Below the pieces are notes generated by a model, which was given only the letters and a program-made list of their open reading frames with translations, did not search any database and was not told where the DNA came from. Positions 1 to 64,000 of a stretch of 64,000 bases of DNA are shown piece after piece; positions within the stretch are counted from its first letter, which is position 1, and each line of letters starts with the position of its first letter. The position numbers and the translations under genes were made by a program. This DNA is from Acidobacteriota bacterium (GTDB lineage Bacteria; Acidobacteriota; UBA6911; RPQK01; JAJDTT01), in assembly GCA_965217775.1 (NCBI GenBank), contig CBDCJH010000002.1, positions 768,001 to 832,000 of the forward strand. Reading direction: 5' to 3'.

Positions 1-1493
1 TGGTGGATGACGAAAGCGGACACGGCATCGATCTCACGTTCCGTCATGAGGGGGATGTTCTTCCTCGCCCACTGAACCATGGTCCCATCCCGGTGAGGGG
101 TCTGTCCGAAGAAGCGCTCCGCCGACGGATCCTTCAGAAACTCGGCGACCCATTCCGGAGTCCCGAAACCGGCCAGATCGCTGGCGCCGGGAGGGACGGC
201 CAGCGATGCTCCGTCCCGGATCTCCGTCACCTGGGCCCCGGTACCGTCATGGCCGTCCCAGCGGTGGCAGGCGGAGCAGTTGTCTCGAAACAGCGTCGGA
301 CCCTGAGTCTGAGGGTCCCGGTGCAACATCGCCAGGGCGCCGTCGGGAGGAATCCCGTTTTCCCTGGCCAACTCCAGGATGCGCCCGGTCTTCTTCTCCG
401 CATCGGCCAGTCCCGCCTGGTACATGGGCCGGGTCTGATCTTCCCGAATGGCCGTCACCGTCAGCAGCAGCGCAGCGGTGAGGGTGGCGAAGGTGATCCC
501 GACGCACAACGCGTGGCCCCGGCGGATGCGGCTCAGAAAAGGGAAGCAGAACATCACTCCCACCACGAACGAGGGAATAACCACAGCGCCGATCACCTCG
601 CTCCGTCCTGGAAAGTACTTCAGGAACTGGTAGAGAAAGAGCAAGTACCATTCGGGACGTGCCGACGGGGAGGGCCGGGAAGGATCGGCCGGCGCGTCCA
701 GGGGAGCTCCGCCTTCGGGTCCGAAGACGAAGCCCTGTTCCCAACCGCCCCAGCCTGCCATCGCCGCCAGGACCACCAGCACGGCCAAGCAGGCGAGGCC
801 GTCCAGAAACGCCTGCCGGGGCCAGAAATAGGTCTCTCCCTTGGCGTCCTCGGGATGGGTCACGCCGTGGCGGCGGAACAGGACGACGTGCAGCACTGTC
901 ACGAGCACCAGAAGAGCCGGCAACAATCCGGCGTGAAGCGCGAAGAAACGTGTGAGCGTGTGATGTCCGTAGGTGGGTCCGCCCAGAAGAAGGCGCTCCA
1001 GGGTCGGTCCCAGCAGCGGCACGATCCCCAGGATCTTGGTGGTGACCTGGGTGGCCCAGTATCCCCGTTCGTCCCAGGGCAACAGGTATCCGGTGAGGGC
1101 CGTTCCCACCACCAGCCCCATCAGAAGCAGTCCGAACCACCAGTTGATCTCGCGGGGAGAACGGTAGGCACCCGCGATCACCACCTGTATGAGATGGAGG
1201 ACCAGCAGCACGATCATGGCGTGGGAGGCGTAGTGATGCAGCCCCCGGATGAACCAGCCCAGCTCCATCTGGTGCTGGATGAAGTAGACGCTCTCCCAGG
1301 CCGCCCGGATCGACGGACTGTAGGCGGTCCAAAGGAGGAGACCGGTGAAGAGCTGGAGCAGGAAGGTGAAGACCAGGGTGCTCCCCCAGACATAGCGCCA
1401 TCTGGCGCCGCCCGGGATCGACTCGTAAAGCAGCCAGGACACGAGTCGCCGGTAGCCCGTCCTGCGATCCAGCCAGTCGCTCGGGCGGCTCAC
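1..1493 (-). CDS. Cytochrome b (bc complex) fused to a C-terminal c-type cytochrome domain; runs off the window start
   Basis: Frame missing from the ORF track. GTG start overlaps the Rieske stop (GTGA) and reads MSRPSDWLDRRTGY...IPGGARWRYVWGSTLVFTF, a cytochrome b N-terminus. CSACH heme-c motif near 253-270. Confidence 0.85.
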   Translation of the reverse strand, partial: MSRPSDWLDRRTGYRRLVSWLLYESIPGGARWRYVWGSTLVFTFLLQLFTGLLLWTAYSPSIRAAWESVYFIQHQMELGWFIRGLHHYASHAMIVLLVLHLIQVVIAGAYRSPREINWWFGLLLMGLVVGTALTGYLLPWDERGYWATQVTTKILGIVPLLGPTLERLLLGGPTYGHHTLTRFFALHAGLLPALLVLVTVLHVVLFRRHGVTHPEDAKGETYFWPRQAFLDGLACLAVLVVLAAMAGWGGWEQGFVFGPEGGAPLDAPADPSRPSPSARPEWYLLFLYQFLKYFPGRSEVIGAVVIPSFVVGVMFCFPFLSRIRRGHALCVGITFATLTAALLLTVTAIREDQTRPMYQAGLADAEKKTGRILELARENGIPPDGALAMLHRDPQTQGPTLFRDNCSACHRWDGHDGTGAQVTEIRDGASLAVPPGASDLAGFGTPEWVAEFLKDPSAERFFGQTPHRDGTMVQWARKNIPLMTEREIDAVSAFVIH

Positions 1494-2002
1494 GAGATGG
1501 CGACCCTCTCGCGTACGCCGGGTCGAAACTCCTGGTAGCGCACCAGGACCTCGCCCTTTTCGATCTTGACCTCCAGTTCGTCCAGACCCCGGGGAGACGG
1601 GCTCTCCGAATCGGCAATGGCGCCGTCCAGCCCGAAGGAGCTGTCGTGGCAGGGACAGAGGAACCGGCGCTTGGCCGTTTCATATCCGACGAAGCATCCG
1701 GCATGGGGACAGATGACCTGGAAGGCCCGGATACCGGTCTCCTGCCGCACCAGGTAAACGGCTCCCAGCGGAACCTGGGCGCCCACTTCCCAGGCGTCCC
1801 GGCGCTGGCCTCGCACCCGGAAGTGACGGGGGGTGCCCATCGGAAGGCTGTCGACGGAGGCCACGCGGTTGAAGCCGTGCTGCTCGGCACGACGGCGAAG
1901 GGGGTTGAGAAGGAAGAGAAGGCCCGCTCCCAGGGGGACGACCAACAGGCCGATTCCTATGACGCCGCCCACCAATTTCTGAAACCACTCGCGTCTTCGC
2001 AT
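1490..2002 (-). CDS. Rieske 2Fe-2S protein of a bc-type complex
   Basis: CPHAGC and CPCHDS Rieske boxes, N-terminal RR plus TM helix, PSPRGL near the C-terminus. Confidence 0.92.
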   Translation of the reverse strand: MRRREWFQKLVGGVIGIGLLVVPLGAGLLFLLNPLRRRAEQHGFNRVASVDSLPMGTPRHFRVRGQRRDAWEVGAQVPLGAVYLVRQETGIRAFQVICPHAGCFVGYETAKRRFLCPCHDSSFGLDGAIADSESPSPRGLDELEVKIEKGEVLVRYQEFRPGVRERVAIS

Positions 2003-2141
2003 GATCCTTCGATCGCCGGCGCCAAACTCGGGAGCCGATCGCCCGGAAAAGGATACCGCAATCCGGTGCCGGAAGTCGGACTGAAAAAATCACGATTTGA
2101 AGCATTCCGATCCGGGCTGCAACAAACCCGCCGGGCCGTTT

Positions 2142-3443
2142 TCAGCTCTTGCCCGGCACCGGAATCCCATACCGGTGCAACGTGCTCTCCAGGGTCGGAC
2201 GCCCCAGTCGAATCCGCCCGTCATTGAGCAGGTAGGAGAATAGATACCCGGCGCCCAGCATGAGGATGCCGATGAGGAAGCAGTACATGACGGCCCGGTC
2301 GGGGTAGGTGTCCTTCAGATACCCCATGTAGAGCGGTCCGAAGATGCCGGCGGCGGCCCAGGCCGTGAGGATCACGCCATAGATGGTGGACATCTTCCTG
2401 GTGCCGAAGACGTCCAATACGAAGGGAGGCATGGTGGCGAACCCGCCGCCGAAACAGAGGAGCACGTAACAGACCAGGATCGAGAAGATCCAGGGGTTGG
2501 TCTCCGTCATCAGAACCCCGAAGACCACCATCTGGCTGGCCAGCAGGATGCGGAAGACCGCAGCCCGGCCCAGGCGGTCCGAGAGGAGTCCCCAGAAGAG
2601 GCGCCCCACTCCGTTGCAGAGCGAGCTGACGGCGATGAGCGTCGCTCCGTATGCGGCAAGCGTGGTCGGCTCGATCGAGGGATCGGCGAGTCCCCAGACC
2701 TCCTGCAGGAGCTCCGACTGGAAGCTGATCACCGATATCCCGGCGGCGATGTTGAAGAAGAACACCGTCCACATGATGACGAACTGGGTGGTGCCCAAAT
2801 AGGTCCGGGCAGACTGGGGTTCGGCGTCCCGAAGGGAGGTCCGGTTGCCGGCGCCCAGAGGAGCAGGCGCGGGGGGATCGCTCAGGAGGAGACTGCAGGG
2901 AATCAGGATGCAGGCGAATATGATGCCGAGCCAGAAGAAGACCAGCGGCAGCGCTCCTGTCGTCCCGACGATCAGGAACGGCGCCAGTCCCTTGCTCAGA
3001 AGAAACGCGCCGACGCCGAATCCCATCACCACGATGCCGGTGGCCAGCCCCTTGCGGTCGGGAAACCACTTGGCGACCGTGGCGACCGGGGTCACGTATC
3101 CGAAGCCGATCCCGGCGCCGCCGATCACCCCGTAGCCCAGGTAGAAAAGGGGGACCAGATCGAATTGGAGCGCCGTACCCGCGATCAGGTATCCGCCGGA
3201 GAACATGATGCTGCCGGCCAGGGCCAGTATCCGGGGCCCCAGCCGGGGCAGCATGCTTCCCGCCCAGGCCGCCGAAACGCCCAGCGAGAAGATGGCGATG
3301 CTGAAGGCCCAGGCGGTCTGAGTATGGGTCCAGCCCATCTGCCGGACCAGCATCGTCTGAAAGAAGCTCCACGCGTAGACCGTGCCGAAGCAGATTTGAA
3401 GAGTCGTGCAGATGAGAGCTATGACGCTTCGCGGTATGCGCAC
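2142..3443 (-). CDS. MFS transporter, oxalate/formate antiporter (OFA) family
   Basis: About 12 TM helices; GTVYAWS, KWFPDRKGLATG and GRLFWGLLSDRLGR motifs. Confidence 0.88.
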   Translation of the reverse strand: MRIPRSVIALICTTLQICFGTVYAWSFFQTMLVRQMGWTHTQTAWAFSIAIFSLGVSAAWAGSMLPRLGPRILALAGSIMFSGGYLIAGTALQFDLVPLFYLGYGVIGGAGIGFGYVTPVATVAKWFPDRKGLATGIVVMGFGVGAFLLSKGLAPFLIVGTTGALPLVFFWLGIIFACILIPCSLLLSDPPAPAPLGAGNRTSLRDAEPQSARTYLGTTQFVIMWTVFFFNIAAGISVISFQSELLQEVWGLADPSIEPTTLAAYGATLIAVSSLCNGVGRLFWGLLSDRLGRAAVFRILLASQMVVFGVLMTETNPWIFSILVCYVLLCFGGGFATMPPFVLDVFGTRKMSTIYGVILTAWAAAGIFGPLYMGYLKDTYPDRAVMYCFLIGILMLGAGYLFSYLLNDGRIRLGRPTLESTLHRYGIPVPGKS

Positions 3444-3457
3444 CGCTCGACTTCCTC

Positions 3458-4201
3458 CTACCCGGCCTGTCCCGGCGTGGCCCCGGACCGCTTCGAACCG
3501 GACCCGCGTTCGGACACGTAACGAAAGAGGCGGGCCAGGTCTCCGACTTCATCGTCCCGGGCCAGCAGCTCGTCCTCCCTCGACGTGTCCCGTTCCCTGT
3601 CTCCGGCCACGTCGACGGCATAGGCGAGGAGTCCACCCAGAGGCTTTGCCGCCAGGTTGACGAACCAGATTGACGCCAGAACACCGACCACGAGAAAGAT
3701 GCAGATGAGGATGACCTGCTGGCCGATGGCCCGCTGGATCTTGAGTGCGACCAGGTCCAGATCCATTCCCACGTGGACCGTGCCCGCGACACCGGCCAGG
3801 ATGGGGCTGCCCACTTCTACGAAATCCCCCATCCCCGGTATGCTCCGTTCGACCGGTTCGGTGCTGGACGGATCGCTGGCCCGGACCTGCTCGGGTATTC
3901 CCGGCACGAAGGTATGAGCCAGGTATTCGCCCGACTCACTGGTGATGTAGATGTAGCGGATTCCCTGAATCTCCACGAACTGGTCGATCATCGACTGCAG
4001 CGTCGCCAGGTTCCGGTTCAGGAGGATGTCCACGCTGGCGTCGGCAATGGTCTTGGCGATATTCCTGGTGTTGGTCTCGTATTCCGCCGACAACTGGGTG
4101 TCGACGGTGTAGATGCACAGAATCGACGTGGACAGCACGATCAGCCCGAAGAGGGCGAAGATGCCGAAACGGGTTTTTTGGAAAAGCTTCTGAATCTTCA
4201 T
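3458..4201 (-). CDS. Membrane sensor-like protein (2 TM, periplasmic domain, HAMP) with no output domain
   Basis: Two TM segments; C-terminal KPL...DEVGDLAR HAMP signature followed by a stop. Confidence 0.7.
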   Translation of the reverse strand: MKIQKLFQKTRFGIFALFGLIVLSTSILCIYTVDTQLSAEYETNTRNIAKTIADASVDILLNRNLATLQSMIDQFVEIQGIRYIYITSESGEYLAHTFVPGIPEQVRASDPSSTEPVERSIPGMGDFVEVGSPILAGVAGTVHVGMDLDLVALKIQRAIGQQVILICIFLVVGVLASIWFVNLAAKPLGGLLAYAVDVAGDRERDTSREDELLARDDEVGDLARLFRYVSERGSGSKRSGATPGQAG

Positions 4202-4202
4202 C

Positions 4203-5540
4203 TCAAGAGACCCAACTCTGCCAGTCTTCCAAAGTCACGAAGCGCCCGCCCTCGACGACGGTGTAATAGACCATCTGAAGCCCTTGCCGGCGGTCGGGTC
4301 CGAAAGAGACCTTTTCGCCGATCCCGAGGTCGTAGTTCCGCACCGAGAAGACCGCCGTCTCCAGTTTGGCTCGATCGTGCCCGCCCCCCATGCGCCGTAG
4401 AATCTCCGCCATCAACTTGGCGTCGAGGAATCCCTCCAGGCTGACGAAGCTCTGGGGGAACGGACTGTAGGGTTCCTTGACCAGCTCCTCGGGAACGGCA
4501 GGATCGTACCGCTCCATCAGTTCCCGGTACTCGCGCACCGCCGGAATGGAGGTGTTCTCGTAGCTGGGAACCACCTGGGAGTTGACCAGGTGCCGGGTGT
4601 ATCTCTCGGCGTCGCCGCGACCCTCGGTGAGCAGTTGGAGGAGGTTCTCGCTTCCCACGAACGAGAGGTTGGCGATGGGAACCCGAAGCCCCAGGTCCAC
4701 GGCGTCGCGCGCGAAGGCGGCACACGCGGCGTACGAACCGATGCAGATCACGGCGTCGGGGGAAACCGCCTGGAGGATTTCGACCTGGGCTCTCATGGTG
4801 CCGGTGAACCGTTGCCCGCGGCGGTAGGTCGCCTCACCGGCCAGTCGCTCGCCGTGGGCTGCCAGAGCCGCTCGGACGCCCGCCCAGCCGCTCCTGCCGT
4901 AGGCATCGGCCTGGTAGAACACGGCGATGCGCTTCTTGCCGACGCGAAGAAAGTTGTCGACGAGGCCGGCGGTCTCCTGCCGGTAGGACGCCCGGAGGTT
5001 GAAGGCGAAGTCGCCGTAGGGCGGTTCCCTCTGGGGCTGGGCTCCGGTAAAGGGAAAGAAGAGGTAGACCCTTTCGTCCTGAAACTTCTTGAGCAGGGGC
5101 AGCACGCGCGTCACCGTCGGTGTCCCCACGTAGCCGAAGAGGAGGAATACCCGGTCCTCCAGCATGAGCTTCATGGTGTTCCGGACGCAGGGGTCCGGTT
5201 GATAACCGTCGTCGTAGAGCTTCAGAAGGATCTGGCAGCCGTTGACGCCGCCGTTGTCGTTGATGTGGTTGAAGTAGGCTTTGGCTCCGCGGTAAAGCTC
5301 GCTGCCCAAGCCCCGGGAAGGGCCGGAAAAGGCGGCGGACATGCCCAGGACGATCTCATTGTCGGCCGGACCGGAATGTGAATCCGCGTGCCCGCCTTGC
5401 GTTGTCGTCTCGAACCCGGCCGTTCCGGCGAGTGCGGCTCCGAAAGTCGGGCGACTCGTCCACGCTGCTGACGCCAGACCCGCAAGTCCGCGAGTCAACA
5501 GCGATCTTCGCGTCATGGCCGGAGTACGTCGTACCCGCAT
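4203..5540 (-). CDS. Tat-exported periplasmic ligand-binding protein (branched-chain amino acid/PBP1 type)
   Basis: TRRSLL Tat motif; LGMSAAFSGP, GGVNG...YDDGYQP and FNLRASY motifs. Confidence 0.85.
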   Translation of the reverse strand: MRVRRTPAMTRRSLLTRGLAGLASAAWTSRPTFGAALAGTAGFETTTQGGHADSHSGPADNEIVLGMSAAFSGPSRGLGSELYRGAKAYFNHINDNGGVNGCQILLKLYDDGYQPDPCVRNTMKLMLEDRVFLLFGYVGTPTVTRVLPLLKKFQDERVYLFFPFTGAQPQREPPYGDFAFNLRASYRQETAGLVDNFLRVGKKRIAVFYQADAYGRSGWAGVRAALAAHGERLAGEATYRRGQRFTGTMRAQVEILQAVSPDAVICIGSYAACAAFARDAVDLGLRVPIANLSFVGSENLLQLLTEGRGDAERYTRHLVNSQVVPSYENTSIPAVREYRELMERYDPAVPEELVKEPYSPFPQSFVSLEGFLDAKLMAEILRRMGGGHDRAKLETAVFSVRNYDLGIGEKVSFGPDRRQGLQMVYYTVVEGGRFVTLEDWQSWVS

Positions 5541-5751
5541 GGGACTGTTGCCTTCTACGTCGTCAAGGATACCTATTTAGGTTTCTCGACGGAACAGAGC
5601 GGTGTTGAGTTCCAGCCCACACCGTCCGCATTCTGCGGGTTCTCTGCAATGAATTTCCATGCCGTACGGCGACCCGGCGAAGTCACGGTCGAAATCCTTT
5701 CGGGGAGGCGGCGGCATTCGACTTTTCCCAAGACCGCTGGCCGCGATTGGA

Positions 5752-6780
5752 TCACTGGCAGAGGTGGACCTTGATGGAACCGGAGGACTTGTCGGCTGCG
5801 ACGCGGAAGGCTTCCTCGACCGCTTCCAGAGGGAACCGGTGGGTGACGAGGCGGGTCGCGTCCACTCGGCCGGTGGCCATCAGGTCGATGGCCGCTCCGA
5901 AGTCGGTGTCCAATCCGGTCGAGGCGTAGCAGTGGGATCCGGTCACCACCGCCTCGGATTCCAGAACCCGGCCCAGGTCCACCTCCACCGGTTCCGGATA
6001 GCCGGCCACCAGGACCACGGTGCCGCGGGGCCGGACAATCTGCAGGGCGAGATCGAAATTGCCTCCTCCGCCCACCGTCTCGATCACCGCGTCCGGCCGT
6101 GGACCCCGGGCCAGATCGCTCACCCAGTCGTCGAGGTCGCTCCCACCCAGCACGAACACGTGGTCGGCGCCCAGATCCCTGGCCAGCCGGGCCTGTTGCG
6201 GGTACTTGACGGTGATCCAGGCCTCCCGCACGTTGGCTGCCTTGGCCGCCGCCAGGCAGCACTGGCCGATGGTTCCGCCGCCCAGGATCGCCACCCGATC
6301 CCGCCAGGTCGCGCCTGCCTGACCCACCGCCCGGCAACCCACTGCCAGGGGCTCGACCAGGGCCCCTTCTTCAAAGCTCAGGCCCGGAGGGAGCCGGAAG
6401 AGAGCCGAGGCATGAGCGGTCGTGAACTCGGAAAAACCTCCGTGCGTATCCTGCGACACCCATTGCCGTTCCAGGCAGTGATTGTAGTGGCCGCCCCGAC
6501 AGTAGCGGCAGCGACCGCAGTGGGAGAAGCACTCGATGGCGACCCGGTCTCCGGGCTCGACTCCCGTGACCCCCTCTCCCAGTTCCACCACGACGCCGGC
6601 GGTCTCGTGTCCCAGGGCCAAGGTTCTGGGCTGGGGCCAGTGCCCCCGGTAGACATGGAGGTCGCTGCCGCAGATACCGGTCTGCCGGGTATCGATGGTG
6701 ACGTATCCCGGCGGAGGGGGAAGCCTCTCCGCTTCCTGCAGACCGATTCGCCCGATACCCCGATAGATGGCGGCTTTCAT
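5752..6780 (-). CDS. Zn-dependent medium-chain dehydrogenase
   Basis: GICGSDLH, GHE, CGRCRYC..C structural Zn site, GGGTIG. Confidence 0.92.
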   Translation of the reverse strand: MKAAIYRGIGRIGLQEAERLPPPPGYVTIDTRQTGICGSDLHVYRGHWPQPRTLALGHETAGVVVELGEGVTGVEPGDRVAIECFSHCGRCRYCRGGHYNHCLERQWVSQDTHGGFSEFTTAHASALFRLPPGLSFEEGALVEPLAVGCRAVGQAGATWRDRVAILGGGTIGQCCLAAAKAANVREAWITVKYPQQARLARDLGADHVFVLGGSDLDDWVSDLARGPRPDAVIETVGGGGNFDLALQIVRPRGTVVLVAGYPEPVEVDLGRVLESEAVVTGSHCYASTGLDTDFGAAIDLMATGRVDATRLVTHRFPLEAVEEAFRVAADKSSGSIKVHLCQ

Positions 6781-6838
6781 GGCCTCTGTGGAGCGGCCGG
6801 AACCGGTGGAGACGAGAAAGACAAAAGGTGCGCCCTGC

Positions 6839-8299
6839 CTACGCCAACAGCTTCTCGATCACGTTGCCGGCGACGTCGGTGAGACGGAACTCCCGTCCCT
6901 GGAAACGGAACGTGAGCCGGGTGTGATCCAGTCCCAGCAGATGCAGGATGGTGGCATGGATGTCATGCACGTGGACCGGATCCTCCACCGGAGAGAAGCC
7001 CAGCTCGTCCGTCTTTCCAATCGTCTGACCGGGCCGGATGCCGCCCCCGGCGAACCACATGGTGTAGGCGTCGATGTGGTGGTTGCGTCCGACGGAGTCC
7101 CGTTTCTCCCCCATGGGAGTCCGGCCGAACTCTCCCCCCCAGACCACCAGGGTGGAGTCCAGGAGTCCCCGTTGCTTCAGGTCCCGGACCAGGGCCGCGG
7201 AGGGGCGGTCGGTCTGCCTGGTGACCTTGTCCAGCCCCTCCTGCAGGTTCACGTGGGCGTTTCCGTGATGGTCCCACTCGGCGTGGTAGAGCTGGACGAA
7301 ACGGACCCCCCGCTCCACCAGACGCCGGGCCAAAAGGCAGTTGTTGGCGAATGACCGGGCTCCCGGCTCGGCGCCGTACAGGTCCAGGGTCTGCCGGGTC
7401 TCGCTGGAGTAGTCGATGAGCTCCGGGCCGCTGGTCTGCATCCGGTAGGCCATCTCGTAGGACGCGATCCGGGTGGCGATCTCGGGATCCCCCGTCTCCG
7501 CCAACCGGGCCAGGTTCAGGTTGCGGATCGCCTCCACCCGGCTCGCCTGCCGCTGCCGGCTCATACCGGCGGGACTCGCCAGGTTCAGGATGGGATCGCC
7601 GCTGCTGAAGAAGGGGATCCCCTGGTGGATGGTGGGGAGAAAGCCGCTCTCCCAGTTGGAGACGCCGGCTCGGGGACCTTGCCGGCCGGACTGGAGGACC
7701 ACGAAGGCGGGCAGGTCCTGCGAATCGGTCCCCAGGCCGTAGCTGATCCAGGAACCCATGCTGGGGCTCCCAGGCCGCGGAGACCCGGTGTTGCTGAAGA
7801 TCTGGGCCGGCCCGTGGTTGAAGTTGTCGGTGGAGACGGTGGAGATGAACGCCAGGTCGTCGACGACGGACGCGGTGTGGGGCAGGCACTCGGAGAGGGT
7901 CTTGCCCGATTGGCCGTAAGGTTTGAACTCCCGTTCCGAACCCAGAAGCCGGGGCTTCTCTTTGGTGAAGAAGTCCATGAAAGCGAAGCGCTTGTCCTTC
8001 AGGAAGGAATCGGGAAGCGGTTGGCTGTCCAATTCCCGGAGCTTCGGCTTGTGGTCGAAGAGATCCAGTTGGCTGGGTCCTCCCACCATGTAGAGATAGA
8101 TGACGTTTCGGACTTTGGCGGGGAAATGGGGATCCCGGGCCGCCAAGGGATTCGCCAGATCCGGTTTCGCGGCGAGGAGCCGCCCGTCACTGAGAAGGGA
8201 GGCCAGGGCGACCTGTCCCAAACCGAGGGAGCAACGGCTGAAAAAGTGCCGCCGGGTCTCGGCGAGTAGCCAGGGTTCGTAGCTCTGCATGGGGTTCAC
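6839..8299 (-). CDS. DUF1501 family protein
   Basis: [28 protein letters not shown] and GRNHH motifs. Confidence 0.9.
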   Translation of the reverse strand: MNPMQSYEPWLLAETRRHFFSRCSLGLGQVALASLLSDGRLLAAKPDLANPLAARDPHFPAKVRNVIYLYMVGGPSQLDLFDHKPKLRELDSQPLPDSFLKDKRFAFMDFFTKEKPRLLGSEREFKPYGQSGKTLSECLPHTASVVDDLAFISTVSTDNFNHGPAQIFSNTGSPRPGSPSMGSWISYGLGTDSQDLPAFVVLQSGRQGPRAGVSNWESGFLPTIHQGIPFFSSGDPILNLASPAGMSRQRQASRVEAIRNLNLARLAETGDPEIATRIASYEMAYRMQTSGPELIDYSSETRQTLDLYGAEPGARSFANNCLLARRLVERGVRFVQLYHAEWDHHGNAHVNLQEGLDKVTRQTDRPSAALVRDLKQRGLLDSTLVVWGGEFGRTPMGEKRDSVGRNHHIDAYTMWFAGGGIRPGQTIGKTDELGFSPVEDPVHVHDIHATILHLLGLDHTRLTFRFQGREFRLTDVAGNVIEKLLA

Positions 8300-10827
8300 T
8301 CCCGGGTGATGAGCTCGTCCAGGTTCAGGAGCACGCTGGAGAGGAGGGTCCAGGCCGCGAGTTCCTGCGGATCTTCGTCCTCCGATTCCAGGGAAAGCAA
8401 TGTTTGGGCTTCCCGCGGGCGCCGTGCCAGATCATTCCTCTGGTGGTCCAGAAAGCGCTTCAACTGAGTGCTCTCCTCCGCGCTGGGCGGTCTCGACAGG
8501 CAGACGCGGAAGGTGTAGTCGATGCGTTCCGCGTCCTGGTCCGGGCCCTCCCTGAGCACCCGGCGGGCGAGGCCTTGGGCGAACTCGTAGAAGGCCTCGT
8601 CGTTGAGCAGGGTCAGCGCCTGCAGGGGCGAGGTGGAGCGGCTCCGCCGGGTGCAGGTGGTGATTCCGTTGGGACTGTCGAAGACCATCAGGGCGGGGTG
8701 GGGGGTGGAGCGCCAGAAATGGGTGTAGAGGCCGCGTCGAAACCGATCCTCACCTTGGCTGGCCACCCAGGATCGCTTGGAATGACCCAGACGGCTGCTC
8801 CCCTGAGGTTGGGGGGGGAAGACTGGAGGCCCGCCGAGGGCCCGGTTCCAGAGTCCGCTGGCAGCCAGGCAGACATCTCGCACCACCTCCGACTCCAGGC
8901 GCAGGCGGTGTTGCCGGGCCAGTAGCCGATTCGCCGGGTCCGCCTTGGCGGCATCCTCGCGATGGCGGGAGGACTGGCGATAGGTCGCCGAGGTGACGAT
9001 CAGCCGGTGGATCGCCTTCAGGCTCCAACCCTTGCGAATCAGTTCCGAGGCCAGCCAGTCCAGGAGCGCCGGGTGGGAGGGACGGGTCCCCTGAGTTCCG
9101 AAGTCGTTCTCGGTCTCCACCAGCCCGGCGCCGAAGTAGCGTTGCCAAATGCGGTTCACGGTGACTCGGGCGGTGAGAGGATGTCCCGGGTCCACCAGCC
9201 ATCGCGCCAAGTCCATCCGGTCGGGCCTGGACTGGGCCGTCAGCGGAGGCAGGACGGCGGGCACGTCCGGTTGAACGGTATCTCCCCGGCGGGTGAACTC
9301 GCCGCCCAGATGGATGTAGGCCTCCCGGGGCTCCGGCAACTCCTTCATCACCAGGGTGCTGGGCAACTTCGGTTCGGCCTGCTTCAGGGAGTCGATGCCG
9401 GCCTTCCGGGTCGCATGGCCCAGATCCTGCTCCTTGTAGAGCAGATGGAGGGTCTTGAGCTGAATCTCGTTCCGCTCTTCGGCGGGCAGCGCCAGAATTC
9501 TCTGAATTTCGGGCGGGTACTCGCGCCGCCGCTCCGGGGCCAGTTCCTGCTCCCATTGCGGCAAACGGGCGAGAAGCTCTTTTTCGTAGGTCTGCAGCTC
9601 CTCCTCCAGGAGCCCCAACTGACTCCGGATGATGTCTCGCCGGGCGAACTCTTCGTCGCTTCCGAGCTCCAGAAAGGGCCAGTGCCGGGGCCGGTCCGTC
9701 TCTTCCAGTTCGGGGCTCCTCTCCTCGATGTTGTTGAAGAAGGAGTAGAGCTGGAAGAATTCCTGCTGAGAGACGGAATCGTACTTGTGGTCATGGCAGC
9801 GGGCGCAACCGACGGTCAGACCCAGAAAAGCGGCTCCGGTGGTCGCGACCCGGTCCACGACGCGCTCGACGCGATATTGCTCCACGTCGATGCCCCCCTC
9901 CTGGTTCAGGAGCGTATTCCGGTGGAATCCGGTGGCGACGATCTGTTCCTTGGAAGCATCCGGAATCAGGTCGCCCGCCAACTGCTGGATGGTGAACCGG
10001 TCGAACGGCAGATCGCGATTCAGGGACCGGACCACCCAGTCGCGGTACATCCAGATCTGACGGGATCCGTCGGAGAATCCGTCCGAGTCGGCGTAGCGGG
10101 CCACGTCCAGCCAGTGCCGGCCCCACCGCTCTCCATAGTGGGGTGAGGCGAGCAGGCGTTCCACGAGCCGCTCGTAGGCGCCGGGGCGAGTGTCCTCCAG
10201 GAAACGGTCGACGGCGGCCGGTGAGGGAGGCAGACCCAGGAGATCCAGGCTGAGGCGGCGCAACAGCGTGATCCGGGAGGCTTCCGGGGACGGTTCCAGA
10301 CCCTCCGCCTCCAACCGCTGCAAGATGAACCGGTCGATGGGAGTGCGGACCCACCGCGCATCGGACACCTGGGGCGGCGCGGGACGCCGGACGGGTTGGA
10401 AGGACCAGTGACCGCCCTTGCCGGAATCGCCCGGCTCGTCCCAAGGTGCTCCCAGGGCCACCCATTGACGCAGTGCGCGGATCTCCGCCTGGGGCAGCTT
10501 TCCGCCCGGAGGCATATTCAGATCGGACGAATGAGCCAACGCCTGGATCAGCCGGCTCCGCTCCGAGTCTCCGGGCAGAACGGCGGGACCCCGGCTTCCC
10601 CCCGTCAGGATCTCCGAGCGGCTCTCGATCGAAAGTCCGCTGCTGCGAACCTTCTGGTTATGGCAGGACAGACAGCGGTTCTGGAGTATCGGCTGGACCG
10701 TCTCCCGGAAGAGCAGCGACCCGTCGGCCGTTGCGTCTTCCCCGAGCTGGCCCATCAGAGGACAGACGGCCAGGATCAGGGTGAGGAGGGTGCCGGATCG
10801 ACCTTTCATGATGGGAGCCAGCGCCAT
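8296..10827 (-). CDS. PSD1/planctomycete cytochrome c protein (DUF1549+DUF1553)
   Basis: CLSCH, HWSF, ERWGRHWLDVARYADS, CARCHDHKYD, PLQALTLLN, LLNLDELITRE. Confidence 0.9.
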   Translation of the reverse strand: MALAPIMKGRSGTLLTLILAVCPLMGQLGEDATADGSLLFRETVQPILQNRCLSCHNQKVRSSGLSIESRSEILTGGSRGPAVLPGDSERSRLIQALAHSSDLNMPPGGKLPQAEIRALRQWVALGAPWDEPGDSGKGGHWSFQPVRRPAPPQVSDARWVRTPIDRFILQRLEAEGLEPSPEASRITLLRRLSLDLLGLPPSPAAVDRFLEDTRPGAYERLVERLLASPHYGERWGRHWLDVARYADSDGFSDGSRQIWMYRDWVVRSLNRDLPFDRFTIQQLAGDLIPDASKEQIVATGFHRNTLLNQEGGIDVEQYRVERVVDRVATTGAAFLGLTVGCARCHDHKYDSVSQQEFFQLYSFFNNIEERSPELEETDRPRHWPFLELGSDEEFARRDIIRSQLGLLEEELQTYEKELLARLPQWEQELAPERRREYPPEIQRILALPAEERNEIQLKTLHLLYKEQDLGHATRKAGIDSLKQAEPKLPSTLVMKELPEPREAYIHLGGEFTRRGDTVQPDVPAVLPPLTAQSRPDRMDLARWLVDPGHPLTARVTVNRIWQRYFGAGLVETENDFGTQGTRPSHPALLDWLASELIRKGWSLKAIHRLIVTSATYRQSSRHREDAAKADPANRLLARQHRLRLESEVVRDVCLAASGLWNRALGGPPVFPPQPQGSSRLGHSKRSWVASQGEDRFRRGLYTHFWRSTPHPALMVFDSPNGITTCTRRSRSTSPLQALTLLNDEAFYEFAQGLARRVLREGPDQDAERIDYTFRVCLSRPPSAEESTQLKRFLDHQRNDLARRPREAQTLLSLESEDEDPQELAAWTLLSSVLLNLDELITRE

Positions 10828-10938
10828 TTTGGGCCAAGGCGGTGCCGTCTGGCAAGAATCCGTGTGGATCCGGTACCTGGGTGAAGGCCAGGACGTTCTC
10901 TCCAGGCCGCTTTCCCACGCGAATCCTGAGACATCCCA

Positions 10939-12120
10939 TCAGGACGGGTGTTTTTCCAATACTAGCCGGTAGCACTGCAACCAGTTGCGCAGGAAGCAGT
11001 GCGCCGATCCCCACAGGTAGAGTCGAAAACGCCGGTATTCGGCCTCGCCGAATTTCTCGATGATGGATTCCTTATTGGAGTCGAGGCGCTTGGCCCAACC
11101 GACGCAAGTCCAGTAGTAGCTGATCCGGTCGTCCCAGACACCCTTCAAATCGAACGGAAAAGACGCCATCGACTTCAGAAAATCGTGGAGCACGAGAAAC
11201 GAATTATTGCCAGGGTAGATCTGCCGCGTAATGAACGACGACATCTCGTACTTCCGGCTACAGGCGCCGGCGTCGATAAAGACCCGGCCGCCCGGTTTCA
11301 GCAACCGGTCAATGCGCGCCAATACCCGCGGGTAGTCGGGCATGTGCTCCATGATTCCCAGCACCACGACGGCGTCGAACTGTTTCTCCGACTCGAACTC
11401 CAGGAAATCGCACATCAACGTGGTTATCGGCAGATTCTCCTCGGCGGTCAGCCGATTCATGAAATCGAGCGAATGCCTGGAAATCGTGACGCCCGTAATT
11501 TCGATCCCCTTGCGCGCCGCGTACGCCGCGAATGCGCCCCAGCCAGGACCGACTTCCAGCACCTGGCTGCCGGGAGCCAATCGGCATTCTTCGACGACAC
11601 AATCCATCTTTCGACGAAACGCCACCTCGAGGTCCTCGTCCGGCGACAGGAAGACGCCCTGGGTGTAGCAATGGAAACTCTCGTCCAGGAAAGTCAGAAA
11701 GAACTCCGAATCCCGCTCGTAGTGCCGGACGATGGTCGACTTGTTGACTGCGACCTGTCCCATTAATAGGGGTGCGATGAACCGCCAGAGCCAATGCAAG
11801 GGGTGCCGGTCATGCAACTGCTCACGTAGATCGAAGATCTTGATGAAGTCGCCCTCGACGTCGAACCTGCCGTCGACATAGGCCTGTCCAATCGTTCCCT
11901 CGTCGAGCGAGGCGATCGCCTTCAACGCCGACGGATGCGTGATGTTCACCCTGAAGCTGGCGGGACCGGCGCCGAAACGGTGTGTATTCCTGTCATGGGT
12001 GGTCATCTCGAAACCGATGGCGCTGTCTTGCAACCGTCTCTGCATGTACTTCAATAACCAGGCATTTCTGCGAGATCCGGCGAATGGCGCCGCGCCTGCC
12101 GCTGATACGTCCGTTGTCAT
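10939..12120 (-). CDS. Cyclopropane-fatty-acyl-phospholipid synthase-like SAM methyltransferase
   Basis: HYE, VLEVGPGWG, MEHM, IYPG and FRLYL motifs. Confidence 0.8.
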   Translation of the reverse strand: MTTDVSAAGAAPFAGSRRNAWLLKYMQRRLQDSAIGFEMTTHDRNTHRFGAGPASFRVNITHPSALKAIASLDEGTIGQAYVDGRFDVEGDFIKIFDLREQLHDRHPLHWLWRFIAPLLMGQVAVNKSTIVRHYERDSEFFLTFLDESFHCYTQGVFLSPDEDLEVAFRRKMDCVVEECRLAPGSQVLEVGPGWGAFAAYAARKGIEITGVTISRHSLDFMNRLTAEENLPITTLMCDFLEFESEKQFDAVVVLGIMEHMPDYPRVLARIDRLLKPGGRVFIDAGACSRKYEMSSFITRQIYPGNNSFLVLHDFLKSMASFPFDLKGVWDDRISYYWTCVGWAKRLDSNKESIIEKFGEAEYRRFRLYLWGSAHCFLRNWLQCYRLVLEKHPS

Positions 12121-12129
12121 GATGAACCT

Positions 12130-12465
12130 CTATTCTCCGTACATCTCCGTGATAATGCGCCGGAGCTGGCCCGCTTCCCCGGCGGACAACCGGTCGAGCC
12201 TGTTCCCCAGTCGCTGTTTGCTGATGGCCCGGATCTGGTCGACTGCAATTTCAGCCCTCTTTCCCTCATATCTAATCTGTAGGCGGCTCCGCCACTGAGG
12301 AGGTAGTGTGGAAGTCAGAGGACACACGACAATCTTATCCAGAAACTGATTCAATTGGTTTTGACTAACCACCACGACGGGCCGCACCTTGCGGATCTCG
12401 CCACCCAGTGTGGGATTGAGGGCGGCAAAGAAGATGCCGTATCGCCTGGGAAAGCTCGCCGTCAA
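12130..12465 (-). CDS. MazF/PemK family toxin
   Basis: LNPTLGGEIRKVRPVVVVS, VCPLTS, DQIRAISKQRL. Confidence 0.85.
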   Translation of the reverse strand: MTASFPRRYGIFFAALNPTLGGEIRKVRPVVVVSQNQLNQFLDKIVVCPLTSTLPPQWRSRLQIRYEGKRAEIAVDQIRAISKQRLGNRLDRLSAGEAGQLRRIITEMYGE

Positions 12466-12717
12466 TCCAGACCGTCAGCGACAGTTGAGTCCAGATCACT
12501 CCAATCTTCATCATCGCGAGCCATGGCGCGATAGGTGTCCTCCCAGGACAGCTTGTTCCCTTCTTTGCCATGCAGCACGATGCCGTCCTCCCTTTCCTCC
12601 AGGATGAGCGAGCCGCTCCACCCGTATTTTTCGCAACAGTACTTTTGGAAGGCGGATGCCCTGGGAGTTGCCGATGGCGATCAATTTCACCTCTCTTGCG
12701 ACTGCTGCTCTGCTCAA
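12462..12717 (-). pseudogene. AbrB/MazE antitoxin with a +1 frameshift
   Basis: KLIAIGNSQGIRLPK. Removing one base from the T5 run at 12627-12631 restores ...KYGWSGSLILEEREDGIVL...ADGLD-stop overlapping the toxin start. Confidence 0.75.
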
Positions 12718-12903
12718 TTTCGCGACCTCCGTCGAGTCGTGGCGGCAGGGACTTACAGTAATTACTTGTATGAATTCTGTCTAACCTTCAGGTTGCAGGA
12801 TTTTCCCATTTTTCTGGCAGTTCGGGAGAACAGGGGAAGCAGCGTTAGACGAGGATCGCGACGAAGCGGTCCCAATCCCGTGCTCCGGCCTCACCGGAGC
12901 GAC

Positions 12904-12985
12904 GTGGGGGCACCCCTGAGGGTGCCCGCTTACGTCCCAACCTCCGTGGCTGGCGGAGTAGGGCGACCACAAGGTGTCGCCCTAC
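12904..12985. repeat. GTAG-type REP doublet
   Basis: GTGGGGGCACCCCTGAGGGTGCCC ... GGGCGACCACAAGGTGTCGCCCTAC palindromes; lies where the PIN ORF stops resembling its family. Confidence 0.6.
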
Positions 12986-13280
12986 TCCCATGCATGGAAA
13001 ATTCGACCGACTCCACCAATTCAGTCAGAAACCGATCCAGCTCGTCGTCTGCTCGGCCGTGCAATCGGGTGATTCGGGGACGCCGCAATACGGTCGAGTC
13101 TTCCGCGAGCAGCGCGCTTGACATCAGATAAAGAAGATCGCCATCCAGCATGGCGTCCAGGATACGTGTGGGGGGGCTGTTGGGGTCGGCTCCGATGAGC
13201 CCGGACACGATGACGCTGGTGTCCACGACGAAGACCTGCCTTGCCGTCGGATCTGTTGGGCCCCGCGCACCTGCCCGCAT
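12930..13280 (-). pseudogene. PIN-domain toxin, C-terminally truncated
   Basis: FVVDTSVIVSGL...SSALLAE..VLRRP; the C-terminal acidic motif is absent and the frame runs into the REP. Confidence 0.65.
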
Positions 13281-13292
13281 GCACTGACTCAG

Positions 13293-13532
13293 CTATCGTC
13301 CTTCGCGGTGAAGCCGAGTTTCCTTCACCGCCACGATCGTTGCCTCCTCATCTTTCAGTCTGGAATGAGCCCGTGCCCTGGCGACAATCTCTCTGGCGGT
13401 GTCGTAAGTCTGAAGGCCCCGAAGTACCAGGCTTTCTTCGATGATTGAACCCATGGAACGCTGCTGGCGTGCGGCGGCTTCCTTTAACGCGCGGTGGGTG
13501 CGGTCGGTGAGGCTGATGGTCAGTCGGGGCAT
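13293..13532 (-). CDS. CopG/ribbon-helix-helix antitoxin
   Basis: MPRLTISLTDRTHRALKEAAARQQRSMGSIIEESL, upstream of the PIN gene. Confidence 0.75.
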   Translation of the reverse strand: MPRLTISLTDRTHRALKEAAARQQRSMGSIIEESLVLRGLQTYDTAREIVARARAHSRLKDEEATIVAVKETRLHREGR

Positions 13533-13625
13533 ATTTTGGTCTGCATACTTACGGTGTGATGAGTGAACACTTTCACACAATTATACCAACATCCGTGGTG
13601 ACATCTACCCGACGTCATCTTCGGC

Positions 13626-13791
13626 TTAACAGTCCGTGGTGAAAGTCCCGCGAGCACCGAGACCGTTCCTGCGCCCGCCGGACAAGGCGCGATTCGGGTG
13701 CATACCGGGAGTATGTGCCCGAATCGCAACGCCGTCCGCCGGGATGCAGGGACGGTCGAATGCCGTGATGACTTTTGCCACGGGCTGTTAA
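13626..13791. mobile_element. ~165-bp MITE, copy 1
   Basis: TTAA-CAGTCCGTGGTGAAAGTC ... GACTTTTGCCACGGGCTG-TTAA terminal IRs; inverted homolog at 57915-58081. Confidence 0.85.
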
Positions 13792-13887
13792 GGCTGAAAG
13801 CACGATGAAAAAGCCATCCTCGGTGCTACTGGTTCGTCGTCCAAGAGAATTCGATCCTTCCGGCGGAGGACACCCGGATCTGCGACA

Positions 13888-15414
13888 ATGCTCCACTCTG
13901 GAGGCAAGTTCATGAGAACAGGACCGATAGTCATCATTCTCGCTGCTCTGTTGTTTGGTTCGACGGCGTCGTTGACCGGCAGCAGCCACAAGACGGCGGC
14001 CGACCCCATCGAGATCGGCTCCCGCCTGGAGCCCTTCGTCGACGACTTTCTGATCGAGAGCATGAGCGGCGGCCTCTCCCTGCGCCTGCACCGGCCCCGG
14101 CTTACCGAGCCGGTTCTAAAGTTCGATGCCCCCTGGGAAGGACCGGGCAATCACTACATCACCGTCTTCAAGGATGGGGACCTCTACCGCATGTACTACC
14201 GGTGCGTGCGGGCCGGAGACATGCCGGCCAGCGGCAAGGGGTGGCCCATGAACACGTGTTATGCCGAGAGCCGCGACGGCACCCGTTGGACCCGGCCCAA
14301 GCTGGGTCTGGTCGAATTCGAGGGGAGCAAGGAGAACAACATCATCCTGACCGGGCCCCCAGGGGACTGGGGCAGCCCCACCAGCAACTTCTTCGCCTTT
14401 CGGGACACCAATCCGCAAGTGGCGCCGGAGGAACTCTACAAGGGAGTCGGGGGCATCAACCGCGGGCTCTACCTGCTCGTTTCCGCCGACGGGATCCACT
14501 GGAAGGCCAAGGGCAGCGGACCCTTCATGAAGCACGACATGTCCACGGTCCCCATGATCAACGGGTTCGACAGCCACAACGTGATCTTCTGGGACGCCGG
14601 ACGGGAGCGTTACCAGGCCTATCTGCGGGACATGTACCTGTCGCCGGGGCTCGGCGAGCGGACCCGCAGCGTCCGGGTGACGACCTCCGACGACTTCGTC
14701 AACTGGAGTTACCCCGATTGGATCGACATGGGAGAGGCGCCGCCGGATCAGCTCTACACCTTCTCCGCGACCCCTTACTTCAGGGCGCCGCACATCTATA
14801 TGGCCTTTCCCAAGCGATTGATGAAGTACCGCCGTTCCGAGCTGCCCGAAAAATACGATGCAACGCGTGGAGTCGGCCTCTCCGATACCGTGTTCATGTT
14901 CAGCCGCGGCGGCGCGAACTGGGACCGGCGCTATCTGGAGGGCTTCGTCCGTCCCGGATCGGATCCCCTCGACTGGACCGACCGGAGCAACTACGTGGCC
15001 GCCGGGCTGGTGCCCACCGGGTCCGATGAGATGTCCGTGTATGTCCTGCGGCATTTCCGGCTCCCCAGCATCCACCTGCGCCGGGGAGTCCTGCGCGCCG
15101 ACGGCTTCGTCTCCGTCAACGCTTCCTACCGGGGCGGGGAACTGGTGACGCGGCCCCTGGTCTTCCAAGGCAAGAACCTGATCGTGAACTACGCCACTTC
15201 CGCGGCGGGAAGCGTTCGAGTGGAGATTCAGGACGAGGCGGGAAATCCCTTGCCCGGATACGGTCTGATGCAGGCCGTGGAGCATTACGGAAACAGCATC
15301 GAGCAGGTCGTCACCTGGGACCGGGGTTCGGACCTGTCCCATCTGGCCGGCAGCCCCGTACGGCTGCGGATTCTGATCCGGGACGGCGATCTCTATTCGA
15401 TTCGCTTCAAGTGA
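13888..15414 (+). CDS. Secreted beta-propeller glycoside-hydrolase-like protein
   Basis: Signal peptide; YAESRDG..W, SADGIHW and TSDDFVNW repeats; LRADGFVS; C-terminal DLYSIRF. Confidence 0.65.
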   Translation: MLHSGGKFMRTGPIVIILAALLFGSTASLTGSSHKTAADPIEIGSRLEPFVDDFLIESMSGGLSLRLHRPRLTEPVLKFDAPWEGPGNHYITVFKDGDLYRMYYRCVRAGDMPASGKGWPMNTCYAESRDGTRWTRPKLGLVEFEGSKENNIILTGPPGDWGSPTSNFFAFRDTNPQVAPEELYKGVGGINRGLYLLVSADGIHWKAKGSGPFMKHDMSTVPMINGFDSHNVIFWDAGRERYQAYLRDMYLSPGLGERTRSVRVTTSDDFVNWSYPDWIDMGEAPPDQLYTFSATPYFRAPHIYMAFPKRLMKYRRSELPEKYDATRGVGLSDTVFMFSRGGANWDRRYLEGFVRPGSDPLDWTDRSNYVAAGLVPTGSDEMSVYVLRHFRLPSIHLRRGVLRADGFVSVNASYRGGELVTRPLVFQGKNLIVNYATSAAGSVRVEIQDEAGNPLPGYGLMQAVEHYGNSIEQVVTWDRGSDLSHLAGSPVRLRILIRDGDLYSIRFK

Positions 15415-15489
15415 CGTCATGAAGGTCTTGTCGCGGTTGACTTTTGACGATGAATCCATGTAGGAACTAGCTCAGTCGGGAATAGTCTC

Positions 15490-18084
15490 TTGAAGCATTT
15501 CAACCTCCTAGTTCTGGTCTTTTCCTTGCTGTCGTTCGGTCTGGCGGCACCACAATCGTCCGACCTGCCGCCGCCAGCCGAAAAGACCGTCGATTTTTCC
15601 AGGGACGTTGCGCCGTTGCTGGAGAGTCGCTGCCATCTCTGTCACGGCCCGCAACAGCAGATGAAGGGTCTGCGGCTGGACCGGGCCGAGGACGCCCTGC
15701 GGGGAGGCGAGTCAGGCACTGTGATTCGACCCGGCGACAGTGCCGGGAGCCGGCTCATCCAGCTCGTCGCCGGCGTGATCCCGGGTCAGGTCATGCCACC
15801 TGGAGGGACTGGACTCACTTCCGGCGAGGTCGGACTCCTGCGCGCCTGGATCGATCAGGGTGCCCGCTGGACGGAGCTGGAGGCCGACGCGGACGCGGAT
15901 CCGGATACGAGAGCCGAGTCTTCACACTGGGCATTCCGGACCCTGGTTCGGCCGGTTCCGCCGGCGGTGAAAGACTCGTCCTGGATCCGGCATCCGGTGG
16001 ATCGGTTCGTCCTGGCCAAATTGGAAGCCGAGGGCGTCGAGCCTTCACCGGAGGCGGACCAGGCGACCCTCCTGCGGCGCCTCAGCCTGGACCTCACCGG
16101 GCTCCCTCCCACGCTCGGCGATCTGGACGGGTTTCTGGCGGAGGAGAACGAGACAGCCTATGAGACTGCCGTCGACCGCCTTCTGGAGTCGTCCCACTTC
16201 GGCGAGAAATGGGCACGCCATTGGCTGGACTTGGCCCGGTATTCCGACAGCGACGGTTACCGCCAGGACGACTTCCGGGCCCATGCCTGGCGCTATCGCC
16301 ACTGGGTCATCCAAGCCCTGAATAAGGACCTGCCCTTCGATCGCTTCACCCTGGAGCAGATCGCCGGGGACCTTCTCCCGGACGGCGGAATCGAGTCCAA
16401 GGTGGCCACGGGGTTTCACCGCAACACGCCCAGCAACCGGGAAGGCGGAACCAACATGGTGCGGTTCCGCTTCGAGCAGGTGGTCAACCGGATCAACACC
16501 GTGGGGACGGTCTGGTTGGGACTCACGGTGGGATGTGCTCAATGCCACGATCACAAGTACGATCCCTTGAGCCAGCAGGATTATTACCGGCTTTTCTCCT
16601 TCTTCAATGACGCGGAAGAGGTGAACATCGATGCTCCTTTGCCGGGGGAGATGGGCCCCTATCTGCGGGAAGTGGTTTCGTATCGGAAGCAACGAGCCGA
16701 GTTGCTGGCCGAATACCGCGTCCCCGAGCTCCAGCCGGCGTGGGAGGCCAAGCTGCTGGAGGCCATGGCCCATCCAGGCCGGTGGCAGAACTGGGACAAG
16801 GCAGTGGGGACGGTCCGAGTCGGCGACATGCACCCGGTGTACGGGATGGGGGAGAAGATCCTCCGAAAGGACCCGTCGGAACGGAGCGAGAAGGAAGCCA
16901 AGATCATCACCGAGCACTTCGTTCGGTACTCCAGCCAAGTGGTGCCCAAGAAGGTCTACGAGGAGAAGCTCAAGTTTGGAGAGTTGCTGAAGAAGCTCAA
17001 GGAGCTGGACGCCAAGTTTCCGGCTCTGAGCCAGGCCCAGACCATTGCCACCGAGGCGGAGGGCCGTGCCAACCATATCCACGTCCGCGGCGAGTTCAAC
17101 CGCACGGGGGAACCGGTCGAGCCCGGAGTGCCCGGATTTCTGCACCCGGAGCCCGACAATGCCTCCCGGCCCAGGATCCGGCTGGCCAAGTGGATCACCA
17201 GTCCCGAGAATCCCCTCACGGCCAGAGTGGCGGTGAACCGCCTCTGGCAGGAGCTGTTCGGACGGGGAATCGTTGTCACCACAGAGAACTTCGGGACGCA
17301 GGGTGAGAAACCGTCCCATCCCGAACTTCTGGACTGGCTCGCCAGGGATTTCCGCGAGAACGGCTGGAGCCTGAAGGGCGCCATCAAGACCATGGTCATG
17401 TCCGCCGCCTACCGGCAGTCCTCGGCGGTCCGGCCGGACCTTCAGGCGCGGGACCCGGACAACGTCCTGCTGGCGCGCCAGGTGAGGATGCGTTTGCCGG
17501 CGGAGTTGATCAGAGATTCGGCTCTCGCGGTGAGCGGTCTGTTGAATCCTGCCGTAGGGGGAAAGAGCGTTCGTCCGCCCCAGCCCGGGGGGAAGATGCA
17601 GCGGAGGAAGTGGGTGGAGAGCGAGGGGCAGGACCGCTACCGCCGCGGCCTCTACATCCAGTACCAGCGCATGTTCCCCTATCCGTTCCTGGCCAACTTC
17701 GACATGCCGGGCGGTTATGACGCCGTGTGTCGCCGGGGCCGGTCCAACTCTCCGTTGCAGGCATTGAATCTGCTCAACGACGAGGTTTTCTTCGAAGCCG
17801 CACAGGCGCTGGCGTTCCGGATTCTGGCGGAAGGACCCGCCGACCCTCGGGAGCGCCTGGAGCACGCCTTTCGGCTCTGTCTTGCCCGATCACCGGCCTC
17901 CGAGGAACTGGAGTGGTTGGAAACGGCCATGCGCCGCCAGTCAGAGATTCTGGAGCAGGAGCAGGAGCTGGCGCGGTTGAGCCTGCCCGTGGAGTTTCCC
18001 GGAATCGCTCCGGAAGAGGCGGCCTCCTGGGTCGGCGCCAGCCGGATTCTCTTGAACCTGGACGAGTTCATCACGCGGGAGTAG
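15490..18084 (+). CDS. PSD1/planctomycete cytochrome c protein (DUF1549+DUF1553)
   Basis: CHLCH, HWAF, CAQCHDHKYD, LNLDEFITRE. Confidence 0.9.
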   Translation: MKHFNLLVLVFSLLSFGLAAPQSSDLPPPAEKTVDFSRDVAPLLESRCHLCHGPQQQMKGLRLDRAEDALRGGESGTVIRPGDSAGSRLIQLVAGVIPGQVMPPGGTGLTSGEVGLLRAWIDQGARWTELEADADADPDTRAESSHWAFRTLVRPVPPAVKDSSWIRHPVDRFVLAKLEAEGVEPSPEADQATLLRRLSLDLTGLPPTLGDLDGFLAEENETAYETAVDRLLESSHFGEKWARHWLDLARYSDSDGYRQDDFRAHAWRYRHWVIQALNKDLPFDRFTLEQIAGDLLPDGGIESKVATGFHRNTPSNREGGTNMVRFRFEQVVNRINTVGTVWLGLTVGCAQCHDHKYDPLSQQDYYRLFSFFNDAEEVNIDAPLPGEMGPYLREVVSYRKQRAELLAEYRVPELQPAWEAKLLEAMAHPGRWQNWDKAVGTVRVGDMHPVYGMGEKILRKDPSERSEKEAKIITEHFVRYSSQVVPKKVYEEKLKFGELLKKLKELDAKFPALSQAQTIATEAEGRANHIHVRGEFNRTGEPVEPGVPGFLHPEPDNASRPRIRLAKWITSPENPLTARVAVNRLWQELFGRGIVVTTENFGTQGEKPSHPELLDWLARDFRENGWSLKGAIKTMVMSAAYRQSSAVRPDLQARDPDNVLLARQVRMRLPAELIRDSALAVSGLLNPAVGGKSVRPPQPGGKMQRRKWVESEGQDRYRRGLYIQYQRMFPYPFLANFDMPGGYDAVCRRGRSNSPLQALNLLNDEVFFEAAQALAFRILAEGPADPRERLEHAFRLCLARSPASEELEWLETAMRRQSEILEQEQELARLSLPVEFPGIAPEEAASWVGASRILLNLDEFITRE

Positions 18085-18088
18085 TCTC

Positions 18089-19540
18089 ATGAATCCTGAT
18101 CACATTGGCCCAATGTCGAATCGGCGCTTGTTCCTGGAGCGGACGGCCGCCGGTTTCGGCTCCCTGGCCCTGGCCCATCTCATGGCGAGCGAGGGCCTGA
18201 CCGCCGCGGTGCCCAACGGGAACGGAGTCGTGAATCCCCTGCAGCCCAGGGGGCCTCATTTCCCGGCCACGGCCAAGCACGTGATCTTCCTCTACATGTC
18301 GGGAGGTCCCAGTCAGGTCGATCTCTTCGACCCCAAGCCGGCGCTGAAGAAGTGGCACGGACAGCAGTTGCCCGTCTCCTTGAGGAAGAACCTGAAGCAG
18401 GCCTTCCTGAAGCCCACGGCCACTCTCATGGGCAGCCCCCGGGAGTTCAAGCCCCACGGACAATGCGGCACCGAGTTTTCCGACTACCTCCCCTACACGG
18501 CGGCCCACGCCGACGACATCTGCCTGATTCGCAGCATGCAGACCGACGCCGTGAACCACGACCCGGGCGAACTGCTCCTCAATGCGGGCACCAGCATCCT
18601 GGGGCATCCCACCATGGGATCGTGGGTGACCTACGGGCTGGGAAGCGAGTCGCAGGATCTGCCCGGCTACGTGGTTTTGAGCACGGGCAGCCGGCCCAGC
18701 GCGGGGGAGAACAACTGGTCCAACGGATTCCTGCCCTCCATCTACCAGGGGACCCCGTTCATGAGCACGGGGGATCCGATCCTTTACCTTTCGGATCCTC
18801 CCGGTGTCAATTCCCGGATCCAGCGAGTGCATCTGGATGCGCTCCGGCTCCTGAACGAGAAGCGGTTCCGGGACACCGGCGACGCCGAGATCGGCGCCCG
18901 CATCGCCTCCTACGAACTGGCCTTCCGGATGCAGATGGCGGCGCCGGAGCTGCTGGACTTCTCGCAGGAGTCGCCGAAGCTGCTGGAGGAGTACGGCGTC
19001 AACCGGGAAGGGAAGCGGGCCAAGTCGTACGGGGTCAACTGCCTCCTGGCCCGCCGGCTGGTGGAGCGGGGCGTCCGGTTCGTCATGCTCAATCACGCCA
19101 ACTGGGATTTTCACTACCGGATCGACGAGAGGCTGAAGGGCTACTGCCACGATACGGACCAGCCCACGGCCGCCCTCCTGAAGGATCTGAAACAGCGGGG
19201 ACTGCTGGAGGACACCCTGGTGCTCTGGGGCGGGGAGTTCGGCCGTACGCCCATGGGCGAGCCGGAGATCCACGGCGGAGACCCGGGACGGGACCACCAT
19301 CCCACCTGTTTCAGCATGTGGCTGGCCGGCGGCGGCATCCGCGGCGGACAGGTGGTGGGCCGGTCCGATGAGCTGGGCCTCAATCCGGTGGAGGATCCGG
19401 TGCACGTCCACGACCTCCAGGCCACTCTGCTGCACTGCCTGGGGCTGGATCACACCCGCCTCACCTACCACCACATGGGCCGCGACTTCCGGCTGACGGA
19501 CGTGGGCGGCAACGTGGTGAACAAAGTGCTCGACGCCTGA
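18089..19540 (+). CDS. DUF1501 family protein
   Basis: [31 protein letters not shown]. Confidence 0.9.
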   Translation: MNPDHIGPMSNRRLFLERTAAGFGSLALAHLMASEGLTAAVPNGNGVVNPLQPRGPHFPATAKHVIFLYMSGGPSQVDLFDPKPALKKWHGQQLPVSLRKNLKQAFLKPTATLMGSPREFKPHGQCGTEFSDYLPYTAAHADDICLIRSMQTDAVNHDPGELLLNAGTSILGHPTMGSWVTYGLGSESQDLPGYVVLSTGSRPSAGENNWSNGFLPSIYQGTPFMSTGDPILYLSDPPGVNSRIQRVHLDALRLLNEKRFRDTGDAEIGARIASYELAFRMQMAAPELLDFSQESPKLLEEYGVNREGKRAKSYGVNCLLARRLVERGVRFVMLNHANWDFHYRIDERLKGYCHDTDQPTAALLKDLKQRGLLEDTLVLWGGEFGRTPMGEPEIHGGDPGRDHHPTCFSMWLAGGGIRGGQVVGRSDELGLNPVEDPVHVHDLQATLLHCLGLDHTRLTYHHMGRDFRLTDVGGNVVNKVLDA

Positions 19541-19580
19541 ATCCCGAAAAACGCCAAGAGACCGATCGGGGGGAACGATC

Positions 19581-20018
19581 ATGGGAGAGTTGAAGCTCGC
19601 GTACAAAGCCCGAAGTTACAGCACCGGCACCCTCGGGCGGGCCATCTGCAGCGCCCGAACTCACCATTTCGTCGCCGACGACCTGGGAGGAGAGGAGGTG
19701 GGAGCCGGCGAGCTCTTCTTCTCCGGTGTCGCCGCCTGCGCTGTCAACATGGTGGAGCGGATCGCCGCGGCCGACGAGACCCCGCTGGAGTGGATGGACG
19801 TCTCAGTCGAGGCCTACCGTGATCCCGACAAGGACCACGGCGAGTTGACCCTCTACGATTCGGTCCGGGTCCGGATCGAAATGTGGGGCGTGAGCGACGA
19901 CGCCGCCGAAGTGCTGACGGGGTTCTGGAAGGCGCGCTGTCCCCTCTACGGCACGGTCGCCGCCGCGACTCCCGACACCACCGTTTCGCTGGTGTCCCAC
20001 CCCGATTCGCGTCGCTGA
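19581..20018 (+). CDS. OsmC/Ohr-like protein
   Basis: Two family-type cysteines (GVAAC, RCPLYGT). Confidence 0.65.
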   Translation: MGELKLAYKARSYSTGTLGRAICSARTHHFVADDLGGEEVGAGELFFSGVAACAVNMVERIAAADETPLEWMDVSVEAYRDPDKDHGELTLYDSVRVRIEMWGVSDDAAEVLTGFWKARCPLYGTVAAATPDTTVSLVSHPDSRR

Positions 20019-20174
20019 TACGGAGGCGTCGAGGAGTCCGGATCGTCGTCGTTACTGTTCGCCCGGTCGGCTAGGCTGCTACCGATCCAGGTCCTGTTTC
20101 ATATTGGTGTGAGGATGGTTCTCGCAATGGGCTCGTCACACTAGTATCCGATGGGATACAGGGGGGAGATAATC

Positions 20175-20480
20175 ATGGCAAAGATAAGTACCCGTCCATG
20201 GGATGCGGCCGAACATCTTGAGACCGACGAGGATATGGCTGCCTACCTGGAGGCGGCGCTCGAAGACGGTGACCCTGCGCTGATATTTGCTGTTTTGGGG
20301 GACATCGCACGCGCCAAGGGTATGACTGGAATCGCACGGAATGCGGGTCTGGGACGGGAGAGTCTTTACAAGGCGTTGTCTCCCGGCGGCAATCCGAGAT
20401 TCGCCACCGTGCTCAAAGTCGTACGGACGCTGGGACTCCAGCTTCACGCGGCGCCGGCTCGAGGTTCAACCAATCAGTAA
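20175..20480 (+). CDS. Addiction-module antidote HTH (HI1420-like), no adjacent toxin gene
   Basis: WDAAEHL..AYL, GDIARAKGMT..A..GLGRESLYKALS..GNPRF. Confidence 0.85.
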   Translation: MAKISTRPWDAAEHLETDEDMAAYLEAALEDGDPALIFAVLGDIARAKGMTGIARNAGLGRESLYKALSPGGNPRFATVLKVVRTLGLQLHAAPARGSTNQ

Positions 20481-20536
20481 AGGGCCGGGGAGTTCGGGAC
20501 GACGTCAGCCGACTTCCGAGGACCTCACCCGGCGGC

Positions 20537-20971
20537 TTACTTTTCGCACCTCAACAGGCACATGCCCATCGCCCCCAGAAGCAGCGGCAGTGCGGCGTCG
20601 ATGATCCCCCAGACCAGTGTGACCGTATCCGTACCCACTGCAGTAAAGCCGGGACTCACGTAGTTGAACCAGTTCCGGAAGAACAGGATTCCAACGAAAA
20701 CGAAGCCATAGAACAACGTGTTGGCTGCCAGGTAATAGCGGGTGACCGGAGCATCGCCTCCCTCACGGTCGGCTCTTCTCTTGCAGCCATAGCTGCATAC
20801 CAGGCTCAGCGCAACGGCCAGGGCCATCAGCGGGTTGATGTAGCTCCAATTCGGGGTGTAGGGGGCGGCTTCGGTGGAGGTGTGATACAGCGGCTCGATG
20901 ATCGTGTGGACGGCTACGATCACCGCAACCGCGATCAGATAGACGCCGATGATTCGTTTGAGTTGTTTCAT
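20537..20971 (-). CDS. Four-TM hypothetical membrane protein
   Basis: Four hydrophobic helices; AGGAGG RBS-like sequence upstream. Confidence 0.6.
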   Translation of the reverse strand: MKQLKRIIGVYLIAVAVIVAVHTIIEPLYHTSTEAAPYTPNWSYINPLMALAVALSLVCSYGCKRRADREGGDAPVTRYYLAANTLFYGFVFVGILFFRNWFNYVSPGFTAVGTDTVTLVWGIIDAALPLLLGAMGMCLLRCEK

Positions 20972-21098
20972 GGGTTTACGCCTCCTGTTCAATGTCTCCG
21001 ATCATGCATTTTCGGATCAAGGCGCGTCAAAACGCCGTTCCCGCTGCCGGGTACGGCAACGCCGTTGGACAAGCCAAAGGCCGGCAAATTCGACTCGG

Positions 21099-21506
21099 CT
21101 ATGGAACGACCTCGAACCCCATCTGCTGGAAGTGATGGTCCAACGTCAAGACCCTGCGAATTCGCAGTTCCCGCATGACAACGAAGCTGCAGCAGTCGGT
21201 GAAGGAGAAGTCCTTGTCACGGTAGCGGAAGAAAAGCGATCGTGCGCGTTCTCTTCGCGCTTCACCGACCGACTCCATGCGAAGTCGGGTCGACCCTTCG
21301 ATTTGCCGCCACCAGGCTTCAGCGGCGTCGAGACCGAGGCGAAACCGGATCGTGGTCAGGGTCTCGTCGACCACGTAGTCGGTCGTCACCAGGATGCCGC
21401 CCTCCGAAAGCCATCGATCCCGAGTCTGCCGTACGAACGGGCCCGAGGTATCGGCGCTGTCGGCGGCGGAAACCCATGCGGCCGTATCCACGTAGATGGG
21501 CTTCAT
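21099..21506 (-). CDS. VapC/PIN toxin
   Basis: YVDT, DYVVDET, FSFTDC.SF, TLDHHF. Confidence 0.88.
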   Translation of the reverse strand: MKPIYVDTAAWVSAADSADTSGPFVRQTRDRWLSEGGILVTTDYVVDETLTTIRFRLGLDAAEAWWRQIEGSTRLRMESVGEARRERARSLFFRYRDKDFSFTDCCSFVVMRELRIRRVLTLDHHFQQMGFEVVP

Positions 21507-21748
21507 CGATAAAGCAGCTCGTCGTGCCTCGCGGCGGCGTCCCCCGAGTCGGAAGAGCCGACGGGTGCGGCCCGGAACAGCGAATCCGATTCCAAGGGCA
21601 CGCTTTCGACAGAGGGAGCGCCTACCGGGACGATGTCGAAGGCCGGGCGGCTCCGGTACAGGACGGTGAACTTTTCACCATGTCTCACCTTCTCGACGAT
21701 GTCCTTCAATCTCTCTCGGAGCTGTTTGGCGTTGAGAATCTCATGCAT
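21503..21748 (-). CDS. Phd/YefM-type antitoxin
   Basis: NAKQLRERLKDIVEKVRHGE.FTV; overlaps the PIN gene start. Confidence 0.8.
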   Translation of the reverse strand: MHEILNAKQLRERLKDIVEKVRHGEKFTVLYRSRPAFDIVPVGAPSVESVPLESDSLFRAAPVGSSDSGDAAARHDELLYR

Positions 21749-21789
21749 CGGAGTGCTCTCGTCACAAAGTTCAACTTAAGTTAATCTTT

Positions 21790-21900
21790 GGGGCTTATAT
21801 ACCTAAGTGCCCTTGGCATACAGTTCTGGCACCACGCTTTCCCCAACGAGATACGTTCCGGTGCCCAGGGCAAGAACCCCAGCCCTGAGAATGTTCAGGG
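21790..21900 (-). ncRNA. Predicted omega-RNA scaffold (3' part) overlapping the tnpB 3' end
   Basis: Hairpins CAGGGC/GCCCTG, GGCACC/GGTGCC and TGTATGCC/GGTATATA at the position typical of TnpB omega-RNAs; 5' boundary uncertain. Confidence 0.6.
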
Positions 21901-22978
21901 CGGCATTGTGGTCCCTGTCCATTCCAAGTCCGCAGGCCCTGCACCGGAAGGTTTCGCTCCGTCCTGGATCGTGGCGGGCGCCGCACCGGTGGCAGTCCTG
22001 CGAGGTATATGCGGGATTCACTTCTACGAACTCCCGACCGGCCCATTCTGCCTTGTACTGGAGTTGATTCCGCAGAAGCCCCCATGATTGCGTCAGTATT
22101 TCTCGATTCAGCCCCTTCTTCTTCGAGCCCTTCGTTACCATCCCTTGGATGTTCAGCTTCTCCACAGCGATCAGACCGTGCTCACGAATGATCCTGCTGG
22201 AGAGACGATGGCAGGCATTACGGTTTCGGACCGATTCCCGGTGACGGAGCCGAGATAGCTGTACGATCCGCTTCCGTCTGGTCTTGGAAATCTTCTTGCA
22301 CCTGGAGACCTTTCTCTGCTGCTTTCGGATCTCCCCCCAGTCCCGTCTCTTCCGTTCGATCCTCTCACCCGTGGACAGCACCGCTCGCTTGCGGACGCCC
22401 AGGTCGATCCCCACCGAAGACTCGCATTTCGGTAGCGGCGGCTTCTCCACCTCGTAGGTCAGGTCCACATACACCCGGTTCGGCTTGCGGACAATCCGCA
22501 ACGCTTTCAACGGGCATCCGTCCGGCAACGGCCGGGACGGAAATACCCGGATCGTCGGAAAGCCCTTGGGGCGGATGGCGTATCCGCGCGCCCGCTTCTT
22601 CACCACGGTCGCCTTGGGGTCGACGATGTCGATGGTCTCCATCCTCGCCAGGGGCCGGAACCGAGGATACCCCGGCTTCTCCCCCGCCTTGCAGCGACGG
22701 AAGAACGCCTGGAAGGCCCGGTCCAACCGCATCAACATCCCACGCTCCGCCTTGACCGCCACCGACCCGAGCCCCTCCGGATCGTCCTTCCTCTGGGAGG
22801 TCAACCCCTTCATCTGATCGTACAGGGTCACGCCGCGTTGCTCGGATTCCCAGGCCGTCCTGCGTTCCTCCAGTGCAGCGTTGTACAGCCGATTCAGGAT
22901 GGACCTCACCCCGTCCAACCGCCGGATTCCACCCTTGGACAGCTTGGCTCTGCACTGGATAGTTGCGTGGCCTTTCAT
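21803..22978 (-). CDS. tnpB: TnpB RNA-guided endonuclease, catalytic triad intact
   Basis: LYNAAL, GYPRF, RuvC-I GIDLG, RuvC-II AVEKL, YTSQDCHRCG..CRACG Zn ribbon, RuvC-III DRDHNAALNI. Confidence 0.93.
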   Translation of the reverse strand: MKGHATIQCRAKLSKGGIRRLDGVRSILNRLYNAALEERRTAWESEQRGVTLYDQMKGLTSQRKDDPEGLGSVAVKAERGMLMRLDRAFQAFFRRCKAGEKPGYPRFRPLARMETIDIVDPKATVVKKRARGYAIRPKGFPTIRVFPSRPLPDGCPLKALRIVRKPNRVYVDLTYEVEKPPLPKCESSVGIDLGVRKRAVLSTGERIERKRRDWGEIRKQQRKVSRCKKISKTRRKRIVQLSRLRHRESVRNRNACHRLSSRIIREHGLIAVEKLNIQGMVTKGSKKKGLNREILTQSWGLLRNQLQYKAEWAGREFVEVNPAYTSQDCHRCGARHDPGRSETFRCRACGLGMDRDHNAALNILRAGVLALGTGTYLVGESVVPELYAKGT

Positions 22979-23112
22979 GGTCGGAATTGTAAACCATCAG
23001 CCTGAATTCTCGGCACTTACGTATATAATCTCTTAATCTTTCCTGAGAATTGAGGCAACTGGGCCGCGCCGCATGGCGCTTGCATGAACCGTCCAACCAG
23101 TGAGGATTTGTT

Positions 23113-23939
23113 ATGAGGAAGTGGGGCACGCCGGACGATCCCCGCCGGGCGCGGGTCGAGGAAATGCTTGAATCGTCCCGGGTCGTCGAAATTTTCAAGG
23201 GGGTTCACGACTTCAACATCGACGAACCGGCGGAGGACTTCCCGATCTTGAGCATGGCCTTCGGGTCATGGACCTCGACCGTTCGATTCCAGGTCCCGCA
23301 GTTCGGCCGTTGGCTGGCCGCCACCGGTTCACAACGTGCCTACGCTCACCACCGCAGCATCATGCAGAATTACACGTGGCAGCGCCGGCAACGTCAGCCT
23401 GGGCACCCGGGCAATGGCTGTTCAAGATGCCATTTCAACTCATGGAGTTGGAGACCTGGGCGAGACCTATCCCGACGCCCTTTTCATCCGGACGCACCGT
23501 AGCCCCAGCCAATTCATGGGTTCCTGGAACAGCTTCGTGGAAAAGGCGCGTTCGCTCTCCGTCCATCCACAGCCCCGAGAAAGCCTCGGCGCCGAACTGC
23601 TGGACTTCATGAGCCGCATGATGGATCGAGCCGTGCATTTCGGGGAAACCCATCCCGAACTGGAGCACCGCATGGATGGACGTGAACTACATCGATCTGG
23701 TGGAAGACCCGCTGACCGTGGTGCACGGTATCTATGAGCGGTTCAATTGGCCGCTCAAACGGTCGGTCCTGAACACCATGGACGACTGGCTGTTCCAGCA
23801 GGCGGCGCGCCGCCATAAGGAGCCGAAACATCGCTACGATCTGGCGGACTACGGCCTGACACCCGAGGACGTCAACACTGCGTTTGGGGGTTATCGAGAT
23901 TTTCTGACCCGCGCCGGAATTCGCGAATCCGGTTCGTGA
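23113..23939 (+). pseudogene. Sulfotransferase family fragment with several frameshifts
   Basis: WLFKMPF, YPDALFIRTHRSP, DLVEDP..V..IY, HRYDLADYGL spread over three frames. Confidence 0.75.
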
Positions 23940-23992
23940 TCCGGCTCGGTTGGCAAGTCAGCGCGCCGCTTGCGGTGAGCCGGGACTTCTCA

Positions 23993-24235
23993 ACCCGCAT
24001 TTCTCACCAGGCCGCTATGCTTATGCTGAAAAAGAATTCATTTTTCAGCATTTACCCGGCTATTGCCAAGGTCTCTCAGGGACAGACTGCGCGCTCGCGC
24101 GCCCTCGCTGGTCTTTTCGCCCTCAGCGCGCACATGCTCCCTCAAACGTAGCCACCACTACGCTTTCGGTCGCGAGCACGCGCTGAGGGCGAAAATCCTG
24201 CGCGATCATCGCGCTCCCTTCTGAGAAATGCGGGT
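23993..24235. mobile_element. ~243-bp MITE
   Basis: Perfect 14-bp IR ACCCGCATTTCTCA/TGAGAAATGCGGGT; internal hairpin TTTTCGCCCTCAGCGCG/CGCGCTGAGGGCGAAAA; CA on both flanks. Confidence 0.75.
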
Positions 24236-24288
24236 CATTGGCGGTCGCGCCATTGCGGACCGTCTGGGCGTGACCGGCACCGGTGCCG

Positions 24289-24936
24289 CTAATCCGTCCT
24301 CGCTATGACCTCGTCCAGCGCCTTATCAGCGGAGCTGAACATTTCCTCAAGAATCTTCTGGCGCCGGGTTCTCAGGCGCTCGACGAACCTCCACAGGGAA
24401 TTCGTAATTTCAGCGATCGCCGCCTCCCGTGCCTGGAGCGAGAGAGTTCGGTCGTTTTTGTATTCGTATTTTTCGATCGTGAAATTGGCAATGTCCCGGA
24501 TGTTTTCTCCGACGATGTCGAAGTTGACCGCGTTCCTCATCGGAATGGTGTTACGAGTCGCCCTTGCTCCCGGATCACTCCCGATACCCGTCTGTCCCGT
24601 GATGGCTTCGATTGCCGCACTCTGCGAGTCGTAAAGCGAAATGATCTGATCAAAGCCGCTCACCGTGACGATATCGCGGATCGATTTGGAGAGGTTGCAG
24701 ATGCCGAAGGCCTTTCCCGGCTGGTTGAACTTCTTGGCAATGAGCAGGCAAACGCGAAGACCCGCGCTGCTGATGTAGCCTAATTGCGCAATGTCCAGAA
24801 TCATGGTGTTCTCGTCGGGATCGATTCCCGACTCCAGGATATTCTGGCATTCGAGGTAGTTGCTCCCGTCGATCCGGCCGACGGGCATCGCAATCAGAAT
24901 TCCTGCTCTCCGGCTCCATTTGATCAGTGGGGGCAT
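24289..24936 (-). CDS. STAS (anti-sigma antagonist) protein with a C-terminal helical extension
   Basis: GRID...ILDIAQLGYISSAGLRV...TVSGFD. Confidence 0.75.
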   Translation of the reverse strand: MPPLIKWSRRAGILIAMPVGRIDGSNYLECQNILESGIDPDENTMILDIAQLGYISSAGLRVCLLIAKKFNQPGKAFGICNLSKSIRDIVTVSGFDQIISLYDSQSAAIEAITGQTGIGSDPGARATRNTIPMRNAVNFDIVGENIRDIANFTIEKYEYKNDRTLSLQAREAAIAEITNSLWRFVERLRTRRQKILEEMFSSADKALDEVIARTD

Positions 24937-25359
24937 ATTCTTACTCCTTTGAAAATTCGAATGGGCAAAGGTTGAGATTGACTTACCCGTCCCTGGAGGA
25001 CGGCTCCGAATCGCCGGCGGGAGGCAGCTTGCCACCACCGCCGGGGAGTTGGGAAACTGTGGGAAAAATGCGAGGCACTGCCCGCGAAGGGTGATTTTCT
25101 CGACAGGAGGAATCGCTGGTTGGGCGGAAACGAACCGATCGGTTCCCCGGACATCGCTTCAGACTTTCCGATCACCATTGGCCAATTTCTGGCGTCCGGC
25201 GTCCGGCGCAACGCACATTCTGCTGCATCGACGACAAACAGCCGGATCATAGCATTTTCCCCGGCCGACTCGTAGCCACATCGATACCTGCAACAATCGA
25301 AAGCCGTACCGCTTGTCTGCCGGGTCCGGGTTTGATAACGAAGGGATGTCCGGCACAAT

Positions 25360-26259
25360 ATGGCCGGAGATCGGGGTGCGGCGGACGACCGGGCCGCCGG
25401 GGAGTTCGACAGCATGGATCCCAAATGTCTCGACTATCGCCTCACCGCAAAGGAACGCCGTCAGTTTGAGCAGGAGGGTTATTTCATCATTCCCGACGCC
25501 CTGCCGGCGTCATTGGTCCAAGACTTGGGGGTGGTCGTGGACCGGCTGGATCGGCAGTCTCGCCGGAAACACGGCATCGACAGCCGGGAGATGATCCACA
25601 TCCTGGACTTCATCGGCCGGGACGACCTCTTCCTCCGATTGCTGGACTGGCCTCTGACCTTCCCCAAGGTGTGGGGAATCCTGGGTTGGAACATCCAGCT
25701 CTATCATTCCGATATGGTCATCACACCGCCCCGGGGAGTTCATTCTGCTGAAAAGAGACGGTTGAGTTGGCATCAGGACAGCGGTCGCCTGAACCTGGAA
25801 CTGGAAGGCGACCCCCGGCCCCGGGTCTCGCTGAAGATCGGATTCTTCCTCACGGACACGTCGGTGCCCGGTTGCGGAAACTTCACCATCGTGCCCGGAA
25901 GCCACCGTCGTAACCGATTGCACTTTCCGGAAGACGGCGTTTCCGACCCGGACGATGCCTTGACCGTCTGCGTGCCGCCGGGTGCCGCGGTCTGCTTCGA
26001 CCGCCGTCTCTGGCACTCGGGAAGTCCCAACGATTCGGACTGGACCCGGAAAGTTCTGTTCTACGGTTACAGCTATCGCTGGCTCCGGCCCCGGGACGAC
26101 ATGACCGTCGATCATGTGATGGACCGTTGCGACCCGATTCGGCAGCAACTCCTGGGCGCCGGCACCGGCGGCATGGGCTACACTTCGCCGGGCCCCGAGG
26201 ACGTCCCCCTGAAGGCTTGGATGGAACAATATCTGCCGCCGGAAGAAGTGCCCTTGTGA
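25360..26259 (+). CDS. Phytanoyl-CoA dioxygenase (PhyH) family protein
   Basis: FEQEGY, WHQD, PGSHR, LWHSG. Confidence 0.88.
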   Translation: MAGDRGAADDRAAGEFDSMDPKCLDYRLTAKERRQFEQEGYFIIPDALPASLVQDLGVVVDRLDRQSRRKHGIDSREMIHILDFIGRDDLFLRLLDWPLTFPKVWGILGWNIQLYHSDMVITPPRGVHSAEKRRLSWHQDSGRLNLELEGDPRPRVSLKIGFFLTDTSVPGCGNFTIVPGSHRRNRLHFPEDGVSDPDDALTVCVPPGAAVCFDRRLWHSGSPNDSDWTRKVLFYGYSYRWLRPRDDMTVDHVMDRCDPIRQQLLGAGTGGMGYTSPGPEDVPLKAWMEQYLPPEEVPL

Positions 26260-26427
26260 GCAGTTTCTTCCGGCTCCAATCCTGCTCTCCTCGCCTTCGG
26301 CTGCTGGCGGAGGTCGTAGTGAGAGGGTATATTGTCGAACATCGGTTTGACGGCACTGCCCATTTCGGGAGCACCGTGATCCGTCGGCCTGCTTGAAACC
26401 ACGGGACGTTTTCCAAGGAGATCGCTC

Positions 26428-27771
26428 ATGCTGCAAAATCGTCGATCATTCCTGAGAGCCGCCGGGGTGAGCATGGCCCTGCCGTGGCTGGAGTCGATTC
26501 CCGGCGTGGTGGCCGCGCCGGTGGGAGACGTTGCGGCCGGGCCCCCGATTCGCTTCGTGGCGAATTTCTTTCCCCTGGGCGTCAACACCCATGAGTGGGG
26601 CGCTTCCGGCGAGGGCTCGGCCCTCGCCCTGAAGCCGACCCTGGAACCGCTCCGGCCGATGCAGCACAAGGTCAACATCCTGCAGGACCTGTCCCATCCC
26701 CACTTGAAGAAGCTGCGGGGACACGCCGGGAAGGTGGCTTCCCTGTACACCGGCGAACCGGGCGGACGCGACCACAGCCGTGCCGGGACCTCCATCGACC
26801 AGCACATCGCCAACCGGATCGGGCACCATACCGAGTTTCCGTCTCTGGCGCTGGGAATTGCGCCCTCCAGAAACCGCCGCGGGTTCTACGACTCCGCCGT
26901 CTCCTGGATCAGCCCCGACAAGCCCTTGGCCAAGGAGATCGATCCGGCCATGACCTTCGACGCCCTCTTCGGCGACAAGTCGTGGTTGAAGCGGGACCGG
27001 AGCGTTCTGGACCTGGTGCTGGATCAGGCCAAGACTCTGGAGCGGCGTCTGAGCGCTCAGGACAGCCAGACCCTGTCGGAATACTTCCAGGGCATTCGCG
27101 AGGTGGAGCAGCGGATCGCCCGCCTCGACCGGGACAAGGCCGATTGGCAGCGCCAGCAGCAGTCCGCAGGCGGCTCCATCTCCCGGCGCTTTCATCCCGA
27201 AGATCCCCGAGGGGCGGGGGAGACTCCCGACTTCGCCCTCTATCAGCCGGAGAACTTCCGCGAGCACACCCGGCTCATGCTGGACCTGATCGTGTTGGCT
27301 CTGCGGATGGACAAGACCCGGGTGCTGAGCTTCATGTTCGACAGCTACGGACCCAAGTACAGCGATTTCAGCTTCATTCCAGGTGTACGGGGAGAGTGGC
27401 ACGCCCTGAGCCACCACAAGGAAACTCCCAGTTCGCTGCACCAGTATCACCTCATCAACCGCTGGCACGTCTCCGAGTACACTTATCTGCTCCGGAAGAT
27501 GGACGAGGTGAAGGAAGGGGAGGGAACCCTGCTGGATCATTCCATGGTCATGATCGGCTCTAGCATGTGGGACGGGAATCGCCACACCTGCAACCAGTAT
27601 CCGATCCTGTTGGCCGGAAGTGCGGGCGGCCGGATCAAGACCGGCCGAGCCATCGATTTCCAGGGCGGATCCATGTCTCAGCTCTTTCTGTCGCTGGCCG
27701 AGAACATGGGAGCGCCCATGGACCGGTTCAAAGAAGCCACCGCGTCACTCGGGTCCACGCTTTCCGGTTGA
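26428..27771 (+). CDS. DUF1552 family protein
   Basis: RRSFLR..GVSMALPWLES, SIDQ, WHALSHH, EGTLLD, DGNRH. Confidence 0.88.
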   Translation: MLQNRRSFLRAAGVSMALPWLESIPGVVAAPVGDVAAGPPIRFVANFFPLGVNTHEWGASGEGSALALKPTLEPLRPMQHKVNILQDLSHPHLKKLRGHAGKVASLYTGEPGGRDHSRAGTSIDQHIANRIGHHTEFPSLALGIAPSRNRRGFYDSAVSWISPDKPLAKEIDPAMTFDALFGDKSWLKRDRSVLDLVLDQAKTLERRLSAQDSQTLSEYFQGIREVEQRIARLDRDKADWQRQQQSAGGSISRRFHPEDPRGAGETPDFALYQPENFREHTRLMLDLIVLALRMDKTRVLSFMFDSYGPKYSDFSFIPGVRGEWHALSHHKETPSSLHQYHLINRWHVSEYTYLLRKMDEVKEGEGTLLDHSMVMIGSSMWDGNRHTCNQYPILLAGSAGGRIKTGRAIDFQGGSMSQLFLSLAENMGAPMDRFKEATASLGSTLSG

Positions 27772-27781
27772 GGAGGCTGTT

Positions 27782-30127
27782 ATGACGTCCGCTCCCGGAC
27801 GTTGCTCGTCCCGCATCCGAACCTTCGGATTCCTGTGGGCTCTGCTCATGGGTGCGGCGGGTCCAGGCGTGCTGGGCCGTCCGGCCCCTCCGCCCGGCGA
27901 CTGGGACGCCAAGATCGGCCCCATCTTCGGCCGTTTCTGCCAGGGTTGCCACGGTGCGGAAAATCCGCAGGGCGGCCTGCGCCTGGACCGGTTCGAGAAC
28001 GCCCTTCGGGGCAGCGACAGCGGCCGGGTGATGGTTGCCGGAAATTCGGCTGGAAGCCGCCTGGTCCGGCGTCTCAGCCTGCCTCTCGACCATCCTGAGA
28101 CCATGCCCCCCAAGGGCCTTCCCCGGCCTGCGGCGGAGCAGATCGCCATGCTGGCCGACTGGATCGACCGCGCGTCCTCCTGGCCGGAACCGGCGGACCT
28201 TGCGGCCGAGAAGGCCTCCGAGCCGGCAATTCCCTATACCGAGCTCCAGGGACCTGCTTCCGAGTTGAAATTCAAGGAGCACATCCACCCCTTTCTGAAA
28301 CACTACTGCTACGGCTGTCATGACAACGCCACACGGGAAGGGGGGCTCGACCTGCAAGAGAGTGTCGAGATGCGGTTCGATGACGAACTGCGGAAATGGC
28401 ACAAGACCTGGGGCAACGTGACCCGGGCCATCACCACCGGATCCATGCCCCATCCTGCCCAGAAGCAGCAGCCGTCGGAACGGGAGCGGGAGCTCTTCGC
28501 CAGGTGGTACGAGCGGGCGCTGGAGGAGAGGGTGACGCCCGAGTCCTCCCGGGCCAGCAATGCCCGTCTGCGGCAGTTGACTCCCTTCGAGTACGACAAC
28601 ACGGTTCGCGACTTGACCGGACTCGACCTGGACCTGAGCCGCCTCACCCAACCGGGGGGCGTGGCCAGCGACGGCGGCTTCGCCAATCGGGGTCATGAGA
28701 TGCAGTTGTCGCCCACCAAGCTGACGCGGTACATGCAAGCGGGCGACCGGATCGCCTCCCACGCCATCCTGGACCCGGACCGGGGTCTCCGATTCGGGCC
28801 GCCGGATTCTGTTGTAACTCCGGATCCGCTTCCGGCCGATGCTTGGCGCACCCGGGCCCTGCACCATCTGCTGGTTTTTGCCGAACGGGCCTACCGCCGG
28901 CCGTTGAGGGAGCCGGAAGTCAGAGGTCTGACCGCTTTTCTGGACAATCGGATCCGGGAGGGGATGGATCGCCAGACCGCCGCCCGCAAGGTGGTGCAGG
29001 GCATTCTGGCCTCGCCCCAGTTCGTCTATCTGGCCGAAGAGCACGGCTGGGAGAGGAAGCAGATCAACTGGAGCGACAAGAAACGGAAGCCGTCCAAGGC
29101 CACCGGGCCGCTTGGGCACCACGCGGTGGCGTCGCGTCTCTCCTACTTCATATGGTCAGGACCGCCTGATTGGGAGCTTTTCCGGCTGGCACTGGAGGAA
29201 CGGCTCCACGACCCGGTTGTCCTGGCGGCCCAGGTGAAGCGAATGCTGCGGGATCCCCGGGCCGCGGCTCTGGCCACCCAGTTCGTGGGCCAGTGGCTCA
29301 GGTTCAACAAGGTGAGGGACCATCTGAACGTCTCGCGGGAGCAGTTCCCCACGTTCTCCGAGTCGCTTCAGGGGGCCATGTACGGAGAGATCCGAAGCTT
29401 CGTCGAGGAGATCATTCGGCAGGATTTGAGCATCCTGAATCTCCTGGACTCGGACTTCACCTTCGTCAACGGAGAGCTCGCCGACTTCTACGGCATGAAG
29501 GGGATCGAAGGCGACGCCTTCCGGAAGGTTTCGTTGTCCGAGAGCGACAGCCGCGGCGGCCTGCTGGGCATGGCGGGCATCCTGAGTCTCACCTCCCACC
29601 CGAATCGCCGCAGCGCCATCGAGCGCGGCGCCTACATCCTGGATGAGATCCTGGGCACGCCCACGCTGCCGCCGCCGGTGGAGACGGGCAAGCTGGAGGA
29701 CTCCCAGGACGGGGACGGGTCCGAGTTGAGTTTGCGCGAGGTGATGGAGAGGCACCGCCAGGACACGCGCTGCGCCGGTTGTCACAACCGCATCGATCCT
29801 CTGGGTTTGGCGCTGGAGGAGTTCGACGCCATCGGACGCCGGCGCCAGGATCCGGTGTCGGATCCCGAGCCATTGCCGGACGGCACCCTGGTGCGGGGTC
29901 TGCAGGACCTGAAGCGCTACCTGCTCCGGGAACATCGGAGGCGGACGTTCGTCCGGAACTTTGCCGAAAATCTGGTCGTATACGCCCTGACCCGGGAGCT
30001 CCAGTCCGGCGACTTCTACACGGTGCTGTCGGTGCGGCGCGCTCTGGAAGAGAACGACTATCGAATCTCCGCTGCGATCGCGGCGGTCGCCACCAGCGAC
30101 GTCTTCTTGCGGCGGTCCGAGGAATAG
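27782..30127 (+). CDS. DUF1587/1588/1592/1595 cytochrome c domain protein
   Basis: CQGCH, CYGCH, EYDNTVRDL, ASRLSYF, CAGCH.RIDPLG. Confidence 0.85.
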   Translation: MTSAPGRCSSRIRTFGFLWALLMGAAGPGVLGRPAPPPGDWDAKIGPIFGRFCQGCHGAENPQGGLRLDRFENALRGSDSGRVMVAGNSAGSRLVRRLSLPLDHPETMPPKGLPRPAAEQIAMLADWIDRASSWPEPADLAAEKASEPAIPYTELQGPASELKFKEHIHPFLKHYCYGCHDNATREGGLDLQESVEMRFDDELRKWHKTWGNVTRAITTGSMPHPAQKQQPSERERELFARWYERALEERVTPESSRASNARLRQLTPFEYDNTVRDLTGLDLDLSRLTQPGGVASDGGFANRGHEMQLSPTKLTRYMQAGDRIASHAILDPDRGLRFGPPDSVVTPDPLPADAWRTRALHHLLVFAERAYRRPLREPEVRGLTAFLDNRIREGMDRQTAARKVVQGILASPQFVYLAEEHGWERKQINWSDKKRKPSKATGPLGHHAVASRLSYFIWSGPPDWELFRLALEERLHDPVVLAAQVKRMLRDPRAAALATQFVGQWLRFNKVRDHLNVSREQFPTFSESLQGAMYGEIRSFVEEIIRQDLSILNLLDSDFTFVNGELADFYGMKGIEGDAFRKVSLSESDSRGGLLGMAGILSLTSHPNRRSAIERGAYILDEILGTPTLPPPVETGKLEDSQDGDGSELSLREVMERHRQDTRCAGCHNRIDPLGLALEEFDAIGRRRQDPVSDPEPLPDGTLVRGLQDLKRYLLREHRRRTFVRNFAENLVVYALTRELQSGDFYTVLSVRRALEENDYRISAAIAAVATSDVFLRRSEE

Positions 30128-30175
30128 GCAGGAACTCGAAACAGCATCACCGGCTCCCGGACGGCGCGCCGGAAT

Positions 30176-30844
<669 letters not shown>

Positions 30845-30875
30845 CAGGAGGGGCGATTTCCAATCCCGTCTTCCC

Positions 30876-31116
30876 CTCAGTCAAGAACTACTAAACATTA
30901 ATGTTTTCAGCAACTTACCGGGTTCTTCGCCGAATCGGTAAAGTGGTTGGCTCCCTATGTTTGGCGTCCTGAACAGGCACCAAACAGGCAGCAGCATCGG
31001 CTCTCGAAAGCTGACTCACTCTTCCTATTTTCTCTTGTTCCCCAGGTTCGGAACACTTGGTGCTTGCGCTGGGTCGTTCTTAGGCCAGCACCGCGGGGCA
31101 ACGCTCGAACCCTCAG
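30876..31116 (+). repeat. Island left-end sequence, copy 1
   Basis: About 240-bp diverged direct repeat of 32615-32846; first ~30 bp also match 57816 onward. Confidence 0.85.
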
Positions 31117-31297
31117 TATCTCGTCCCCCAGCACCTGCACCGCACTGTCGTTGGTCTCCAGTGCATCGTAGAAGTGCAGGTCAACCGGCCTTCAAAGGCC
31201 AGATCTGAAGGGGAAGTGGAGGAAGATCATTATTGGCCCCTTCTGATACCCTCTCCCACGTTTTGGTCCCCAACGAGGAGGATCGGATCTCATTCTG

Positions 31298-32608
31298 ATG
31301 GGAGAGGGAGAGGAGGAGATTGACATGGAACATCTCGCCGTGACACCCGGGGACGACCGTGGGGATGCTGGGGAGCGACAGCGAGAGCTTCTTCTTTCCT
31401 GTTTCGCCAGGAGCCGCCTTTGGATCTGTGCCTGTTGCCTCGTCCTTACGGGACTATTCGTCAGTGCTCAAGAGCCCGACGAAGAGATCCCCTACCAGCT
31501 CAAACACTACGCGTTGCAGCCCGAGATCGTGTTTCCGCATTTTCTCCCCGATACGCGCCTGGTCATCATCAACAGCGAGAGCAGCGACACGCCCCGGGCC
31601 GGAGAATACGAAGGGGCGGCCTTCGATCCGACTCCGTGGTACGAAATCTATGACCACACAGGGCGACGTCGATATGGGGGGTCTCTGTTCGTATCCGGCT
31701 ATGGCGTGCGAGATCGAGTCTTGGTGCGGCAACGAGACCTTCGCGCCCGGTCTTTTCACGGAACCTTGGTCATCAAGGGCTATACCATCGGCCTCCGAAC
31801 GTCCCTGGTCTACGAAAACCTGGGCTTCAAGATGTCCGCCCGGTCCGCGACACTGGCCCGTGCGAGCCGGATATTCGTCAGCCGGAACCCGCGCGAGAAG
31901 ACCGGGCTCGCCATCTACAACGCCTCTCCCAATCCCGCCACCATCAGCTTGGTCTTGTATTTGGACGACGGGCAGCATCCCGGCGGAGTCCCCGTGGAGG
32001 AGTACGAGGCGGTGGTCAGGACGCTTGCGCCGCGAGAAAAATTTGTGGACTACCTGTCCAACCTGCCGGAGTTCGAGCCTTACCTTGAAGCGAGAGGATC
32101 GTTCACTGGCCACGTCCTTGTTGGCTCAACGGAGGCCTTTGCGGCGATTGGCATTCTCCAAGACCCCGTCACCGGGGCGATCTCGACCGTCGAGCCCGAT
32201 GTCGTCCGGCGGCCCCTTCGCAGAGAGGTTCCGGCATGGTATGCGAGCAAATCCACGGAGCAGTATGAAATCGCCGTCACCGTCGCGACCGAACCGCACT
32301 GGATCACAGGAGAAAGATGGTGGACGAAGGCGACGATCGGAGTTCTTCGGGACTCAGAAGGGTGGAAATATCCGTATCAGGTAGAGATTGGGCTCTTGGA
32401 CTCGGCGGGGAAGAGAGTCACCTGGACCTACGTTGACACTCGCCCGTCCATCCACGATGGACATCCTGATTTGCAGCGTCACGGCGGCAAGTTTTATCCC
32501 CTCCGCCCGTTCCGTATTCTCCAGCACCATGTGGCACGGGTGCAGGACATCCGAATCGACAAGGTTTGGAGACGGCAAGGGGACCGGTGGGTCGTGATCG
32601 AGGATTGA
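31298..32608 (+). CDS. Hypothetical secreted/surface protein
   Basis: Hydrophobic signal-like segment and TGLAIYN beta-rich domain; the true start may be downstream. Confidence 0.6.
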   Translation: MGEGEEEIDMEHLAVTPGDDRGDAGERQRELLLSCFARSRLWICACCLVLTGLFVSAQEPDEEIPYQLKHYALQPEIVFPHFLPDTRLVIINSESSDTPRAGEYEGAAFDPTPWYEIYDHTGRRRYGGSLFVSGYGVRDRVLVRQRDLRARSFHGTLVIKGYTIGLRTSLVYENLGFKMSARSATLARASRIFVSRNPREKTGLAIYNASPNPATISLVLYLDDGQHPGGVPVEEYEAVVRTLAPREKFVDYLSNLPEFEPYLEARGSFTGHVLVGSTEAFAAIGILQDPVTGAISTVEPDVVRRPLRREVPAWYASKSTEQYEIAVTVATEPHWITGERWWTKATIGVLRDSEGWKYPYQVEIGLLDSAGKRVTWTYVDTRPSIHDGHPDLQRHGGKFYPLRPFRILQHHVARVQDIRIDKVWRRQGDRWVVIED

Positions 32609-32614
32609 CTGTCC

Positions 32615-32846
32615 CTCAGTCATTAACTATCGAACGTTAACTGTTTCAGTCATTTAACGGGTTCTTCGCCGGATCGGTAAAGTGGTTGACTCCCTATGTT
32701 TGACGTGCTGAACAGGCAGCAGAATCGGTTCCTGAAAGCTGACTCACTCTTCCCATTTTCTCTAGTTTCCCAGGTTCGGAACACATGGTGCTTGCGCTGC
32801 GTCGATCTTAGGCCAGCACCGCAGGGAAACACTTGAACCCTGACAG
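32615..32846 (+). repeat. Island left-end sequence, copy 2
   Basis: Direct repeat of 30876-31116. Confidence 0.85.
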
Positions 32847-33129
32847 ACTCGTGGTCCATTGACAACGGGTTCCCCGGCGCGTGTGCCGGGGGGCGGTGGG
32901 GAAGATCCGACGCTACTTCGCGCTCAAGCCGCCGAATGCCGTCGAGGCCAACCGGACCGTCTTCGTCCGTGTCGATCCGGGGCATTCGACCGACCAGGGC
33001 CTGCTCAACGCCTACGGCGGAGTGGCGGCCGCCCTGAAGCGGGCGGTCGAGGGGCAGCCAGCGGCGGAGGGTCGCTCCTTCCAGGTCGTGATTGACGGTG
33101 AACACACTGGGCAGTCGCAAAGGCTGATG

Positions 33130-33678
33130 GAGGCTCGTTTCGGCTGTGCGTCAAGGGGGTCTCGTGGCCGATCCGGGAGTGTGAATGGGACAAGCCGGGT
33201 GGATTCACAAATGGCGGTCCCGGTGATTCACAAAGACGCTTCCCCCGATCATTTTGCCTTTCATGCCGTTACGGCCCCACTGAAGCGGCCGTTCATGTTG
33301 CAACCGGTGGTCGAGGATCGCTCCGTCCAGGTCGTGATTGACGGTGAACGCACTGGGCAGTCGCAAAGGCTTATGGAGGCTCGTTTCGGCAGTGTGTCGA
33401 GGGGGTCTCGTGGCCGATCGGGGAGTGTAAGTGAGTCAGCGGGGGTCACTTACATCATGAGAGCTTTCCCCCTTACACAGGCGAATTCCCCGATCTCCCT
33501 TTCCTGCTTGTGGTTACGCCCAGATCCACGAACGGCGGCGCCCGCACGGGGAAATCGGAGGTGGACGGGAGCGACCCCCCCCTTTTTGCTGCCCGGATCG
33601 GGCACGGCGGCGCGGCGCAATTCACATTGCGCCAACGCCCCCTCGGGGAGGTCGCTCCCGTCCCAAGTATCCCTGCGG
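33130..33678 (+). repeat. oriT-like module: one partial and one complete copy in tandem
   Basis: ~120-bp tandem duplication, hexamer triplets, then the cloverleaf GACGGGAGCGACC...GGTCGCTCCCGTC. Confidence 0.7.
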
Positions 33679-34028
33679 ACTGCTTCTCTAAAGTCCATAA
33701 CCCATTCTCTATAAAAGAGTTATGAGATTTCCAACACCACTCTTCCCCCCATTCTTTCCACCGGGATGAATCGGATGTCTTTGGCCCTTCATGGCCGTGA
33801 ACGGACGTAACCGTTCGGCCAGACCGTGAATGGAGTGGACTTCCACTCCGACTAGTCGTGGCTTGATTGGTGCGGTCCGTGTTCGGAGCGGGCGTGCGGA
33901 TCAGGTTGACGAGAACCTCGGCAGTTGGCGCAGAGGATACGTCATTGCGCTGGAAGGCTCGTCCAAGATGTTGGAATGCGATGATGTTGAAACGCAAGCC
34001 GCTTCCTCTCATTCGCCTGATAGTGAAC

Positions 34029-34739
34029 ATGACTCCTGCCGAACGCGTCGATCAGCGCACTTGGTCCACGCTCGGTTGTGCCCAACAACTTCGGGTCCGT
34101 TTCGGCGAAGAAACGCTGACCGATTTGCTCGTGCTTGACATGCTTCCACACCAGCGCACCAGGGGCTTTTGGCTCTCTCCAACTACGAAGCATGCCGAGC
34201 ATCGGCACGGTGCCGACCTCCTTGTTGCCGAGCGATATCACACCGGCCGCTGGTCCCGCTTCGCGCTTCAGGCTAAAAAGCTGTACCCGAACGACAAATA
34301 CCCGATGTTGAACGGGGGGCCGAAGTACCACAGCCAATTGGACAAGCTCGACGTGTTCGCGCGGCAGCTACACGCCCTGCCCCTTTACTTGCTCTACAAC
34401 CACTCGAACACCGTACAGCCTTCCAAGCACTGGCACTGCTCGCAGCCTTTCGACGTAGGTCAACTGGGTTGCACGCTTGTCCCGAGTTGGCACATTCGGC
34501 GCATGACTTCCCGTCCGCTCCCTCGGAATTTCGACCTGGCTCACAAAGTCAGTCAGGCCAAACCATGGCGCTACGCCTTCGATTGTCCCGACGCCGAGAC
34601 ATCACTCATCCAAATGGCGTTTCGCACTCGGCATCGAGACCCGAATACACCGCCCGCCGGGCACCGTCAGTACGACTGGCCCTGTCAACCGATGAAAGCT
34701 GCTTGGCCTGAAAGGCTGTTTCGCAAATCGATGACATAG
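34029..34739 (+). CDS. DUF6615-like restriction-endonuclease-fold protein
   Basis: GEETLTDLL, E..HGAD, ALQAKKL and PLYLLYN pattern; the 3' end may be frameshifted. Confidence 0.55.
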   Translation: MTPAERVDQRTWSTLGCAQQLRVRFGEETLTDLLVLDMLPHQRTRGFWLSPTTKHAEHRHGADLLVAERYHTGRWSRFALQAKKLYPNDKYPMLNGGPKYHSQLDKLDVFARQLHALPLYLLYNHSNTVQPSKHWHCSQPFDVGQLGCTLVPSWHIRRMTSRPLPRNFDLAHKVSQAKPWRYAFDCPDAETSLIQMAFRTRHRDPNTPPAGHRQYDWPCQPMKAAWPERLFRKSMT

Positions 34740-35196
34740 CTGATGAGGGAAGATGTGGACAAAATCCGACGCGAACTGACTGGGTTCTACCGTTGCGGTG
34801 CCAATGACGGGCCAATAGAATCTTTCAGATATGATGAGAGGTGGTTGTATCCGGCGCGACTCCTCCTAGTTGATCGGTCGAAGGAACCGTAAGTGCGGTC
34901 TCGTGAGCCTCAGCCGCCAGAGCAGGACGTCAAGACCATGGATCACTTCTACCGACAGGTGAGGCTTGGCGCGCACAACCGACCGGTTTCTGTTGATAGC
35001 CACCGGCAGGTGAGCCGGATTGTTAGCAGGACAAAGCCATGGACTTCTCGACGCTGCTCGAAAACAAGGTGCTTCTGGCCGCCATTTCAGGCCTATCGGG
35101 CGTTGTCTTAACGCTGATTACCCAGCGGATTCTAGGGAAGCGCGGACTGTTCACCTACTTTGGGGGATTATATACGAAAGTGCCGAAACCTGAGCA

Positions 35197-35379
35197 TTAA
35201 CGCCGGTTCCGTGGCCGGTCTATCCATCTGATATTCACGGGCTGGACCAATGCACGGGCCAGCTCCTCGAAGTCTGCTTCCACGCGCATATCCGGTTCCA
35301 GTTCGGCCTTGGTCGGTTGGTAGGAATCCTTGACCAGTTCGATGGTGGGATGTTGGGGATTGTGTCTGGGTTTCTTCAT
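35197..35379 (-). CDS. Small IS1595 passenger protein
   Basis: 60-aa ORF translationally coupled to the upstream passenger and ending near the IR. Confidence 0.5.
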   Translation of the reverse strand: MKKPRHNPQHPTIELVKDSYQPTKAELEPDMRVEADFEELARALVQPVNIRWIDRPRNRR

Positions 35380-35881
35380 GCGGCCCTCGGCATCCTAGGT
35401 TGTTTCCCCTCAAAGTAGTCTTCCGCCGTGTAGATTTGAATCTTGGGCAGGTCCATGAAGCGTCCGGCGTTGACGGCGGCATTTCTCATGCCGTTGGTCA
35501 CTCGGTCTCGAAAGCAGGTGAAGATGCCGAGATCAGCTCCGGCCTGTCGACGTGCGCCGTTGAAGGCTTGGACGTGTCCGGGATTGGTAGAGCCGCCTTT
35601 GACCTGAGAAACGATGTCAATGAACCGGCCCTTGCGGATCGGGAGCCGTCCCACGCCGTCAATTCCGCCATCCCGTCTCTGGATTCGGTTCGGCTCCGTA
35701 CCCTCCACCAGAGCAGCAGCCCACCTCTCAAACCGGAATTTATCGATGCTGGCAAGCTCCTGAGCGTGTGTGATGGTATGGGGAAGGCCAATGTCTTGGG
35801 TGTGTTCCCAACGGATTCATCCGGGACATCCTCCCGCATGACTTCAAGGTGGTCTCCAAAGCTCAGTCGATTTTCGTTCAA
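35376..35881 (-). pseudogene. Internally deleted DNA methyltransferase/Mrr-like passenger
   Basis: N-terminus NRLSFGDHLEVMREDVPDESV (MTase start) and, in another frame, RDGGIDG...VSQVKGG (Mrr-like motif). Confidence 0.6.
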
Positions 35882-36828
35882 CCCACCAAATCCTTGTAAC
35901 GCAGCCGCTTTCCCACCATCCGGTCAGCGACCAGGGCCATTTGATCCAACGTGTCCATGCGCCTTAGGTTGTGACGTGCGGCAAACTCTCCAACGTATCG
36001 GTCGGTGTGCTGTTCCGAGAAGTGGTGAAAGGTTCCGTGGTAACTCCGCTTCAACATCGACCAGAACGATTCGGCTCCGTTGGTGTGGCAGTTGCCTTTG
36101 ACGTACTCCTGAAGAGAATGCTTGACCGTCTCGTGATTGACAAGCCGGCCGTAAGAGGTTGAATCGTCGGTGTAGATCTTGGCATCTTCTCCCACGTGCT
36201 CCAAGACGAAACGGGAGAGGGTTTCAGACTTGGTGTCAGGGACGACTCGGGCCGACACTTGGTTGGAGGGGCGATCTTTGACGGCAGCCACGGCCGTCTT
36301 TCCAACGGCTCCACGTCCCTCCAGTTTGGCGCGTTTGGCCTTCGGCATATTCTTCCGCTTTCCGCCGAGATACGCCTCGTCAGCCTCGACCGGGCCGGAG
36401 AACAGGGCCATTCCAGTCAGGTTCAGACCTTTCCGTATCCGGTGAGCAAGGTGCCAAGCCGTCTTCTGTGTTACGTCCAGGTCACGATGCAGCTTCATGG
36501 AGGAAACGCTCTTGAGGCTGGTAGTAAGGAGGTAGGTCGCAAGCAACCAAGTCTGATAGCCGAGTTTGGAGGACTGCATAACCGTCCCGACCCGGACGCT
36601 GAACCGCTTGCCGCAATCGCGGCAACGATACGGCATGGAAGGATGCTTGGCTCCGGTCTGGACGTTGGTGGAGCCGCAATGGACGCAACAGACTTCCTCC
36701 GGCCACCGCCGCTTTATGAACCATTCCTCAGCGGCTTTATCGTCGGGAAATCTCTTGAAGAATCCGCGCAGTGAAAGTCCCTCTCGGAACGCCTTTCCGG
36801 GTGCCTTGTTCCGTGTCTCGTAACTCAT
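35878..36828 (-). CDS. IS1595 family DDE transposase
   Basis: Zn ribbon CVHCGS..YRCRDC, VEADEAYLGG, IYTDD, HTNGAESFWS. Confidence 0.93.
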   Translation of the reverse strand: MSYETRNKAPGKAFREGLSLRGFFKRFPDDKAAEEWFIKRRWPEEVCCVHCGSTNVQTGAKHPSMPYRCRDCGKRFSVRVGTVMQSSKLGYQTWLLATYLLTTSLKSVSSMKLHRDLDVTQKTAWHLAHRIRKGLNLTGMALFSGPVEADEAYLGGKRKNMPKAKRAKLEGRGAVGKTAVAAVKDRPSNQVSARVVPDTKSETLSRFVLEHVGEDAKIYTDDSTSYGRLVNHETVKHSLQEYVKGNCHTNGAESFWSMLKRSYHGTFHHFSEQHTDRYVGEFAARHNLRRMDTLDQMALVADRMVGKRLRYKDLVG

Positions 36829-37608
36829 TGCATCCTCCTGACTTACAAGACATATTCTATAGGAAAGTACCGGGATTGTCAACCCCTACGGGAAACCTTT
36901 TCGGCACTTTCGTATATAATCCCCCTACTTTGTGTGGCACAACCGTGTCGGCGTATCAGCCGACGACGCGGTATTCGGGACCGTAGGCGTCACTTGGAAC
37001 AGCAACGTAGTGCCAAACCTGTACTCATCGACAGTTGAGCTGAGAAACGAAAGTCTCGCTGACTACCAGAACGTCGTCGTGCGCGTGTTCTCGAACGACA
37101 CGCGCCTCTTGTCAGAACGCGCGGACTTGATGGGAACGACCCGCACCCTGGAATGGAGCGAGGAGTTCTCCCGTCGGTTGGCAGTCCAGCCAGGAACCCA
37201 GCCGACGGCGGGCCAGATGGTTCTATACGGGCGCCAGCGCGAATACGCCGTGCCGACGATGAATCGTGGTCAGATCGTGCGTCTGACGTTTCTGAATGCG
37301 CCTGACGGTGAGGCTCAGCCCACGATTTGGCTCGACATCGTTCATCCCGGTGTGAAGACCCGGTTCCGAGTGCCACATCAGCAGTTTCTTGGGACGCCGC
37401 AGCCCATCGCCGCGCTCATCGGCGCGGCTCTGGGTGTTCCCTTCCTGCTCGTAGTCGTCGCCTTGACCGACGTGGCCTGGGCCGCTGGGGTTCTGTGCTT
37501 ACTCTATGGGGTCTGCGTCGTCTTCCCGGGCGCGTACTTTATCAAGGCGTGGCGGGGGATCAGAGAGTTGGTCGGTGGATGATAGGGGGCACCGGCGCCG
37601 AAGGGCGC

Positions 37609-37690
37609 GTGCTAGCCTCGCGATGACGCCGACGCCGCGCGGCCATCGCGTGACGAAGCCGCTCGGCGCAGCTTATCGCGAACGTTGGGC
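37609..37690 (+). repeat. Putative integron attC site (degenerate R'')
   Basis: GTGCTAGC-CTCGCGATGACGCCGACGCCG...CGGCGCAGCTTATCGCGAAC-GTTGGGC imperfect palindrome ending in GTTRRRY. Confidence 0.6.
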
Positions 37691-37704
37691 CTCTCGGTGA
37701 ACCG

Positions 37705-38637
37705 ATGGCGAGTGACGACAAGAGGGAACCGGCGCCGCCGGACGACGATTGCGTCGTTCCTTCTCACCCAGTTCCGGCGGGCGAACTAAGCCGCTACTCT
37801 GTGGAAGGCGACTCGCACTCGGAAAGCGACATCGCCAACTACGTTAATGGCCAGGCTCTGGATCAGACCGTCTTGCATGTCGAGAAGATCAAGGAAGCAA
37901 TAGTCCTCGGTGAGGCCTATGAGATATGGGATGTAACCACCGACAAAGATCGGTGGTGGGTCCTGACCAATCTAACCAATCTATACTCTCAACGTCATTT
38001 TCCAAGCCTCGACTACACGCTGTCGTTTCACATTGGACTCATGGCCAGACTGCGCAGTCGCTCAGATCGGGTAGACGGAACCGATCCGACGCCGTTTGAC
38101 GAAGTGTTTAGGCGTATCGATCAGGCCGAGTGCAGGTTTGAGCGAGCAGTCGAGCCCGATGAGTTTCAGGCAGTCGGCATGCACCTAAGGGAAAGCCTGA
38201 TATCGCTGATTTACGCAACGAGGCGTCGTGCGGAGCTCCCCGCGAAGATCGAGCTCCCGCAAGGGGCCAACTTCGTCTCGTGGTCAGAGCTGCTGATGAA
38301 TCATCTGTGCAGCGGGAGCAGCAACAAGAAGCTGCGGCAACACCTCAAGAACATCTCGAAGGACACATGGCAGCTCGTGAACTGGCTCACACATGACAGG
38401 AGTGCGAATAAGACTGCGGCATCCGTTGCGATCCATTCGTGCCAAACAACCATTGGTCACTTCATTCAGGTCCTCGAACGAAGCCGGACGGACAAGACTG
38501 AGGAGTGCCCGGTCTGCAAGTCGCGCAACATCAGGACCCACTTCGATCTCGCGATTCAACCGGACGGCGACTACTATTTGAGCTGTGGAGCATGTGCCTG
38601 GACGAATCATCCTGGTCAGGCGCACGACGAGGTCTAA
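37705..38637 (+). CDS. Hypothetical cassette protein with a C-terminal Zn ribbon
   Basis: CPVC...CGAC; stop codon lies within the attC inverse core GTCTAAC. Confidence 0.75.
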   Translation: MASDDKREPAPPDDDCVVPSHPVPAGELSRYSVEGDSHSESDIANYVNGQALDQTVLHVEKIKEAIVLGEAYEIWDVTTDKDRWWVLTNLTNLYSQRHFPSLDYTLSFHIGLMARLRSRSDRVDGTDPTPFDEVFRRIDQAECRFERAVEPDEFQAVGMHLRESLISLIYATRRRAELPAKIELPQGANFVSWSELLMNHLCSGSSNKKLRQHLKNISKDTWQLVNWLTHDRSANKTAASVAIHSCQTTIGHFIQVLERSRTDKTEECPVCKSRNIRTHFDLAIQPDGDYYLSCGACAWTNHPGQAHDEV

Positions 38638-38701
38638 CACGGCGTGCAGATGACAGCGCGAGGGATCGCGAGCGCGCTGCGGCTGATGCCTGACGTTGCG
38701 C
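38632..38701 (+). repeat. Putative integron attC site
   Basis: GTCTAAC-ACGGCGTGCAGATGACAGCGCG...CGCGCTGCGGCTGATGCCTGAC-GTTGCGC. Confidence 0.7.
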
Positions 38702-38744
38702 CGAAATCAAGAGCACGAGCGGTGGCCGGCGTGAGGATGAAGCA

Positions 38745-39140
38745 GTGTCAGTCGGCGAATCGGCCGCAGAACGCAGGGCACGGCTCCTGAGTTATCAGGC
38801 CGGCGAAGATGCTCTGGCCGTGCTCGAAGGGACGGTGCGGCGAGTCGAACAGCTCCTGCACGGTGTCTCGAATCAAGCTCTATCCCGTCGTCCGTCGCCT
38901 GGGAAATGGTCGGTGCAAGAGATCCTCGCGCATCTGGCCGACACCGAGCTTGTCGTCGCGTACCGGATTCGCAAGATTCTCAGTTTGCCGGGCACCGCCA
39001 TGGAGGGATTCGATCAGGATGCGTGGGCTCGGGCGGGGCGGTACTCTCAGATAGCTGTTACGGACTCGCTAATTTTGTTCAGTGCCGTGAGGGAGGCGAA
39101 CCTTCGCCTACTTCGATCGCTCGAACCGAATCAGGTCGGC
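38745..39140 (+). pseudogene. DinB family protein, 3' truncated
   Basis: PGKWSVQEILAHLADTE..YRIR, FDQDAWA; similarity lost after LEPNQ. Confidence 0.7.
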
Positions 39141-39488
39141 TGCCGAAGGCATCTCCGACGACGACGCCCTCAACCGTTTCGCGACTTCCGAGGAGCCCAA
39201 GCCCCCACTGACCATCAGATGCGCTGCTGCCTCGTAGATCGAGCAATGGGTGCCAGCCAACAATCTTCCCGCGCGAATGTCATCGAGCATCGCCATCTGT
39301 ATGCTCCCGCGATGGCCGGAATCCGCCTAGCCATGGGATGCACTGGGCACTCCACCGATGTCCACATTTGCCCAAGCACTCCAGCGGTTTGTGATCGTAC
39401 CCTCTCCTAGGTGGTCGTCGCAAAGGGCAAGGAAACGGAACGACAAATCGGGTTTCGGCTCACGTGAGCACCGCGACGAACTCTCCGC

Positions 39489-39680
39489 TCAACGCACTCT
39501 GGAAAGGTAGTCGGCCCAACCGTCGATCAGCCGCCGCCGCTCGAACAGGTCCGAACGGGCGTAGGCGGCCTCGACCTTGTTCTGGACGACGTGAGCCAAC
39601 GCCGCCTCGATGACCTCGCGCGGGTGGTCCGTCTCCTCGGCGGCCCAGTCCCGGAACGAGGATCGGAAGCCATGCGGACT
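39489..39680 (-). pseudogene. C-terminal fragment of a P4-like tyrosine integrase
   Basis: Own translation: PHGFRSSFRDWAAE..EVIEAALAHVVQNKVEAAYARSDLFERRR..WADYL. Confidence 0.85.
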
Positions 39681-39890
39681 GTTTCTATAACTTCCCTAAA
39701 CCATTCATTATAAAATAGTTAAGTGTTTTTTGACTCCGCTCTTCCACGGCTTGACCGAACGCTTACAAACGAACGAACGATGCCGAGCGACTCTCCATGG
39801 ACCCCACGTTTCGGGTGATCGGTTCGCAGAAGATCCGGGAGCCCCCCCACGGCGGCGTAAAGCCCAGAACCATGCCTCCGGGTTATAATT

Positions 39891-40520
39891 TTACTGCTTG
39901 GGAACGCTCTTCATTTTCCTCAATACCTCTTGTGCTAACGGGCCATTTTGAGCCTCAATCGCGACGGCCGCTGCGGCGGCCAGGGCGGTCATATCAGCCC
40001 AGAGCAACGCGTCCAGAATCTCGGAGTCCTGGTAATTGTAGCCAAGACCTTGGGGCGTGAGTCGCGCCCCGATTTGCTGGTAGCCAGTGTGAGTATAGCT
40101 GCACAACATTTTCCACGATTGATCCTTTACACCTGAAAAGGGTTTGGACTGGAAGTGAGGAGATTTCTCGAGCGCCGTAATGATATCGGAATTGGGCGGG
40201 ACCTTGTCTCGCCCAGCCCGGTCAATTTCTTCATCGGTCGCCGCGTACATCAGCCACATTCCTCTGAGGTACGCCTCATACATCGACCGGACTAGCGCGA
40301 GGGCCGAACCGTGAAGCGTTGCGTGAACGAGCTCGACAATAGCCATCGAGTGCTCGATTGTGACGAGCCAGCAAGCCGCCGCAAGCTGTAACCGTTTCGA
40401 ATTTGGCCACTGCGGAATCCTCATTCCGTCAAATTTCGATCTCCACCAGCGCACAATGCATTCAGACTTCTTTAATCGCTGGGCGATGGCAGGTGACAGC
40501 GCGGGTTGTGGGTTGCTCAA
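39891..40520 (-). CDS. Hypothetical helical protein (DUF5677/DUF6988-like)
   Basis: SALALVRSMYEAYLRGMW and LCSYTHTG pattern. Confidence 0.55.
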   Translation of the reverse strand: MSNPQPALSPAIAQRLKKSECIVRWWRSKFDGMRIPQWPNSKRLQLAAACWLVTIEHSMAIVELVHATLHGSALALVRSMYEAYLRGMWLMYAATDEEIDRAGRDKVPPNSDIITALEKSPHFQSKPFSGVKDQSWKMLCSYTHTGYQQIGARLTPQGLGYNYQDSEILDALLWADMTALAAAAAVAIEAQNGPLAQEVLRKMKSVPKQ

Positions 40521-40816
40521 TTCTTTCTCCTTGTCGTGTCCACCGAAATTTCCATTTTAACCGTCGCTGTCCATTCTTCTGAGTTCGATAACGTAAGAGT
40601 ACTCCCCACCATTTTGCAAGCGGCAATCCTAGTGTCCTCTTCGACTCCCTTCGGATTTGAGCGTAAGGTGACGGGGTGACCCGTAGGCGCTACGTCGCGC
40701 TTTTCACGCAGTGGTGGTTCTGGCGCAGGTCCGGCGGCATCAGGTCAGGATCTCGACCTCCGGCCGGTTTTTCACAGATACGGAATTGCGGTCTGTCTTC
40801 TATTGTCCCTGTGTAC

Positions 40817-41911
40817 TCATTTGTTGGATTTTCTGCGATTGCACTGCTTGCACAGCATTTGACAGTTCTGTGCGATTGTCTTGCCGCCCTCGGCCCAAGG
40901 GGTGATGTGGTCGGCCTCCATATACGACATCTCAAACTTCTTCGCACATGACTTGCAAATGCCGTTTTGACTCTCGAACGCCTTCTGCTTCATGGCGGGG
41001 GAGAAGGCCCGGATGTTGAGATGTTTCTCCTCGCCGGTGAGGAGATACGGGTAGATGCCCGCCTTTTTCGTCACATCGTCGTCGATCATCAGGCGGACAA
41101 TGTCGTCCTCAAGTCCTTCGGGATCCAGGCTCTCGTCTTTGAGTTGCCCGTAAAGCCCGCCCCAATCCACGCCTTTCATTGGCTTGCGGTAGTTCGGGAA
41201 AACCGCTTCCACCCGGTTGATTACCGCTTGGAAGTGACTCCACAAGGCGGTTGCGGTCTTGTCGTGCTGATGCGTGGCCATGTACTCTTCGACCGTCTGG
41301 CCCTCGTCCTTGATCCATTGGATCGCGATTTCGAGGTACTCCTGGCGATCCGCCCTCCCTTTCACATACCGACTTCCGATTGCATAAGCCGGGCAGGCGG
41401 CCCCCTTCCGGCTGAAATGCCGCTTTGCGTCGGACACCCACGGGCCAGCATAGACCGCATTCCGCAGCTCTTGGCTGGTCAGCCTTTCGCCCGCGATGTT
41501 GATGATCCTGAACCAAGCCAGCTTCTCGCTGGCACTCCCCTCGCAGAAATAAACCTGCAACGGGTAATTGAGGATCCGCTCCTGCTCGTCGTCTTGCAGG
41601 TTGTGGAAATACCGCCCGTCAAGGGAGTAGTCGCCTTTCACGTACTGCGCGGCTGAGATCGTGCGCTGCTGGCCGTCTATGACTTCATACGTTCCGTCTT
41701 GGCGCACGGCCCAATACATCACATTGAGCGGAAAGCCCTTGTTGATCGTCTCGATCACCGCATTGCGCTGCTTGTCCTTATAGACAAACTCGCGCTGAAA
41801 AGGCGGGCGGATGTCGAGTTTGCCGCCATAGCCGCGCACCCCGCCTTCGCCGTCGTCATGGTAGTCCTCCACAAGGTCGCGGACTGTGATTTTCTTCAGA
41901 TCAATTTTCAT
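40817..41911 (-). CDS. DUF262 (GmrSD-like) plus HNH endonuclease
   Basis: PPFQREFVY, IDGQQR, F..IN; C-terminal CKSC..EADHI.PW..GG....NCQMLCKQCN. Confidence 0.88.
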   Translation of the reverse strand: MKIDLKKITVRDLVEDYHDDGEGGVRGYGGKLDIRPPFQREFVYKDKQRNAVIETINKGFPLNVMYWAVRQDGTYEVIDGQQRTISAAQYVKGDYSLDGRYFHNLQDDEQERILNYPLQVYFCEGSASEKLAWFRIINIAGERLTSQELRNAVYAGPWVSDAKRHFSRKGAACPAYAIGSRYVKGRADRQEYLEIAIQWIKDEGQTVEEYMATHQHDKTATALWSHFQAVINRVEAVFPNYRKPMKGVDWGGLYGQLKDESLDPEGLEDDIVRLMIDDDVTKKAGIYPYLLTGEEKHLNIRAFSPAMKQKAFESQNGICKSCAKKFEMSYMEADHITPWAEGGKTIAQNCQMLCKQCNRRKSNK

Positions 41912-42434
41912 TGCGGCAGCACTCTCTTAATCAGAAGGCGAACATAAGTGGGTCTGAACTCGCCCCCAACCTTTATCACACCCCTTCTATTCAGATTGCC
42001 TGCGTTGGGCACATCTGCCACCGAGTATTCTTTCGTCTTAAGATCGGAGTTGTTGTCCCTGTCTGTTATCCCCATGACTTCGAACTGCTCCGGGTTGTGT
42101 TTGTCCAGAAATGTTATCGGCACCCCCATCGCCCCGTCCCAATCCATCGGGATTTCGGCGGTCTTGTCCACATTGATCGCGTCGTAGTTGTCGTAGGCCG
42201 GGTATTCCTCCGGCGAGTACCGCTTGTAGAGGATCAATTCCTCGTGGCGCATGGCATGGTCGAGATTGGTGAACCAGCCGACGTTTCTGAATTTGACCAG
42301 TCCGGTCGATTCGTCGAAGTACGACTTGCTTTCGTAGCGTTCAACGTCCGCCACCTTGAAATACGCGTTTCCATTGCTGAAGCCATATCCAAACCACACC
42401 CGGTTCTCTTTGATTAGCGGAAAAATCTCCTTAT

Positions 42435-44430
42435 CCCAGATTATTCATCACGCAAACATAAAATGGGAAAGCGTTCCCGCCATGTCGAGTCGGATCAGAG
42501 GGTTACGGGATACCCACAGAAAAAGGTCGAGAGCCGCCGTGGGTGAAACGCTATCGTGGTTTTCGACTCCGCCTTAATCTTTGGGTTCAGAGGGGTCCGA
42601 AACCCTCGCATTTCCAAGGTTTTCTCCCCTTCCATGGGCGGCAAAAAGAGGCGGCGTGCCCGTCATTTGTGGTATGATTATGGTGCTAAGAAACAACAAC
42701 AAAGAACGGAGCACGCCATGCCTGAGACGATACCGCAGATCCGGCCCTCATTCAACCGATCCCTCCGCCTCGAGACCCGCCCCGAGTTGCTCAGTGCGGA
42801 CACGGGAGCCCTGGTGCAACGGGAGATGATGGATCGTAGCGGCCTCATCGATTGGTTGACCGAGCGGTTGCACGATCGGCGACACCCGAGTTCGATCCGC
42901 TATCCGCTGTCGGATCTGCTGCGGACTCGACTCCTGCTGCTGGGGCAGGGCTGGCGCGACCAGTCCGACGCCGACCGCCTGCGTCAGGATCCGAGCTTGC
43001 GGGTGGCGAGCCAGACCCGTCGGGGCACGGCGGCCTTGGAGGAGGGCCAGGGGCTGGCATCGCAGCCGACCTTGTCCCGACTGCTGGACACGCTCAGCCG
43101 GGAGGAGAACGTTCCGGTCCTGCACCAGGCGGTGACGGAGCTGGCGTGCCGTCGGATCGAGATGATCGAAGGTCGGCGGCGAAAACGGGGGAAAAAGACC
43201 CCACGGAAGAAGAGACGGAAAAAGACGATGGTCCTGGACGTGGACGGTCTCCCGGTGGAGGTCCATGGGCATCCCCCGGGAAGCGAATGGAACGGATACT
43301 ATCGCCAGCGGATGTACCACGGGTTGGTGGCGAGTTGTGCCGAGACGGGGGACCTGATCGACGGGGAGATTTTTCCGGGAGCCAGCTACTTGGGGAAGAA
43401 GGCGCTGAAGTTGACGCTCCGGGTGGTGGACCGCTGTCGGGGGCGTCTGTGCGGCTCGATGATCGTTCGGATGGATGCGGGGTTCCCGGAGCCGGGGCTG
43501 CTGAAGGGGCTGGAATCGAGAAGCGTGCCCTATATCGCTCGAATCCGCAAGAATGAGGTCCTGAATCGGATGGCGAAGCCCTACTTGACCCAACCGGCGG
43601 GGCGATCCCCGGATGCACCACCGAGGCTCTGGTTCCATGAGCTGACCTATCAGGCGGAGAGTTGGGATCGGGCGCGCCGGGTGGTGCTGGTGGTGCGGGA
43701 GCGACCGGGGGAGTTGTATCCGGATCATTTCTGGTTGCTGACGAGCCTGAGCCGGAAGCGTTATGAGGCGGAAGCGTTGCTGGCAAAGTATCGCAAGCGG
43801 GGGAAGGCGGAAGGGCACATGGGGGAGTTGATGGACGTGTTCGATCCGGCCTTGTCCTCCGCGAGCCGGCCCAAGACGCACTATCGGGGCAAACCGCTGA
43901 AGCCGGGAGCCAAGCCGGAAGCGACGACGGAGGCCGGGGTTCGACCCCACAACGAAGTCTTGTTCCTGCTGAATCTGCTGGGGTACGAGATCCTGCACCT
44001 GGGTCGGGTGCTGATGGAGCAGGCGACGCGTCGGGGCTGGAGTCTGCGTCGTTTTCGCGAACGGGTGTTGCGAGTGGCGTCTCGGGCGCTGCGTCAGGGG
44101 AGGCGATTGATTTTCGTCATCAGTCAAGGGGCGACGGACTGGAAGCGGTTGTGGAAGAGCCTGGCGCGGGTGTCCTGGGCGCCGGGATAGTGGACGGAGG
44201 AGGAATCGGGCCCGTGGAAGGGACCGAAACGGTGGGAATTTCTCACCGGAAAGTCAACCTGTCGGCGGATGACGGTCCCCCTGGCCGGTAAACGGTTTAT
44301 GAGTGGTTCAATCGTCCTGTTTTTGAGCCGATTCAGTCGAATCGACAGAGGTTCGAGAGAAACCGGGCTCCGACCGCCAGAAAACGCCGGGCTGGAAGCC
44401 CTTATCAACATGTCCCATGAATAATCTGGG
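42435..44430 (+). mobile_element. IS1380-family insertion sequence
   Basis: IR CCCAGATTATTCAT/ATGAATAATCTGGG; 5-bp TSD CTTAT. Confidence 0.92.
42718..44190 (+). CDS. IS1380 family transposase
   Basis: LASQPTLSRL, LDVD..VHG, VRMDAGF, YRKRGKAE. Confidence 0.9.
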   Translation: MPETIPQIRPSFNRSLRLETRPELLSADTGALVQREMMDRSGLIDWLTERLHDRRHPSSIRYPLSDLLRTRLLLLGQGWRDQSDADRLRQDPSLRVASQTRRGTAALEEGQGLASQPTLSRLLDTLSREENVPVLHQAVTELACRRIEMIEGRRRKRGKKTPRKKRRKKTMVLDVDGLPVEVHGHPPGSEWNGYYRQRMYHGLVASCAETGDLIDGEIFPGASYLGKKALKLTLRVVDRCRGRLCGSMIVRMDAGFPEPGLLKGLESRSVPYIARIRKNEVLNRMAKPYLTQPAGRSPDAPPRLWFHELTYQAESWDRARRVVLVVRERPGELYPDHFWLLTSLSRKRYEAEALLAKYRKRGKAEGHMGELMDVFDPALSSASRPKTHYRGKPLKPGAKPEATTEAGVRPHNEVLFLLNLLGYEILHLGRVLMEQATRRGWSLRRFRERVLRVASRALRQGRRLIFVISQGATDWKRLWKSLARVSWAPG

Positions 44431-45147
44431 CTTATAGGTGACGGCGTTCTTGCTCCCGATAATCAGGAACTTCTTGCCGTACTCCTCCAGTTGGGCGACG
44501 TATTCGCGGAACAGCGAAAACGGCGGGTTGGTCACCACGATGTCCGCCTGCTTCAAAAGCTCGATGCATTCCGGGCTGCGGAAATCCCCGTCCCCTTCAA
44601 ACGCATGGACCCCAATATCCTCTACGTCGGGTACTCTGCCGCCCTTAGAGTTCCCCTTGTATTCGAGCCATATCGCCCGCTCCACATCGTGACGGCTGAA
44701 TAGGTCGCGGTCCTGGTTCTTGTAGCACGCAGTGATGAGCTTCTTCAGGCCCAGGCGCTCGAAGTTGTACGAGAAGTAATGGAAGAAGTTGGAGACGCGG
44801 GGATCGTCGCAATTGCAATACACGACTTTGCCCCGGAAATGTCTGGTGTAGTGGCGCAGCTCGTTCTCGATGTCGGAAAGCTGCGTGTAGAACTCGTCGT
44901 TCTTCTGCCGCTTGGCTTTTCGTAAGTTTTCATTCAGAGACATGGGTTTGCTCCCTAACCAAGCCTGTTATCGGTGATCAGTCCCCGATATTTGAGCCGC
45001 TCATGCTCGTTCCCCAACCTCGGCACTTCGCTAGATTATTTCCTTCTCGTAAACCGCGTCCTGCCAGTCATCCGCGAATTCGGCGGCGCGGGCACGGACT
45101 TCGTTCCAAGGCAGGCGCATTAGCCTGAGCGACGGCGCGAGCCTCGA

Positions 45148-45471
45148 TCATGCGTGCAGCGCCCCCGTGCTCCGTTCCAAAGCCGTCCGGTCGCGCCGCG
45201 CCTGCGCAAGCTCGTAGCTCGCCTGCATCCGCATCCAGTGTTCGGCGGTACCCCAGCCGATATCCTCCAACGCCAACGCCATGTTCGCCGACACCCCTGC
45301 CTTGCCGTTCAGCAACCGCGACAGCGTTCCGCGCTCGCAGCCGAGACGCGCCGCCGTCTCGGTCACGTTCCAGCCCATATCGTCCATGCTCTCCCGGATC
45401 AGTTCGCCCAGGTGCGGCGGACTCAGCATCGGACCGACGCGCTCGCTTGAAATGTCGTTCATGGTCAGCAC
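45148..45471 (-). CDS. higA: HigA antitoxin
   Basis: PPHLGELI, HTH, WMRMQASYEL. Confidence 0.85.
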   Translation of the reverse strand: MLTMNDISSERVGPMLSPPHLGELIRESMDDMGWNVTETAARLGCERGTLSRLLNGKAGVSANMALALEDIGWGTAEHWMRMQASYELAQARRDRTALERSTGALHA

Positions 45472-45480
45472 TCCCTTCAG

Positions 45481-45753
45481 TCAGTGATAGTCGATCAGGT
45501 CAACGTCCACGGCTTCGCCGTCCTCGAAGCGGAACACCACGCGCCAGTTCCCGGAAACGCGAACGCTCCACTGGCCCGCACGGTCGCCCTTCAAGGGATG
45601 CAGCCGGAAGCCCGGCGCATCGGCGCTTCGCGGATGCGTCGCCTCTTGCAGACGGAACAGGATGCGCCGGAGCCGTGGCACGAAACCGACAGGTACCCGC
45701 GCGGGATTGTCCCGCTCATGCAGCGCCCGCAACCCCTTATGTCTAATCTTCAT
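45481..45753 (-). CDS. higB: HigB toxin (RelE family)
   Basis: RHKGL, LHPLKGDR.G.WSVRVSGNWR..FRF, DYH. Confidence 0.88.
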   Translation of the reverse strand: MKIRHKGLRALHERDNPARVPVGFVPRLRRILFRLQEATHPRSADAPGFRLHPLKGDRAGQWSVRVSGNWRVVFRFEDGEAVDVDLIDYH

Positions 45754-46179
45754 AGACCACGATGCAACTATTGTAACGCGAAACGCTACGCGCTGCGAAG
45801 CCTCGGTCACTGGCCAACGTTACGCATACGCCCCTCGGCTACGTGTTCCTCCCTGAGTGGCCTGAGGAACGCCTACCGGTCCCGGACCGTGGCTGGAGTA
45901 AGGCGAAACAGGCCGAACCCCAATCTGCTTGACACACTCTTCACGATGAAACTGCGACAAGAGTGGCTGCGAGAGTCCCTCGTAGAGAACCACGCGGAAC
46001 CGTTGGCGGTTGTTGGAAACGTTCTTCTTGCCGATGATCCGGTCGCTGTGGGTCAGGAGATGCGCCGGCCGCGGAGCCTCTCCACCGCCTGCTTCCTGAG
46101 GGTCTCCAGCCGCTGCTCGTGGATGTCGGGGGCGTTCATGCGTCCCATCTTGCCCGTCACGGGTGTCATTTTTAGCCTT

Positions 46180-46445
46180 CCCGCCAGGGATAAATGGGAT
46201 GGGAGCGACCCCCCCAGGGGGCGTTGCGCAAATGTGAATTGCGCAACGCCCCCGCGCCCGCTCCGGGCAGCAAAAAGGGGGGGTCGCTCCCGTCCACGTC
46301 CCCATTCCCCGAGCGGGCACCGCCGGTCCGAGGAATGGGACGTAAACATAGGAAAGACAAGGAGATCGGGGAAATCTCGTGTGTAAGTTGGCGAACTCTC
46401 ATAGTGTAAGTCACCCCCTTTGTCTCACTTACACTCCTGGATCGA
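46180..46445 (-). repeat. oriT-like module, inverted copy
   Basis: Reverse complement of the 33422-33678 module with the same cloverleaf and GTAAGT/ACTTAC triplet. Confidence 0.75.
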
Positions 46446-46482
46446 CACGGGTACCGCACTCTGAAACCTGAGCGAGACGGAG

Positions 46483-47203
46483 TTGACATTGATCTGCAGC
46501 TTGATGATGGACGGCGAGGTGCTGGAAGAGATGGAGGCCCCGCTGACGCCCAACGGTCAGGACGCCCAGTTCGTCAGTGAGATGTTCGAATACTACACGT
46601 CGGACTTTTCGGGATCGGTGCCTTGCGTGGTGCCAGGCATCGCAAAAAAGTTCACGGAAGTCGCAATAGAAATGGATCCCATGAACGGCATCGTCACCAC
46701 GCTACCGGTGATTCCTCTGGAGAGTGATAGGCTGCCGGAAGAAACGATGGCAGCACCACCGCCGGTGGTTGCGGTCGACATTTACGCGACGGTCTCGGGG
46801 GCAGCACTCGGCTCCGTGATGGTTGAGGACACGGACAACGGTGTCCGCTTCACGCCCGATTTGACAGGCGTCACTGCTGGCGAGCATGGCTTTCACGTCC
46901 ATGTGAACCTGGACTGCGACATGGCTGACCAAAAACGCGGGAGGGCACTATGACCCGGCGAATACGGGGCGTCACGAAGGACCCGAGGGGAACGGTCATC
47001 TTGGAGACCTGCCGAGACTGATGGTCGCCGGAAACGGCACAGCGACCGCTCCTGTAGTCACCCGGCGGGTCCAGGTAAGCAATCTTGCGGGTCGTTCCTT
47101 GATGGTTCACGCGGGTGGTGACAACTACTCGGACATGCCTGATCCGCTTGGCGGAGGTGGATCGCGCGTGGCGTGCGGAGTCGTACCGGCCATCGAGAAT
47201 TAG
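46483..47203 (+). pseudogene. sodC: Cu/Zn superoxide dismutase remnant fused to a surface-protein fragment
   Basis: HGFHVH, GHLGDLPRL, SLMVHAGGDNYSD.P.PLGGGG.RVACG; internal deletion and frameshift. Confidence 0.8.
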
Positions 47204-47454
47204 TCGTATAGCCGGGCCGATCACAAGACTGCCAACAGCTTTCGCCATTCCCGATGGAGTGGCCGCCCCCTGGAATCCCCGAGCCGGAGGAAGTGTGCCT
47301 GGAGTCGCTGGCGGGCGCTTCAGACGCGCCATGCCAGTCGCGCACCACAAGGGGGAGATTCCTCTGAGCCACGGGTGGATTTCCGGGATGCTATGCTTGT
47401 CTGTGAGAGAGACGAACTCTAATAGACGTTACCCCAAATGAGGAGGGAGGAGCC

Positions 47455-47952
47455 GTGAATACATGGTGGCTTGCCATTGATCGGAATCAGGGGAATGCTT
47501 CTTACGAAAAGTTGAAAAATCGGAAAGTGGTAGCACAAGGATGGCCGAAACTGGGAGATCTGAGAACACTCTGCACTCTAGTTGAAAAGGGGGATAGAAA
47601 CGCATTCACTCACAAGGTGAGGGCCCGGCATTTGCTTGTGTACGGCGAAGAGTACAGTAGTCAAGCCTCTCGTATCATGTGGGACTTGTTGAGCTTGAGA
47701 TCCGGTGATCTTGTTGTGGGGATTGAAGGAGTCGCTGTAAAAGGCATTTGCCGACTGGAGCAAGAAGGATGGGAAAGCTATAAGCATGACTCCACATACG
47801 AGTATGCCCAAACTGTCGGTTTCCCGGTCGAGTGGGTTGATTGGGAGTTTGATTTTACGCCACGTGCCCCGAACCAAGGCGTGCCAGGAATCAGACAGCT
47901 TCAAAGCGAAAGGGAGAAAGTAATTTCTGTTTGGGAAAACCGAGAAATCTAG
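47455..47952 (+). CDS. Stand-alone PUA/EVE-like domain protein (resembles N-termini of Mrr/McrB-type enzymes)
   Basis: VAQGWPKLGDL, GDLVV..G..VKGI, VEW pattern; strong RBS; low GC. Confidence 0.45.
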   Translation: MNTWWLAIDRNQGNASYEKLKNRKVVAQGWPKLGDLRTLCTLVEKGDRNAFTHKVRARHLLVYGEEYSSQASRIMWDLLSLRSGDLVVGIEGVAVKGICRLEQEGWESYKHDSTYEYAQTVGFPVEWVDWEFDFTPRAPNQGVPGIRQLQSEREKVISVWENREI

Positions 47953-48057
47953 TCGATAGGCTCCTAAATTCCTTTTCTACAGGAGACAAGAGGGCATCCA
48001 CACCTCGGTCATTCAGCCAACAACGGTTACCGCGCCTTGCAGGCGAGAGGTCATTCG

Positions 48058-48358
48058 TGACTCGTTTCGGCAGTGCGTCAAGGGGGTCATGTGGCCGATC
48101 CGGGAGTGTGAATGGGACAAGCCGGGTGGATTCACAAAAAGCGGTCCCGGTGATTCACAAAGACGCTTCCCCCGATCTCCCTTTCCTGCTTGTGGTTACG
48201 GCCAGATCCGCGGACGCCGGCGCCCGCACGGGGAAATCGGAGGTGGACGGGAGCGACCCCCCCTTTTTGCTGCCCGTATCGGGCACGGGGGCGTTGCGCA
48301 ATTCACATTTGCGCAACACCCCCTGGGGGGGTCGCTCCCGTCTCATTGATCCCTGCGG
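48058..48358 (+). repeat. oriT-like module, complete copy
   Basis: GTGAAT/ATTCAC triplet plus cloverleaf. Confidence 0.75.
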
Positions 48359-48483
48359 GAAGGCCCCTGCGAAGATTCCTGAAGACTTGTTGTGGCCGTC
48401 CAAGGCGTCCATGCTCCCCACGTGATACAATGTGATCTATGTATGACCACAGGCTATAAGTGCCCCTGTGGTACGCTTGAAGG

Positions 48484-48905
48484 ATGAAGGGTTTTCGCGT
48501 CCGCTTGGACGACGACCTGGACCGAGTCCTGGAATTTCTGGAGTCGGAACGCTATGTGAACGTCGGCGCCTGGGTCCGCTCTCTGCTACGCGCGGGCCTG
48601 ACCCAGCAACGTTGGGTGCGGCTCCGGGGGTGGCGCCCCTCCTGGAAACTCCAACTACGAGATCTCCGCCGCTTCGGAGTTGGAGTCCCTACAAGCTCGA
48701 AGATGGCTCCTGGGGATCTTCCTACCTTGGCGATGCCGTCAAGCTCCCCGAGGACCCGGCCAGGTGCTCCATCGAGATTACGCCCCGGCGGGGAGACTCC
48801 TGGACCGCCACCGTGTTAGACGTCATCGAGCGCCGGGAGATTTCGTCCTGGTCCGCGACTCGGGGAAACCATCCGACGCTGCGTGATTTATCGGTTGGGA
48901 GGTAA
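48484..48905 (+). pseudogene. RHH-like small protein, apparently frameshifted
   Basis: MKGFRVRLDDDLDRVLEFL...VGAWVRSLLRAGL beta-alpha-alpha pattern; a plausible continuation lies in another frame. Confidence 0.45.
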
Positions 48906-48930
48906 ACTGGGCTGAATTGGAGGAGAACCC

Positions 48931-49167
48931 ATGGGAGTCATGGTAAGCGAGATTTACGACGCGTTGATCGATGCGGGCGCGACTGAAGCCAAGGCACGGG
49001 CGGCGGCGGAGGCCATTCCAATCAGTGACCAGTTAGCCACCAAACAGGACATCATCGAACTCAAAACCGACATCGCCAGCCTGAAAGCAGATTCCAAGAT
49101 CATCAAGTATGTCTTCGCTCCTGCTGTCATCTTCCTGCTCCTCAAGATCGCATTCTTCTCCTCCTGA
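48931..49167 (+). CDS. Small coiled-coil protein with C-terminal TM (DUF1640-like)
   Basis: YDALIDAGA.E..A, LATKQDI..LK; RBS GGAGGAG. Confidence 0.7.
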   Translation: MGVMVSEIYDALIDAGATEAKARAAAEAIPISDQLATKQDIIELKTDIASLKADSKIIKYVFAPAVIFLLLKIAFFSS

Positions 49168-49186
49168 TCAGATGGGGACAACCATT

Positions 49187-50083
49187 ATGAGCACGAAATC
49201 CTCTCAGGGGGAGCGACCATGGCCCTCCACTCAGCAAATGTTATTGGATCACCTGCAACGAATTGTGGAGGGAGTGACCCTCTTTGAAGACGATTCCGGT
49301 GAGCATTGGTGGTTCGGGTTTGGGGACTGCCTAATTTCGAAGACTTGGTGCATAGACGAAGATGATCATGAGTTTAACAAACGAGTAATGGATAACGCCG
49401 CCATCACCATGTTCTTGTCCAACCTAGGTGTTGAAGCCAGAGATCGCCCTAGCGGCCCTGTTATCCGAAAGACGAATCCTGACCTCCTGAAAACTCTTAC
49501 CGAGATTTTTTCCGATAGACCATCACCTCAGGAATTTCTACGGCAGAGGGTTCCTGAGGTCGGCGTCGGATTAGAGGAAGCGTATGCATTCGAGATGTTG
49601 AACAAGCTGGATCAGGTTGTGGGCCGCAGCAAACAAAAGGCGGTCCAAGAAATTCTGCTTCTGGAGGATGTTCCGGAGGGGGTGGATGACTATATGGCCG
49701 AAGCTGCGGCCTGCTTCCGTTACGGGTTTGACAAAGCGTGCTTGGCAGTCTGCCGAACAGCGCTAGAGGAAATGCTCAAAAAGCGGATTGAATGCGATCA
49801 TGGCAAACGTGCCATCCAGACCTATGATAAACGTAGAGAGCGTTGGGTCGATAAAAATCTCTACACTCTCATCGAGGAAGCACACAAGCAGTACGGGCCT
49901 AAGCAGCAATGGTCTAAGTATCTGAACGACCAGTTGGCTGGGGCTGCCCATCGAATTCGAAGATGGGGGAATGGAGCAGTTCACGGCTCTAGCACAATCC
50001 CCCGTGATGAAGTTAAGTCCAAAGCACAAAGGGCTCTCTTGCACTCCAAACAGATACTGGAACATCTCTGGTCATCGGTCTGA
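49187..50083 (+). CDS. DUF4145 (HEPN-like) domain protein
   Basis: EAAACF..G...A...CRTALE and IRRWGNGAVH. Confidence 0.7.
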   Translation: MSTKSSQGERPWPSTQQMLLDHLQRIVEGVTLFEDDSGEHWWFGFGDCLISKTWCIDEDDHEFNKRVMDNAAITMFLSNLGVEARDRPSGPVIRKTNPDLLKTLTEIFSDRPSPQEFLRQRVPEVGVGLEEAYAFEMLNKLDQVVGRSKQKAVQEILLLEDVPEGVDDYMAEAAACFRYGFDKACLAVCRTALEEMLKKRIECDHGKRAIQTYDKRRERWVDKNLYTLIEEAHKQYGPKQQWSKYLNDQLAGAAHRIRRWGNGAVHGSSTIPRDEVKSKAQRALLHSKQILEHLWSSV

Positions 50084-50346
50084 CTTCGGTCCTATGAGAA
50101 GGGCATAGTCCCCTTTATTGGGCTCTGATCCGATCCCAGAGCGGTCCTCCCTTCCACTCTTCCACGGCGCGCCGGGTGCATCTCTGGACCCGAGCTTCGC
50201 GACCGGAGACGACCTTCCCCAGCGGAAGCTTCGCCGCCCGCCGCTTCCGAATCTCAATCTAGGTTCCAGCAGAGAGTAGCGTGCTAATATGCTAGCGTGC
50301 GCTCCCTTCAGTGGAGGCCAAACGGTTATCAAGGAAAGAGCGAGTA

Positions 50347-51300
50347 ATGAGGAACCTCTGTGCCATCGCAATCGCCGTTTTGTTCAATGGCGTGCTGCTG
50401 GCCCAGGACGTGACGGAATACTACGTCCCGAATCCTCACTTCCCCGACACTTACGGAGGGGAGCATCATGTCCTCATCACGTCCATGCGAAACACCCTCG
50501 ACGAACCATTGGTGGTCGCCGTGACACAGGGTGAGCACTGCCAAGATTTGGAGTTGGAGGATTCTGGGCTCACCTTTGAAATCGAGGCCGGAGACAAACT
50601 GGACAGTCGGCGGGAGAGTACAGATGGAGACGCTCCGGCCTGGACGAAAGTTTCTCATCCGCCAGTAGATGGGGGAAAGCGTCTCCTGAAGATTTCACAG
50701 TTCTGGAGGCATGTGGACAAGTGGGGCCGGACCATATCCTCTGCCCCCGTGACGTTGCACCACGAAGTATTTGCTGAATGCCCGGAGCCAAAGACCTTCC
50801 ACGGGTTGCGGATCGAACCGGAAAACCGTTGCTCGCCGTATGACCCGGAAGACTACAGCTACCCGGCTTCAATCAAGGATCAAGTCGCCAAGCAGCAGGG
50901 GGGAGCTTTCTGTCCCTACGATTACCAGTGCTTCGCCAGCACCGACGAAATGAGCCTCGATCATATGGTTTCCCGGGCCGAAGCACACGACTCGGGTCTG
51001 TGTCGTGCCAGTGCAGAGGCCAAGAAGCAATTCGCCTCTGATCTGTCTAATCTGACGCTGATACCGAAGGAGTTCAATCCTTACTGGGAATCCGAGAAGC
51101 TGGACAAGGATGCTGCGGAGTGGGTGCCCGGGACCAATGAGTGCTGGTTTGCAGGGACGGTGATTGAGGTGAAGCGCAAATACAGGCTGTCTGTCGATCA
51201 GGCCGAAGCGGACGCCCTTGAGGAAGTTCTCGCCGGTTGCGCCGCATCCGAAATTGGGAGGATGCACGGACCGGACTGGCCCGAATGTGTTGGGGAATGA
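50347..51300 (+). CDS. Secreted protein with DUF1524/HNH-like nuclease domain
   Basis: Signal peptide; LDHMVSRAEAHDSG, FASDLSNL, KDAAEWVP, VKRKYRLSVD. Confidence 0.7.
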   Translation: MRNLCAIAIAVLFNGVLLAQDVTEYYVPNPHFPDTYGGEHHVLITSMRNTLDEPLVVAVTQGEHCQDLELEDSGLTFEIEAGDKLDSRRESTDGDAPAWTKVSHPPVDGGKRLLKISQFWRHVDKWGRTISSAPVTLHHEVFAECPEPKTFHGLRIEPENRCSPYDPEDYSYPASIKDQVAKQQGGAFCPYDYQCFASTDEMSLDHMVSRAEAHDSGLCRASAEAKKQFASDLSNLTLIPKEFNPYWESEKLDKDAAEWVPGTNECWFAGTVIEVKRKYRLSVDQAEADALEEVLAGCAASEIGRMHGPDWPECVGE

Positions 51301-51884
51301 TGGGCTCCGTCAGGGGTCTAGGCAAGGGGAACTGCGTAGCTGAGTGCCCCAATGAACTCTCTCCATTGGGGTTCGTCCATCAGTCTTCCTCAAGGTTATC
51401 CGATATCGCCAACAGAGAGTGCGCAATGGCGCGTGCCGGGGCTCGGGACAAGTTGGCGTACTGGGGAATGCCAGACTGATATTCGATCCGGTGGCTTGGA
51501 AGTCCGATCCTGAATTCTATCGGGTGCTCGGGGCGTCGCTGGCTCCTATGAAAACCGGACAGGCGACGTTCCTAGTGTTGACCTGGAAGGTTCGGCTTTT
51601 TTTACTTCTCACGGTGCTCTCTCCATCGGTTCCGTTGCCTTCGCCCTGATGTATTTGCTGCCGACGGTAGCGCTCTGGGCGCTCCTCGTCATCCATGTTC
51701 TCCTCGATGTGCCGCTTGAAGGCCCTGTACCCCCAGCCGAAGCCTGCCAGCAAAAGGGACCTAACGGGCACTCAGCTACGCAGGACCCCCCATTTTATGG
51801 TTCGCCTGTAACCGATGCGCTGATTGCCCGGGAAGCCGGGAAGCTGGGGATATCAGACTTCGAGCCGGCCCGTCGCACTGATCC

Positions 51885-52085
51885 AAGTGCCTAACCGGAG
51901 GCCCTTCAGTGTTGCCGCCGCGGCCCAGTACCTGAGCAATGCCATCGGCACGATTCGCAACCTGGCCGATTTGAACATCATCAAAGCCAGAGTCGAACTC
52001 GACACCGCCGGCCGGCTACGGCGGGTCTTCGCTCAGGAGGACTTGGACGACGATGTCGATTCTCTGGAGCCGTGGTACGATTCGC
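51885..52085 (+). pseudogene. Excisionase-like HTH upstream of the integrase, boundaries uncertain
   Basis: FSVAAAAQYLSNAIGTIRNLAD...RRVFAQEDLD; the ORF runs on without a normal stop. Confidence 0.55.
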
Positions 52086-52124
52086 CCCACGGCGAAGAAC
52101 CCGGATCCAGAAAGGAGGAGATGC

Positions 52125-53210
52125 ATGGGCATCTACAAGGTGAAGGATCGCCGGGGGAGGAGACGATACGTCTTCAGCAAGTACTGGCCGAACGGATCCG
52201 GTCGGCTCCGAATGTACGCCCCCAACTACCGGAGCGCACAGGCGCTCCAAACTCGGGTGGAGTCCAGCATCCTGGACGGCACCTGGAAGCAACTCAAGGA
52301 GGAACTCGCCGGTGGGAAACGCACCATCTGGACGGTGCACAGTTTCTACCAGCGTTTTCTCGAGGAGTATTGCAAACCTCGCATGCGCTCCTGGCGGAGC
52401 TATGAGGGTTCGTTCAAGAGCCTCAACGCCATGCTGGGGAACATTCCCCTGAAGGAGTTCCAACGCAAGGACCTGCACCGCTACGTCGCCCAGAGGAAGA
52501 AGCAAGTCAAATCGGCCACGGTGAACCGCGCCATCGCCGCCATCAGCAAGCTGTTTTCCTACGCGCTGGAGTGTGGGGAGATCGACACGCACCCGCTGGT
52601 GCGGTTTTCCAAACTAAAGGAGCCCAAGAAGGTCTTCCGGCCATTGACGGTTCAGCAGTTCCGCGACCTGGTCGAGGCGGTGGACAACCCTTACCTGCAA
52701 GCCATGATCGCAGTGATCGGCGAGACGGGGATACGCAAGGGAGAAGCGTTGTCGCTCACTTGGAAACGGGTGGACCTGCGTCGCGAATTGCTCTGGGTGG
52801 AACTCACCAAGAACGACGAGACGAGGGAGATACCGCTGTCGAAGTACGCCACCGGATATCTGGTCGGGCTGGTTCGTTATCTGAACACTCCATACGTCTT
52901 CGTCAACAGCCGGACGGGGACGAGATGGGTGAATCTCGACAAGCCGCTACGTCGCGCTGCCGAGAAGGTGGGGTTGAAGGTCGGATTTCACGATCTGAGG
53001 CGCTTCCGGTGCAGCCATTGGCTGATGCAGGGTGTGGACGTGAGGACGGTGCAGAAGCTGATGGGACACTCGGCGATCAGCACGACGATGCGGTATGCGG
53101 GGTACGTCAGTTCGCATGCGCTGGCAAGCATTCGGGAGGCACAGGCTAACGAAGACTCACAAACACAACAGGCAACAAACAGGCAACGGGCAGGAAGCAA
53201 GGGGCAATGA
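52125..53210 (+). CDS. Tyrosine recombinase/integrase, catalytic residues intact
   Basis: TGIRKGE, TKN, FHDLRR, LMGH, TMRY; RBS AAGGAGG. Confidence 0.93.
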   Translation: MGIYKVKDRRGRRRYVFSKYWPNGSGRLRMYAPNYRSAQALQTRVESSILDGTWKQLKEELAGGKRTIWTVHSFYQRFLEEYCKPRMRSWRSYEGSFKSLNAMLGNIPLKEFQRKDLHRYVAQRKKQVKSATVNRAIAAISKLFSYALECGEIDTHPLVRFSKLKEPKKVFRPLTVQQFRDLVEAVDNPYLQAMIAVIGETGIRKGEALSLTWKRVDLRRELLWVELTKNDETREIPLSKYATGYLVGLVRYLNTPYVFVNSRTGTRWVNLDKPLRRAAEKVGLKVGFHDLRRFRCSHWLMQGVDVRTVQKLMGHSAISTTMRYAGYVSSHALASIREAQANEDSQTQQATNRQRAGSKGQ

Positions 53211-53253
53211 TTCGAGGGAATACTTGGGATAACCTGTTGAAAATAAAGGATCA

Positions 53254-53293
53254 ATCCTGTAGCTCAGTTGGACCGAGCAACGGATTTCCAATC
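53254..53293 (+). other. 5' tRNA half (Arg-like) forming the island right att end
   Basis: ATCCTGTAGCTCAGTTGGACCGAGCAACGGA resembles acceptor, D-arm and anticodon stem; no T-arm follows. Confidence 0.75.
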
Positions 53294-53357
53294 GCCCATT
53301 CTTCAGCGCCAAATTGTCACTCTGGAGTTCGGCGGTTGGAAACCCCCGATCCAATCC

Positions 53358-54194
53358 TTATCTGATGTTTGCCCGGTAGTCGTCCAGCAGGGCTGCGGCC
53401 CCGGTCCGGATGAATCCCAATTCCGATTCGGCTTCGAAGAAGGTGGCTCCCTTGCGGGCCCACTCGCCGGCGGCGGCGCCGCTCGACGGGGTGGTGCCGA
53501 AGGCCACGCCGTACTTCTTGCAGAGCTCCAGGACCGTCTCCATGGGACCCCGCACCGCAGGGTGATCGTAGTCGCCCGGGTGTCCGAACTCGATGGAAGT
53601 ATCTCCCGGGCCCACGTAACACATGTCCACCCCGGGCAGGCTCAGGATCTCCTCAGCGTTCTCGTATCCGCGGACCGTTTCCAGATGCACCACCACCGCG
53701 GTCTCCTGGTCCTGTTCGTCCATCCAGCCCTGCCAATCGGTGACGTGCCGGTAGTCGCTGTTGCCCCATCCCGGCGCCACGGCCCGGGTTCCCTCCAGTG
53801 GAAACTTCAGGTAACTCAGCAACTTCTGGACCTGCTCCCGGGTCTCGGTCCGGGGCAGTTGGATGCCCACCACTCCCGCCTCAAGCAACTTCGAGACCTC
53901 TTGGCGTTCCAGCTGGGGCGTCTTGGCGATGACCGGCAGGCCGTTGTCCCGGGCCGAGAGAATGGTGTCCGCCAGATCCTGCAAGGCAAAGAGGCTGTGC
54001 TCGTACTCGATATAGACGAAATCGAATCCCGCGTGCTGAAACAGTTTGACGAGGGACGGGTGGGCATACGCCTCCAGCATGGGTCCGATCAACACCTCCC
54101 CCCGCTTGAGGCGGGCCTTGAGGTGCCGCCCCGGTCCCCCCTCCGGATACCAGGGGTTGTCGATTCCGATGCTGGTCTTGGGACATTGGGACAT
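53358..54194 (-). CDS. HpcH/HpaI aldolase family protein
   Basis: GFDFVYIEYEH, LEAG..GI..P, HLET, YVGPGD. Confidence 0.88.
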   Translation of the reverse strand: MSQCPKTSIGIDNPWYPEGGPGRHLKARLKRGEVLIGPMLEAYAHPSLVKLFQHAGFDFVYIEYEHSLFALQDLADTILSARDNGLPVIAKTPQLERQEVSKLLEAGVVGIQLPRTETREQVQKLLSYLKFPLEGTRAVAPGWGNSDYRHVTDWQGWMDEQDQETAVVVHLETVRGYENAEEILSLPGVDMCYVGPGDTSIEFGHPGDYDHPAVRGPMETVLELCKKYGVAFGTTPSSGAAAGEWARKGATFFEAESELGFIRTGAAALLDDYRANIR

Positions 54195-54215
54195 GGGGTC
54201 TCTTTCCGATGTGAA

Positions 54216-54629
54216 TCAAGTGATCCAGTTTTCGATCTTGAGTCCGGGAACTCTGGAGAAGTGTTTCCGGTTGTTGGTCACCAAAACACAGCCGATGCTG
54301 AGAGCGTGCGCGGCGATCATGGCGTCATTGCCGCCGATGGGCGTTCCGATTCTGAACAACTCTGCCTGTAGCGTTCCGAACTCCTCCGCTGCCTTTGCGT
54401 TCCACGCCATAATGCGGTTCAGCCGGTCGCAAAACAGCCGGATGGCTCGTTTGTAACTCTTGACGCGTTGAGACCTCTCGGCGCCAAGTCGCAACTCAGC
54501 ATAGGTGATGGCGGAAATCGATATTTCCGCACCCGAATGCGCTCTTGCGTGAAGGGTCGTCAGCAATGGCAGATCTCTCGCCCGAATCACGTAGCTGCAG
54601 ATGTCGGTATCCAGCATATACCGCATCAA
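54216..54629 (-). CDS. vapC: VapC toxin
   Basis: YMLDTDIC, ITYAEL, NDAMIAAHA, LVTNN. Confidence 0.92.
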   Translation of the reverse strand: MMRYMLDTDICSYVIRARDLPLLTTLHARAHSGAEISISAITYAELRLGAERSQRVKSYKRAIRLFCDRLNRIMAWNAKAAEEFGTLQAELFRIGTPIGGNDAMIAAHALSIGCVLVTNNRKHFSRVPGLKIENWIT

Positions 54630-54859
54630 AACGTGACTCGATGGCTATCCATCAGCTCTGGTCTGGACTCCATAAAATCGTCGTCCACGGTCGGAGCTTC
54701 CTCGGCGTAGGATTTCCAGCTCTTGCGAGCAGGCAACAAGATCAAGGCTTCTCCGTCCTTACGGATGATCACTTCATCGACGCCCTCGAAACGAAACGCC
54801 TTGGGGATCCGAACGGCTTGACTGCGACCATTTACGAACAGCTTGGCAGTAGTTTCCAT
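54626..54859 (-). CDS. vapB: VapB antitoxin
   Basis: AKLFVNGRSQAVRIPK. Confidence 0.92.
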   Translation of the reverse strand: METTAKLFVNGRSQAVRIPKAFRFEGVDEVIIRKDGEALILLPARKSWKSYAEEAPTVDDDFMESRPELMDSHRVTF

Positions 54860-55033
54860 ACTTGCACTCCGACTCTGACCTGCACCGTCTCAATGCGACC
54901 ATTGTATATCACGGGCATATGCCAAGCGGCAAGTGAACCGTCCTATGGAAGCAACGCCGAATCGGACTTTCGCAGCCGGCTGCTATACTGGCGCCTCCCG
55001 CAACGGCACCGAATCCAATCGTGAAAGGACTCC

Positions 55034-56155
55034 ATGAATCGAAGGGAAGCGCTTCAAGCCGGCGCGGCTTCCTTGGTCCTGCCGGCGCTGGTCTCTTCGG
55101 CGTCCGCCCACACTACTGGAGATCCTCCGGGTAGCCGCATCCGGACGGCGATCCAGAAGGTCTGCGCCTGGCCCAATCTCAAACGCCTGGAGGACGGAAC
55201 CCTGGTGGCCTTCCTCTACAACCAACCCTGTCACGGGCTCTGGGAGGGGGACCTGGACTGCTGGGCCAGCGAGGATGACGGCCGGACCTGGCGCTTTCGC
55301 AGCCGGCCGGCCGAACATGAGCCCACCACGGCCCGCATGAACTGCGCGGCCGGTTTCGCCGCGAACGGTGATCTGGTGGTCCTGTGCAGCGGTTGGGCGG
55401 ACCGGGCGCCCAAGGGTGTCCTGAGCGGTCCTCACCGGCGGGTGGTCCGGGCCTGGGTCTGCCGCTCGTCCGACGGCGGACGCACTTGGGAGGTGAGCCG
55501 GGACTTTCCCGCTCCTCCCGATTCTCCGGCCGGACGAGACAATGAATTCATCGCGTTCGGCGATATTCGTATCGCTGAAGATGGATCTCTGTGCGCGCCG
55601 GTCTACCTTCGGCGGGAGGATCTGCGGGAATCCTATCTGCTGCGAAGCCGGGACGACGGGTGGACCTGGGGCGATCCGGTTCCCTTGAATCCGGGCGGGA
55701 ACGAAGCCGATATCCTGCATCTCGGAGGTGGCCACTGGTTGGCCGCGTCGCGGGAGTTCAAGGAGAGGCGCGACGTTCATCTGGAACTGTTCGTCTCCAC
55801 GGACGACGCTCGCACCTGGGAGCGAAAGATGCCACTGAGTCTGCCCATGCAGGTGACGGGCAACCTGGCGGCACTGTCGGACGGACGCGTTCTCCTCAGC
55901 TACGGAAACCGCTGTTGGAACAACTTCGGCGTGGACGTCCGGCTCAGCGAGGACCAGGGGAAATCCTGGAGCCCGCCCATCCGCATCGCCGACTGTCCCC
56001 GGGCCGACTGCGGGTATCCCAGCAGCGTGCAACTGGCCGACGGCCGGGCCGTCACCGCCTTCTACACCCAGGTCTCGGAAGACTTTCACTACGAGATGCG
56101 CGTGGCTACGTGGCGTCCCGGAAAGTACACGGCGTCCGGCCGGCCGCGTTCGTAG
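55034..56155 (+). CDS. Tat-exported sialidase-like (BNR/Asp-box) protein
   Basis: NRREAL; five SxDxGxTW-type boxes; GYP. Confidence 0.82.
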   Translation: MNRREALQAGAASLVLPALVSSASAHTTGDPPGSRIRTAIQKVCAWPNLKRLEDGTLVAFLYNQPCHGLWEGDLDCWASEDDGRTWRFRSRPAEHEPTTARMNCAAGFAANGDLVVLCSGWADRAPKGVLSGPHRRVVRAWVCRSSDGGRTWEVSRDFPAPPDSPAGRDNEFIAFGDIRIAEDGSLCAPVYLRREDLRESYLLRSRDDGWTWGDPVPLNPGGNEADILHLGGGHWLAASREFKERRDVHLELFVSTDDARTWERKMPLSLPMQVTGNLAALSDGRVLLSYGNRCWNNFGVDVRLSEDQGKSWSPPIRIADCPRADCGYPSSVQLADGRAVTAFYTQVSEDFHYEMRVATWRPGKYTASGRPRS

Positions 56156-56216
56156 GAAAGTCAAAAAGCCGGGGGGTGGCCGGCAGGCTGATCCTCGCTC
56201 GAGATGGTCATCTGCT

Positions 56217-57677
56217 TCAGGCCAGGAACTCCTCCATCACCTTTCCGTGGATGTCGGTCAGCCGGTGATGGCGGCCCTGGAACTTGAAGGTGAGCCGGGT
56301 GTGGTCGATTCCCAGGGCATGCAGGACGGTGGCCTGGAAGTCGTGGACGTGCACCGGGTCCCGAACCACGTTGTAGCCGAAGTCGTCGGTCTCTCCGTAG
56401 ACGGCGCCCGCCTTCATGCCGGCGCCGGCCATCCACATGGTGAAGCACCGGGGGTGGTGGTCGCGGCCGTAGTTGTCCTCGGTGAGCTGGCCCTGGCAGT
56501 AGGCCGTTCTTCCGAACTCGCCGCCCCAGATCACCAGTGTCTCCTCCAGCAGCCCCCGTTGCTTCAGGTCCGTCACCAACGCAGCCGAGGCTTGGTCGGT
56601 CGCGGTGCACTGCTCCCGGATCGCACTGGGAAGGTTGAGGTGCTGATCCCATCCCCGGTGGAAGAGCTGCACGAAGCGGACCCCCTTCTCGCTGAGGCGC
56701 CGGGCCAGCAGGCAGTTGGCGGCATAGGTTCCGGGCGTCCTGGAGTCGGGGCCGTAGAGGTCGAAGGTGCGCTCCGGTTCCTGGGAGAGGTCGGTCAACT
56801 CGGGGACCGAAGCCTGCATCCGAAAGGCCATCTCGTATTGGGAGATCCGGGCGGCGATCTCGGGGTCCCCCAAAGAATCCATGCGGATTCGGTTCAGGTC
56901 TCCGATTCCGTCCATCATGCGGCGCCGGGTCGCCATGCTGATCCCCGGAGGGTTGGAGAGATAGAGCACGGGATCGCCGCCGCCCCGGAACTTGACCCCC
57001 TGGTGGCTGGAGGGGAGGAATGCGCTTCCCCACATCCGGGACATGATGGGCTGCATGGCCCGAATCTCCCCCTTGGAGACCAGGACCACGAAGCTGGGCA
57101 GGCTGTCGTTTTCGCTTCCCAAGCCATAGCTCAGCCAGGCGCCCATGCTGGGCCGGCCGGGCTGTTGGCTTCCGGTCTGAATGAAGGTCATGGCCGGATC
57201 GTGGTTGATGGCGTCCGTGTGCACCGTCTTCACCATCAGCAGCTCATCGACGATTCGGGCCGTGTGAGGCAGCAGTTCGCTGACCCAGGTCCCGGACTGG
57301 CCGTGTTGCTCGAACTTGAAGAGGGAAGGGACCACCGGGAGTTGGGCCTGCTGCGAAGTCATTCCCGTGATGCGCTGTCCCCTGCGGATGGAGGCAGGCA
57401 GATCGGTGCCTCGAAGCTCCTGGAGCCGGGGTTTGTAGTCGAACAGGTCGAGTTGGGAGGGTCCCCCCGACTGGTAGAGGAAGATGATCCGCTTGGCGCG
57501 GGGAGCGAAGTGGGGGAGGCCGGGCAGGCCCCTTTTCCCGACTCCGCCGTCCACGGAACCAGCCGCCAGCTCGGGGCGCAGCAGCGACGCCAGAGCCGCC
57601 GTCCCCACACCCAAGGTGGTCCGAGAGAAGAAATGGCGCCGCGTCCACTCCGGATGGAGGGCTTGATTCAATTTCAC
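56217..57677 (-). CDS. DUF1501 family protein
   Basis: [33 protein letters not shown]. Confidence 0.9.
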
Positions 57678-57860
57678 CGGCTGCTTCTTGGTGAGGCCAT
57701 GGAATGATCTGCTCGAATCGAGTCTATTCCGGGCCGGGCATCCCGGTCAACGCGCCTGGAGGGGGGACAGTCTTGTCCCCCATTTGGGAGGGGGGACTGT
57801 TAGTCCTAATTGTCTCTCAGTCAAAAACTAACGAACATTAACTTTTTACGGAGCAAATGC

Positions 57861-58113
57861 GGAGGTTGCCGGCTGAACCCGTTTCCTGGTAGCCGACTTG
57901 TAATCGGTACGGCGTTAACAGCCCGTGGTAAAAGTCGTCACGGCATTCGACCGTCCCTGCATCCCGGCGGACTGCGTTGCTATCGGCTCACATACTCCCG
58001 GTATGCTCCCTCCGTTGCGCCTTGTCCGGCGGGCGCAGGAACGGTCTCGGTGCTCGCGGGACTTTCACCACGGGCTGTTAAGCCGCGCGGGTTCGACTCC
58101 CGCCCCGCTTCCA
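57861..58113 (+). pseudogene. tRNA-like sequence split by a MITE
   Basis: GCCGA-CTTGTAA-TCGGT stem-loop, V-arm-like CGGC/GCCG, T-arm GCGGG-TTCGACT-CCCGC, ends CCA; D-arm non-canonical. Confidence 0.45.
57915..58081. mobile_element. ~165-bp MITE, copy 2
   Basis: TTAA-CAGCCCGTGGTAAAAGTC ... GACTTTCACCACGGGCTG-TTAA. Confidence 0.85.
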
Positions 58114-58265
58114 TCAGCGTATGATAGTTGGGAATCTCAGGATGCAATCAGAAACGAAGATGCCCGCCAAGCAGGCCGAGCGACCGAGGCTCGACACCGC
58201 GCTCACCGAGAATCTAAAGATGCTGGGGTTCGAGGGTGGGGGGCCGTGAAGCCCGGAGGGAACTC

Positions 58266-60017
58266 GTGAACGTAACCGACGCGGAAATCCGCCAGCGTTT
58301 GCGCCTGGGCGAGGACAGCGGCTGGGAGTTCAAGCAGATCGAATTTAGTGGCGATCGCCCGACAAGCCTCCGGCGAGAGGACCTCTCCGATGAGATTGCG
58401 GCCTTCGCCAACGCGAACGGGGGCGTGCTTCTTTGCGGGATTTCCGACGGCGGTCGGATCCAGGGTATGTCCCCAGAGCAGATGGCCGCTCTTGACCACC
58501 TGTTGGTCGAAGTGAGCACGGACGCGGTGGAACCTTCCCTTCGCATCCACGTTCACCATCGAGAACTCGACGGCAGGGCCTTCGTACTCGTGGCTGTACC
58601 GCGGGGCGATGCCGTACACGAGCGAGCCGGTCGCGCATTCATCCGGGTCGGCGCAACCAAACGCCGCCTCGGCGGCGACGAGCGTCTGCGGCTGGCGCGA
58701 GGACGCGCCCAGAGCCGCTACGTCTGGTTCGACCGGCAGATTGTTCCGCAGACCGGCTTCGAGACCCTCAACGAGCGTCTTTGGGAACCGCTGCTCAGCG
58801 TGGCAGGAGCGTCTGACCCTCGCCGGGCTCTGATGAACCTTCGGCTTCTGGCGCCCGATGAAGCCGATGTGGACCGGGCCACGGTAGCTGGCGTGCTGCT
58901 CTGCACCAACTCTCCCCAGGACTGGTTGCCGCAAGCGACTATCGTGGCGACCCGCTATCGCGGCAAGGAACGAGCCTCCGGCCAGTTGGACGCACAGGAA
59001 ATCGCAGGGCCGCTTCCCATCCAGATCGCTCACGCGGTGAAGTTCGTGGTCCGCAACATGCGCGTATCGGCACGCAAGACGCCTTCGCGAGAAGATGCGC
59101 CGCAGTACAGCAAGTCTGCGGTGTTTGAAGCCGTGGTCAACGCGGTTGTGCACCGCGACTACTCAATGTCCTCGCGCCGGATCAGGCTGTCGATGTTCAA
59201 GGATCGGCTGGAGATTGACTCGCCCGGTCAACTTCCCAACGGGATGACAATAGACAGCATGGATTCGAGTCAAGCAACACGCAACGAAGTTCTCGCTTCC
59301 GTGTTTGGACGAATCCCCGTGGGCGACGTTCCCGGGTCTCGGCATCGCCGATACATGATGGAACGCCGAGGGGACGGCGTCTCGATCATCCTCACGGAAA
59401 CCCGCGAGACCGCCGGCATTGAGCCGGAGTACAGAGTCATTGATGTGTCGAGTCTGGTGCTGGCTATCCCGGCGGCCAGACTCGAACTCACACCGTCGGA
59501 CGCCACGGTCACGGTGCACATGGAGGGCGAGCCTCTAGTCGGCGTCGACATCCTGGCCCTGTTTCCGAACAAGACTTGGCAACGGGCAACAACCGACGAA
59601 GCTGGCGAAGCAGACTTCGACCTGTACACGACGCATCTGCCGATGACCGTTTACGCCGCAGTCTCCGGGTACACTGCCGGGTTGGCACGGGAGTGGACTC
59701 CGCGCCAAGGCGGCCTGTTGCTGGAACTGGCTCCGCTCCTGGCCGGAGGCGCGATCATTTTTCCACAGTCTACCGGACATCTCCCCGGACTTCGCGGACG
59801 GCTGAACCCGATACGCGATACTTCCGATCGGACCTATCTGTACGCAGACAACGTCGCCATCGAGCAGGGACGGCAGCAGCCGGTGTCGTTCCGGCTGGGC
59901 AAACCGATGAGGCTAACAGACGCGTTCGGTGTCGAAATGTCAGTAACCATAGTCGACATCATTGGGAGTTCGGCCCTAGTGGAATACAGGCCCTTCGAAA
60001 CCAGCAAGAACCGGTGA
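58266..60017 (+). CDS. Schlafen/AlbA_2 plus HATPase_c_4-like protein with a beta-rich C-terminal extension
   Basis: GEDSGWEFK, AFANANGG.LL.GI.D, EAVVNAVVHRDYS, SPGQLP, MERRGDG. Confidence 0.85.
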   Translation: MNVTDAEIRQRLRLGEDSGWEFKQIEFSGDRPTSLRREDLSDEIAAFANANGGVLLCGISDGGRIQGMSPEQMAALDHLLVEVSTDAVEPSLRIHVHHRELDGRAFVLVAVPRGDAVHERAGRAFIRVGATKRRLGGDERLRLARGRAQSRYVWFDRQIVPQTGFETLNERLWEPLLSVAGASDPRRALMNLRLLAPDEADVDRATVAGVLLCTNSPQDWLPQATIVATRYRGKERASGQLDAQEIAGPLPIQIAHAVKFVVRNMRVSARKTPSREDAPQYSKSAVFEAVVNAVVHRDYSMSSRRIRLSMFKDRLEIDSPGQLPNGMTIDSMDSSQATRNEVLASVFGRIPVGDVPGSRHRRYMMERRGDGVSIILTETRETAGIEPEYRVIDVSSLVLAIPAARLELTPSDATVTVHMEGEPLVGVDILALFPNKTWQRATTDEAGEADFDLYTTHLPMTVYAAVSGYTAGLAREWTPRQGGLLLELAPLLAGGAIIFPQSTGHLPGLRGRLNPIRDTSDRTYLYADNVAIEQGRQQPVSFRLGKPMRLTDAFGVEMSVTIVDIIGSSALVEYRPFETSKNR

Positions 60018-60201
60018 GAGTTTGGCCGAATATCTTGAAAGTAAGGTTTCCTTTTCCCCCTCAAATTGGGGGATGTAGTCAGGATAATCCTTAAAGTGCC
60101 TCGATGCCTTTCCGATCTCTGGCTTCCAGTCGCAGTATGGTTCGGATCTCGTTGCTTCGTCAGAATCTCGCCCAGGCCCAGGAACTACTATTAGTCCCCA
60201 C

Positions 60202-60241
60202 ATCCCGTAGCTCAGTTGGACAAAGCGACGGACTGTCAGTC
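60202..60241 (+). other. 5' tRNA half forming the right att end of the small element
   Basis: ATCCCGTAGCTCAGTTGGACAAAGCGACGGA; first 29 nt match 53254-53282 at 25 positions. Confidence 0.75.
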
Positions 60242-60280
60242 CCCCCAAGCCCCGGAACCGGGGGTTGCAAACCCCCGCTC

Positions 60281-61660
60281 CTAGAGCCGGATCGGGATCA
60301 GGAGCATGGCGATCACGCTGAAGCAGAAGCAGGCCAGACCCACCAGTGACGAGTAGCCCACCACGTCCCCGAACCGCATCCGCGTCAATGACAATATCGG
60401 TATCGCCCAGAAGGGCTGGATAAAGTTCGTCGTGGAGTCGCCGTAGGCATAGGAAAGCAGGATCGTGGTCACCGAAACCCCCAGTTCCTCGCCGGCGGGG
60501 ATCAGGAAGGGGGCCTCGATCATCCACTTGGAGCCTCCCGAGGGAACGAAGAGGTTCATGAAACCCGAATAGGCGTAGACCACGATCGGATAGGTGCCCG
60601 CGGATGCCAACTTGGCGAACAACCCGCCCAGCCAGGCACCCAACGCCGTGTTGTTCATCACGCCGAAGATGCCGGCATAGAAGGGGAACTGCAGGATGAT
60701 TCCCCAGGTCGCGCCCGCACCTTTGCGGCAGGCCTGGATGAAGGAATCGGGGCGGCCATGGAGCAGCAGAGCGGTTCCCAGAAAGAGCATGTTGTAGCCG
60801 TTGATGGTCCACGCCGTCCCAAAGCCTCGAGTGACCAGGGTATGGCCCAGGGGATAGAGGATCAGGACCACGGCCAGCGCAATCCAGCCGCGGAAACGTT
60901 CGAGAGCGCCGGCCGGTGTCGAGATCCTCTCCGGAAGCAACGGCGGTCGAGGCAGGATAGCTTCCACCTGCTCCGTAGAGAGCGTGATCCGATCTCGTCC
61001 GGGGTGCAGCAGAAGGAGGGTGGCCAGCCCGACGGCGGCGATTCCGACGGTATAGATCAGGTTGAAGGGGTTGAACAGCGTCTCGGTGACCGGTAGCAGG
61101 CGATCCACCACCGGCTGTCCCGTGGCCGGTTCCAGGAACGGATTCCTTGGAGTGGCCATGATGAGGGGCGCGGAAGCGGACAGCCCGCAGTGCCACACCG
61201 TCCCCATCCCCAGGTAGGCGCCGACGATCAGAATCCGGATGTCCGCCCTCGGATTGTGACGGCAGACGAAGGGAATGAAGAGGGCGCCGCCGACGATGCA
61301 GAAGGCCCAGTTCAGGTATCCGGTGACCAGCGAGAACAGGCCCGCCAGGAGCACGGCCTGAAGTGGCCGCTCGGGGTCGGGAATCCGGGCGATGCGATCC
61401 AGCAGCCGGTAGACCGGCCGCGACGACACGCAGGCGTGGGAGGCCACCATGGCGATGGCGAATTGCATCGCCAGCTCCAACAGGGTCCACATGCCTGTCC
61501 CCCAGGCCAGGACCGCCGCCTCCAAGCCCACGCCGGCGCCGGCCACCGCCAGCAGCAGGGCGGCGGCCGTCAAGAACATGCAGATGACCCAGGAATCGGG
61601 CACCCAGCGTTCGGTGAAGCGGGAAAGCGAAACGCCGAGATGTCGGAACCACTCGATCAT
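60281..61660 (-). CDS. atoE: Short-chain fatty acid transporter (AtoE family)
   Basis: ERWVPD, QFPFYAGIFG, FVPSGG.KW, YGD.TTNFIQPFWA. Confidence 0.85.
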   Translation of the reverse strand: MIEWFRHLGVSLSRFTERWVPDSWVICMFLTAAALLLAVAGAGVGLEAAVLAWGTGMWTLLELAMQFAIAMVASHACVSSRPVYRLLDRIARIPDPERPLQAVLLAGLFSLVTGYLNWAFCIVGGALFIPFVCRHNPRADIRILIVGAYLGMGTVWHCGLSASAPLIMATPRNPFLEPATGQPVVDRLLPVTETLFNPFNLIYTVGIAAVGLATLLLLHPGRDRITLSTEQVEAILPRPPLLPERISTPAGALERFRGWIALAVVLILYPLGHTLVTRGFGTAWTINGYNMLFLGTALLLHGRPDSFIQACRKGAGATWGIILQFPFYAGIFGVMNNTALGAWLGGLFAKLASAGTYPIVVYAYSGFMNLFVPSGGSKWMIEAPFLIPAGEELGVSVTTILLSYAYGDSTTNFIQPFWAIPILSLTRMRFGDVVGYSSLVGLACFCFSVIAMLLIPIRL

Positions 61661-61716
61661 GGGCTGAGGTTATTTCGCCTTCGCTGGGATCCGGCTCCGC
61701 GGGCCATGGCGGAATG

Positions 61717-62685
61717 TCAGGCGTTCCCGGCGGGCGCCGGCCGGCGTTCCCGGTACCAGTCCGCGGTCCGAGTGAGCTCGGCCTGGAAGTCGTTGGTCGG
61801 ATTGAATCCCAGCTCGGCCCGCGCCTGCGAGATGTCGGCCTGGGTGTGCGCCACGTCGGCGGTGCGGGGCGGCCGGCGTTCGAGCGGGAGCTTCCTGCCG
61901 CTGATCCGCTCCAAGGCTTGCTGGAGTTCGAGCAGGGAATGGGCCTGCCCCTGTCCGATGTTCAGCACTTCAGCGGAAAAGCTACGCGGTCGCACCGCGG
62001 CGGCGAGGTTGGCCTGGACCACGTTGTCGATGAAGCAGAAGTCCCGCGTCTGCGTGCCGTCCCCTTCCAGATAGGGCTGGTACGAAGGATCAACGTACAG
62101 GTGATGAAGCCACGCCGGCAACACCGTGGAATAGGCGCCGCCGAAACGGGCCCCGGGTCCGAACACGTTGAAGTAGCGCAGGCTCACCACGTCCAGACCG
62201 TAGAGGCGATGGAACATCCGGCACCACTGCTCTCCCTGCAGCTTGGTCAGAGCATAAGGCGACTGTGGGTGGCAGGGATGCGTCTCGGGCGTGGGCAGGG
62301 TGTCGGCGCCGCCGTAGACGGAGCTGCTGCTGGCGAACACCAGCCGGCTCTCCCCCACGAGACCGGACTTGAGCATCGCATCCAGCACCGAGATGGTGCC
62401 GGTCAGATTGGGCGTGGCGCTCCTCAGAGGTTCCTGGACCGAATAGGAGACTCGCGGCACGGCCGCCAAATGGATTACCGCAGAAGGCTTGGTTTCCCGG
62501 AACAGGCGGCGGAGCCACTCCGTGTCGGTTACACAGCGGACATGATATAGGACTCCGTCCACCGGGCGCCTGGAGGAACCCTCGGACAGGTCGTCGACGC
62601 CGATGACCTGATGGCCCAGGTCGATCAGCCTCCGGCAGGTGTTCTGGCCGATGAAACCGTTGCTCCCGGTGACGACCAGCTTCAT
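61717..62685 (-). CDS. NAD-dependent nucleotide-sugar epimerase/dehydratase
   Basis: VTGSNGFIG, ASSSSVYG, YALTK, LRYFNVFGP, TRDF. Confidence 0.92.
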   Translation of the reverse strand: MKLVVTGSNGFIGQNTCRRLIDLGHQVIGVDDLSEGSSRRPVDGVLYHVRCVTDTEWLRRLFRETKPSAVIHLAAVPRVSYSVQEPLRSATPNLTGTISVLDAMLKSGLVGESRLVFASSSSVYGGADTLPTPETHPCHPQSPYALTKLQGEQWCRMFHRLYGLDVVSLRYFNVFGPGARFGGAYSTVLPAWLHHLYVDPSYQPYLEGDGTQTRDFCFIDNVVQANLAAAVRPRSFSAEVLNIGQGQAHSLLELQQALERISGRKLPLERRPPRTADVAHTQADISQARAELGFNPTNDFQAELTRTADWYRERRPAPAGNA

Positions 62686-62897
62686 ATTGTCGAACCTCTC
62701 CTGATCGTTCTCACGATCGACCGAGAGGCACACGTCGACCTGCGGCGGTTGATCACGATTCTCCCCTCGTCCATCGCCGGCGCCCACATCAAGGGACCGT
62801 AAATATAACCGCGACGAGTTCTTAAAATAGCAGAGTCGACGGACTCAAATCGGCATGGTGTCGGAGGTTGATTCATTTTGTGTGGTGGCAGGGAAAT

Positions 62898-63980
62898 TCA
62901 ACGGCCGGAAAGGTACGGCCGGAGCCGAGGGGCGATATCGGCGCTGAACCAAGCGGCGCCGGAAGGGGAGAGATGGTGCCCGTCCGTGAAGAGACTGGCG
63001 TCGGAGTAATCCTGGAGAGGGTGCAGAACGTCGACCCCTTTCTCTTCGGCCAGAGATTCCAGCAGGCGCTGGTTTCGGGAGGTGGCCGGCTCATGGACCC
63101 GGAGGAACGAAGGGTGCAGGGGCATGATCACGAAGACGGGGTTGATCCCGGCGTCTCTGACCTCGTCGATCAGCCCTGACAGATTATTCCGGTCGACGGC
63201 ATTCTCTTCCGTGAAACGGGGCCGGTCCCCCTCGCTCCGGTACTCGCCGCTGGTCAGCAAGGCCCACAGATCACTGTGCCACCCATACCGGGTCTGCAGG
63301 CCGGCCACCCGTTCCGCCTCCCGGAAGGTCATGGAGGCGTCGACGTAGGGAGTGACGTAGCAGTCTCCCAGAAACCAGCACTTCAGGTCCGGGATCAGCT
63401 CCTGATGGATGAGGTCGGAACGGTAGCGGTAGAGGGCGAGATGGCGAGCCAGGAAATGGGAGATCATCGTCCCGATCGAATCCTCGGCACCCGATTCGGG
63501 ATGAGTCATCCGAAAATGCAAAGAGTCCCGGTAGAGGCGGATCAGCCGTGTGGACTTTGCCGTCGTCAGGAGCCAATCCGGACTGACCCCGAACACCAGG
63601 GTCCCGGGCCGAATGCCGTTGCCCAGGAGCAGTTCGGGCAGGAAGACCCGCCGTGTGAAGCGGACCGTCTGCGAGCCGGTGCCGAAGTTGAAGAAAGTCT
63701 CGGGCGGCAGGTTCAACGCGCGGCCGATCACTTCCGGGTCGAATCCGCACTTGGTCCGGGAATCTCCCGTAAAGACGATCCGCGGCGGCTGCTCATATCT
63801 GAGGACGCTGGCCAGACGTTTCGTCACGCGGGGATCGTGGGTCGGAATCAAGCGGACGTCGAACTGGGGAAGGACGATCGTTCGGACGTTGAGCTCGACA
63901 AAGGTCCAGTCCAGCAATTTGACGGCGGCAGCGGCCAGCAGGAGCGTCCCCAGAACCCTGAGACTCAGGTTTGCCCGCAT
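62898..63980 (-). CDS. SGNH-like membrane-anchored protein (putative polysaccharide acylation)
   Basis: N-terminal TM, GDSR, FTDGHHLS..G. Confidence 0.6.
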   Translation of the reverse strand: MRANLSLRVLGTLLLAAAAVKLLDWTFVELNVRTIVLPQFDVRLIPTHDPRVTKRLASVLRYEQPPRIVFTGDSRTKCGFDPEVIGRALNLPPETFFNFGTGSQTVRFTRRVFLPELLLGNGIRPGTLVFGVSPDWLLTTAKSTRLIRLYRDSLHFRMTHPESGAEDSIGTMISHFLARHLALYRYRSDLIHQELIPDLKCWFLGDCYVTPYVDASMTFREAERVAGLQTRYGWHSDLWALLTSGEYRSEGDRPRFTEENAVDRNNLSGLIDEVRDAGINPVFVIMPLHPSFLRVHEPATSRNQRLLESLAEEKGVDVLHPLQDYSDASLFTDGHHLSPSGAAWFSADIAPRLRPYLSGR

Positions 63981-64000
63981 CTCACCTACTCTACAACGCG

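Follow-up and report, generated by a model that had tools for sequence, protein, structure and literature searches.

A non-autonomous IS1595-family insertion sequence that probably carries an OMEGA module, tnpB with a predicted omega RNA, as its whole cargo

Cas12 descends from TnpB, a nuclease under development as a very small genome editor. Six TnpB branches associated with DDE transposases and inverted repeats (DDE-1 to DDE-6) have been described, along with solo TnpBs that have almost the same ends as transposase-bearing relatives and for which mobilisation in trans was assumed (Altae-Tran et al., 2023, PNAS, PMC10691335). The main text of that paper names only IS630 (DDE-6), and gives neither a target motif nor an RNA architecture for the DDE branches. 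In the parts drawn on here, a 2026 review lists ISL2, IS630 and IS1031 as DDE partners, and ascribes the rarity of TnpB in DDE transposons to the break left by excision and to the inflexible target recognition of TnpB (PMC13565253). Elements of the IS605 type are described there as having hairpin ends, no inverted repeats or target duplication, and insertion 3′ of a fixed motif of 4–5 nt (PMC13565253). No paper was found that names IS1595 as a TnpB partner, and the family is absent from the main text of the 2023 paper and from the parts of the review drawn on here (PMC10691335; PMC13565253).

The window analysed here is a stretch of 64,000 nucleotides from an Acidobacteriota bacterium, in which a 1,244-bp element (21790–23033) with IS1595-type inverted ends carries an intact tnpB as its sole gene and is bracketed by an exact 8-bp duplication, TAATCTTT (Table 1). 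It is termed non-autonomous because no DDE_Tnp_IS1595 transposase ORF lies within it, as judged from the ORF list and Pfam. We consider it likely that the element is a non-autonomous IS1595-family insertion sequence that carries nothing but an OMEGA module (tnpB and omega RNA), a judgement on the whole account of movement, guide RNA and function that is weighted towards the first two. The original prediction had reported the inverted repeats and exact duplication around tnpB, a match of 21/24 between its upstream end and the end of an IS1595 element in the same window, and a duplication length of 8 bp in both, all of which are seen in the positions given for them; its sense of novelty was too high, as TnpB in DDE transposons and solo copies were published in 2023 (PMC10691335, main text). 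Since then the arrangement has been on record in outline, and what is new is the predicted passage of the RNA scaffold through the 3′ repeat and a rule for a G next to the insertion site.

The element resembles the published DDE branches in its tnpB within inverted repeats, in the position of the tnpB 3′ end near the transposon end (here within 250 bp) and in its solo copies, as far as those branches are described in the main text (PMC10691335), and some members of its family carry a DDE transposase. With the IS1341 group it shares a lone tnpB, the lack of its own transposase and, by prediction, an omega RNA over the 3′ end, a scaffold ending at the boundary and a guide-adjacent pseudoknot. 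Unlike IS200/IS605 elements, however, it has inverted repeats of 22–26 bp, variable 8-bp duplications and a DDE partner, and Y1 TnpA neighbours were found only outside its clade, all of which places it outside the IS1341 group. Fanzor1 and Fanzor2* are similar in that a TnpB-family nuclease lies within inverted repeats and duplications, in some cases non-autonomously, with the inverted repeat forming part of the guide-RNA scaffold; in the parts of the account drawn on here, the Fanzors have a short fixed duplication that is absorbed into the scaffold and helps to form the motif, and Fanzor1 is without a pseudoknot (Yoon et al., 2023, NAR, PMC10711439). The present element differs from the Fanzors in its variable 8-bp duplication, in a predicted pseudoknot kept by way of the repeat tip and in its bacterial host. 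Mobile insertion cassettes and MITE-like derivatives of DDE elements have the repeats and duplications of an insertion sequence family, carry a passenger gene without a transposase and multiply in trans. The tnpB element has the same build, but its passenger is an RNA-guided nuclease, with a predicted RNA that merges into the end of the transposon and with an orientation-specific rule at the insertion sites that correlates with its presence.

Table 1. Features of the tnpB element and of the IS1595 element in the window (window coordinates; predicted features are named as such)
Feature	Position	Strand	Basis or remark
Left target-site duplication, TAATCTTT	21782..21789	.	single copy at G007 empty site
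Right target-site duplication copy, 8 bp	23034..23041	.	
tnpB-distal (3′) terminal inverted repeat; last part of predicted omega-RNA scaffold	21790..21811	-	
tnpB-proximal (5′) terminal inverted repeat; tip mutated to AGAG in window copy	23010..23033	-	
Base just 5′ of duplication in tnpB orientation (C on + strand, i.e. G); candidate target-adjacent motif	23042..23042	-	
RNA tip AAGCCCC, proposed pseudoknot partner of hairpin-1 loop	21790..21796	-	tip/loop covariation, helix 5
Predicted terminal stem: subterminal 21814–21821 pairs with inner repeat 21797–21804	21797..21821	-	helix 8
Predicted omega-RNA hairpin 2 and inner hairpin	21828..21865	-	helices 6 and 7
Predicted omega-RNA hairpin 1; loop GGGGTT at 21875–21880, complementary to repeat tip	21866..21887	-	helix 4
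Predicted guide: duplication and adjoining flank	21770..21789	-	inferred from scaffold end; ~20 nt assumed
tnpB, 391 aa, intact	21803..22978	-	ORF, Pfam, 20-homologue alignment, PDB match
Autonomous 1,762-bp IS1595-family element, presumed transposase source	35163..36924	-	perfect 26-bp inverted repeats
IS1595 transposase gene	35878..36828	-	DDE_Tnp_IS1595 1.6e-38, zinc ribbon

The element is compact. The distance from the 5′ tip to the tnpB start codon is just 55 bp, and the stop codon (21803–21805) lies inside the 3′ inverted repeat, 13 bp from the tip. Beyond that tip the predicted guide begins, its first 8 nt being the left duplication read on the minus strand. The 5′ tip reads AGAG in the window copy vs GGGG in 10/12 other genomic copies, and the window copy with its mutated tip may now be immobile. 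A promoter and terminator scan of the tnpB strand found none, including no sigma-70-like promoter. The protein matches OrfB_IS605 (7.9e-18) and Cas12f1-like_TNB (4e-26) in Pfam, and its best natural PDB match is ISDra2 TnpB (E=3.7e-31, residues 31–375). In an alignment of 20 homologues Asp192, Glu273, Asp356, Cys329 and Cys332 are invariant, while Cys346 and Cys349 are conserved in at least 90%. Following the ISDra2 literature, we take the columns of Asp192, Glu273 and Asp356 to be the catalytic RuvC-like triad and the four cysteines to be the zinc finger; the three RuvC acidic residues first noted in this TnpB are all present and invariant. Purifying selection is indicated by a median dN/dS of 0.14 (209 pairs across element lineages), and an ORF of at least 360 aa is retained in 49/60 elements.

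The source genome holds 13 full-length copies (84–100% identity), with 8-bp duplications that are exact and mutually different in 11, match at 7/8 in one and are replaced by unmatched flanks in another. An empty site with a single TAATCTTT is present in G007, of the same genus, and in four more congeners (G006, G002, G004 and G001) the two flank matches overlap by the same 8 bp; G006 also has tnpB elements of its own, at 96% identity. Further copies with distinct duplications and an empty allele, both proposed as checks in the original prediction, were accordingly found. The likely partner is the 1,762-bp IS1595 element of the window, whose 8-bp duplications, CTACTTTG, lie at 35155–35162 and 36925–36932. 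Five copies of it occur in the source genome (98.2–100% identity), four with an intact transposase that is in each case an uninterrupted 316-aa match, and G006 has eight intact copies at 98–99% identity. Searching the window with an 18-base end pattern (≤3 mismatches) gave five matches vs 0.05 expected from shuffles; four are the ends of the tnpB element and of IS1595, and the fifth (36854–36871) lies within IS1595, just upstream of the transposase start. All genome-wide matches to the end motif belong to IS1595 or tnpB elements. The tnpB-element 5′ end is identical to the end of the 1,762-bp IS1595 at 21–23/24 positions (21/22 in most copies, with 19/22 for the 3′ end), the other IS1595-family ends of the source genome fit less well, and IS1595 elements themselves also give 8-bp duplications. 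End identity, equal duplication length and co-occurrence suggest that the tnpB element is mobilised in trans by this IS1595. The DDE transposase from the 1,762-bp copies would bind the near-identical ends and insert the tnpB element via an 8-bp staggered cut, an account of movement that is very probably right, with the anatomy seen directly and the enzyme presumed from its ends.

Over the 3′ end of tnpB lies a predicted structured omega RNA, which would end at the transposon boundary and include a guide-adjacent pseudoknot. The whole scaffold has 49 pairs, with 95.5% of cells paired vs 36–49% when the partners are slid; 21 pairs are changed on both sides, and 0/500 shuffles reached the score. 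In the terminal stem 4/8 pairs are changed on both sides (92% of cells paired), in hairpin 2 seven pairs are (99% of cells paired), and in hairpin 1 three pairs are changed on both sides in 5/16 sequences with none broken. Tip and loop covary as AAGCCCC–GGGGTT in 24 elements, AATTCCC–GGGAAT in 20 and AAGTCCC–GGGACT in 2, and the minimum-free-energy fold pairs GGGGUU with AAGCCCC. No Rfam family matched the scaffold at E up to 1. We propose that the scaffold extends across the 3′ inverted repeat, with the inner repeat forming the last stem, and that the tip AAGCCCC pairs with the upstream hairpin loop GGGGUU in the manner of the canonical TnpB guide-adjacent pseudoknot; with the tip in the pseudoknot and the inner repeat in the stem, the scaffold would therefore end exactly at the transposon tip. 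By read-through, every copy would then acquire a guide that combines its own duplication with its flank. This account of the guide RNA seems to us well founded enough to be called probable.

Contigs of 4/4 RNA libraries (sponge metatranscriptomes) cross the 3′ tip into the flanks of other copies, with strand and ends not visible, and no contig of the RNA libraries, none of which show ends, crosses the 5′ tip. This evidence is limited, because the contigs lack strand and ends and because DNA may contaminate RNA libraries, and the tip-crossing contigs give weak support to a read-through guide. Two size-fractionated libraries have a higher k-mer depth over the last 290–520 nt than in contigs further upstream, and there are very short contigs at 22026–22075 (depth 50–170); contig depth cannot rank the parts of the gene in either case.

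TnpB relatives in Acidobacteriota and Chloroflexota, down to ~40–45% identity, have the same end type and group in one clade. The same ends and 8-bp duplications occur in records of Bryobacterales, Terriglobia, Caldilineaceae and Dehalococcoidia, and inverted repeats with variable 8-bp duplications run through 60 elements. Three composite elements from Dehalococcoidia (L134, L135 and L142; 2,246–2,249 bp, perfect 24-bp repeats) carry an IS1595 transposase gene followed by tnpB, which makes an IS1595 DDE transposase the partner inside this clade. In a FastTree phylogeny of 225 TnpBs, the relatives with these ends group in a 67-tip clade (support 1.0) that contains none of the 11 TnpBs seen next to a Y1 TnpA. 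Of 100 upstream ORFs scanned outside the clade, 11 encode Y1 TnpA, and no IS1595 DDE transposase is among them; as the scan took the longest upstream ORF only, at 100/141 loci, the Y1 count is a lower bound. The adoption of tnpB by a DDE (IS1595) family that had been suggested from the window is borne out by the composites, the shared ends and the single clade, and the homologues, for which IS605-type ends had been named as a refuting outcome, have IS1595-like inverted repeats and 8-bp duplications in two phyla. A relaxed repeat scan outside the clade gave 11 matches, of which nine are low-complexity or weak repeats with no duplication, and two, a perfect 24-bp repeat (L304) and an 18/24 repeat (L344), are of other sequence types and also have no duplication. 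Metagenome and viral contigs were scanned with alignment A1, giving 160 loci at 31–51% identity, and 0/160 have a repeat of at least 12/16 with an exact 8-bp duplication; one (L205, 51% identity) has repeats with unmatched flanks. These loci were considered as an independent test set for the G rule and rejected, as they belong to other TnpB lineages and so provide no second data set.

In 59/60 tnpB-only elements, read in tnpB orientation, a G directly precedes the duplication on its 5′ side (position −1); L040 is the exception. In IS1595 elements without tnpB this base is G in 8/25 sites in transposase orientation and 11/25 in reverse (tnpB-only vs transposase-only, Fisher p=5e-11), this control being a set of only 25 IS1595 sites from few genomes. 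One of the three composites has T at −1. A is found at +1 in 45/60 tnpB elements vs T at +8 in 18/60. Positions −2 to −5 carry at most 0.17 bits in the pooled set, and the lineage groups, with at most 7 sites each, are samples too small to show longer motifs; the source-genome family has G at −2 in 9/12. Positions 1, 2, 7 and 8 of the duplication are A/T-rich in tnpB elements and transposase-only IS1595 alike. We infer that G at −1 is a minimal target-adjacent motif of TnpB. Such a one-base motif is unusually short for a TnpB. In an empty allele the guide-matching sequence would be preceded by G, and in an occupied allele by the C of the repeat tip, and TnpB would therefore cut only empty alleles, namely the products of precise excision or uninserted homologous DNA. 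The element would be restored, or spread, through subsequent recombination with the occupied copy. Where the G is missing, an insertion would be unprotected and would rarely persist, which on this proposal is why G is near-invariant at tnpB elements and not at transposase-only IS1595. The benefit of TnpB is not obvious, because DDE cut-and-paste excision already leaves a break, a point made in the 2026 review (PMC13565253), and on this functional part of the proposal, empty-allele cleavage with retention or spread of the element, our judgement is evenly divided. Motif-dependent RNA-guided cleavage would be reflected here indirectly, in the G(−1) signature. Taken further, this TnpB clade may have adapted to a DDE transposon that inserts nearly anywhere, by way of a motif of about one base, a pseudoknot fused to the repeat tip and a G/C switch between self and non-self, with the genomic G as a footprint of TnpB-driven retention or drive; we offer this tentatively, with slightly less confidence than would tip the balance in its favour. 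On this view TnpB may recognise the G jointly with the first, A/T-rich bases of the duplication.

How far the resident transposase accounts for the spread of these elements can be questioned from two genomes. G061 has at least 25 tnpB-element copies, six of them at ≥98% identity, and its assembled chromosome has no trans-acting enzyme, the IS1595 transposase being reduced to a 64-aa fragment; in G005 five of six TnpB matches have both repeats and a 7–8/8 duplication, yet the IS1595 transposase is present only in broken form (57% identical). The tnpB elements might thus not be moved, or not only, by the resident IS1595 transposase, and might spread mainly by TnpB breaks and recombination or with a transposase brought by plasmids or phages. 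We think this improbable, as the copies occupy new sites, each with an 8-bp duplication of its own, which is what DDE insertion leaves behind and homing to an existing site does not, and the matching transposase is intact in four copies in the source genome and eight in G006. An accidental chimera, in which an IS200/IS605-type tnpB landed in an IS1595 MITE with no functional integration, is harder still to credit. The nearest TnpBs beyond the clade (31–42% identity) include IS605-type loci, and an ultimate origin in the IS605 lineage is therefore plausible. There is, however, no space for IS605 ends, with 55 bp on the 5′ side and the stop codon within the 3′ repeat. The predicted scaffold uses the inverted repeat itself, with covarying loop and tip, and the clade is old (members to 40–45% identity in two phyla, under purifying selection) and includes elements with a transposase–tnpB operon. 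The one-off insertion of an IS605 element into a MITE, which the original prediction had named as the alternative, can be discarded as a one-off event, since the inverted repeat is itself part of the predicted scaffold and composites exist.

The G rule allows a more serious objection, namely that G at −1 is a target preference of the transpososome on tnpB elements (e.g. through subterminal asymmetry) or the product of another orientation-dependent filter, and that the role of TnpB is unrelated to the insertion site. The A/T-rich duplication pattern is common to both classes of element, so the transposase clearly shapes the site, and a one-base motif is atypical. Against this, IS1595 elements without tnpB have the G at only about a third to under half of sites in either orientation, and among these controls is the IS1595 that matches the tnpB elements of the genus at its ends. 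In G061, where the two repeats agree at 23–24/24 bases, G is found at −1 in 14/14; a search with the end pattern of this genome gave 94 matches with few short tnpB-less pairs, too few to serve as a MITE control. The asymmetry also follows tnpB orientation in ~30 end subtypes and two phyla. We therefore regard a transpososome preference or similar filter as rather unlikely, though clearly less so than the other two alternatives.

For the question of why TnpB is rare in DDE transposons, the commonest transposon class, this family is a clean natural case. It has many recent copies, an identified partner transposase (presumed from its ends), empty sites in relatives and composite, ancestor-like forms, together with a predicted guide RNA that merges into the end of the transposon and an orientation-specific rule of one base, kept at 59/60 sites and absent from transposase-only relatives, and it makes testable predictions on the motif, the pseudoknot and retention at sites with vs without G. 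Should the motif truly be about one base, the enzyme would be of practical value. If the reading of a one-base motif and a self/non-self switch is true, the family would provide the first functional evidence for OMEGA nucleases serving prokaryotic DDE transposons, and would point to a nuclease that is compact and unusually permissive in its motif.

The element around tnpB in the window carries this gene as its sole long ORF, and the original prediction, which placed tnpB between inverted repeats with an exact 8-bp duplication, proved accurate by sequence, ORF and Pfam analysis. Only 55 bp separate the start codon from the 5' tip (the tnpB-proximal end; the 3' tip is the one near the stop codon), and this tip reads AGAG, as against GGGG in 10 of the 12 other copies of the genome. 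The protein has OrfB_IS605 and Cas12f1-like_TNB domains (Pfam), and its top natural solved-structure match is the TnpB of ISDra2 (E=3.7e-31, residues 31-375). An alignment of 20 homologues shows no variation at Asp192, Glu273, Asp356, Cys329 and Cys332, and Cys346 and Cys349 are conserved in at least 90%.

Features of the tnpB element and of the IS1595-family element in the window
Feature	Position	Strand	Description
8-bp target-site duplication TAATCTTT	21782-21789 and 23034-23041		both copies exact
tnpB element	21790-23033		1,244 bp, inverted-repeat ends
RNA tip	21790-21796	minus	complementary to hairpin 1 loop
Terminal stem	21814-21821 with inner 3' repeat 21797-21804	minus	predicted
tnpB stop codon	21803-21805	minus	within 3' inverted repeat
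tnpB ORF	21803-22978	minus	391 aa
Hairpin 2	21828-21865	minus	predicted
Hairpin 1	21866-21887	minus	predicted
Position -1 of window copy	23042
IS1595-family element	35163-36924		1,762 bp, perfect 26-bp repeats, 8-bp duplication CTACTTTG
Passenger ORF in IS1595	35376-35708	minus	110 aa, weak restriction-endonuclease-like domains
IS1595 transposase gene	35878-36828		DDE_Tnp_IS1595 at 1.6e-38

The same genome holds five copies of the 1,762-bp IS1595 element (98.2-100% identity), four with an uninterrupted transposase match, and three further, more distant IS1595-family elements. Since all five are 1,760-1,762 bp long, each carries the 110-aa passenger (NA-iREase1 at 1.4e-07, Mrr_cat at 2.3e-04). 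An 18-base end pattern has five matches in the window vs 0.05 expected, and all end-motif matches in the genome (up to 5 mismatches) are part of an IS1595 or a tnpB element. A third, imperfect end copy (3/18 mismatches) lies inside the IS1595 element at 36854-36871, just upstream of the transposase start, possibly a site where the transposase binds over the promoter. Elsewhere on the contig, a 4.4-kb element with IS1595-type ends (G000:C2:321834-326282, in the window's genome) has a partial IS1595 transposase (57% identity, residues 120-316) and several more ORFs; judged by eye, these resemble a DNA methyltransferase and a transposase from a different family that has inserted there.

Further copies with distinct duplications, and an empty allele, were checks named with the original prediction, and both were found. 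There are 13 full-length copies of the tnpB element in the genome (84-100% identity), plus fragments; ten have the full 391-aa frame, and an 86%-identical variant also has an open frame. Exact 8-bp duplications, all mutually different, flank 11 of the 13 (tnpB orientation), and one copy has a 7/8 match. An otherwise intact copy at G000:C2:1186780-1188023 has different 8-mers at its two sides, as expected from recombination between two copies, with G just upstream. When the left and right flanks of the window element were queried separately across the genus, the left match in the congener G007 ended at C36:465748 and the right match started at 465741, an 8-bp overlap, and the alignment holds one TAATCTTT with both flanks continuous. 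The same overlap occurs in G006, G002, G004 and G001, also of this genus. In the window, toxin-antitoxin ORFs adjoin the element on the minus strand (PhdYeFM-like antitoxin, 21503-21748; PIN-domain, 21099-21506). The element lies 34-41 bp upstream of the antitoxin ORF and tnpB is transcribed towards the pair, so the insertion is in their probable promoter region, a site free of the element in G007; this region probably also supplies the predicted guide of the window copy.

Among 8 further genomes of this genus, 5 have TnpB matches (71-96% identity), and none was found at E up to 1e-20 in 52 genomes of the same order but other genera. Congener elements with TnpBs of 74-81% identity have repeats that begin with the same tip and differ in their subterminal parts, most with 8-bp duplications. 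A wider scan (one genome per species, 20-sequence alignment as query) gave 80 TnpB loci, from Acidobacteriota MAGs (61-96% identity), Bryobacterales and Terriglobia (49-55%), and Chloroflexota (Caldilineaceae, Dehalococcoidia, SAR202) and a few others (36-49%). Many have the same repeat and duplication architecture, in Acidobacteriota and Chloroflexota alike. A FastTree phylogeny of 225 TnpBs puts every locus that has this end type into a single 67-tip clade (support 1.0), 47 of whose tips have a repeat pair of at least 16/24 in the repeat scan; the TnpBs with a Y1 TnpA as longest upstream ORF (n=11; scan covering 100 of 141 candidate ORFs) all lie outside it. The median dN/dS of tnpB is 0.14 (209 pairs across element lineages), the ORF reaches at least 360 aa in 49 of 60 elements, and the gene is evidently under purifying selection across lineages.

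Three composite elements from one Dehalococcoidia record (L134, L135 and L142; 2,246-2,249 bp) contain an IS1595 transposase ORF followed by tnpB, stop and start overlapping, within 24-bp repeats that are perfect in L134 and L135 and agree at 20/24 in L142. The Caldilineaceae chromosome G061 has about 25 full-length tnpB elements (L159-L188, L421), six of them at least 98% identical to each other. At G061:C1 435732-435769 and five similar places, a facing pair of end-tip motifs lies within 38 bp inside longer copies, resembling a minimal two-end unit embedded close to the element's 5' end. A subclade comprising L121, L124 and neighbours has another repeat type and 6-7-bp duplications; in L121:2380-3760 and L124:2381-3762 (Dehalococcoidia, SAR202) the repeat starts GAGACGATTTC and the TnpBs are nested in the clade, which points to a change of transposon family. 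On a viral contig, L304:1412-2617 has a TnpB of 37% identity within perfect 24-bp repeats whose sequence is of another type; no matching 8-bp duplication flanks it, and it may be a separate capture by a DDE-type shell in a phage-like contig.

To examine the guide-RNA scaffold, 16 Acidobacteriota elements were aligned over their final 230 nt. RNAalifold predicted 43 pairs, 19 with compensatory changes, and a pseudoknot was added by hand. Across the resulting 49 pairs, 95.5% of cells are paired vs 36-49% with partners slid, both sides change in 21 pairs, and the observed score was reached by 0/500 shuffles. The loop of hairpin 1 covaries with the 3' tip across lineages (tip/loop AAGCCCC/GGGGTT in 24 elements; AATTCCC/GGGAAT in 20, plus 2 with a G-U pair; AAGTCCC/GGGACT in 2; AATCCCC/GGGGTT, with one mismatch, in 6), and this pairing also appears in a single-sequence fold. 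The canonical prokaryotic TnpB RNA has the same guide-adjacent pseudoknot at its scaffold 3' end (PMC13565253; PMC10711439). By this design the predicted scaffold would give way to the guide right at the transposon tip. In 4/4 metatranscriptome runs (two studies), Logan contigs extend past the 3' tip into the flanking DNA of other copies; they are weakly compatible with read-through, since neither the strand nor the ends of a transcript can be read from contigs and an RNA library may contain DNA.

Position -1, the base that adjoins the duplication on its 5' side when read in tnpB orientation, is G in 59/60 tnpB-only elements (no more than 2 mismatches in the end motif, repeat at least 16/24, duplication at least 7/8, near-duplicate sites removed), and in 56/57 under stricter criteria. 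At the mirror position, which follows the 3' duplication, no base is preferred (C 17, G 16, A 15, T 12). At 25 control IS1595 sites without tnpB, from the same genus and Bryobacterales genomes, G occurs in 8/25 (transposase orientation) or 11/25 (reverse; Fisher's test 59/60 vs 8/25, p=5e-11). A/T-rich duplication positions 1, 2, 7 and 8 are common to both kinds of site and are attributed to the transposase. The tnpB sites are asymmetric, with A at +1 in 45/60 vs T at +8 in 18/60, and A at +3 in 38 vs T at +6 in 18. In G061 the two repeats agree at 23-24/24 positions and G is found in 14/14, so the tips do not account for the asymmetry. L040 (tnpB-only) and one of the three composites break the G rule.

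TnpB in DDE-type transposons is already known. The text of Altae-Tran et al., 2023 describes six branches associated with DDE transposases, each bearing inverted repeats, takes solo TnpBs with the same ends as moved in trans, and names no DDE family but IS630 (PMC10691335). A 2026 review lists ISL2, IS630 and IS1031 and discusses the rarity of DDE partners (PMC13565253). Fanzor guide-RNA scaffolds are described as including repeats and duplications (Yoon et al., 2023, PMC10711439). Among the publications found by searching, none links TnpB with IS1595 by title or abstract, and none came up for TnpB with ISXO2; as far as searched in main texts, there is no description of IS1595 as a partner, of a pseudoknot that uses the repeat tip, or of the G rule.

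The observation behind the original prediction is confirmed, and its interpretation, adoption of TnpB by a DDE family, is supported. Judged by sequence, the window element is non-autonomous, with IS1595-type ends and a cargo of tnpB plus a structured RNA joined to the 3' repeat. It has multiplied recently, a relative has the empty site, its own genome encodes a matching transposase, and it belongs to an old clade across two phyla, transposase-plus-tnpB forms included. The IS1595 transposase would mobilise it in trans, and the guide of each copy would be its own duplication and flank. Against this model, a one-base motif is odd, and an intact transposase is missing in G061, where Pfam-model and protein searches for IS1595 found a 64-aa fragment only. 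Under the TnpB/IS1595 model, and going by what is generally known of transposon excision, empty targets would come from exact deletion between the 8-bp repeats or from uninserted homologous DNA. TnpB would cut the empty allele, where the guide-matching sequence is preceded by G, and spare the occupied one, where it is preceded by the C of the tip and where, at the 5' junction, only 8 nt would match the guide. Insertions without G would be unprotected and so would rarely persist.

Follow-up and report, generated by a model that had tools for sequence, protein, structure and literature searches.

The right end of a transposase-less, IS1595-borne tnpB cassette was found to carry a conserved fold by which it would double as the scaffold of an omega-RNA. 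The cassette lies in the window, i.e. the whole 64,000-nt stretch of Acidobacteriota DNA that was analysed, and the full explanation that we propose for it, including mobilisation in trans, a flank-derived guide and homing, is in our judgement probable. The IS1595-family DDE transposase from a 1762-bp IS would move the cassette in trans and leave an 8-bp duplication. Its terminal ∼100 nt, which fall mostly within the tnpB frame, would form the scaffold, consisting of stem 1, the long and bulged stem 2, a GAAC linker that is conserved, and stem 3; a pseudoknot would link the stem-1 loop with the last six bases of the repeat. Because the pseudoknot and one arm of stem 3 fall in the right inverted repeat (IRR), its outermost bases would serve both as terminal inverted repeat (TIR) and as RNA scaffold. 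Transcription leaving the element would then supply a guide composed of the 8-bp duplication and the flank beyond it, and the ribonucleoprotein (RNP) could cleave copies of this site that are still empty, so that recombination would more readily restore the element there. The benefit would be confined to insertions that have a short TAM on the tnpB-upstream side (G at −1, frequently GG, then A), and this would explain why almost all surviving copies bear that motif.

A transposase-less tnpB cassette with IS1595-type ends

A repeat search returned a 17-nt inverted repeat bracketing tnpB, and comparison of copies extended the full ends to 22 nt. The ends and duplications of the window copy were set from other copies in the same genome (G000), giving the following layout.

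21790..23033, minus strand: whole non-autonomous TnpB cassette, 1244 bp
23034..23041, minus strand: left 8-bp target duplication, AAAGATTA
23012..23033, minus strand: left inverted repeat (IRL), 22 nt, starting with AGAG here and with GGGG in other copies
21803..22978, minus strand: intact tnpB ORF, 391 aa (Pfam OrfB_IS605 7.9e-18, Cas12f1-like_TNB 4e-26)
21790..21811, minus strand: right inverted repeat (IRR), 22 nt, holding the tnpB stop codon and the predicted 3′ strands of stem 3 and of the pseudoknot
21782..21789, minus strand: right 8-bp target duplication, AAAGATTA, the first 8 nt of the predicted guide
23042..23043, minus strand: candidate TAM position, GG directly upstream of the left duplication

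The intact tnpB is the only gene in the cassette, and neither a transposase gene nor a tnpA was found within the 1244 bp, which leave no space for the former. In the sister genome G007 the site is empty, with a single AAAGATTA between the same flanks (flank 97% identical), so that the empty site rebuilt in an earlier note made from the letters alone, ...TCTCAGG followed by AAAGATTAACTTAAG..., exists there as such; the 9-bp duplication given in that note is to be corrected to 8 bp (AAAGATTA), the length also found in the other copies. The insertion sits in a near-palindrome (window 21765-21790, 15-nt arms, 87% complementary) that is intact in the empty site of G007.

The window's genome holds 18 matches to the cassette, 12 of them at 93–100% identity. 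Since its left end reads AGAG instead of GGGG, the window copy may be no longer able to move. Among 41 related genomes, the cassette TnpB protein was detected in the window's genus only, namely in G000 and five of the eight other genomes there, and the genus contains five cassette subfamilies (74–86% protein identity), each with its own end pair and 8-bp duplications. A left repeat was found for 26 of the 32 distinct right ends, the six without a detected left partner being L059, L051, L046, L058, L057 and L061. Among the 26 cassettes with both ends, the duplication was perfect in 20, carried one mismatch in two and at least two mismatches in four, i.e. 22 of 26 had an 8-bp duplication with 0–1 mismatch. 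The full-length cassettes L033 / L006 (G000:C2:1186780-1188023), L052 and L054 were flanked by unrelated 8-mers with 5–6 mismatches, as expected from recombination between copies or an adjacent rearrangement.

A cognate IS1595 transposase is encoded in the same window

Searching the window with the 22-nt end pattern gave three matches versus 0.00 expected, two of which bracket an autonomous element 13 kb from the cassette.

35163..36924, minus strand: 1762-bp autonomous element of the IS1595 family; inverted repeats of 22 bp, perfect; 8-bp duplication CTACTTTG
35878..36882, minus strand: IS1595 transposase gene, 334 aa (Pfam DDE_Tnp_IS1595 1.8e-38)

The ends of this IS share 21 of 22 bases with the cassette at the left and 19 of 22 at the right, and its 334-aa transposase also matched Zn_ribbon_IS1595 at 24.5 bits, slightly below the cutoff of 25.4. 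The IS1595-type ends claimed for the cassette in the earlier note were therefore upheld, both by the shared end pattern and by the cognate transposase gene in the window. The cassette itself shows the family traits of ends starting with GG and an 8-bp duplication, and encodes no DDE_Tnp_IS1595 transposase with an N-terminal Zn ribbon; as the transposase is encoded by the separate 1762-bp element, the cassette is a non-autonomous derivative rather than an IS1595 element proper, and from sequence comparison we infer that it would be mobilised in trans by the IS1595 transposase. Full-length copies of the window's cassette type were found only in G000 and G006, both of which contain the IS at 98–100% identity. 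G002 carries five IS copies at 98% and no cassette, so the IS is independent of the cassette.

Both the 1762-bp length and the perfect 22-bp repeats are constant in the other IS copies at 98–100% identity (e.g. seven in G006 and five in G002). At locus L219 (G002:C1:4121912-4127284) two 1762-bp copies lie head to tail with 9 bp between them, and their duplications, AATTAAAA and ATTAAAAA, overlap, so that one copy seemingly inserted right beside the other. The autonomous IS carries ∼700 bp of additional DNA 3′ of the transposase gene (window 35163-35878), in which a 110-aa ORF gave weak Mrr_cat / NA-iREase1 restriction-endonuclease-like matches (1.4e-07), possibly a passenger or a remnant. Five near-identical cassettes of another subfamily reside in G005 (loci L047, L048, L050 and L056), in which a search with the window transposase returned only broken or distant IS1595 genes and no intact close one; these cassettes may be stranded or mobilised by a more distant transposase.

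The cassette retains an intact TnpB

The 391-aa product scored 65.3 bits against OrfB_IS605 and 91.4 bits against Cas12f1-like_TNB, both above the cutoffs, and thus has the RuvC-type core and Zn ribbon of a TnpB; among solved structures, those of ISDra2 TnpB come closest (E 3.7e-31, residues 31-375). Alignment to ISDra2 TnpB placed D192, E273 and D356 in the motifs GxDxG, AxE and DRDxNAAxNI, and the three residues, which we take to be the catalytic acidic triad of TnpB, were invariant in alignment A2 (eight sequences, down to 45% identity). With the triad invariant, a nuclease-dead regulatory TnpB was ruled out. An ORF of at least 385 aa has been retained in 25 of 32 cassette copies, and dN/dS was 0.14 between subfamilies while pN/pS was 0.30 among copies of the window's family; by these sequence measures tnpB is maintained under purifying selection. 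The gene spans almost the whole element, its start lying only 55 nt inside the left end and its TAG stop codon (21805-21803) within the right repeat (21811-21790), just as had been noted from the sequence at first.

The 3′ end of tnpB is predicted to encode an omega-RNA scaffold

The elements of the predicted RNA were assigned as follows, the percentages and counts being those of alignment A1 described below.

21866..21887, minus strand: predicted omega-RNA stem 1 with a 10-nt loop; 100% paired, 3 of 6 pairs changed on both sides
21880-21875, minus strand: stem-1 loop bases forming the predicted 5′ half of the pseudoknot
21828..21865, minus strand: predicted omega-RNA stem 2, long and bulged, in three segments; outer segment 99.4% and inner segment 99.5% paired
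21796..21822, minus strand: predicted omega-RNA stem 3, its 3′ arm inside the IRR; 91.3% paired, both-sided changes at 3 of 8 pairs, also part of the MFE fold
21790..21795, minus strand: last 6 nt of the cassette, predicted 3′ half of the pseudoknot; 95.5% paired, 2 of 6 pairs changed on both sides

Read on the minus strand, stem 1 is CAGGGC-TGGGGTTCTT-GCCCTG (21887-21866), stem 2 is GGCACC...GGTGCC (21865-21828) followed by AGAAC (21827-21823), and stem 3 is TGTATGCC...GGTATATA (21822-21815 / 21803-21796) followed by AGCCCC (21795-21790). RNAfold on 21887-21796 returned exactly three stems at −40 kcal/mol (z −2.81), 4 of 200 shuffles folding as well, so the three stems proposed in the earlier note were both read at their positions and recovered by folding; its placing of the 3′ arm of stem 3 (21803-21796) within the TIR likewise agrees with the mapped right repeat.

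For the covariation analysis, 60 matches to the last 230 nt were reduced to 32 distinct 3′ ends, and a re-run with four more G000 loci again gave 32 distinct ends, L041, L097, L098 and L099 being left out with ends that could not be placed. Dropping identical 150-nt rows yielded alignment A1 of 26 sequences, on which a structure of five stems plus the pseudoknot was counted, comprising 39 pairs and 1001 pair cells. Paired cells made up 95.6% of the 1001 versus a shuffled mean of 86.8%, with none of 500 shuffles reaching the observed value; changes on both sides occurred at 15 of the 39 pairs versus a shuffled mean of 9.0 (0 of 500) and 2–5 in six slid controls; and the covariation score was 0.276 versus 0.122 in shuffles, where the relatedness of the A1 sequences makes the shuffle control overstate the support and leaves the slid controls and the distinct pair types as the safer measures. 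In stem 2, 3 of 6 outer and 3 of 8 inner pairs had changed on both sides. RNAalifold called stems 1 and 2 independently; on A1 it called neither stem 3 nor the pseudoknot, pseudoknots being beyond its notation. An extra upstream stem placed by eye (helix 1, columns 26-30 with 43-47) was weak, with 86.2% paired and a different pairing preferred by RNAalifold.

Several pairs were mostly G-U (e.g. 25 of 25 at columns 122/156), and the many G-U pairs fit an RNA of the tnpB strand. Synonymous divergence was 0.35 in the last 45 tnpB codons versus 0.59 in the rest of the gene, and these slowed synonymous sites fit an RNA on the tnpB strand as well. A covariance model of the nested stems matched 36 of 85 distant TnpB loci at E ≤ 0.001 and 48 at E ≤ 1, which indicates that the scaffold type is older than its association with these ends; Rfam gave no match in 21600-23200 at E ≤ 1. 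The comparisons support a structured, conserved RNA of omega-RNA type as a product of the tnpB 3′ end. Contigs of four metatranscriptome libraries (two studies) ran past the right end into the flanks of other copies; such contigs do not tell strand or RNA ends and may derive from carried-over DNA. The depth of RNA-library contigs was higher in the element than in its flanks, maybe reflecting only collapsed copies.

The stem-1 loop follows the element terminus

In the window's family, GGGGTT in the stem-1 loop can pair with the terminal AGCCCC in six pairs, one of them G-U. A hand comparison of loop and terminus across homologs, a check that had been suggested along with the pseudoknot itself, found the loop complementary to the terminus in seven element groups with six different terminal sequences: GGGAATT:AATTCCC in the L049 group; GGGGTT:AATCCC, with a one-base shift, in the L047 group; GGGAAT:ATTCCC in L130 (43% protein identity); AGACGAT:ATCGTCT in L132 and L134 (45% identity), the repeat of which is wholly different; and GGGACTT:AAGTCCC in L133 and GGGGC:GCCCC in L046, for which no left repeat was found and the ends were placed by similarity alone. 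In the window, L049, L047, L130 and L132/L134 groups, the ends were set by the elements' own left and right repeats, independently of the pairing, and by our own estimate the chance of an exact 6- or 7-mer complement in a 150–220-nt stretch is a few percent or less. The pairing between the stem-1 loop and the terminal AGCCCC is thereby supported. The both-sided pseudoknot changes in A1 stem from one lineage (L049 and L018), so the comparison of distant relatives is the stronger support; the formal count was limited to A1, as the covariance model aligns the terminus by sequence and would bias a wider one.

Three positions distinguish the cassette's right repeat from that of IS1595, and at two of them the change creates an omega-RNA pair: at position 5 a U-U becomes a U-G in the pseudoknot, and at position 14 a C-C becomes a C-G at the base of stem 3, a change that also completes the TAG stop codon. 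With two of three differences forming pairs in the predicted RNA, the term 'co-adapted', which the earlier note had used of the omega-RNA and the TIR, is a reasonable one. The direction of change, from the IS1595 repeat toward omega-RNA pairing, is what we infer from this comparison.

No close relatives of the TnpB were found in metagenomes, where the best were 43–46% identical and most 33–38%. An exact-seed search for inverted ends in 73 metagenome TnpB loci gave seven matches, three of them convincing (L130, L132 and L134); the other four were 11-nt matches only and were discarded as chance. On SAR202-type contigs, L132, L134 and L060 contain TnpB relatives at 45% identity in elements of ∼1.38 kb, whose inverted repeat is quite unlike that of the cassette and whose duplications measure 6–7 bp (TAAGGT, TGTGTAT); the pseudoknot partner there lies in an internal loop, not a hairpin loop.

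Asymmetric flanks suggest a short TAM

Were the RNA to extend beyond 21790 in the manner of ISDra2, its guide would be AAAGATTA plus flank.

21770..21789, minus strand: predicted guide (duplication plus flank), placed by position, its length assumed from ISDra2

The flanks were compared over 22 insertions with a 0–1-mismatch duplication, drawn from five genomes of one genus; all flanks differ, and the set therefore represents separate insertion events. At the tnpB-upstream junction, G stood at −1 in 21 of 22 and at −2 in 15 of 22, A at +1 in all 22, and A or T at +2 in 22 and at +3 in 21. The step G|A was present at 21 of the 22 tnpB-upstream junctions versus 5 of the 22 opposite junctions read in reverse complement (Fisher 1.1e-6), and versus 10 of 40 junction views of autonomous IS1595 elements (Fisher 8.1e-8), the latter control consisting of 20 insertions with intact duplications from 22 instances in loci L100-L129 and L218-L232. 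This asymmetry suggests, from the aligned flanks, a short TAM ending in G directly upstream of the left duplication. The relaxed TAM anticipated in the earlier note thus stands insofar as the motif is short, but the flanks are constrained, G at −1 and A at +1 hardly varying across the 22 insertions.

In the autonomous IS1595, −1 is mostly G or C (31 of 40 views) and +1 mostly A or T (35 of 40), so that part of the motif is a preference of the transposase, and tnpB starts only 55 nt inside the left end. The G|A bias could hence be unrelated to TnpB and stem from the transposase's choice of target or orientation, or from selection on such a flank-plus-left-end promoter. We regard this as unlikely: G|A occurs in just a quarter of the autonomous views, only 9 of the 20 autonomous insertions have it on at least one side, the opposite cassette junction has it in just 5 of 22, and the bias is retained in subfamilies with near-identical ends (all 4 insertions of the L047 group and both of the L049 group), which means that asymmetric ends are not its explanation. 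Miniature derivatives with the same ends and no tnpB, sought as a further control for target choice, were not found in G000.

Another reading accepts the element and the scaffold and shifts the register, with the 8-bp duplication on the TAM or scaffold side and the guide starting after the duplication, as in Fanzor1. The constrained positions do lie on both sides of the junction (G at −1; A at +1, then A or T at +2 and +3) and possibly form one motif, G-A-W-W, and there is a precedent in Fanzor1, whose 5′ duplication has been counted toward the TAM and whose 3′ duplication falls within the scaffold (PMC13565253). Against this, Fanzor1 is described in the passages of the same review drawn on here as being without a 3′ pseudoknot, whereas that of the cassette RNA ends exactly at the last element base; in ISDra2, the closest solved relative, the guide begins one base after the pseudoknot (PMC10097598); and autonomous IS1595 insertions likewise show A or T at +2, +3 and +7, which may just be target choice by the transposase. 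The shifted register, too, is thus given a low probability. Far less credible is it that the hairpins are not RNA and reflect protein-coding constraint, DNA structures or transposase binding sites: both constraints do exist, as the sequence is coding and ends in the 22-nt TIR, but compensatory double changes at 15 of 39 pairs are unexpected under coding or protein-binding constraint, synonymous sites are slowed specifically in this part of tnpB, the many G-U pairs would be C-A mismatches on the opposite strand, and the same architecture scores in the 36 of 85 distant TnpB loci, while convincing inverted ends were found in only 3 of the 73 metagenome loci scanned.

Returning to the preferred register, in which the guide starts with the duplication, a minimal TAM (one G, often GG) would lie directly 5′ of the guide, and homing or retention by TnpB, not the transposase, would decide which insertions persist and in which orientation. 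We offer this part tentatively, as plausible though not on balance probable. If true, the flanks would hold a genomic footprint of OMEGA-driven selection on a DDE transposon, and the protein would be a compact nuclease whose G-type TAM is unusually short.

Relation to known TnpB systems

TnpB in DDE-type shells is already known. Altae-Tran et al. (2023, PNAS; PMC10691335) described six DDE-associated branches (DDE-1 to DDE-6) with TnpB within inverted terminal repeats and its 3′ end <250 bp from the element end, as well as solo TnpBs whose ends are nearly identical to those of transposase-bearing elements, suggesting mobilisation in trans. The cassette resembles these in having inverted terminal repeats around tnpB and in sharing its ends with a transposase-bearing IS. 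IS630 is named in the main text of that paper and IS1595 has 0 occurrences there, although its supplements may list an IS1595-type branch; a 2026 review (PMC13565253) gives ISL2, IS630 and IS1031 as DDE carriers of TnpB. Unlike the present analysis, the passages of PMC10691335 that were covered contain no covariation between pseudoknot and terminus and no flank (TAM) asymmetry, and literature on TnpB plus IS1595 yielded no paper on the cassette arrangement, judging by titles and abstracts. The fit between repeat and scaffold is unusually well documented here, since the locus adds a cognate transposase in the window, a natural empty site, covariation of the scaffold, a loop that tracks the terminus and an asymmetry of the flanks.

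In ISDra2 (IS200/IS605; PDB 8bf8, 8exa, 8h1j), the pseudoknot joins scaffold positions −5 to −3 to −103 to −105, and a 16-nt guide directly follows the scaffold (PMC10097598, Nakagawa et al. 2023). The cassette is alike in that its RNA overlaps the tnpB 3′ end and reaches the element end, its pseudoknot is formed by the last scaffold nucleotides, and its guide is predicted to come from the flank. According to PMC13565253, IS200/IS605 elements are without inverted repeats or duplication, use a Y1 TnpA and insert beside a fixed 4–5-nt motif that is the TAM. The cassette has both repeats and duplication and no Y1 or serine TnpA, which sets it apart from IS200/IS605 and IS607; its shell, in contrast to IS200/IS605, is of the DDE type, makes an 8-bp duplication and has a variable target rich in A and T. 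With such a shell and target, the guide would begin with the duplicated bases, and the transposase alone could not set the TAM. Fanzor1 is similar as a TnpB-family nuclease in duplication-making DDE transposons whose RNA runs into the terminal inverted repeat, and differs in that, as described in the passages drawn on from PMC13565253, the 3′ duplication is scaffold and the 3′ pseudoknot is missing, while the cassette keeps the prokaryotic pseudoknot. The features listed for the IS1595 family, i.e. 8-bp duplications, GG-starting ends and a transposase with Zn ribbon and DDE_Tnp_IS1595 domain (PMC8101967), are all seen in the partner IS, and the cassette carries tnpB in place of the transposase.

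The review PMC13565253 notes that TnpB is stably associated with the scarlessly excising IS605 and IS607 elements and argues that inflexible target recognition may be why it is rare among the DDE transposons of prokaryotes. An active-looking, multi-copy family with an identified partner transposase, a natural empty site, an RNA model backed by covariation and an orientation-specific flank motif resembling a very short TAM makes the role of TnpB for a DDE transposon directly testable, and the 391-aa protein is a nuclease candidate for editing work, its TAM possibly being minimal.

Toxin–antitoxin genes around the insertion

About 33 nt downstream of the cassette insertion, on the same strand as tnpB, lie a phd/yefM-like antitoxin gene (81 aa) and then a PIN-domain toxin gene (135 aa; together window 21099-21748), and read-through from tnpB could drive or disturb this operon. 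In addition, a 109-aa ORF at window 20151-20480 matched Pfam dnstrm_HI1420, a probable addiction-module antidote (4.8e-32); with it nearby, the neighbourhood of the cassette is rich in toxin–antitoxin modules.

Follow-up and report, generated by a model that had tools for sequence, protein, structure and literature searches.

The island, its insertion site and its cargo

The window, i.e. the whole 64-kb stretch of an Acidobacteriota genome that was analysed, comes from a MAG with an estimated contamination of 7.5%. It contains an island of 22,428 bp, measured from repeat copy to repeat copy, inserted between msrA, coding for a peptide methionine sulfoxide reductase (30176-30844, plus strand; PF01625, E=3e-59), and a gene coding for an HpcH/HpaI aldolase (53358-54194, minus strand; PF03328, E=6.7e-24); the domain matches on both sides agree with the convergent flanks named in an earlier sequence-only reading. 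The 11-bp direct repeat GATTTCCAATC, which that reading had placed at the island's borders, is present at 30855-30865 and 53283-53293 (both plus strand; the right copy, in attR, located by sequence search), with no third copy in the 64-kb window and 41 copies in the 6.43-Mb genome, the majority of them within REP palindromes. The left copy is the crossover core of attL, with the 7-bp spacer TTTCCAA, and is preceded by the 5' strand of a split REP, GGAGGGGC (30847-30854, plus strand), which was read directly from the sequence and constitutes the B arm of attL. The right copy is followed by the 3' strand of the same REP, a spacer, and an inverted second REP, here mutated to GGCGGTTGGAAACCCCCGATCC (53294-53352, plus strand).

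The insertion is precise. In three congeneric genomes, G006 (98% identical to this genome in the flank), G007, and G003, msrA and the aldolase gene are separated by one unbroken REP doublet in which GATTTCCAATC occurs once; there, as in intact REPs, the core is preceded by GGAGGGGC, and the segment 53294-53352 is collinear with these intact doublets as well as with paralogous ones. The claim that removal of the island rebuilds a REP doublet, for which a contiguous REP at the msrA-aldolase locus of relatives had been set in advance as the test, is thereby matched by real empty sites in three congeners. The msrA-side flank has an ortholog in 8/8 congeners.

The island carries a 436-aa ORF with no family match (31298-32608, plus strand), either cargo or a remnant of an outer element, and a second, internal left arm (32607-32855, plus strand; 82.5% identity to 30874-31113) with no REP half ahead of it, which indicates that the island is composite. 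Further right lies an insertion sequence of the IS1595 family (35159-36926, minus strand; transposase 35878-36882; PF12762, E=1.8e-38), with four other copies of 98-99.9% identity. A type II restriction endonuclease-like gene (GmrSD_N and HNH Pfam matches; 40817-41911, minus strand; PADLOC REase_II, E=8.3e-140) is adjacent to a gene for an EcoRI-type adenine methyltransferase (41908-44943, minus strand; PF13651) broken into two halves, 41908-42399 and 44308-44943 (E=9e-47 and 1e-76), by an IS (42424-44444; transposase 42556-44190, plus strand; DDE_Tnp_1_4, E=2e-66) present in more than 10 copies. The transposases of the two IS within the island are parts of multicopy elements in their own right, so that no DDE or DEDD transposase qualifies as the mobilising enzyme, and the tyrosine integrase described below is the sole recombinase linked to the conserved ends. 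With its two IS insertions, the internal left arm, and a weak excisionase-like ORF, the window's copy looks partly decayed.

A second member of the family, 2.4 kb in size and devoid of an integrase, is located nearby (57795-60241, plus strand). Its left arm follows GACTGTTAGTC, its right tRNA-like relic precedes GACTGTCAGTC, and between them lie an ORF with Schlafen/AlbA_2 and HATPase_c_4 domains (58236-60017) and a 165-bp MITE. At the orthologous place this mini-island is present in G007 and absent from G006 and G003. No excised circle and no attP junction was seen, the reads at the mini-island giving only ambiguous short-contig joints.

The conserved arms, the integrase and the tRNA relic

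The right end of the island comprises an intact ORF of 385 aa coding for a tyrosine integrase (52053-53210, plus strand; PF00589, E=1.3e-26, 93.8 bits with a cut-off of 27.1). Its catalytic domain is Xer-like, with XerC-like 4a8e, XerA 5hxy, and XerD 1a0p as relatives of known structure in the PDB. Tyrosine recombinases share the catalytic motif R...H-x-x-R...H/W...Y, to which R228, H313, R316, H339, and Y348, invariant across 15 aligned copies of the integrase, were fitted by eye. The left end is a conserved arm (P' arm; 30866-31113, plus strand), found in seven other copies in this genome (80-87% identity) and in 32 unique copies across the genus.

Each arm contains two repeats of AACAGGCA spaced by 11 bp, at the positions near both ends where the sequence-only reading had seen them: 30972-30990 in the left arm (starts 30972 and 30983, plus strand) and 53167-53185 in the right arm (starts 53167 and 53178, plus strand), the latter in the 3'-terminal part of the integrase ORF. 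The repeats are conserved in position, orientation, and 11-bp spacing on both arms. The motif A[AC]C[AC]GGCA is found at +105/+116 in 30/32 left ends, doubled in 21/32 (background of 0.019 per 220 nt), and at about -117/-106 in 39/39 right ends, doubled in 26/39; the right-arm repeats, lying inside the integrase ORF, could be kept by coding constraint alone. Heterobivalent integrases of the lambda type employ arm-type sites and an excisionase. On either arm the 8-bp repeats form a pair with 11-bp spacing, some 105-117 bp away from the core, and in this they resemble such sites; their conservation is consistent with the AACAGGCA pairs being candidate arm-type sites, as had been suggested, probably bound by the N-terminal domain of the integrase. 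The enzyme has about 95 extra N-terminal residues, for which no Pfam match was found; AlphaFold predicts three strands (26-31, 37-44, 51-56) followed by a helix (62-75), which would be the lambda-type order, with a local pLDDT of 41-60. The model is poor (mean pLDDT 59), and this region is at most a candidate arm-binding domain.

Just upstream of the integrase gene, and overlapping its start, lies a small degenerate ORF with an excisionase-like HTH (51866-52078, plus strand; HTH_17, E=0.17; 'excise' model, E=0.022). Its counterpart in the tRNA-resident relative L109 scores better (HTH_17, E=7.4e-6), although at 26.6 bits it stays under the cut-off of 27. A small HTH ORF upstream of int is a lambda-type feature, and the product is a putative excisionase; unlike in lambda-type systems, the ORF is kept in only some copies, its frame being broken in several and degenerate in many.

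Between the integrase gene and the right core lies a tRNA-Arg(UCU) relic (53252-53282, plus strand), which represents the 5' half of the gene and comprises a decayed acceptor strand, a D-arm, and the 5' strand of the anticodon stem; the tRNA-like piece proper, GTAGCTCAGTTGGAC...ACGGA, begins at 53259. Among the 61 host tRNAs compared, tRNA-Arg(UCU) (C2:3954257-3954331) is the best match, differing from the relic at about 5/41 positions and by one indel (counted by hand), and in two relatives the 5' half of that tRNA is copied exactly, which bears out the reading of the att end as tRNA-derived. The loop letters had suggested tRNA-Gly(UCC) as the source, a candidate rejected in favour of the better-matching tRNA-Arg(UCU). 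No T-arm follows the piece, ARAGORN detects no tRNA in the window, and Rfam gives no hit. The left arm opens with CCGT, a remnant of the 3' strand of the anticodon stem. The three core regions read ACGGA-CTTCTAA-TCCGT in the tRNA, ACGGA-TTTCCAA-TCCCGT in attP, and GGGCGA-TTTCCAA-TCGCCC in the REP attB, 9 of the 11 core bases being common to REP and tRNA.

The available text of the Islander description (PMC4383910) allows a comparison with its class 'A' tRNA islands. The likeness lies in a tyrosine integrase beside one end, a tRNA segment in attP that ends at the anticodon loop, and a crossover in that 7-nt loop with the symmetric stem around it, as is still the case in the relatives L109 and L114. 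An intact tRNA gene with a displaced fragment bounding the island is found only in the relatives L109/L019+L048 and L114; the window's island is flanked by REP halves, and, unlike class 'A' islands, it and 40 of 42 relatives lie outside tRNA genes, the tRNA piece being a decaying relic. Carriage of the 5' half of a tRNA is also a minority layout, recorded for 159 of 3919 Islander islands (PMC4383910, in the text available).

REP palindromes as targets and spread of the family

The target palindromes are short, present in high copy number, and arranged in inverted doublets, as is characteristic of REP and REPIN sequences. The exact REP 19-mer has 20 copies in this genome, where about 230 related hairpins are found; hairpins with a 5-bp stem and 7 nt between its strands number 85 for TTTCCAA, 103 for TTTCCAG, and 27 for TTTCTAG, whereas the expectation for each loop is about 0.8. 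Congeners have 7 to 79 copies of the exact 17-mer and none of a reversed control. The REPIN layout, common to the empty site and at least four paralogous loci, consists of GGGCGATTTCCAATCGCCC, a spacer of about 35 nt, and an inverted GGCGGTTGGAAACCGCC; near-identical 85-nt doublets lie elsewhere in the genome, e.g. at C2:990532, 4615861, 4616372, and 4625065. Three ORFs with a Y1_Tnp domain (PF01797, candidate RAYTs) are present, and for two of them REP copies lie no more than a few kb away. At this locus the REP is extragenic, situated between convergent genes. The sequence-only reading had ascribed to it a 7-nt loop; as single-stranded DNA it folds into an 8-bp stem with a 3-nt loop (GGGCGATT-TCC-AATCGCCC), since TT can pair with AA, and the seven nucleotides are better taken as the 7-bp crossover spacer.

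The element is a multicopy one. In this genome a REP 5' half precedes 7/8 left arms found by BLAST and a REP 3' half follows 3/3 right arms. Across the genus there are 54 integrase loci, and of the 42 with a readable integrase-side junction (attR) two run into intact tRNA-Arg(UCU) and 40 into REP palindromes of several classes, at which ARAGORN detected no tRNA. The left junctions give a concordant picture, with a REP half ahead of 28 and a tRNA 5' half ahead of one (n=29). The two tRNA residents, L109 and L114, lie in the anticodon loop of tRNA-Arg(UCU), and the gene is regenerated. Hence the family does not sit mostly in tRNA genes, an outcome for which the sequence-only reading had asked to check; its notion of REPs as intergenic landing sites gains from the 40/42 junctions, the multicopy REPs, and the empty sites. 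For eight insertions in other genomes, the alignment with this genome begins no more than 30 nt from the junction, and the island is absent from all eight orthologous sites, five of which have an unbroken palindrome and three no clear one. In one congener, G004, 24 of the 26 integrase loci are open. Four pairs of loci there are 100% identical over 1.0-1.1 kb at different sites; the flanks were compared for one such pair, L080/L081, and differ. Stems of the type GGGCGA, GGGGGAC, and GGGGGT are in use as targets, the 7-bp crossover sequence in each lineage matches its own REP class, and the integrase clades track REP class in a midpoint-rooted tree built with no outgroup. The number of copies, which reaches 24-26 per genome, may be set against the available Islander text, where genomes that bear islands have a mean of about three, whatever their kind (PMC4383910).

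REPs are known targets of several IS, among them IS1397 and ISKpn1 of the IS3 family and IS621, ISPa11, ISPpu9, and ISPpu10 of IS110 (Tobes and Pareja 2006, PMC1525189). Judging by the available text of that study, the present elements share with them the use of harmless, multicopy extragenic palindromes as landing sites, insertion inside the palindrome, and multicopy occurrence. The IS use DDE/DEDD transposases, whereas here a tyrosine recombinase with attP/attB logic is present, and the elements carry cargo, from 2.4 kb in the mini-island up to 22 kb. The IS listed in that study belong to five families, and its text nowhere contains the word 'tyrosine' (PMC1525189); a literature search returned no paper on tyrosine-integrase islands targeting REPs.

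Origin of the insertions and possible retargeting

The island was very probably placed into the centre of the REP palindrome by site-specific recombination through the tyrosine integrase, with a tRNA-derived attP and multicopy spread. The attP core would be a tRNA-Arg(UCU) anticodon stem-loop with the 7-bp spacer altered to fit REP centres, while a REP, with its two short inverted arms on either side of a 7-bp spacer, would supply the geometry of the ancestral target. Strand exchange in the common TTTCCAA (stretch of identity GATTTCCAATC) would split the REP and double the core at the ends; judged from sequence, the integrase itself would catalyse this insertion. With a target present tens to hundreds of times, presumably between genes, the family could have multiplied like a transposon, its lineages diverging and their spacers coming to match different REP classes.

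Integron integrases on attC and XerCD on CTX phage act on folded hairpins, and the integrase could likewise read REPs as extruded or single-stranded hairpins, not as double-stranded inverted repeats. For the intact doublet, folding predicts a pair of strong hairpins (-22.1 kcal/mol, z=-3.3), the targets are imperfect palindromes that share shape more than sequence, as their different stems indicate, and the integron-integrase model TIGR02249 gives a weak, partial match. This match, however, reaches 68.1 bits, the cut-off being 265, and covers only the common catalytic motif; there is no cassette array; the two-armed attP with arm-type repeats about 110 bp to each side has the typical layout of a double-strand, lambda-type reaction; and integration duplicates the core and keeps both att halves, as in double-strand exchange, with no bottom-strand-only signature visible. 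Recognition of folded hairpins therefore appears unlikely.

As the integrase tree is midpoint-rooted and has no outgroup, it is the relic that points to a change from tRNA to REP. The reverse order, in which REP targeting is ancestral and both the tRNA-Arg residents and the tRNA piece in attP stem from a secondary capture, e.g. imprecise excision with a tRNA 5' half, would fit the position in that tree of the integrase of L109, which is not basal but forms a long branch inside one clade, and the minority status of 5'-part islands in the available Islander text (159 vs 3760 with the 3' part; PMC4383910). Nevertheless, the D-arm-like piece stands at a constant distance from the core in every REP-resident copy examined and decays without compensating changes (e.g. 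GATC...GAGC, TCTC...GGGC), as a relic does; the left arm likewise opens with its anticodon-stem remnant, and a capture older than every lineage would be required, which implies a tRNA-linked ancestor anyway. A REP-first origin is accordingly very unlikely.

That the island came in through homologous recombination or RAYT-mediated events between REPs, with the integrase and the tRNA-like piece as passengers, is scarcely credible: REPs are abundant and known as recombination substrates (PMC1525189, in its available text) and the genome has the three Y1_Tnp-domain ORFs, but the junction falls at the identical palindrome base in every copy, on its inner sides one invariably finds these two conserved arms, one of them next to the integrase, the duplicated core and the lineage-specific match of spacer and REP class fit attP-type logic, and REP-REP exchange would leave whole REPs at the ends instead of complementary halves.

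Within the preferred reading, insertion by the integrase, the enzyme may tentatively be regarded as loosely arm-specific, accepting any short G/C-rich inverted repeat 7 bp apart, with the attP spacer mainly setting the site. This possibility, to which we give rather less than even weight, is raised by one pair of loci, L088 and L086, whose spacers are opposite (CTAACAG and its reverse complement CTGTTAG) despite integrases 99.7% identical; the element would then retarget by changing three central spacer bases. Clades of target-switching integrases, in which close relatives use different attB sites, are reported in PMC10111431; unlike there, a repeated non-coding palindrome is the new target here, and expansion in copy number follows the switch. 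If the loose arm specificity is true, nature would offer here a multi-site tyrosine integrase that is easily re-aimed, and the integrase family would drive both defence-gene islands and patchworks bordered by REPs across these genomes.

Junctions and empty site of the island

Two copies of the 11-mer GATTTCCAATC, at 30855-30865 and 53283-53293, are present in the window, the distance from copy to copy being 22,428 bp. The island lying between them is flanked on the left by msrA (30176-30844, + strand, PF01625) and on the right by a convergent HpcH/HpaI aldolase gene (53358-54194, - strand). The outer side of the left repeat is GGAGGGGC and that of the right repeat GCCCATTC...GGCGGTTGGAAACCCCCGATCC; the inner right end, abutting the repeat, reads ...CCTGTAGCTCAGTTGGACCGAGCAACG and the inner left end, just past the repeat, CCGTCTTCCCCTCAGTCAAGAACTA..., which reproduces the sequence-only reading of the letters on both sides of both repeats. 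No tRNA gene is found in the window by ARAGORN, and Rfam gives no match over its whole length.

The msrA flank was used as a query against 40 relatives and was found in all eight genomes of the same genus. In three of them, G006 (98% identical), G007, and G003, msrA is followed by a single unbroken element, GGAGGGGCGATTTCCAATCGCCCATTCTTCAGCGCCAAATTGTCACTCTGGAGTTCGGCGGTTGGAAACCGCCGCTCC, and then by the aldolase gene. This element is exactly the outer left half joined to the outer right half of the window junctions, with the 11-mer present once, which excludes chance; either the island was inserted precisely or the relatives have lost it precisely. Two further congeners, G004 and G001, carry another palindrome, GGGGGGACATTCCTGTCCCCC, at the same site. 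Downstream of msrA in G002 (locus L005) and G005 (locus L004) the first bases of the REP, a short repeated extragenic palindrome, are followed by unrelated inserted DNA, so the site may have been hit by other elements as well.

The explanation that we regard as very probable is that a tyrosine integrase put the island into the centre of a REP and that the family to which it belongs descends from elements of tRNA-Arg(UCU). Tyrosine integrases are single-site enzymes, for which tRNA genes are the classic targets. The mechanism is that of tRNA-targeting tyrosine-integrase islands, the target that of insertion sequences which seek REPs. REP targeting has been listed for five IS families (Tobes and Pareja 2006, PMC1525189); the relevant passages of that article name transposases only, and the word "tyrosine" occurs nowhere in its text. 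No report of a tyrosine-integrase island targeting REPs was found in the main texts of openly accessible articles.

REP palindromes as landing sites

The palindromes targeted form a true REP family. In the 6.43-Mb host genome the 19-mer GGGCGATTTCCAATCGCCC is present in 20 copies, and the whole 85-nt doublet (two inverted REPs) of the rebuilt site recurs in near-identical form at positions 990532, 4615861, 4616372, and 4625065 of host contig C2. A census of every perfect 5-bp stem around 7 nt, with a chance expectation of ca. 0.8 per loop, returned 103 hairpins with the loop TTTCCAG, 85 with TTTCCAA, 27 with TTTCTAG, and 14 with CTTCCAG, the stem being GGCGA or GGCGG in nearly all of them. The exact 17-mer GGCGATTTCCAATCGCC has 79, 43, 27, 58, and 7 copies in congeners (0 for the reversed control), and the host genome contains three ORFs with a Y1-transposase domain, which are RAYT candidates. 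As single-stranded DNA, the intact doublet folds into two hairpins (-22.1 kcal/mol, z=-3.3). Because TT pairs with AA in this fold, giving an 8-bp stem and a 3-nt loop, the feature earlier taken for a 7-nt loop is better described as a nearly palindromic 7-bp spacer, whose central three bases give direction. Two ARAGORN "tRNA-Gly(tcc)" genes (89-95 nt) of the host, at C2:117489-117577 and 4661454-4661548, are REP doublets, called falsely because of the palindromes.

BLAST with the left and right arms, the conserved inner ends of family elements, found eight left and three right arms in the host genome. The REP 5' half precedes seven of the left arms, the exception being an internal one at 32607-32855 of the window, and the REP 3' half follows all three right arms. 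Among the matches listed, arms in relatives were confined to this genus, G004 having at least 20 right and at least 21 left ones, G005 at least 15 and at least 21, respectively, and the other genomes fewer. When one genome per species was scanned at the protein level, 54 integrase loci were recovered; apart from two in otherwise-labelled bins, all belong to MAGs of uncultured Acidobacteriota from this group. Right ends were detectable by BLAST in 35 of them and by eye in six more, plus one partial, which makes 42 readable junctions; among the remaining loci one stops short of the junction, two are disrupted by foreign sequence, and nine are integrase fragments. Two readable junctions lie in tRNA-Arg(UCU), these loci (L109 and L114) being the only ones where ARAGORN finds a tRNA, and 40 in the C-rich strand of a palindrome. 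The use of REPs as landing sites, proposed earlier from the window itself, is supported by these 40 of 42 junctions and by the empty REP of the three congeners.

The spacers observed include TTTCCAA, TTTCTAG, CTTCCAG, TTTCCTA, CTTTTAG, CTAACAG, CTGTTAG, and others, and each goes together with the stem type that corresponds to it (TCGCC, CCCCC, or GTCCCC). The CTAACAG palindrome is a repeat too, with eight copies in G004 and 17 in G001. For eight insertions in other genomes the alignment of the orthologous host DNA comes as close as 30 nt or less to the junction; an island is present at none of these host sites, five of which show an uninterrupted palindrome, with no clear reading at the other three.

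The tRNA-Arg(UCU) relic and the recombination apparatus

Among the 61 tRNA genes of the host, the best match of the tRNA-like piece of the island is tRNA-Arg(UCU) (CCCGTAGCTCAGCTGGACAGAGCAACGGACTTCTAATCCGT; C2:3954257-3954331), whose gene is intact and unoccupied; fusion of the right and left ends of the island gives CCTGTAGCTCAGTTGGACCGAGCAACGGATTTCCAATCCCGT. The tRNA-Arg(UCU) gene of G003 is occupied by a family member. The right end of this member (L019/L109) together with the tRNA 3' half forms an intact tRNA-Arg(UCU), confirmed by ARAGORN, and the tRNA 5' half stands as an identical copy in front of its left end (L048); L114 is the second such case. These tRNA-resident copies point to an ancestral attP comprising the 5' half and the whole anticodon stem-loop of tRNA-Arg(UCU), with the crossover in the anticodon loop. 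A 5'-part layout is the minority among Islander islands, 159 versus 3760 in the passage concerned of PMC4383910. The tRNA descent of the att end claimed in the sequence-only reading stands, with the source corrected from the one suggested by the loop to tRNA-Arg(UCU). The candidate tRNA-Gly(UCC) was ruled out, since the genuine tRNA-Gly(UCC) is unlike the relic, for which the highest score is that of tRNA-Arg(UCU).

Nine of the 11 core positions are shared by the tRNA (GACTTCTAATC) and the REP, and in both cases the core is flanked by short inverted arms, so that a jump from the tRNA to the REP is easily imagined. The D-arm of REP-resident copies is decaying, and the changes are not compensated (e.g., GATC...GAGC), as would be expected of a relic rather than of a working RNA.

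An intact tyrosine integrase of 385 aa (PF00589, E=1.3e-26) is encoded at the right end of the island (52053-53210). The motif A[AC]C[AC]GGCA is found ca. -117/-106 from the core in all 39 unique right ends, twice in 26 of them, and at +105/+116 in 30 of 32 left ends, twice in 21, always in the same orientation and with 11-bp spacing, the background being 0.019 per 220 nt. This conservation of position, orientation, and spacing on both arms supports the earlier suggestion that the AACAGGCA repeat pairs are candidate arm-type sites. The right-arm repeats, however, fall inside the last codons of the integrase. The SAM-like domain of the protein is preceded by ca. 95 residues, folded into three strands and a helix in a low-confidence structure model built from 15 close copies (mean pLDDT 59); this predicted layout fits an arm-binding domain and is not proof of one. 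Upstream of int lies a small HTH ORF, for which the HTH_17 score is 26.6 bits, versus a cut-off of 27, in the tRNA-resident copy L109; its match in the window is poor (E=0.17), and the ORF is broken in several family copies.

Composition and spread of the family

The island in the window is composite. It contains an IS1595-family element (35159-36926, with four other copies) and a second IS (42424-44444), which has more than 10 copies and splits an EcoRI-type methyltransferase gene. The adjoining type II endonuclease-like gene, an apparently intact ORF of 364 aa (PADLOC, E=8e-140), completes the restriction-modification pair at 40817-44943. As the methyltransferase is split but the endonuclease ORF is open, either the nuclease would be inactive or the host would be protected by another methylase. 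The island further comprises a PDC-S52 candidate, a DinB-like gene, several ORFs without matches, and the internal second left arm. Conjugation or phage structural genes were not detected in it, and most of the remaining ORFs gave no match in Pfam and PADLOC. A sequence of 300-500 bp is present three times within the island (33026-33680, 46175-46450, and 48023-48504) and also adjoins other left arms (C2:2751863-2752378 and 1550989-1551316); it holds no family-matching ORF.

A second family member, an integrase-less mini-island of 2.4 kb bounded by GACTGTTAGTC and GACTGTCAGTC, is located at 57795-60241, where its target is a GGGGGGAC-type REP and its cargo one Schlafen/AlbA_2 + HATPase_c_4 ORF. 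It is present at the orthologous place in G007 and absent from G006 and G003, G006 not being an exact empty site because the targeted REP copy is missing there. Within it lies a MITE-like repeat of ca. 165 bp (57916-58081) with terminal inverted repeats (TTAACAGCCCGTGG...), which has 267 BLAST matches in this genome and a contig depth ca. 100 times that of the neighbouring DNA in four metagenome runs. Contigs of four runs were examined over 52000-61000 of the window. In all four, contigs skip the mini-island through ambiguous short joints (57781->60251 and 57756->60259, with sides of 20-48 letters and letters replaced), and further joints (e.g., 57784->53324) reflect ambiguity between one REP and another. 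The island itself is possibly no longer mobile.

G004 has 26 integrase loci, 24 of them open over at least 350 codons, and within each of four integrase pairs the identity is 100% over 1.0-1.1 kb; the flanks differ in the one pair compared, L080/L081. Family copies have thus moved recently. Pairing of the nearest same-strand ends, a provisional procedure, suggests element lengths of ca. 2.5 to 25 kb in this genome. The clades of a midpoint-rooted tree built from 36 integrases track the REP class, with the reverse-complement spacers CTAACAG and CTGTTAG intermixed. Loci L086 and L088 differ in the spacer and the tRNA-like arm and share 99.7% identity of the integrase gene, suggesting an exchange of arms among elements and a protein to which the central bases of the spacer are indifferent. 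A cluster of decayed family members occupies C2:2751717-2779076 in the host, with a 1.9-kb remnant carrying an integrase fragment, a further solo left arm, and a 4.5-kb copy that is bounded by GACTTCCAGTC and has a frameshift in its integrase gene; the repeated outer flanks of the cluster suggest tandem accretion.

The family shows, with intermediates surviving, how an integrase can abandon an essential, unique gene in favour of a neutral look-alike that is repeated: two members are still in tRNA-Arg(UCU) and the rest are in REPs with a decaying tRNA relic. The consequences are transposon-like copy numbers, at least 24 open integrase genes in one genome, and a split into lineages that correspond to REP subfamilies. 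The series of natural attP/attB pairs is suited to the study or engineering of changes in integrase specificity. REPs gain a further role, that of landing pads for cargo-carrying islands, the cargo in the window being a restriction-modification system and candidate defence genes.

Follow-up and report, generated by a model that had tools for sequence, protein, structure and literature searches.

A single-gene element without an integrase in a REP hairpin belongs to a tyrosine-integrase family of an Acidobacteriota genus

Tyrosine integrases are usually viewed as single-site enzymes, each bound to one tRNA or protein gene, and lambda Int follows an overlap-homology rule. Integron cassettes are promoter-poor, recombinase-less single-gene units with a hairpin-forming site, and the tyrosine recombinase that moves them has its gene outside the cassette. 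REP/BIME hairpins, which offer many safe intergenic sites, are the targets of the insertion sequences IS1397/ISKpn1 and of members of the IS110/IS1111 family. Among the tRNA-gene islands of the Islander collection, 2083 of 3919 have anticodon-centered sites and 159 carry a 5' fragment (PMC4383910), while CIMEs (cis-mobilizable elements) have lost their integration and transfer genes and kept attL and attR (PMC5704250). The tycheposons of Prochlorococcus are cargo elements with a tyrosine recombinase and with partial tRNAs at their borders; they occur in tandem copies and as integrase-less degenerate remnants (bioRxiv 10.1101/2020.12.28.424599). In mycobacteriophage Ms6, an altered 7-base attP loop redirects integration to sites with a matching loop, and single loop mismatches block or reduce integration (PMC1762012). 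No description of a REP-targeting tyrosine integrase was found in the literature searched, in which subscription journals were largely absent.

The window analyzed here, a stretch of 64,000 nucleotides from an Acidobacteriota genome, contains a 2.4-kb element with a single gene at positions 57797-60239 (Table 1), and the flanking GGGGGGA and TCCCCCC jointly form a REP-type hairpin around it. At attL, the overlap is followed by TCC (57804-57806), TAATTGTCTC (57807-57816), and TCAGTCAAAAACTAACGAACATTAAC (57817-57842), a stretch that fits the P' pattern found directly after the overlap in the family described below (TCC, 10 nt, CNCAGTCAA..ACTA..AA..TTAAC). In the large island upstream, attL (30850-30901) reads GGGGCGA-TTTCCAA-TCC, 10 nt, then TCAGTCAAGAACTACTAAACATTAA, and attR (53256-53300) reads ..GTAGCTCAGTTGGACCGAGCAACGGA-TTTCCAA-TCGCCC. 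The left ends of the two elements align without gaps across the core, as do the right ends, which bears out the claims of a first-pass annotation that the 10-nt spacer and left motif are shared with the large island and that the right end is a tRNA half in the same register. The P arm at that end has no mismatch to the family pattern, whose last bases, (A/C)CGGA, adjoin the overlap, and it scored 42.5 bits (E 3.5e-10) with model R2, whose alignment includes the G007 ortholog. The P' arm scored 52 bits (E 3.6e-13) with model R1, which was built from 11 sequences including this one.

Table 1. Positions of the small element, its surroundings, and the large island in the window
Feature	Position	Strand	Remarks
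Large island, autonomous family member, overlap TTTCCAA, 22 kb	30857..53292	+	Reference for family ends
Family tyrosine integrase	52125..53210	+	Right end of 22-kb island; 4.6 kb upstream of small element; Phage_integrase 1.1e-26
Chromosomal REP hairpin GGAGGGGGGAC-AGTCTT-GTCCCCC	57758..57781	.	Outside small element; also at relatives' empty loci; missing in G002
B arm GGGGGGA, left chromosomal half of target hairpin	57790..57796	+	Arm type matches intact hairpins
Overlap at attL, CTGTTAG	57797..57803	+	Identical 7-mer in G007 and G002
P' arm: TCC, 10-nt spacer, CTCAGTCAAAAACTAACGAACATTAAC(TTTTT)	57804..57847	+	Family similarity stops at its end
MITE-like hairpin repeat, ~165 nt, inserted into small element	57916..58081	.	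Flanked by TTAAC/TTAAG; absent from G007 copy
tRNA 3'-end-like fragment (T arm, acceptor strand, CCA), not a gene	58086..58115	+	Nearest: 3' end of tRNA-Met(CAT) at C2:5498580
Cargo gene, Schlafen/AlbA_2 and HATPase_c_4, C-terminal third unassigned	58236..60017	+	PF04326 1.2e-16; PF13749 2.2e-19
P arm CCCGTAGCTCAGTTGGACAAAGCGACGGA, tRNA-Arg(TCT)-like 5' half	60204..60232	+	D arm and anticodon-stem 5' strand; first acceptor-stem bases missing
Overlap at attR, CTGTCAG	60233..60239	+	Read from sequence
B' arm TCCCCCC, right chromosomal half of target hairpin	60240..60246	+	Read from sequence
REP hairpins CCCCGGAACCGGGG / GGGGGTTGCAAACCCCC downstream of small element	60250..60277	.	Also at relatives' empty loci

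The small element belongs to a tyrosine-integrase family that is spread throughout this Acidobacteriota genus. An alignment of 11 family left ends spans 58 columns and needs no gap, and the P arm was present on 40 of the 43 integrase-linked right ends examined. The left-end and right-end patterns each match twice in the window and not at all in 100 shuffles, and a reversed control pattern matched nowhere in the 15 genomes searched; chance resemblance of the small element's ends to the family is excluded. One member, in G003, lies in the anticodon loop of a true tRNA-Arg(TCT) gene. Its integrase, 85% identical, adjoins the complete tRNA; beyond the displaced 5' half of the tRNA come CTTCTAA-TCC, 10 nt, and TCAGTCAAT (L021, L029). 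We conclude that the family descends from elements that integrated into the tRNA-Arg(TCT) anticodon loop and now inserts into genome repeats. A reading of the tRNA half as tRNA-Asp was rejected, the closest tRNA being tRNA-Arg(TCT) and the apparent GTC anticodon being variable overlap.

The family shares with Islander-type islands that have an anticodon-centered attP and a displaced 5' tDNA fragment (PMC4383910) a tyrosine integrase beside the att site, a crossover in a 7-nt loop between inverted stems, and a tRNA 5' half carried by the element; the G003 member is exactly of that type. In contrast to these islands, the family's target is a REP hairpin instead of a tRNA gene, its tRNA half restores nothing and is missing the start of the acceptor stem, its overlap is altered, and as many as 26 near-full-length matches to the integrase occur on a single chromosome. 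Tycheposons (bioRxiv 10.1101/2020.12.28.424599) resemble the family in their cargo and tyrosine recombinase, their flanking partial tRNAs, their tandem copies, and their integrase-less remnants, but they form their islands at tRNA genes, which they do not leave, whereas this family has moved to dispersed REP hairpins.

The first-pass annotation had described the small element as a second family member that lacks an integrase, occupies another REP, and has another 7-nt core, and this description stands. No integrase match was found by tblastn within 57797-60239, and the AlbA_2 gene occupies the integrase's usual place immediately upstream of the P arm; the element is therefore filed as a non-autonomous family member. 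In the source genome, tblastn returned one full copy of the family integrase and two fragments. The integrase of the large island, which carries the motifs GIRKGE, HDLRR, GHS, and MRY, is the sole intact one in that genome and so is the candidate helper. A scan of G002 and G007 found no intact integrase with a normal 3' end, which counts against transfer with the aid of such a helper.

We consider it probable that the small element is a non-autonomous integrative element, CIME- or cassette-like, that was installed by a family integrase from another copy. The family attP would consist of a P arm of ~30 nt (the tRNA 5' half), the 7-nt overlap, and a P' arm of ~45 nt, and the chromosomal site would be a REP hairpin whose G-rich stem replaces the anticodon stem and whose 7-nt loop must equal the overlap of the element. 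Insertion would proceed by conservative site-specific recombination catalyzed by a family integrase from another copy, which in the source genome 52125-53210 alone could supply. Recombination of an attP overlap CTGTCAG or CTGTTAG with a hairpin loop one base different would then leave one variant at each junction. The small element resembles integron cassettes in having a single gene and no recombinase, with a tyrosine integrase, the candidate helper, encoded elsewhere. Unlike them, it lacks both attC and an attI platform, its candidate integrase reaches 68 bits where the TIGR02249 (integron integrase) cut-off is 265, and the palindrome is the chromosomal target, whereas in integrons it belongs to the cassette. 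Insertion sequences that target REPs differ in using DDE or DEDD transposases, where this family has a tyrosine integrase with attP arms and overlap homology. As in a CIME (PMC5704250), attL and attR are kept and no integration or transfer genes were seen, and the family shows CIME-like tandem accretion, with a P-O-P' junction in G005 (L014) and an extra left end inside the large island. However, CIMEs are by definition decayed ICEs or IMEs at tRNA or protein-gene sites of Firmicutes, mobilized after accretion with a functional element, whereas here no conjugation module was seen, the family target is a dispersed repeat, and the arms of the small element are trimmed to ~100 nt in total. Autonomous copies conserve ~100 nt adjoining P' and ~35 nt on the upstream side of P, and the small element has neither; if arm-type sites lie within these stretches, it may not be able to recombine.

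It is possible, though rather unlikely, that the element instead arose in place, from an autonomous copy that integrated and then lost its integrase and conserved internal ends by deletion, without ever moving in trans. Decay in place is common in the family, in which elements of 1.0 to 1.9 kb with integrase fragments occur: just integrase fragments are left at C2:2751738-2753660 (1.9 kb) and in its G007 counterpart (1.0 kb), and G005 has short end pairs of 1.1 to 1.8 kb. The presence of one attL/attR pair across three genomes also requires no re-integration. Such an origin, however, requires two deletions that each stopped within ~50 nt of the core, with zero integrase trace remaining. A further point against it is a second integrase-less mini-element of 644 nt (contig C33 of G007), which has a precise empty hairpin in G000. 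This element carries unrelated cargo, yet its arms have been shortened to equal lengths with those of the small element, with ~55 nt of P' and ~45 nt of P kept, and its left arm is nearest to that of the small element (87% over 61 nt). Finally, contig C595 of G008 has, at another locus, a cargo gene of 92% identity with a divergent P arm and the same overlap, CTGTCAG, behind it. Mobilization in trans of the small element is plausible, favored by the second mini-element and by this occurrence of a cargo relative elsewhere.

Apart from the copy in the tRNA gene of G003, family members are sited in REP hairpin loops. Chromosome C2 contains 92 copies of GGGCGA-N7-TCGCCC, 19 of GGGGGA-N7-TCCCCC, and 63 of GGGGGA-N8-TCCCCC, compared with 0 for each in the reversed sequence (where GGGCGA-N8-TCGCCC occurs once), which justifies the label REP. 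REP loops in G000 include TTTCCAG (26), CTGGAAA (22), TTGGAAA (11), TTTCCAA (8), and TTTCTAG (8), and the family 7-mers match REP loop sequences; intact GGGGGGA-CTGTTAG-TCCCCC is present in one copy, at C2:1547054. The overlaps at the 40 right ends with a P arm were TTTCCAA and CTGTTAG (8 each), CTAACAG and TTTCCTA (7 each), TTTCTAG and CTTCTAA (2 each), and six singletons. Retargeting in Ms6 (PMC1762012) was the result of laboratory mutagenesis, whereas at least 12 different overlaps are naturally in use across the lineages of this family.

Identical overlaps at the two ends are the rule. The left and right 7-mers are the same at 25 of the 26 loci with both ends paired, and in TTTCCTA-type members the stretch common to attL and attR is exactly 7 nt. 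The sole exception is the small element, whose 7-mers agree at 6/7 positions and differ at position 5 (T/C), just as the first-pass annotation had reported; its G007 and G002 copies have the same mismatch. Comparison of the family junctions, a check proposed in the first-pass annotation, showed overlaps that vary among lineages but not between the ends of one element, which is the behavior expected of a homology-dependent integrase. Given the identity at 25/26 loci and the match to REP loops, we infer that exchange depends on homology, and the attP overlap of each lineage would set its target. The first-pass annotation had instead proposed an exchange like that of Tn916 coupling sequences, tolerating non-homologous overlaps and carrying the 7-mers from site to site. 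The one-base difference in the small element would fit, as would two cases in which CTTCCAG stands at both junctions of the occupied site but TTTCCAG in the empty allele of a different genome. We nevertheless regard this proposal as very unlikely, because in Tn916- and CTnDOT-type elements the joints usually differ between ends and are brought along from the previous site, whereas those of the family are nearly always identical and equal to REP loops, the large island's site reads TTTCCAA whether empty or occupied, and six G004 copies each have CTAACAG at both ends.

More tentatively, and as a possibility that we hold to be less than probable, the family may be a naturally programmable integrase system that requires no more than ~100 bp of attP arms, retained from a tRNA-Arg gene, and that reads its target mainly via the 7-nt overlap. 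Integrations with one mismatched base, like that of the small element, would let the overlap drift between loop types, and integrase-less single-gene units with an arm at either end would be shuttled in trans, forming a cassette system with REPs in place of an integron platform. Any G-rich REP hairpin with a matching loop would, on such terms, be a landing site. One integrase lineage has moved from tRNA-Arg to dispersed REP hairpins that mimic the anticodon stem-loop, and non-autonomous passengers such as the 2.4-kb unit exist in the family. This natural series of attP and attB sites bears on the share of the overlap in integrase specificity, on the minimal attP, and on REPs as landing pads in gene gain.

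The small element is present in G007 and G002, while the orthologous locus lacks it in five of the seven relatives read (G003, G004, G005, G006, and G008), which have the first hairpin alone or other REPs. Contigs of all four public sequencing runs (4/4) also hold alleles without it. The search for an empty site in relatives, suggested at the outset, was thus successful for the locus in these five genomes but not for the exact hairpin, since intact GGGGGGA-CTGTYAG-TCCCCCC was seen at this locus in no genome or run contig. The contigs of the public runs likewise contained no excision joint or circle junction of the small element. Precise empty hairpins do exist for other members: for the element at C2:2776115 in G006, and for the large island at 3 of 8 loci examined (G006, G007, and G003), where GGGGCGA-TTTCCAA-TCGCCC is intact between the same flanks.

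The element is younger than its flanks. It has 44/2158 mismatches to the G007 copy and 50/2158 to the G002 copy (2% diverged), compared with 335/4452 and 322/4458, respectively, in the outer flanks (7-8% diverged; Fisher p 2e-22 for G007 and 4e-18 for G002), so it spread after the sister genomes split. The low-divergence tract in G007 extends ~1.15 kb beyond the right end, which, together with the same attL/attR pair in the three carriers, suggests that homologous recombination, and not the integrase, spread the occupied allele. Both elements lie on the same strand just 4.5 kb apart, but it is scarcely credible that there was no separate insertion and that the ends arose by local duplication of the large-island ends or by chance likeness to a tRNA fragment: the ends are ~80-90% alike and differ in sequence and overlap, G007 has the small element and an empty large-island site, and the shuffles gave 0 matches. 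Separate integration, the view taken in the earlier annotation, is accordingly upheld by these end differences and by the distribution among relatives.

The contents of the small element are one cargo ORF, the Schlafen/AlbA_2-HATPase_c_4 gene, with a MITE and a tRNA 3'-end fragment. The gene is intact in G007 and G002, and it more likely starts at an in-frame GTG (58266) preceded by GGAGG. Its protein has weak matches to the pAgo and Aga models of PADLOC. The gene is probably a passenger, possibly a defense-related one. The tRNA 3'-end-like fragment matched the T arm only of the tmRNA model, at 18.5 bits (gathering score 47). ARAGORN reported no tRNA in either the window or L002, the fragment included, and Rfam gave no tRNA match and no family in the small element at gathering level. 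The MITE-like repeat has dozens of copies of 86-97% identity in every genome of the genus, and in the public-run contigs it appears at a depth of >20000 with loose ends at 57915/57919 and 58077/58082.

The mini-island at 57797-60239 of the window carries a single cargo gene (58236-60017, + strand), which encodes a Schlafen/AlbA_2 plus HATPase_c_4 protein, and tblastn found no integrase within it. We compared its junctions with those of the 22-kb autonomous island at 30857-53292 and found that the ends of the two elements align in register in a pairwise alignment. Eleven family left ends could be aligned without gaps over 58 columns. Each end pattern had two matches in the window and none in shuffles of the window, while a reversed control pattern gave no matches across 15 genomes. 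These results bear out the first-pass annotation, which had described the junctions of an integrase-less family member in a different REP (a repeated chromosomal hairpin whose half-stems, the B and B' arms, flank the inserted element) with a different core, and had held the shared ends not to be accidental. Family similarity reaches ~50 nt into the left end (the P' arm side) and ~32 nt into the right end of the mini-island; autonomous copies have a further ~100 nt in common on the left and ~35 nt on the right.

Features of the mini-island and related sites (window coordinates unless C2, the chromosome, or a locus is named)
Feature	Location	Strand	Description
attL of the mini-island	57790-57796; 57797-57803; ending 57842	+	GGGGGGA; CTGTTAG; then TCC, 10-nt TAATTGTCTC and TCAGTCAAAAACTAACGAACATTAAC; sequence read
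attR of the mini-island	60204-60232; 60233-60239; 60240-60246	+	CCCGTAGCTCAGTTGGACAAAGCGACGGA; CTGTCAG; TCCCCCC; sequence read
Overlap of the 22-kb island	30857-30863; 53286-53292		TTTCCAA; layout as in the mini-island; sequence read
MITE-like hairpin repeat, ~165 nt	57916-58081		flanks TTAAC/TTAAG
tRNA 3'-end-like fragment	58086-58115		most like tRNA-Met(CAT) at C2:5498580
CTTCCAG occupied vs TTTCCAG empty, first locus	C2:3782222-3782239 (this genome) vs L051		independent of the second locus
CTTCCAG occupied vs TTTCCAG empty, second locus	L105 vs C2:2771585		independent of the first locus

Profiles of both ends recovered nine left and four right family ends in this genome, a count that is a census and not a test, the profiles having been built from the same sequences. 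The next best match of the right-end profile was a true tRNA-Arg(TCT) gene (C2:3954257), the 5' half of which is nearly identical to the tRNA half of the elements. Sequence-only models of both ends were used for the counts in this genome (G000) and eight others of the genus (G001 to G008). Left ends were matched with right ends on the basis of strand and proximity (nearest partner, 0.6-25 kb apart), which yielded 26 distinct loci. At 25 of these the two 7-nt overlaps were identical to each other, the lone exception being the mini-island under study. At TTTCCTA-type loci, attL and attR agree over exactly 7 nt, which sets the length of the exchanged segment.

Family ends and loci with identical 7-mers at both junctions, by genome (right-end counts include true tRNA genes)
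Genome	Left ends (R1)	Right ends (R2)	Identical 7-mer pairs
G000	9	8	3
G001	6	4	
G002	3	7	
G003	1	6	1
G004	33	32	11
G005	27	21	6
G006	1	6	1
G007	9	11	3
G008	4	7	

The overlaps also match the targets. In C2 there are 92 copies of the hairpin GGGCGA-N7-TCGCCC, 19 of GGGGGA-N7-TCCCCC and 63 of GGGGGA-N8-TCCCCC, and none of the corresponding reversed sequences. The commonest loops of the first type are TTTCCAG/CTGGAAA (26 + 22), TTTCCAA/TTGGAAA (8 + 11) and TTTCTAG/CTAGAAA (8 + 5), and the main REP loop sequences are the overlaps carried by the elements. The first-pass annotation had read the unequal 7-mers as a hint of homology-tolerant, Tn916-like exchange. Its observation stands, and its interpretation was right in part: a comparison across the family junctions, which it had proposed, showed that variation within one element is not general and that the shared 7-mers equal REP loops. 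This pattern is the behavior of a homology-dependent integrase, not of Tn916. Retargeting through an altered attP core was shown for Ms6 (PMC1762012).

Intact hairpins were found opposite several occupied sites. For the 22-kb island, the empty hairpin GGGGCGA-TTTCCAA-TCGCCC with matching flanks is intact in three of eight loci (G006, G007 and G003), four others being complete with other sequence and one lying at a contig end. The counterpart of a 644-nt mini-island of G007 is an intact hairpin in this genome, and that of the element at C2:2776115 is one in G006; for the composite at C2:2776115/2779075, only the right-hand empty site was used because this genome has a duplication of the DNA on the left side of both left ends (L112).

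The only intact family integrase in this genome, accompanied by two fragments in the tblastn search, is encoded at 52125-53210 (+ strand) in the 22-kb island; its product belongs to the Xer-like tyrosine recombinases and has the catalytic motifs R, HxxR, H and Y. The scan contained 55 loci with integrase relatives, and the near-full-length matches, which may include frames with stops, numbered 26 on the G004 chromosome and 8 on that of G005. DNA 3' of the integrase was read at 43 loci, the 12 omitted being fragments or matches short of the 3' end, and a P arm (the tRNA-like 5' half) lay behind the integrase in 40 of them. The overlaps of these 40 were TTTCCAA (8), CTGTTAG (8), CTAACAG (7), TTTCCTA (7), TTTCTAG (2), CTTCTAA (2, at the true tRNA) and six singletons. 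G004 contains lineages of both CTGTTAG and CTAACAG, which correspond to insertion in the two orientations into a single type of hairpin; an asymmetric overlap that determines direction would produce this. The integrase element of G004 shows transposon-like multiplication; loci L116-L149 comprise 2.7-kb units with CTGTTAG and 3.5-20-kb units with CTAACAG among its near-full-length matches. Two integrase copies in G007 (L147 and L153) lack a P arm and share one foreign sequence downstream, which would fit interruption by another insertion. At the start of the 22-kb island (30857-32653), the left end is followed by a 436-aa ORF (31298-32608) and by a second family left end at ~32596 with a degenerate core and no tRNA half, an arrangement suggestive of tandem accretion in which the first unit lost its right end.

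The relation to a tRNA gene is seen in G003, where an 85% identical integrase immediately precedes a complete tRNA-Arg(TCT) (L021) and the displaced 5' half lies ~47 kb away, followed by CTTCTAA-TCC, 10 nt and TCAGTCAAT (L029). This member is a classical anticodon-loop island and belongs to the less common kind in which the 5' half is carried; Islander lists a 5' fragment for 159 of 3919 islands and anticodon-centered sites for 2083 (PMC4383910). REP-borne copies retain the CCCGTAG-to-ACGGA segment, have the first acceptor-stem bases replaced and have no tRNA there to restore; we infer that the retained half acts as the P arm of the integrase. In a sister genus (G010, L013), a 71% identical integrase adjoins a tRNA-Arg(TCG) gene with the loop CTTCGAA, which suggests that, beyond this genus, tRNA-Arg genes are used by the wider family.

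Mobility of the mini-island is supported because its locus is element-free in G003, G004, G005, G006 and G008 and occupied in G007 and G002; because G007 contig C33 holds a second integrase-less unit (the 644-nt one), with an unrelated small ORF, the same arm lengths and a left arm whose nearest relative is that of the element under study; because a cargo gene of 92% identity in G008 has a divergent P arm and then CTGTCAG behind it, beside a different REP; and because the element diverges by only 2.0% from G007 and 2.3% from G002, compared with 7.5% and 7.2% for the outer flanks. Mobilization driven by the integrase is weakened because the CTGTTAG/CTGTCAG pair is common to all three carriers and because the low-divergence tract in G007 runs ~1.15 kb beyond the right end. 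Such a tract suggests that G007 acquired the occupied allele through homologous recombination; in G002, divergence drops at the right end itself. Also counted against integrase mobilization is G005, in which the cargo (with the MITE) lies elsewhere with no family ends within 1.5 kb. A further point against it is that, of the relatives' loci, five are element-free but the exact empty hairpin is absent from all seven read. Logan contigs include alleles in which 57781 and 60251 are separated by 13 other letters (four of four public runs) and alleles in which 39 letters separate 57769 from 60259 (two of the four). The contigs contained no core joint or circle junction, which says nothing about activity because contigs cannot show rare excision.

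In the established model of tyrosine recombination, conservative exchange across a 7-nt overlap with one differing base leaves a heteroduplex at each junction, and replication then leaves the element's base at one junction and the target's at the other. The CTGTTAG/CTGTCAG pair is compatible with such an exchange, but also with a point mutation that arose later. Each loop variant is also found elsewhere: CTGTCAG at a left end of G001 (L058), CTGTTAG at left ends of G004 and G008 as well as in a single intact hairpin (C2:1547054). In two CTTCCAG elements, position 1 is C at either end, in contrast to TTTCCAG in the empty alleles of other genomes. The CTTCCAG loop is rare in REPs (2 of 111 N7 hairpins); either rare C-variant hairpins were the sole targets or mismatch correction was biased.

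When tested as a Tn916-type element, as an integron cassette and as a tRNA gene, the mini-island did not qualify; it works like a CIME (as defined in PMC5704250) or like a cassette belonging to a site-specific integrase family. It also recalls the degenerate tRNA-flanked remnants among tycheposons (10.1101/2020.12.28.424599). The mini-island is of interest mainly for what its family shows. A move of the family from a tRNA gene to REP hairpins via overlap changes, with multiplication within genomes, was not found described in open-access papers and preprints.

The ~165-nt MITE-like repeat has dozens of copies at 86-97% identity in every genus genome and is absent from the G007 copy of the element; other copies seem to have CTAG flanks, from a loose-end consensus. 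An anticodon-arm-like CCGACTTGTAATCGG (57880-57915) precedes the tRNA 3'-end-like fragment, with the MITE between the two parts; the fragment may be an att-site remnant of another kind of island. Across the whole window, ARAGORN found no tRNA and Rfam no match at gathering level; at an E-value threshold, Rfam matched a T-arm fragment only. A tRNA with an insert at 57880-58115 was rejected in favor of a 3'-end-like remnant, the G007 version folding poorly (96 nt, relaxed ARAGORN). The cargo protein had weak PADLOC matches to pAgo and Aga models and none in NCBIfam, and we do not claim a defense role. Upstream of its gene lies a short ORF (58160-58249) with a longer counterpart in G008 (L043), which, from its motif, may be the N-terminal part of a type I restriction methylase. 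Three nucleotides upstream of the P arm, ACTACTATTAGTCCCC (60186-60201) resembles a half-hairpin (7-mer plus TCCCC), is also kept in G007 and G002, and was possibly left over from an older junction. In G002 (L040), the first REP hairpin is absent, and a ~1.4-kb unrelated insertion with repeated CCTGGAG at its bounds abuts the B arm from the left.
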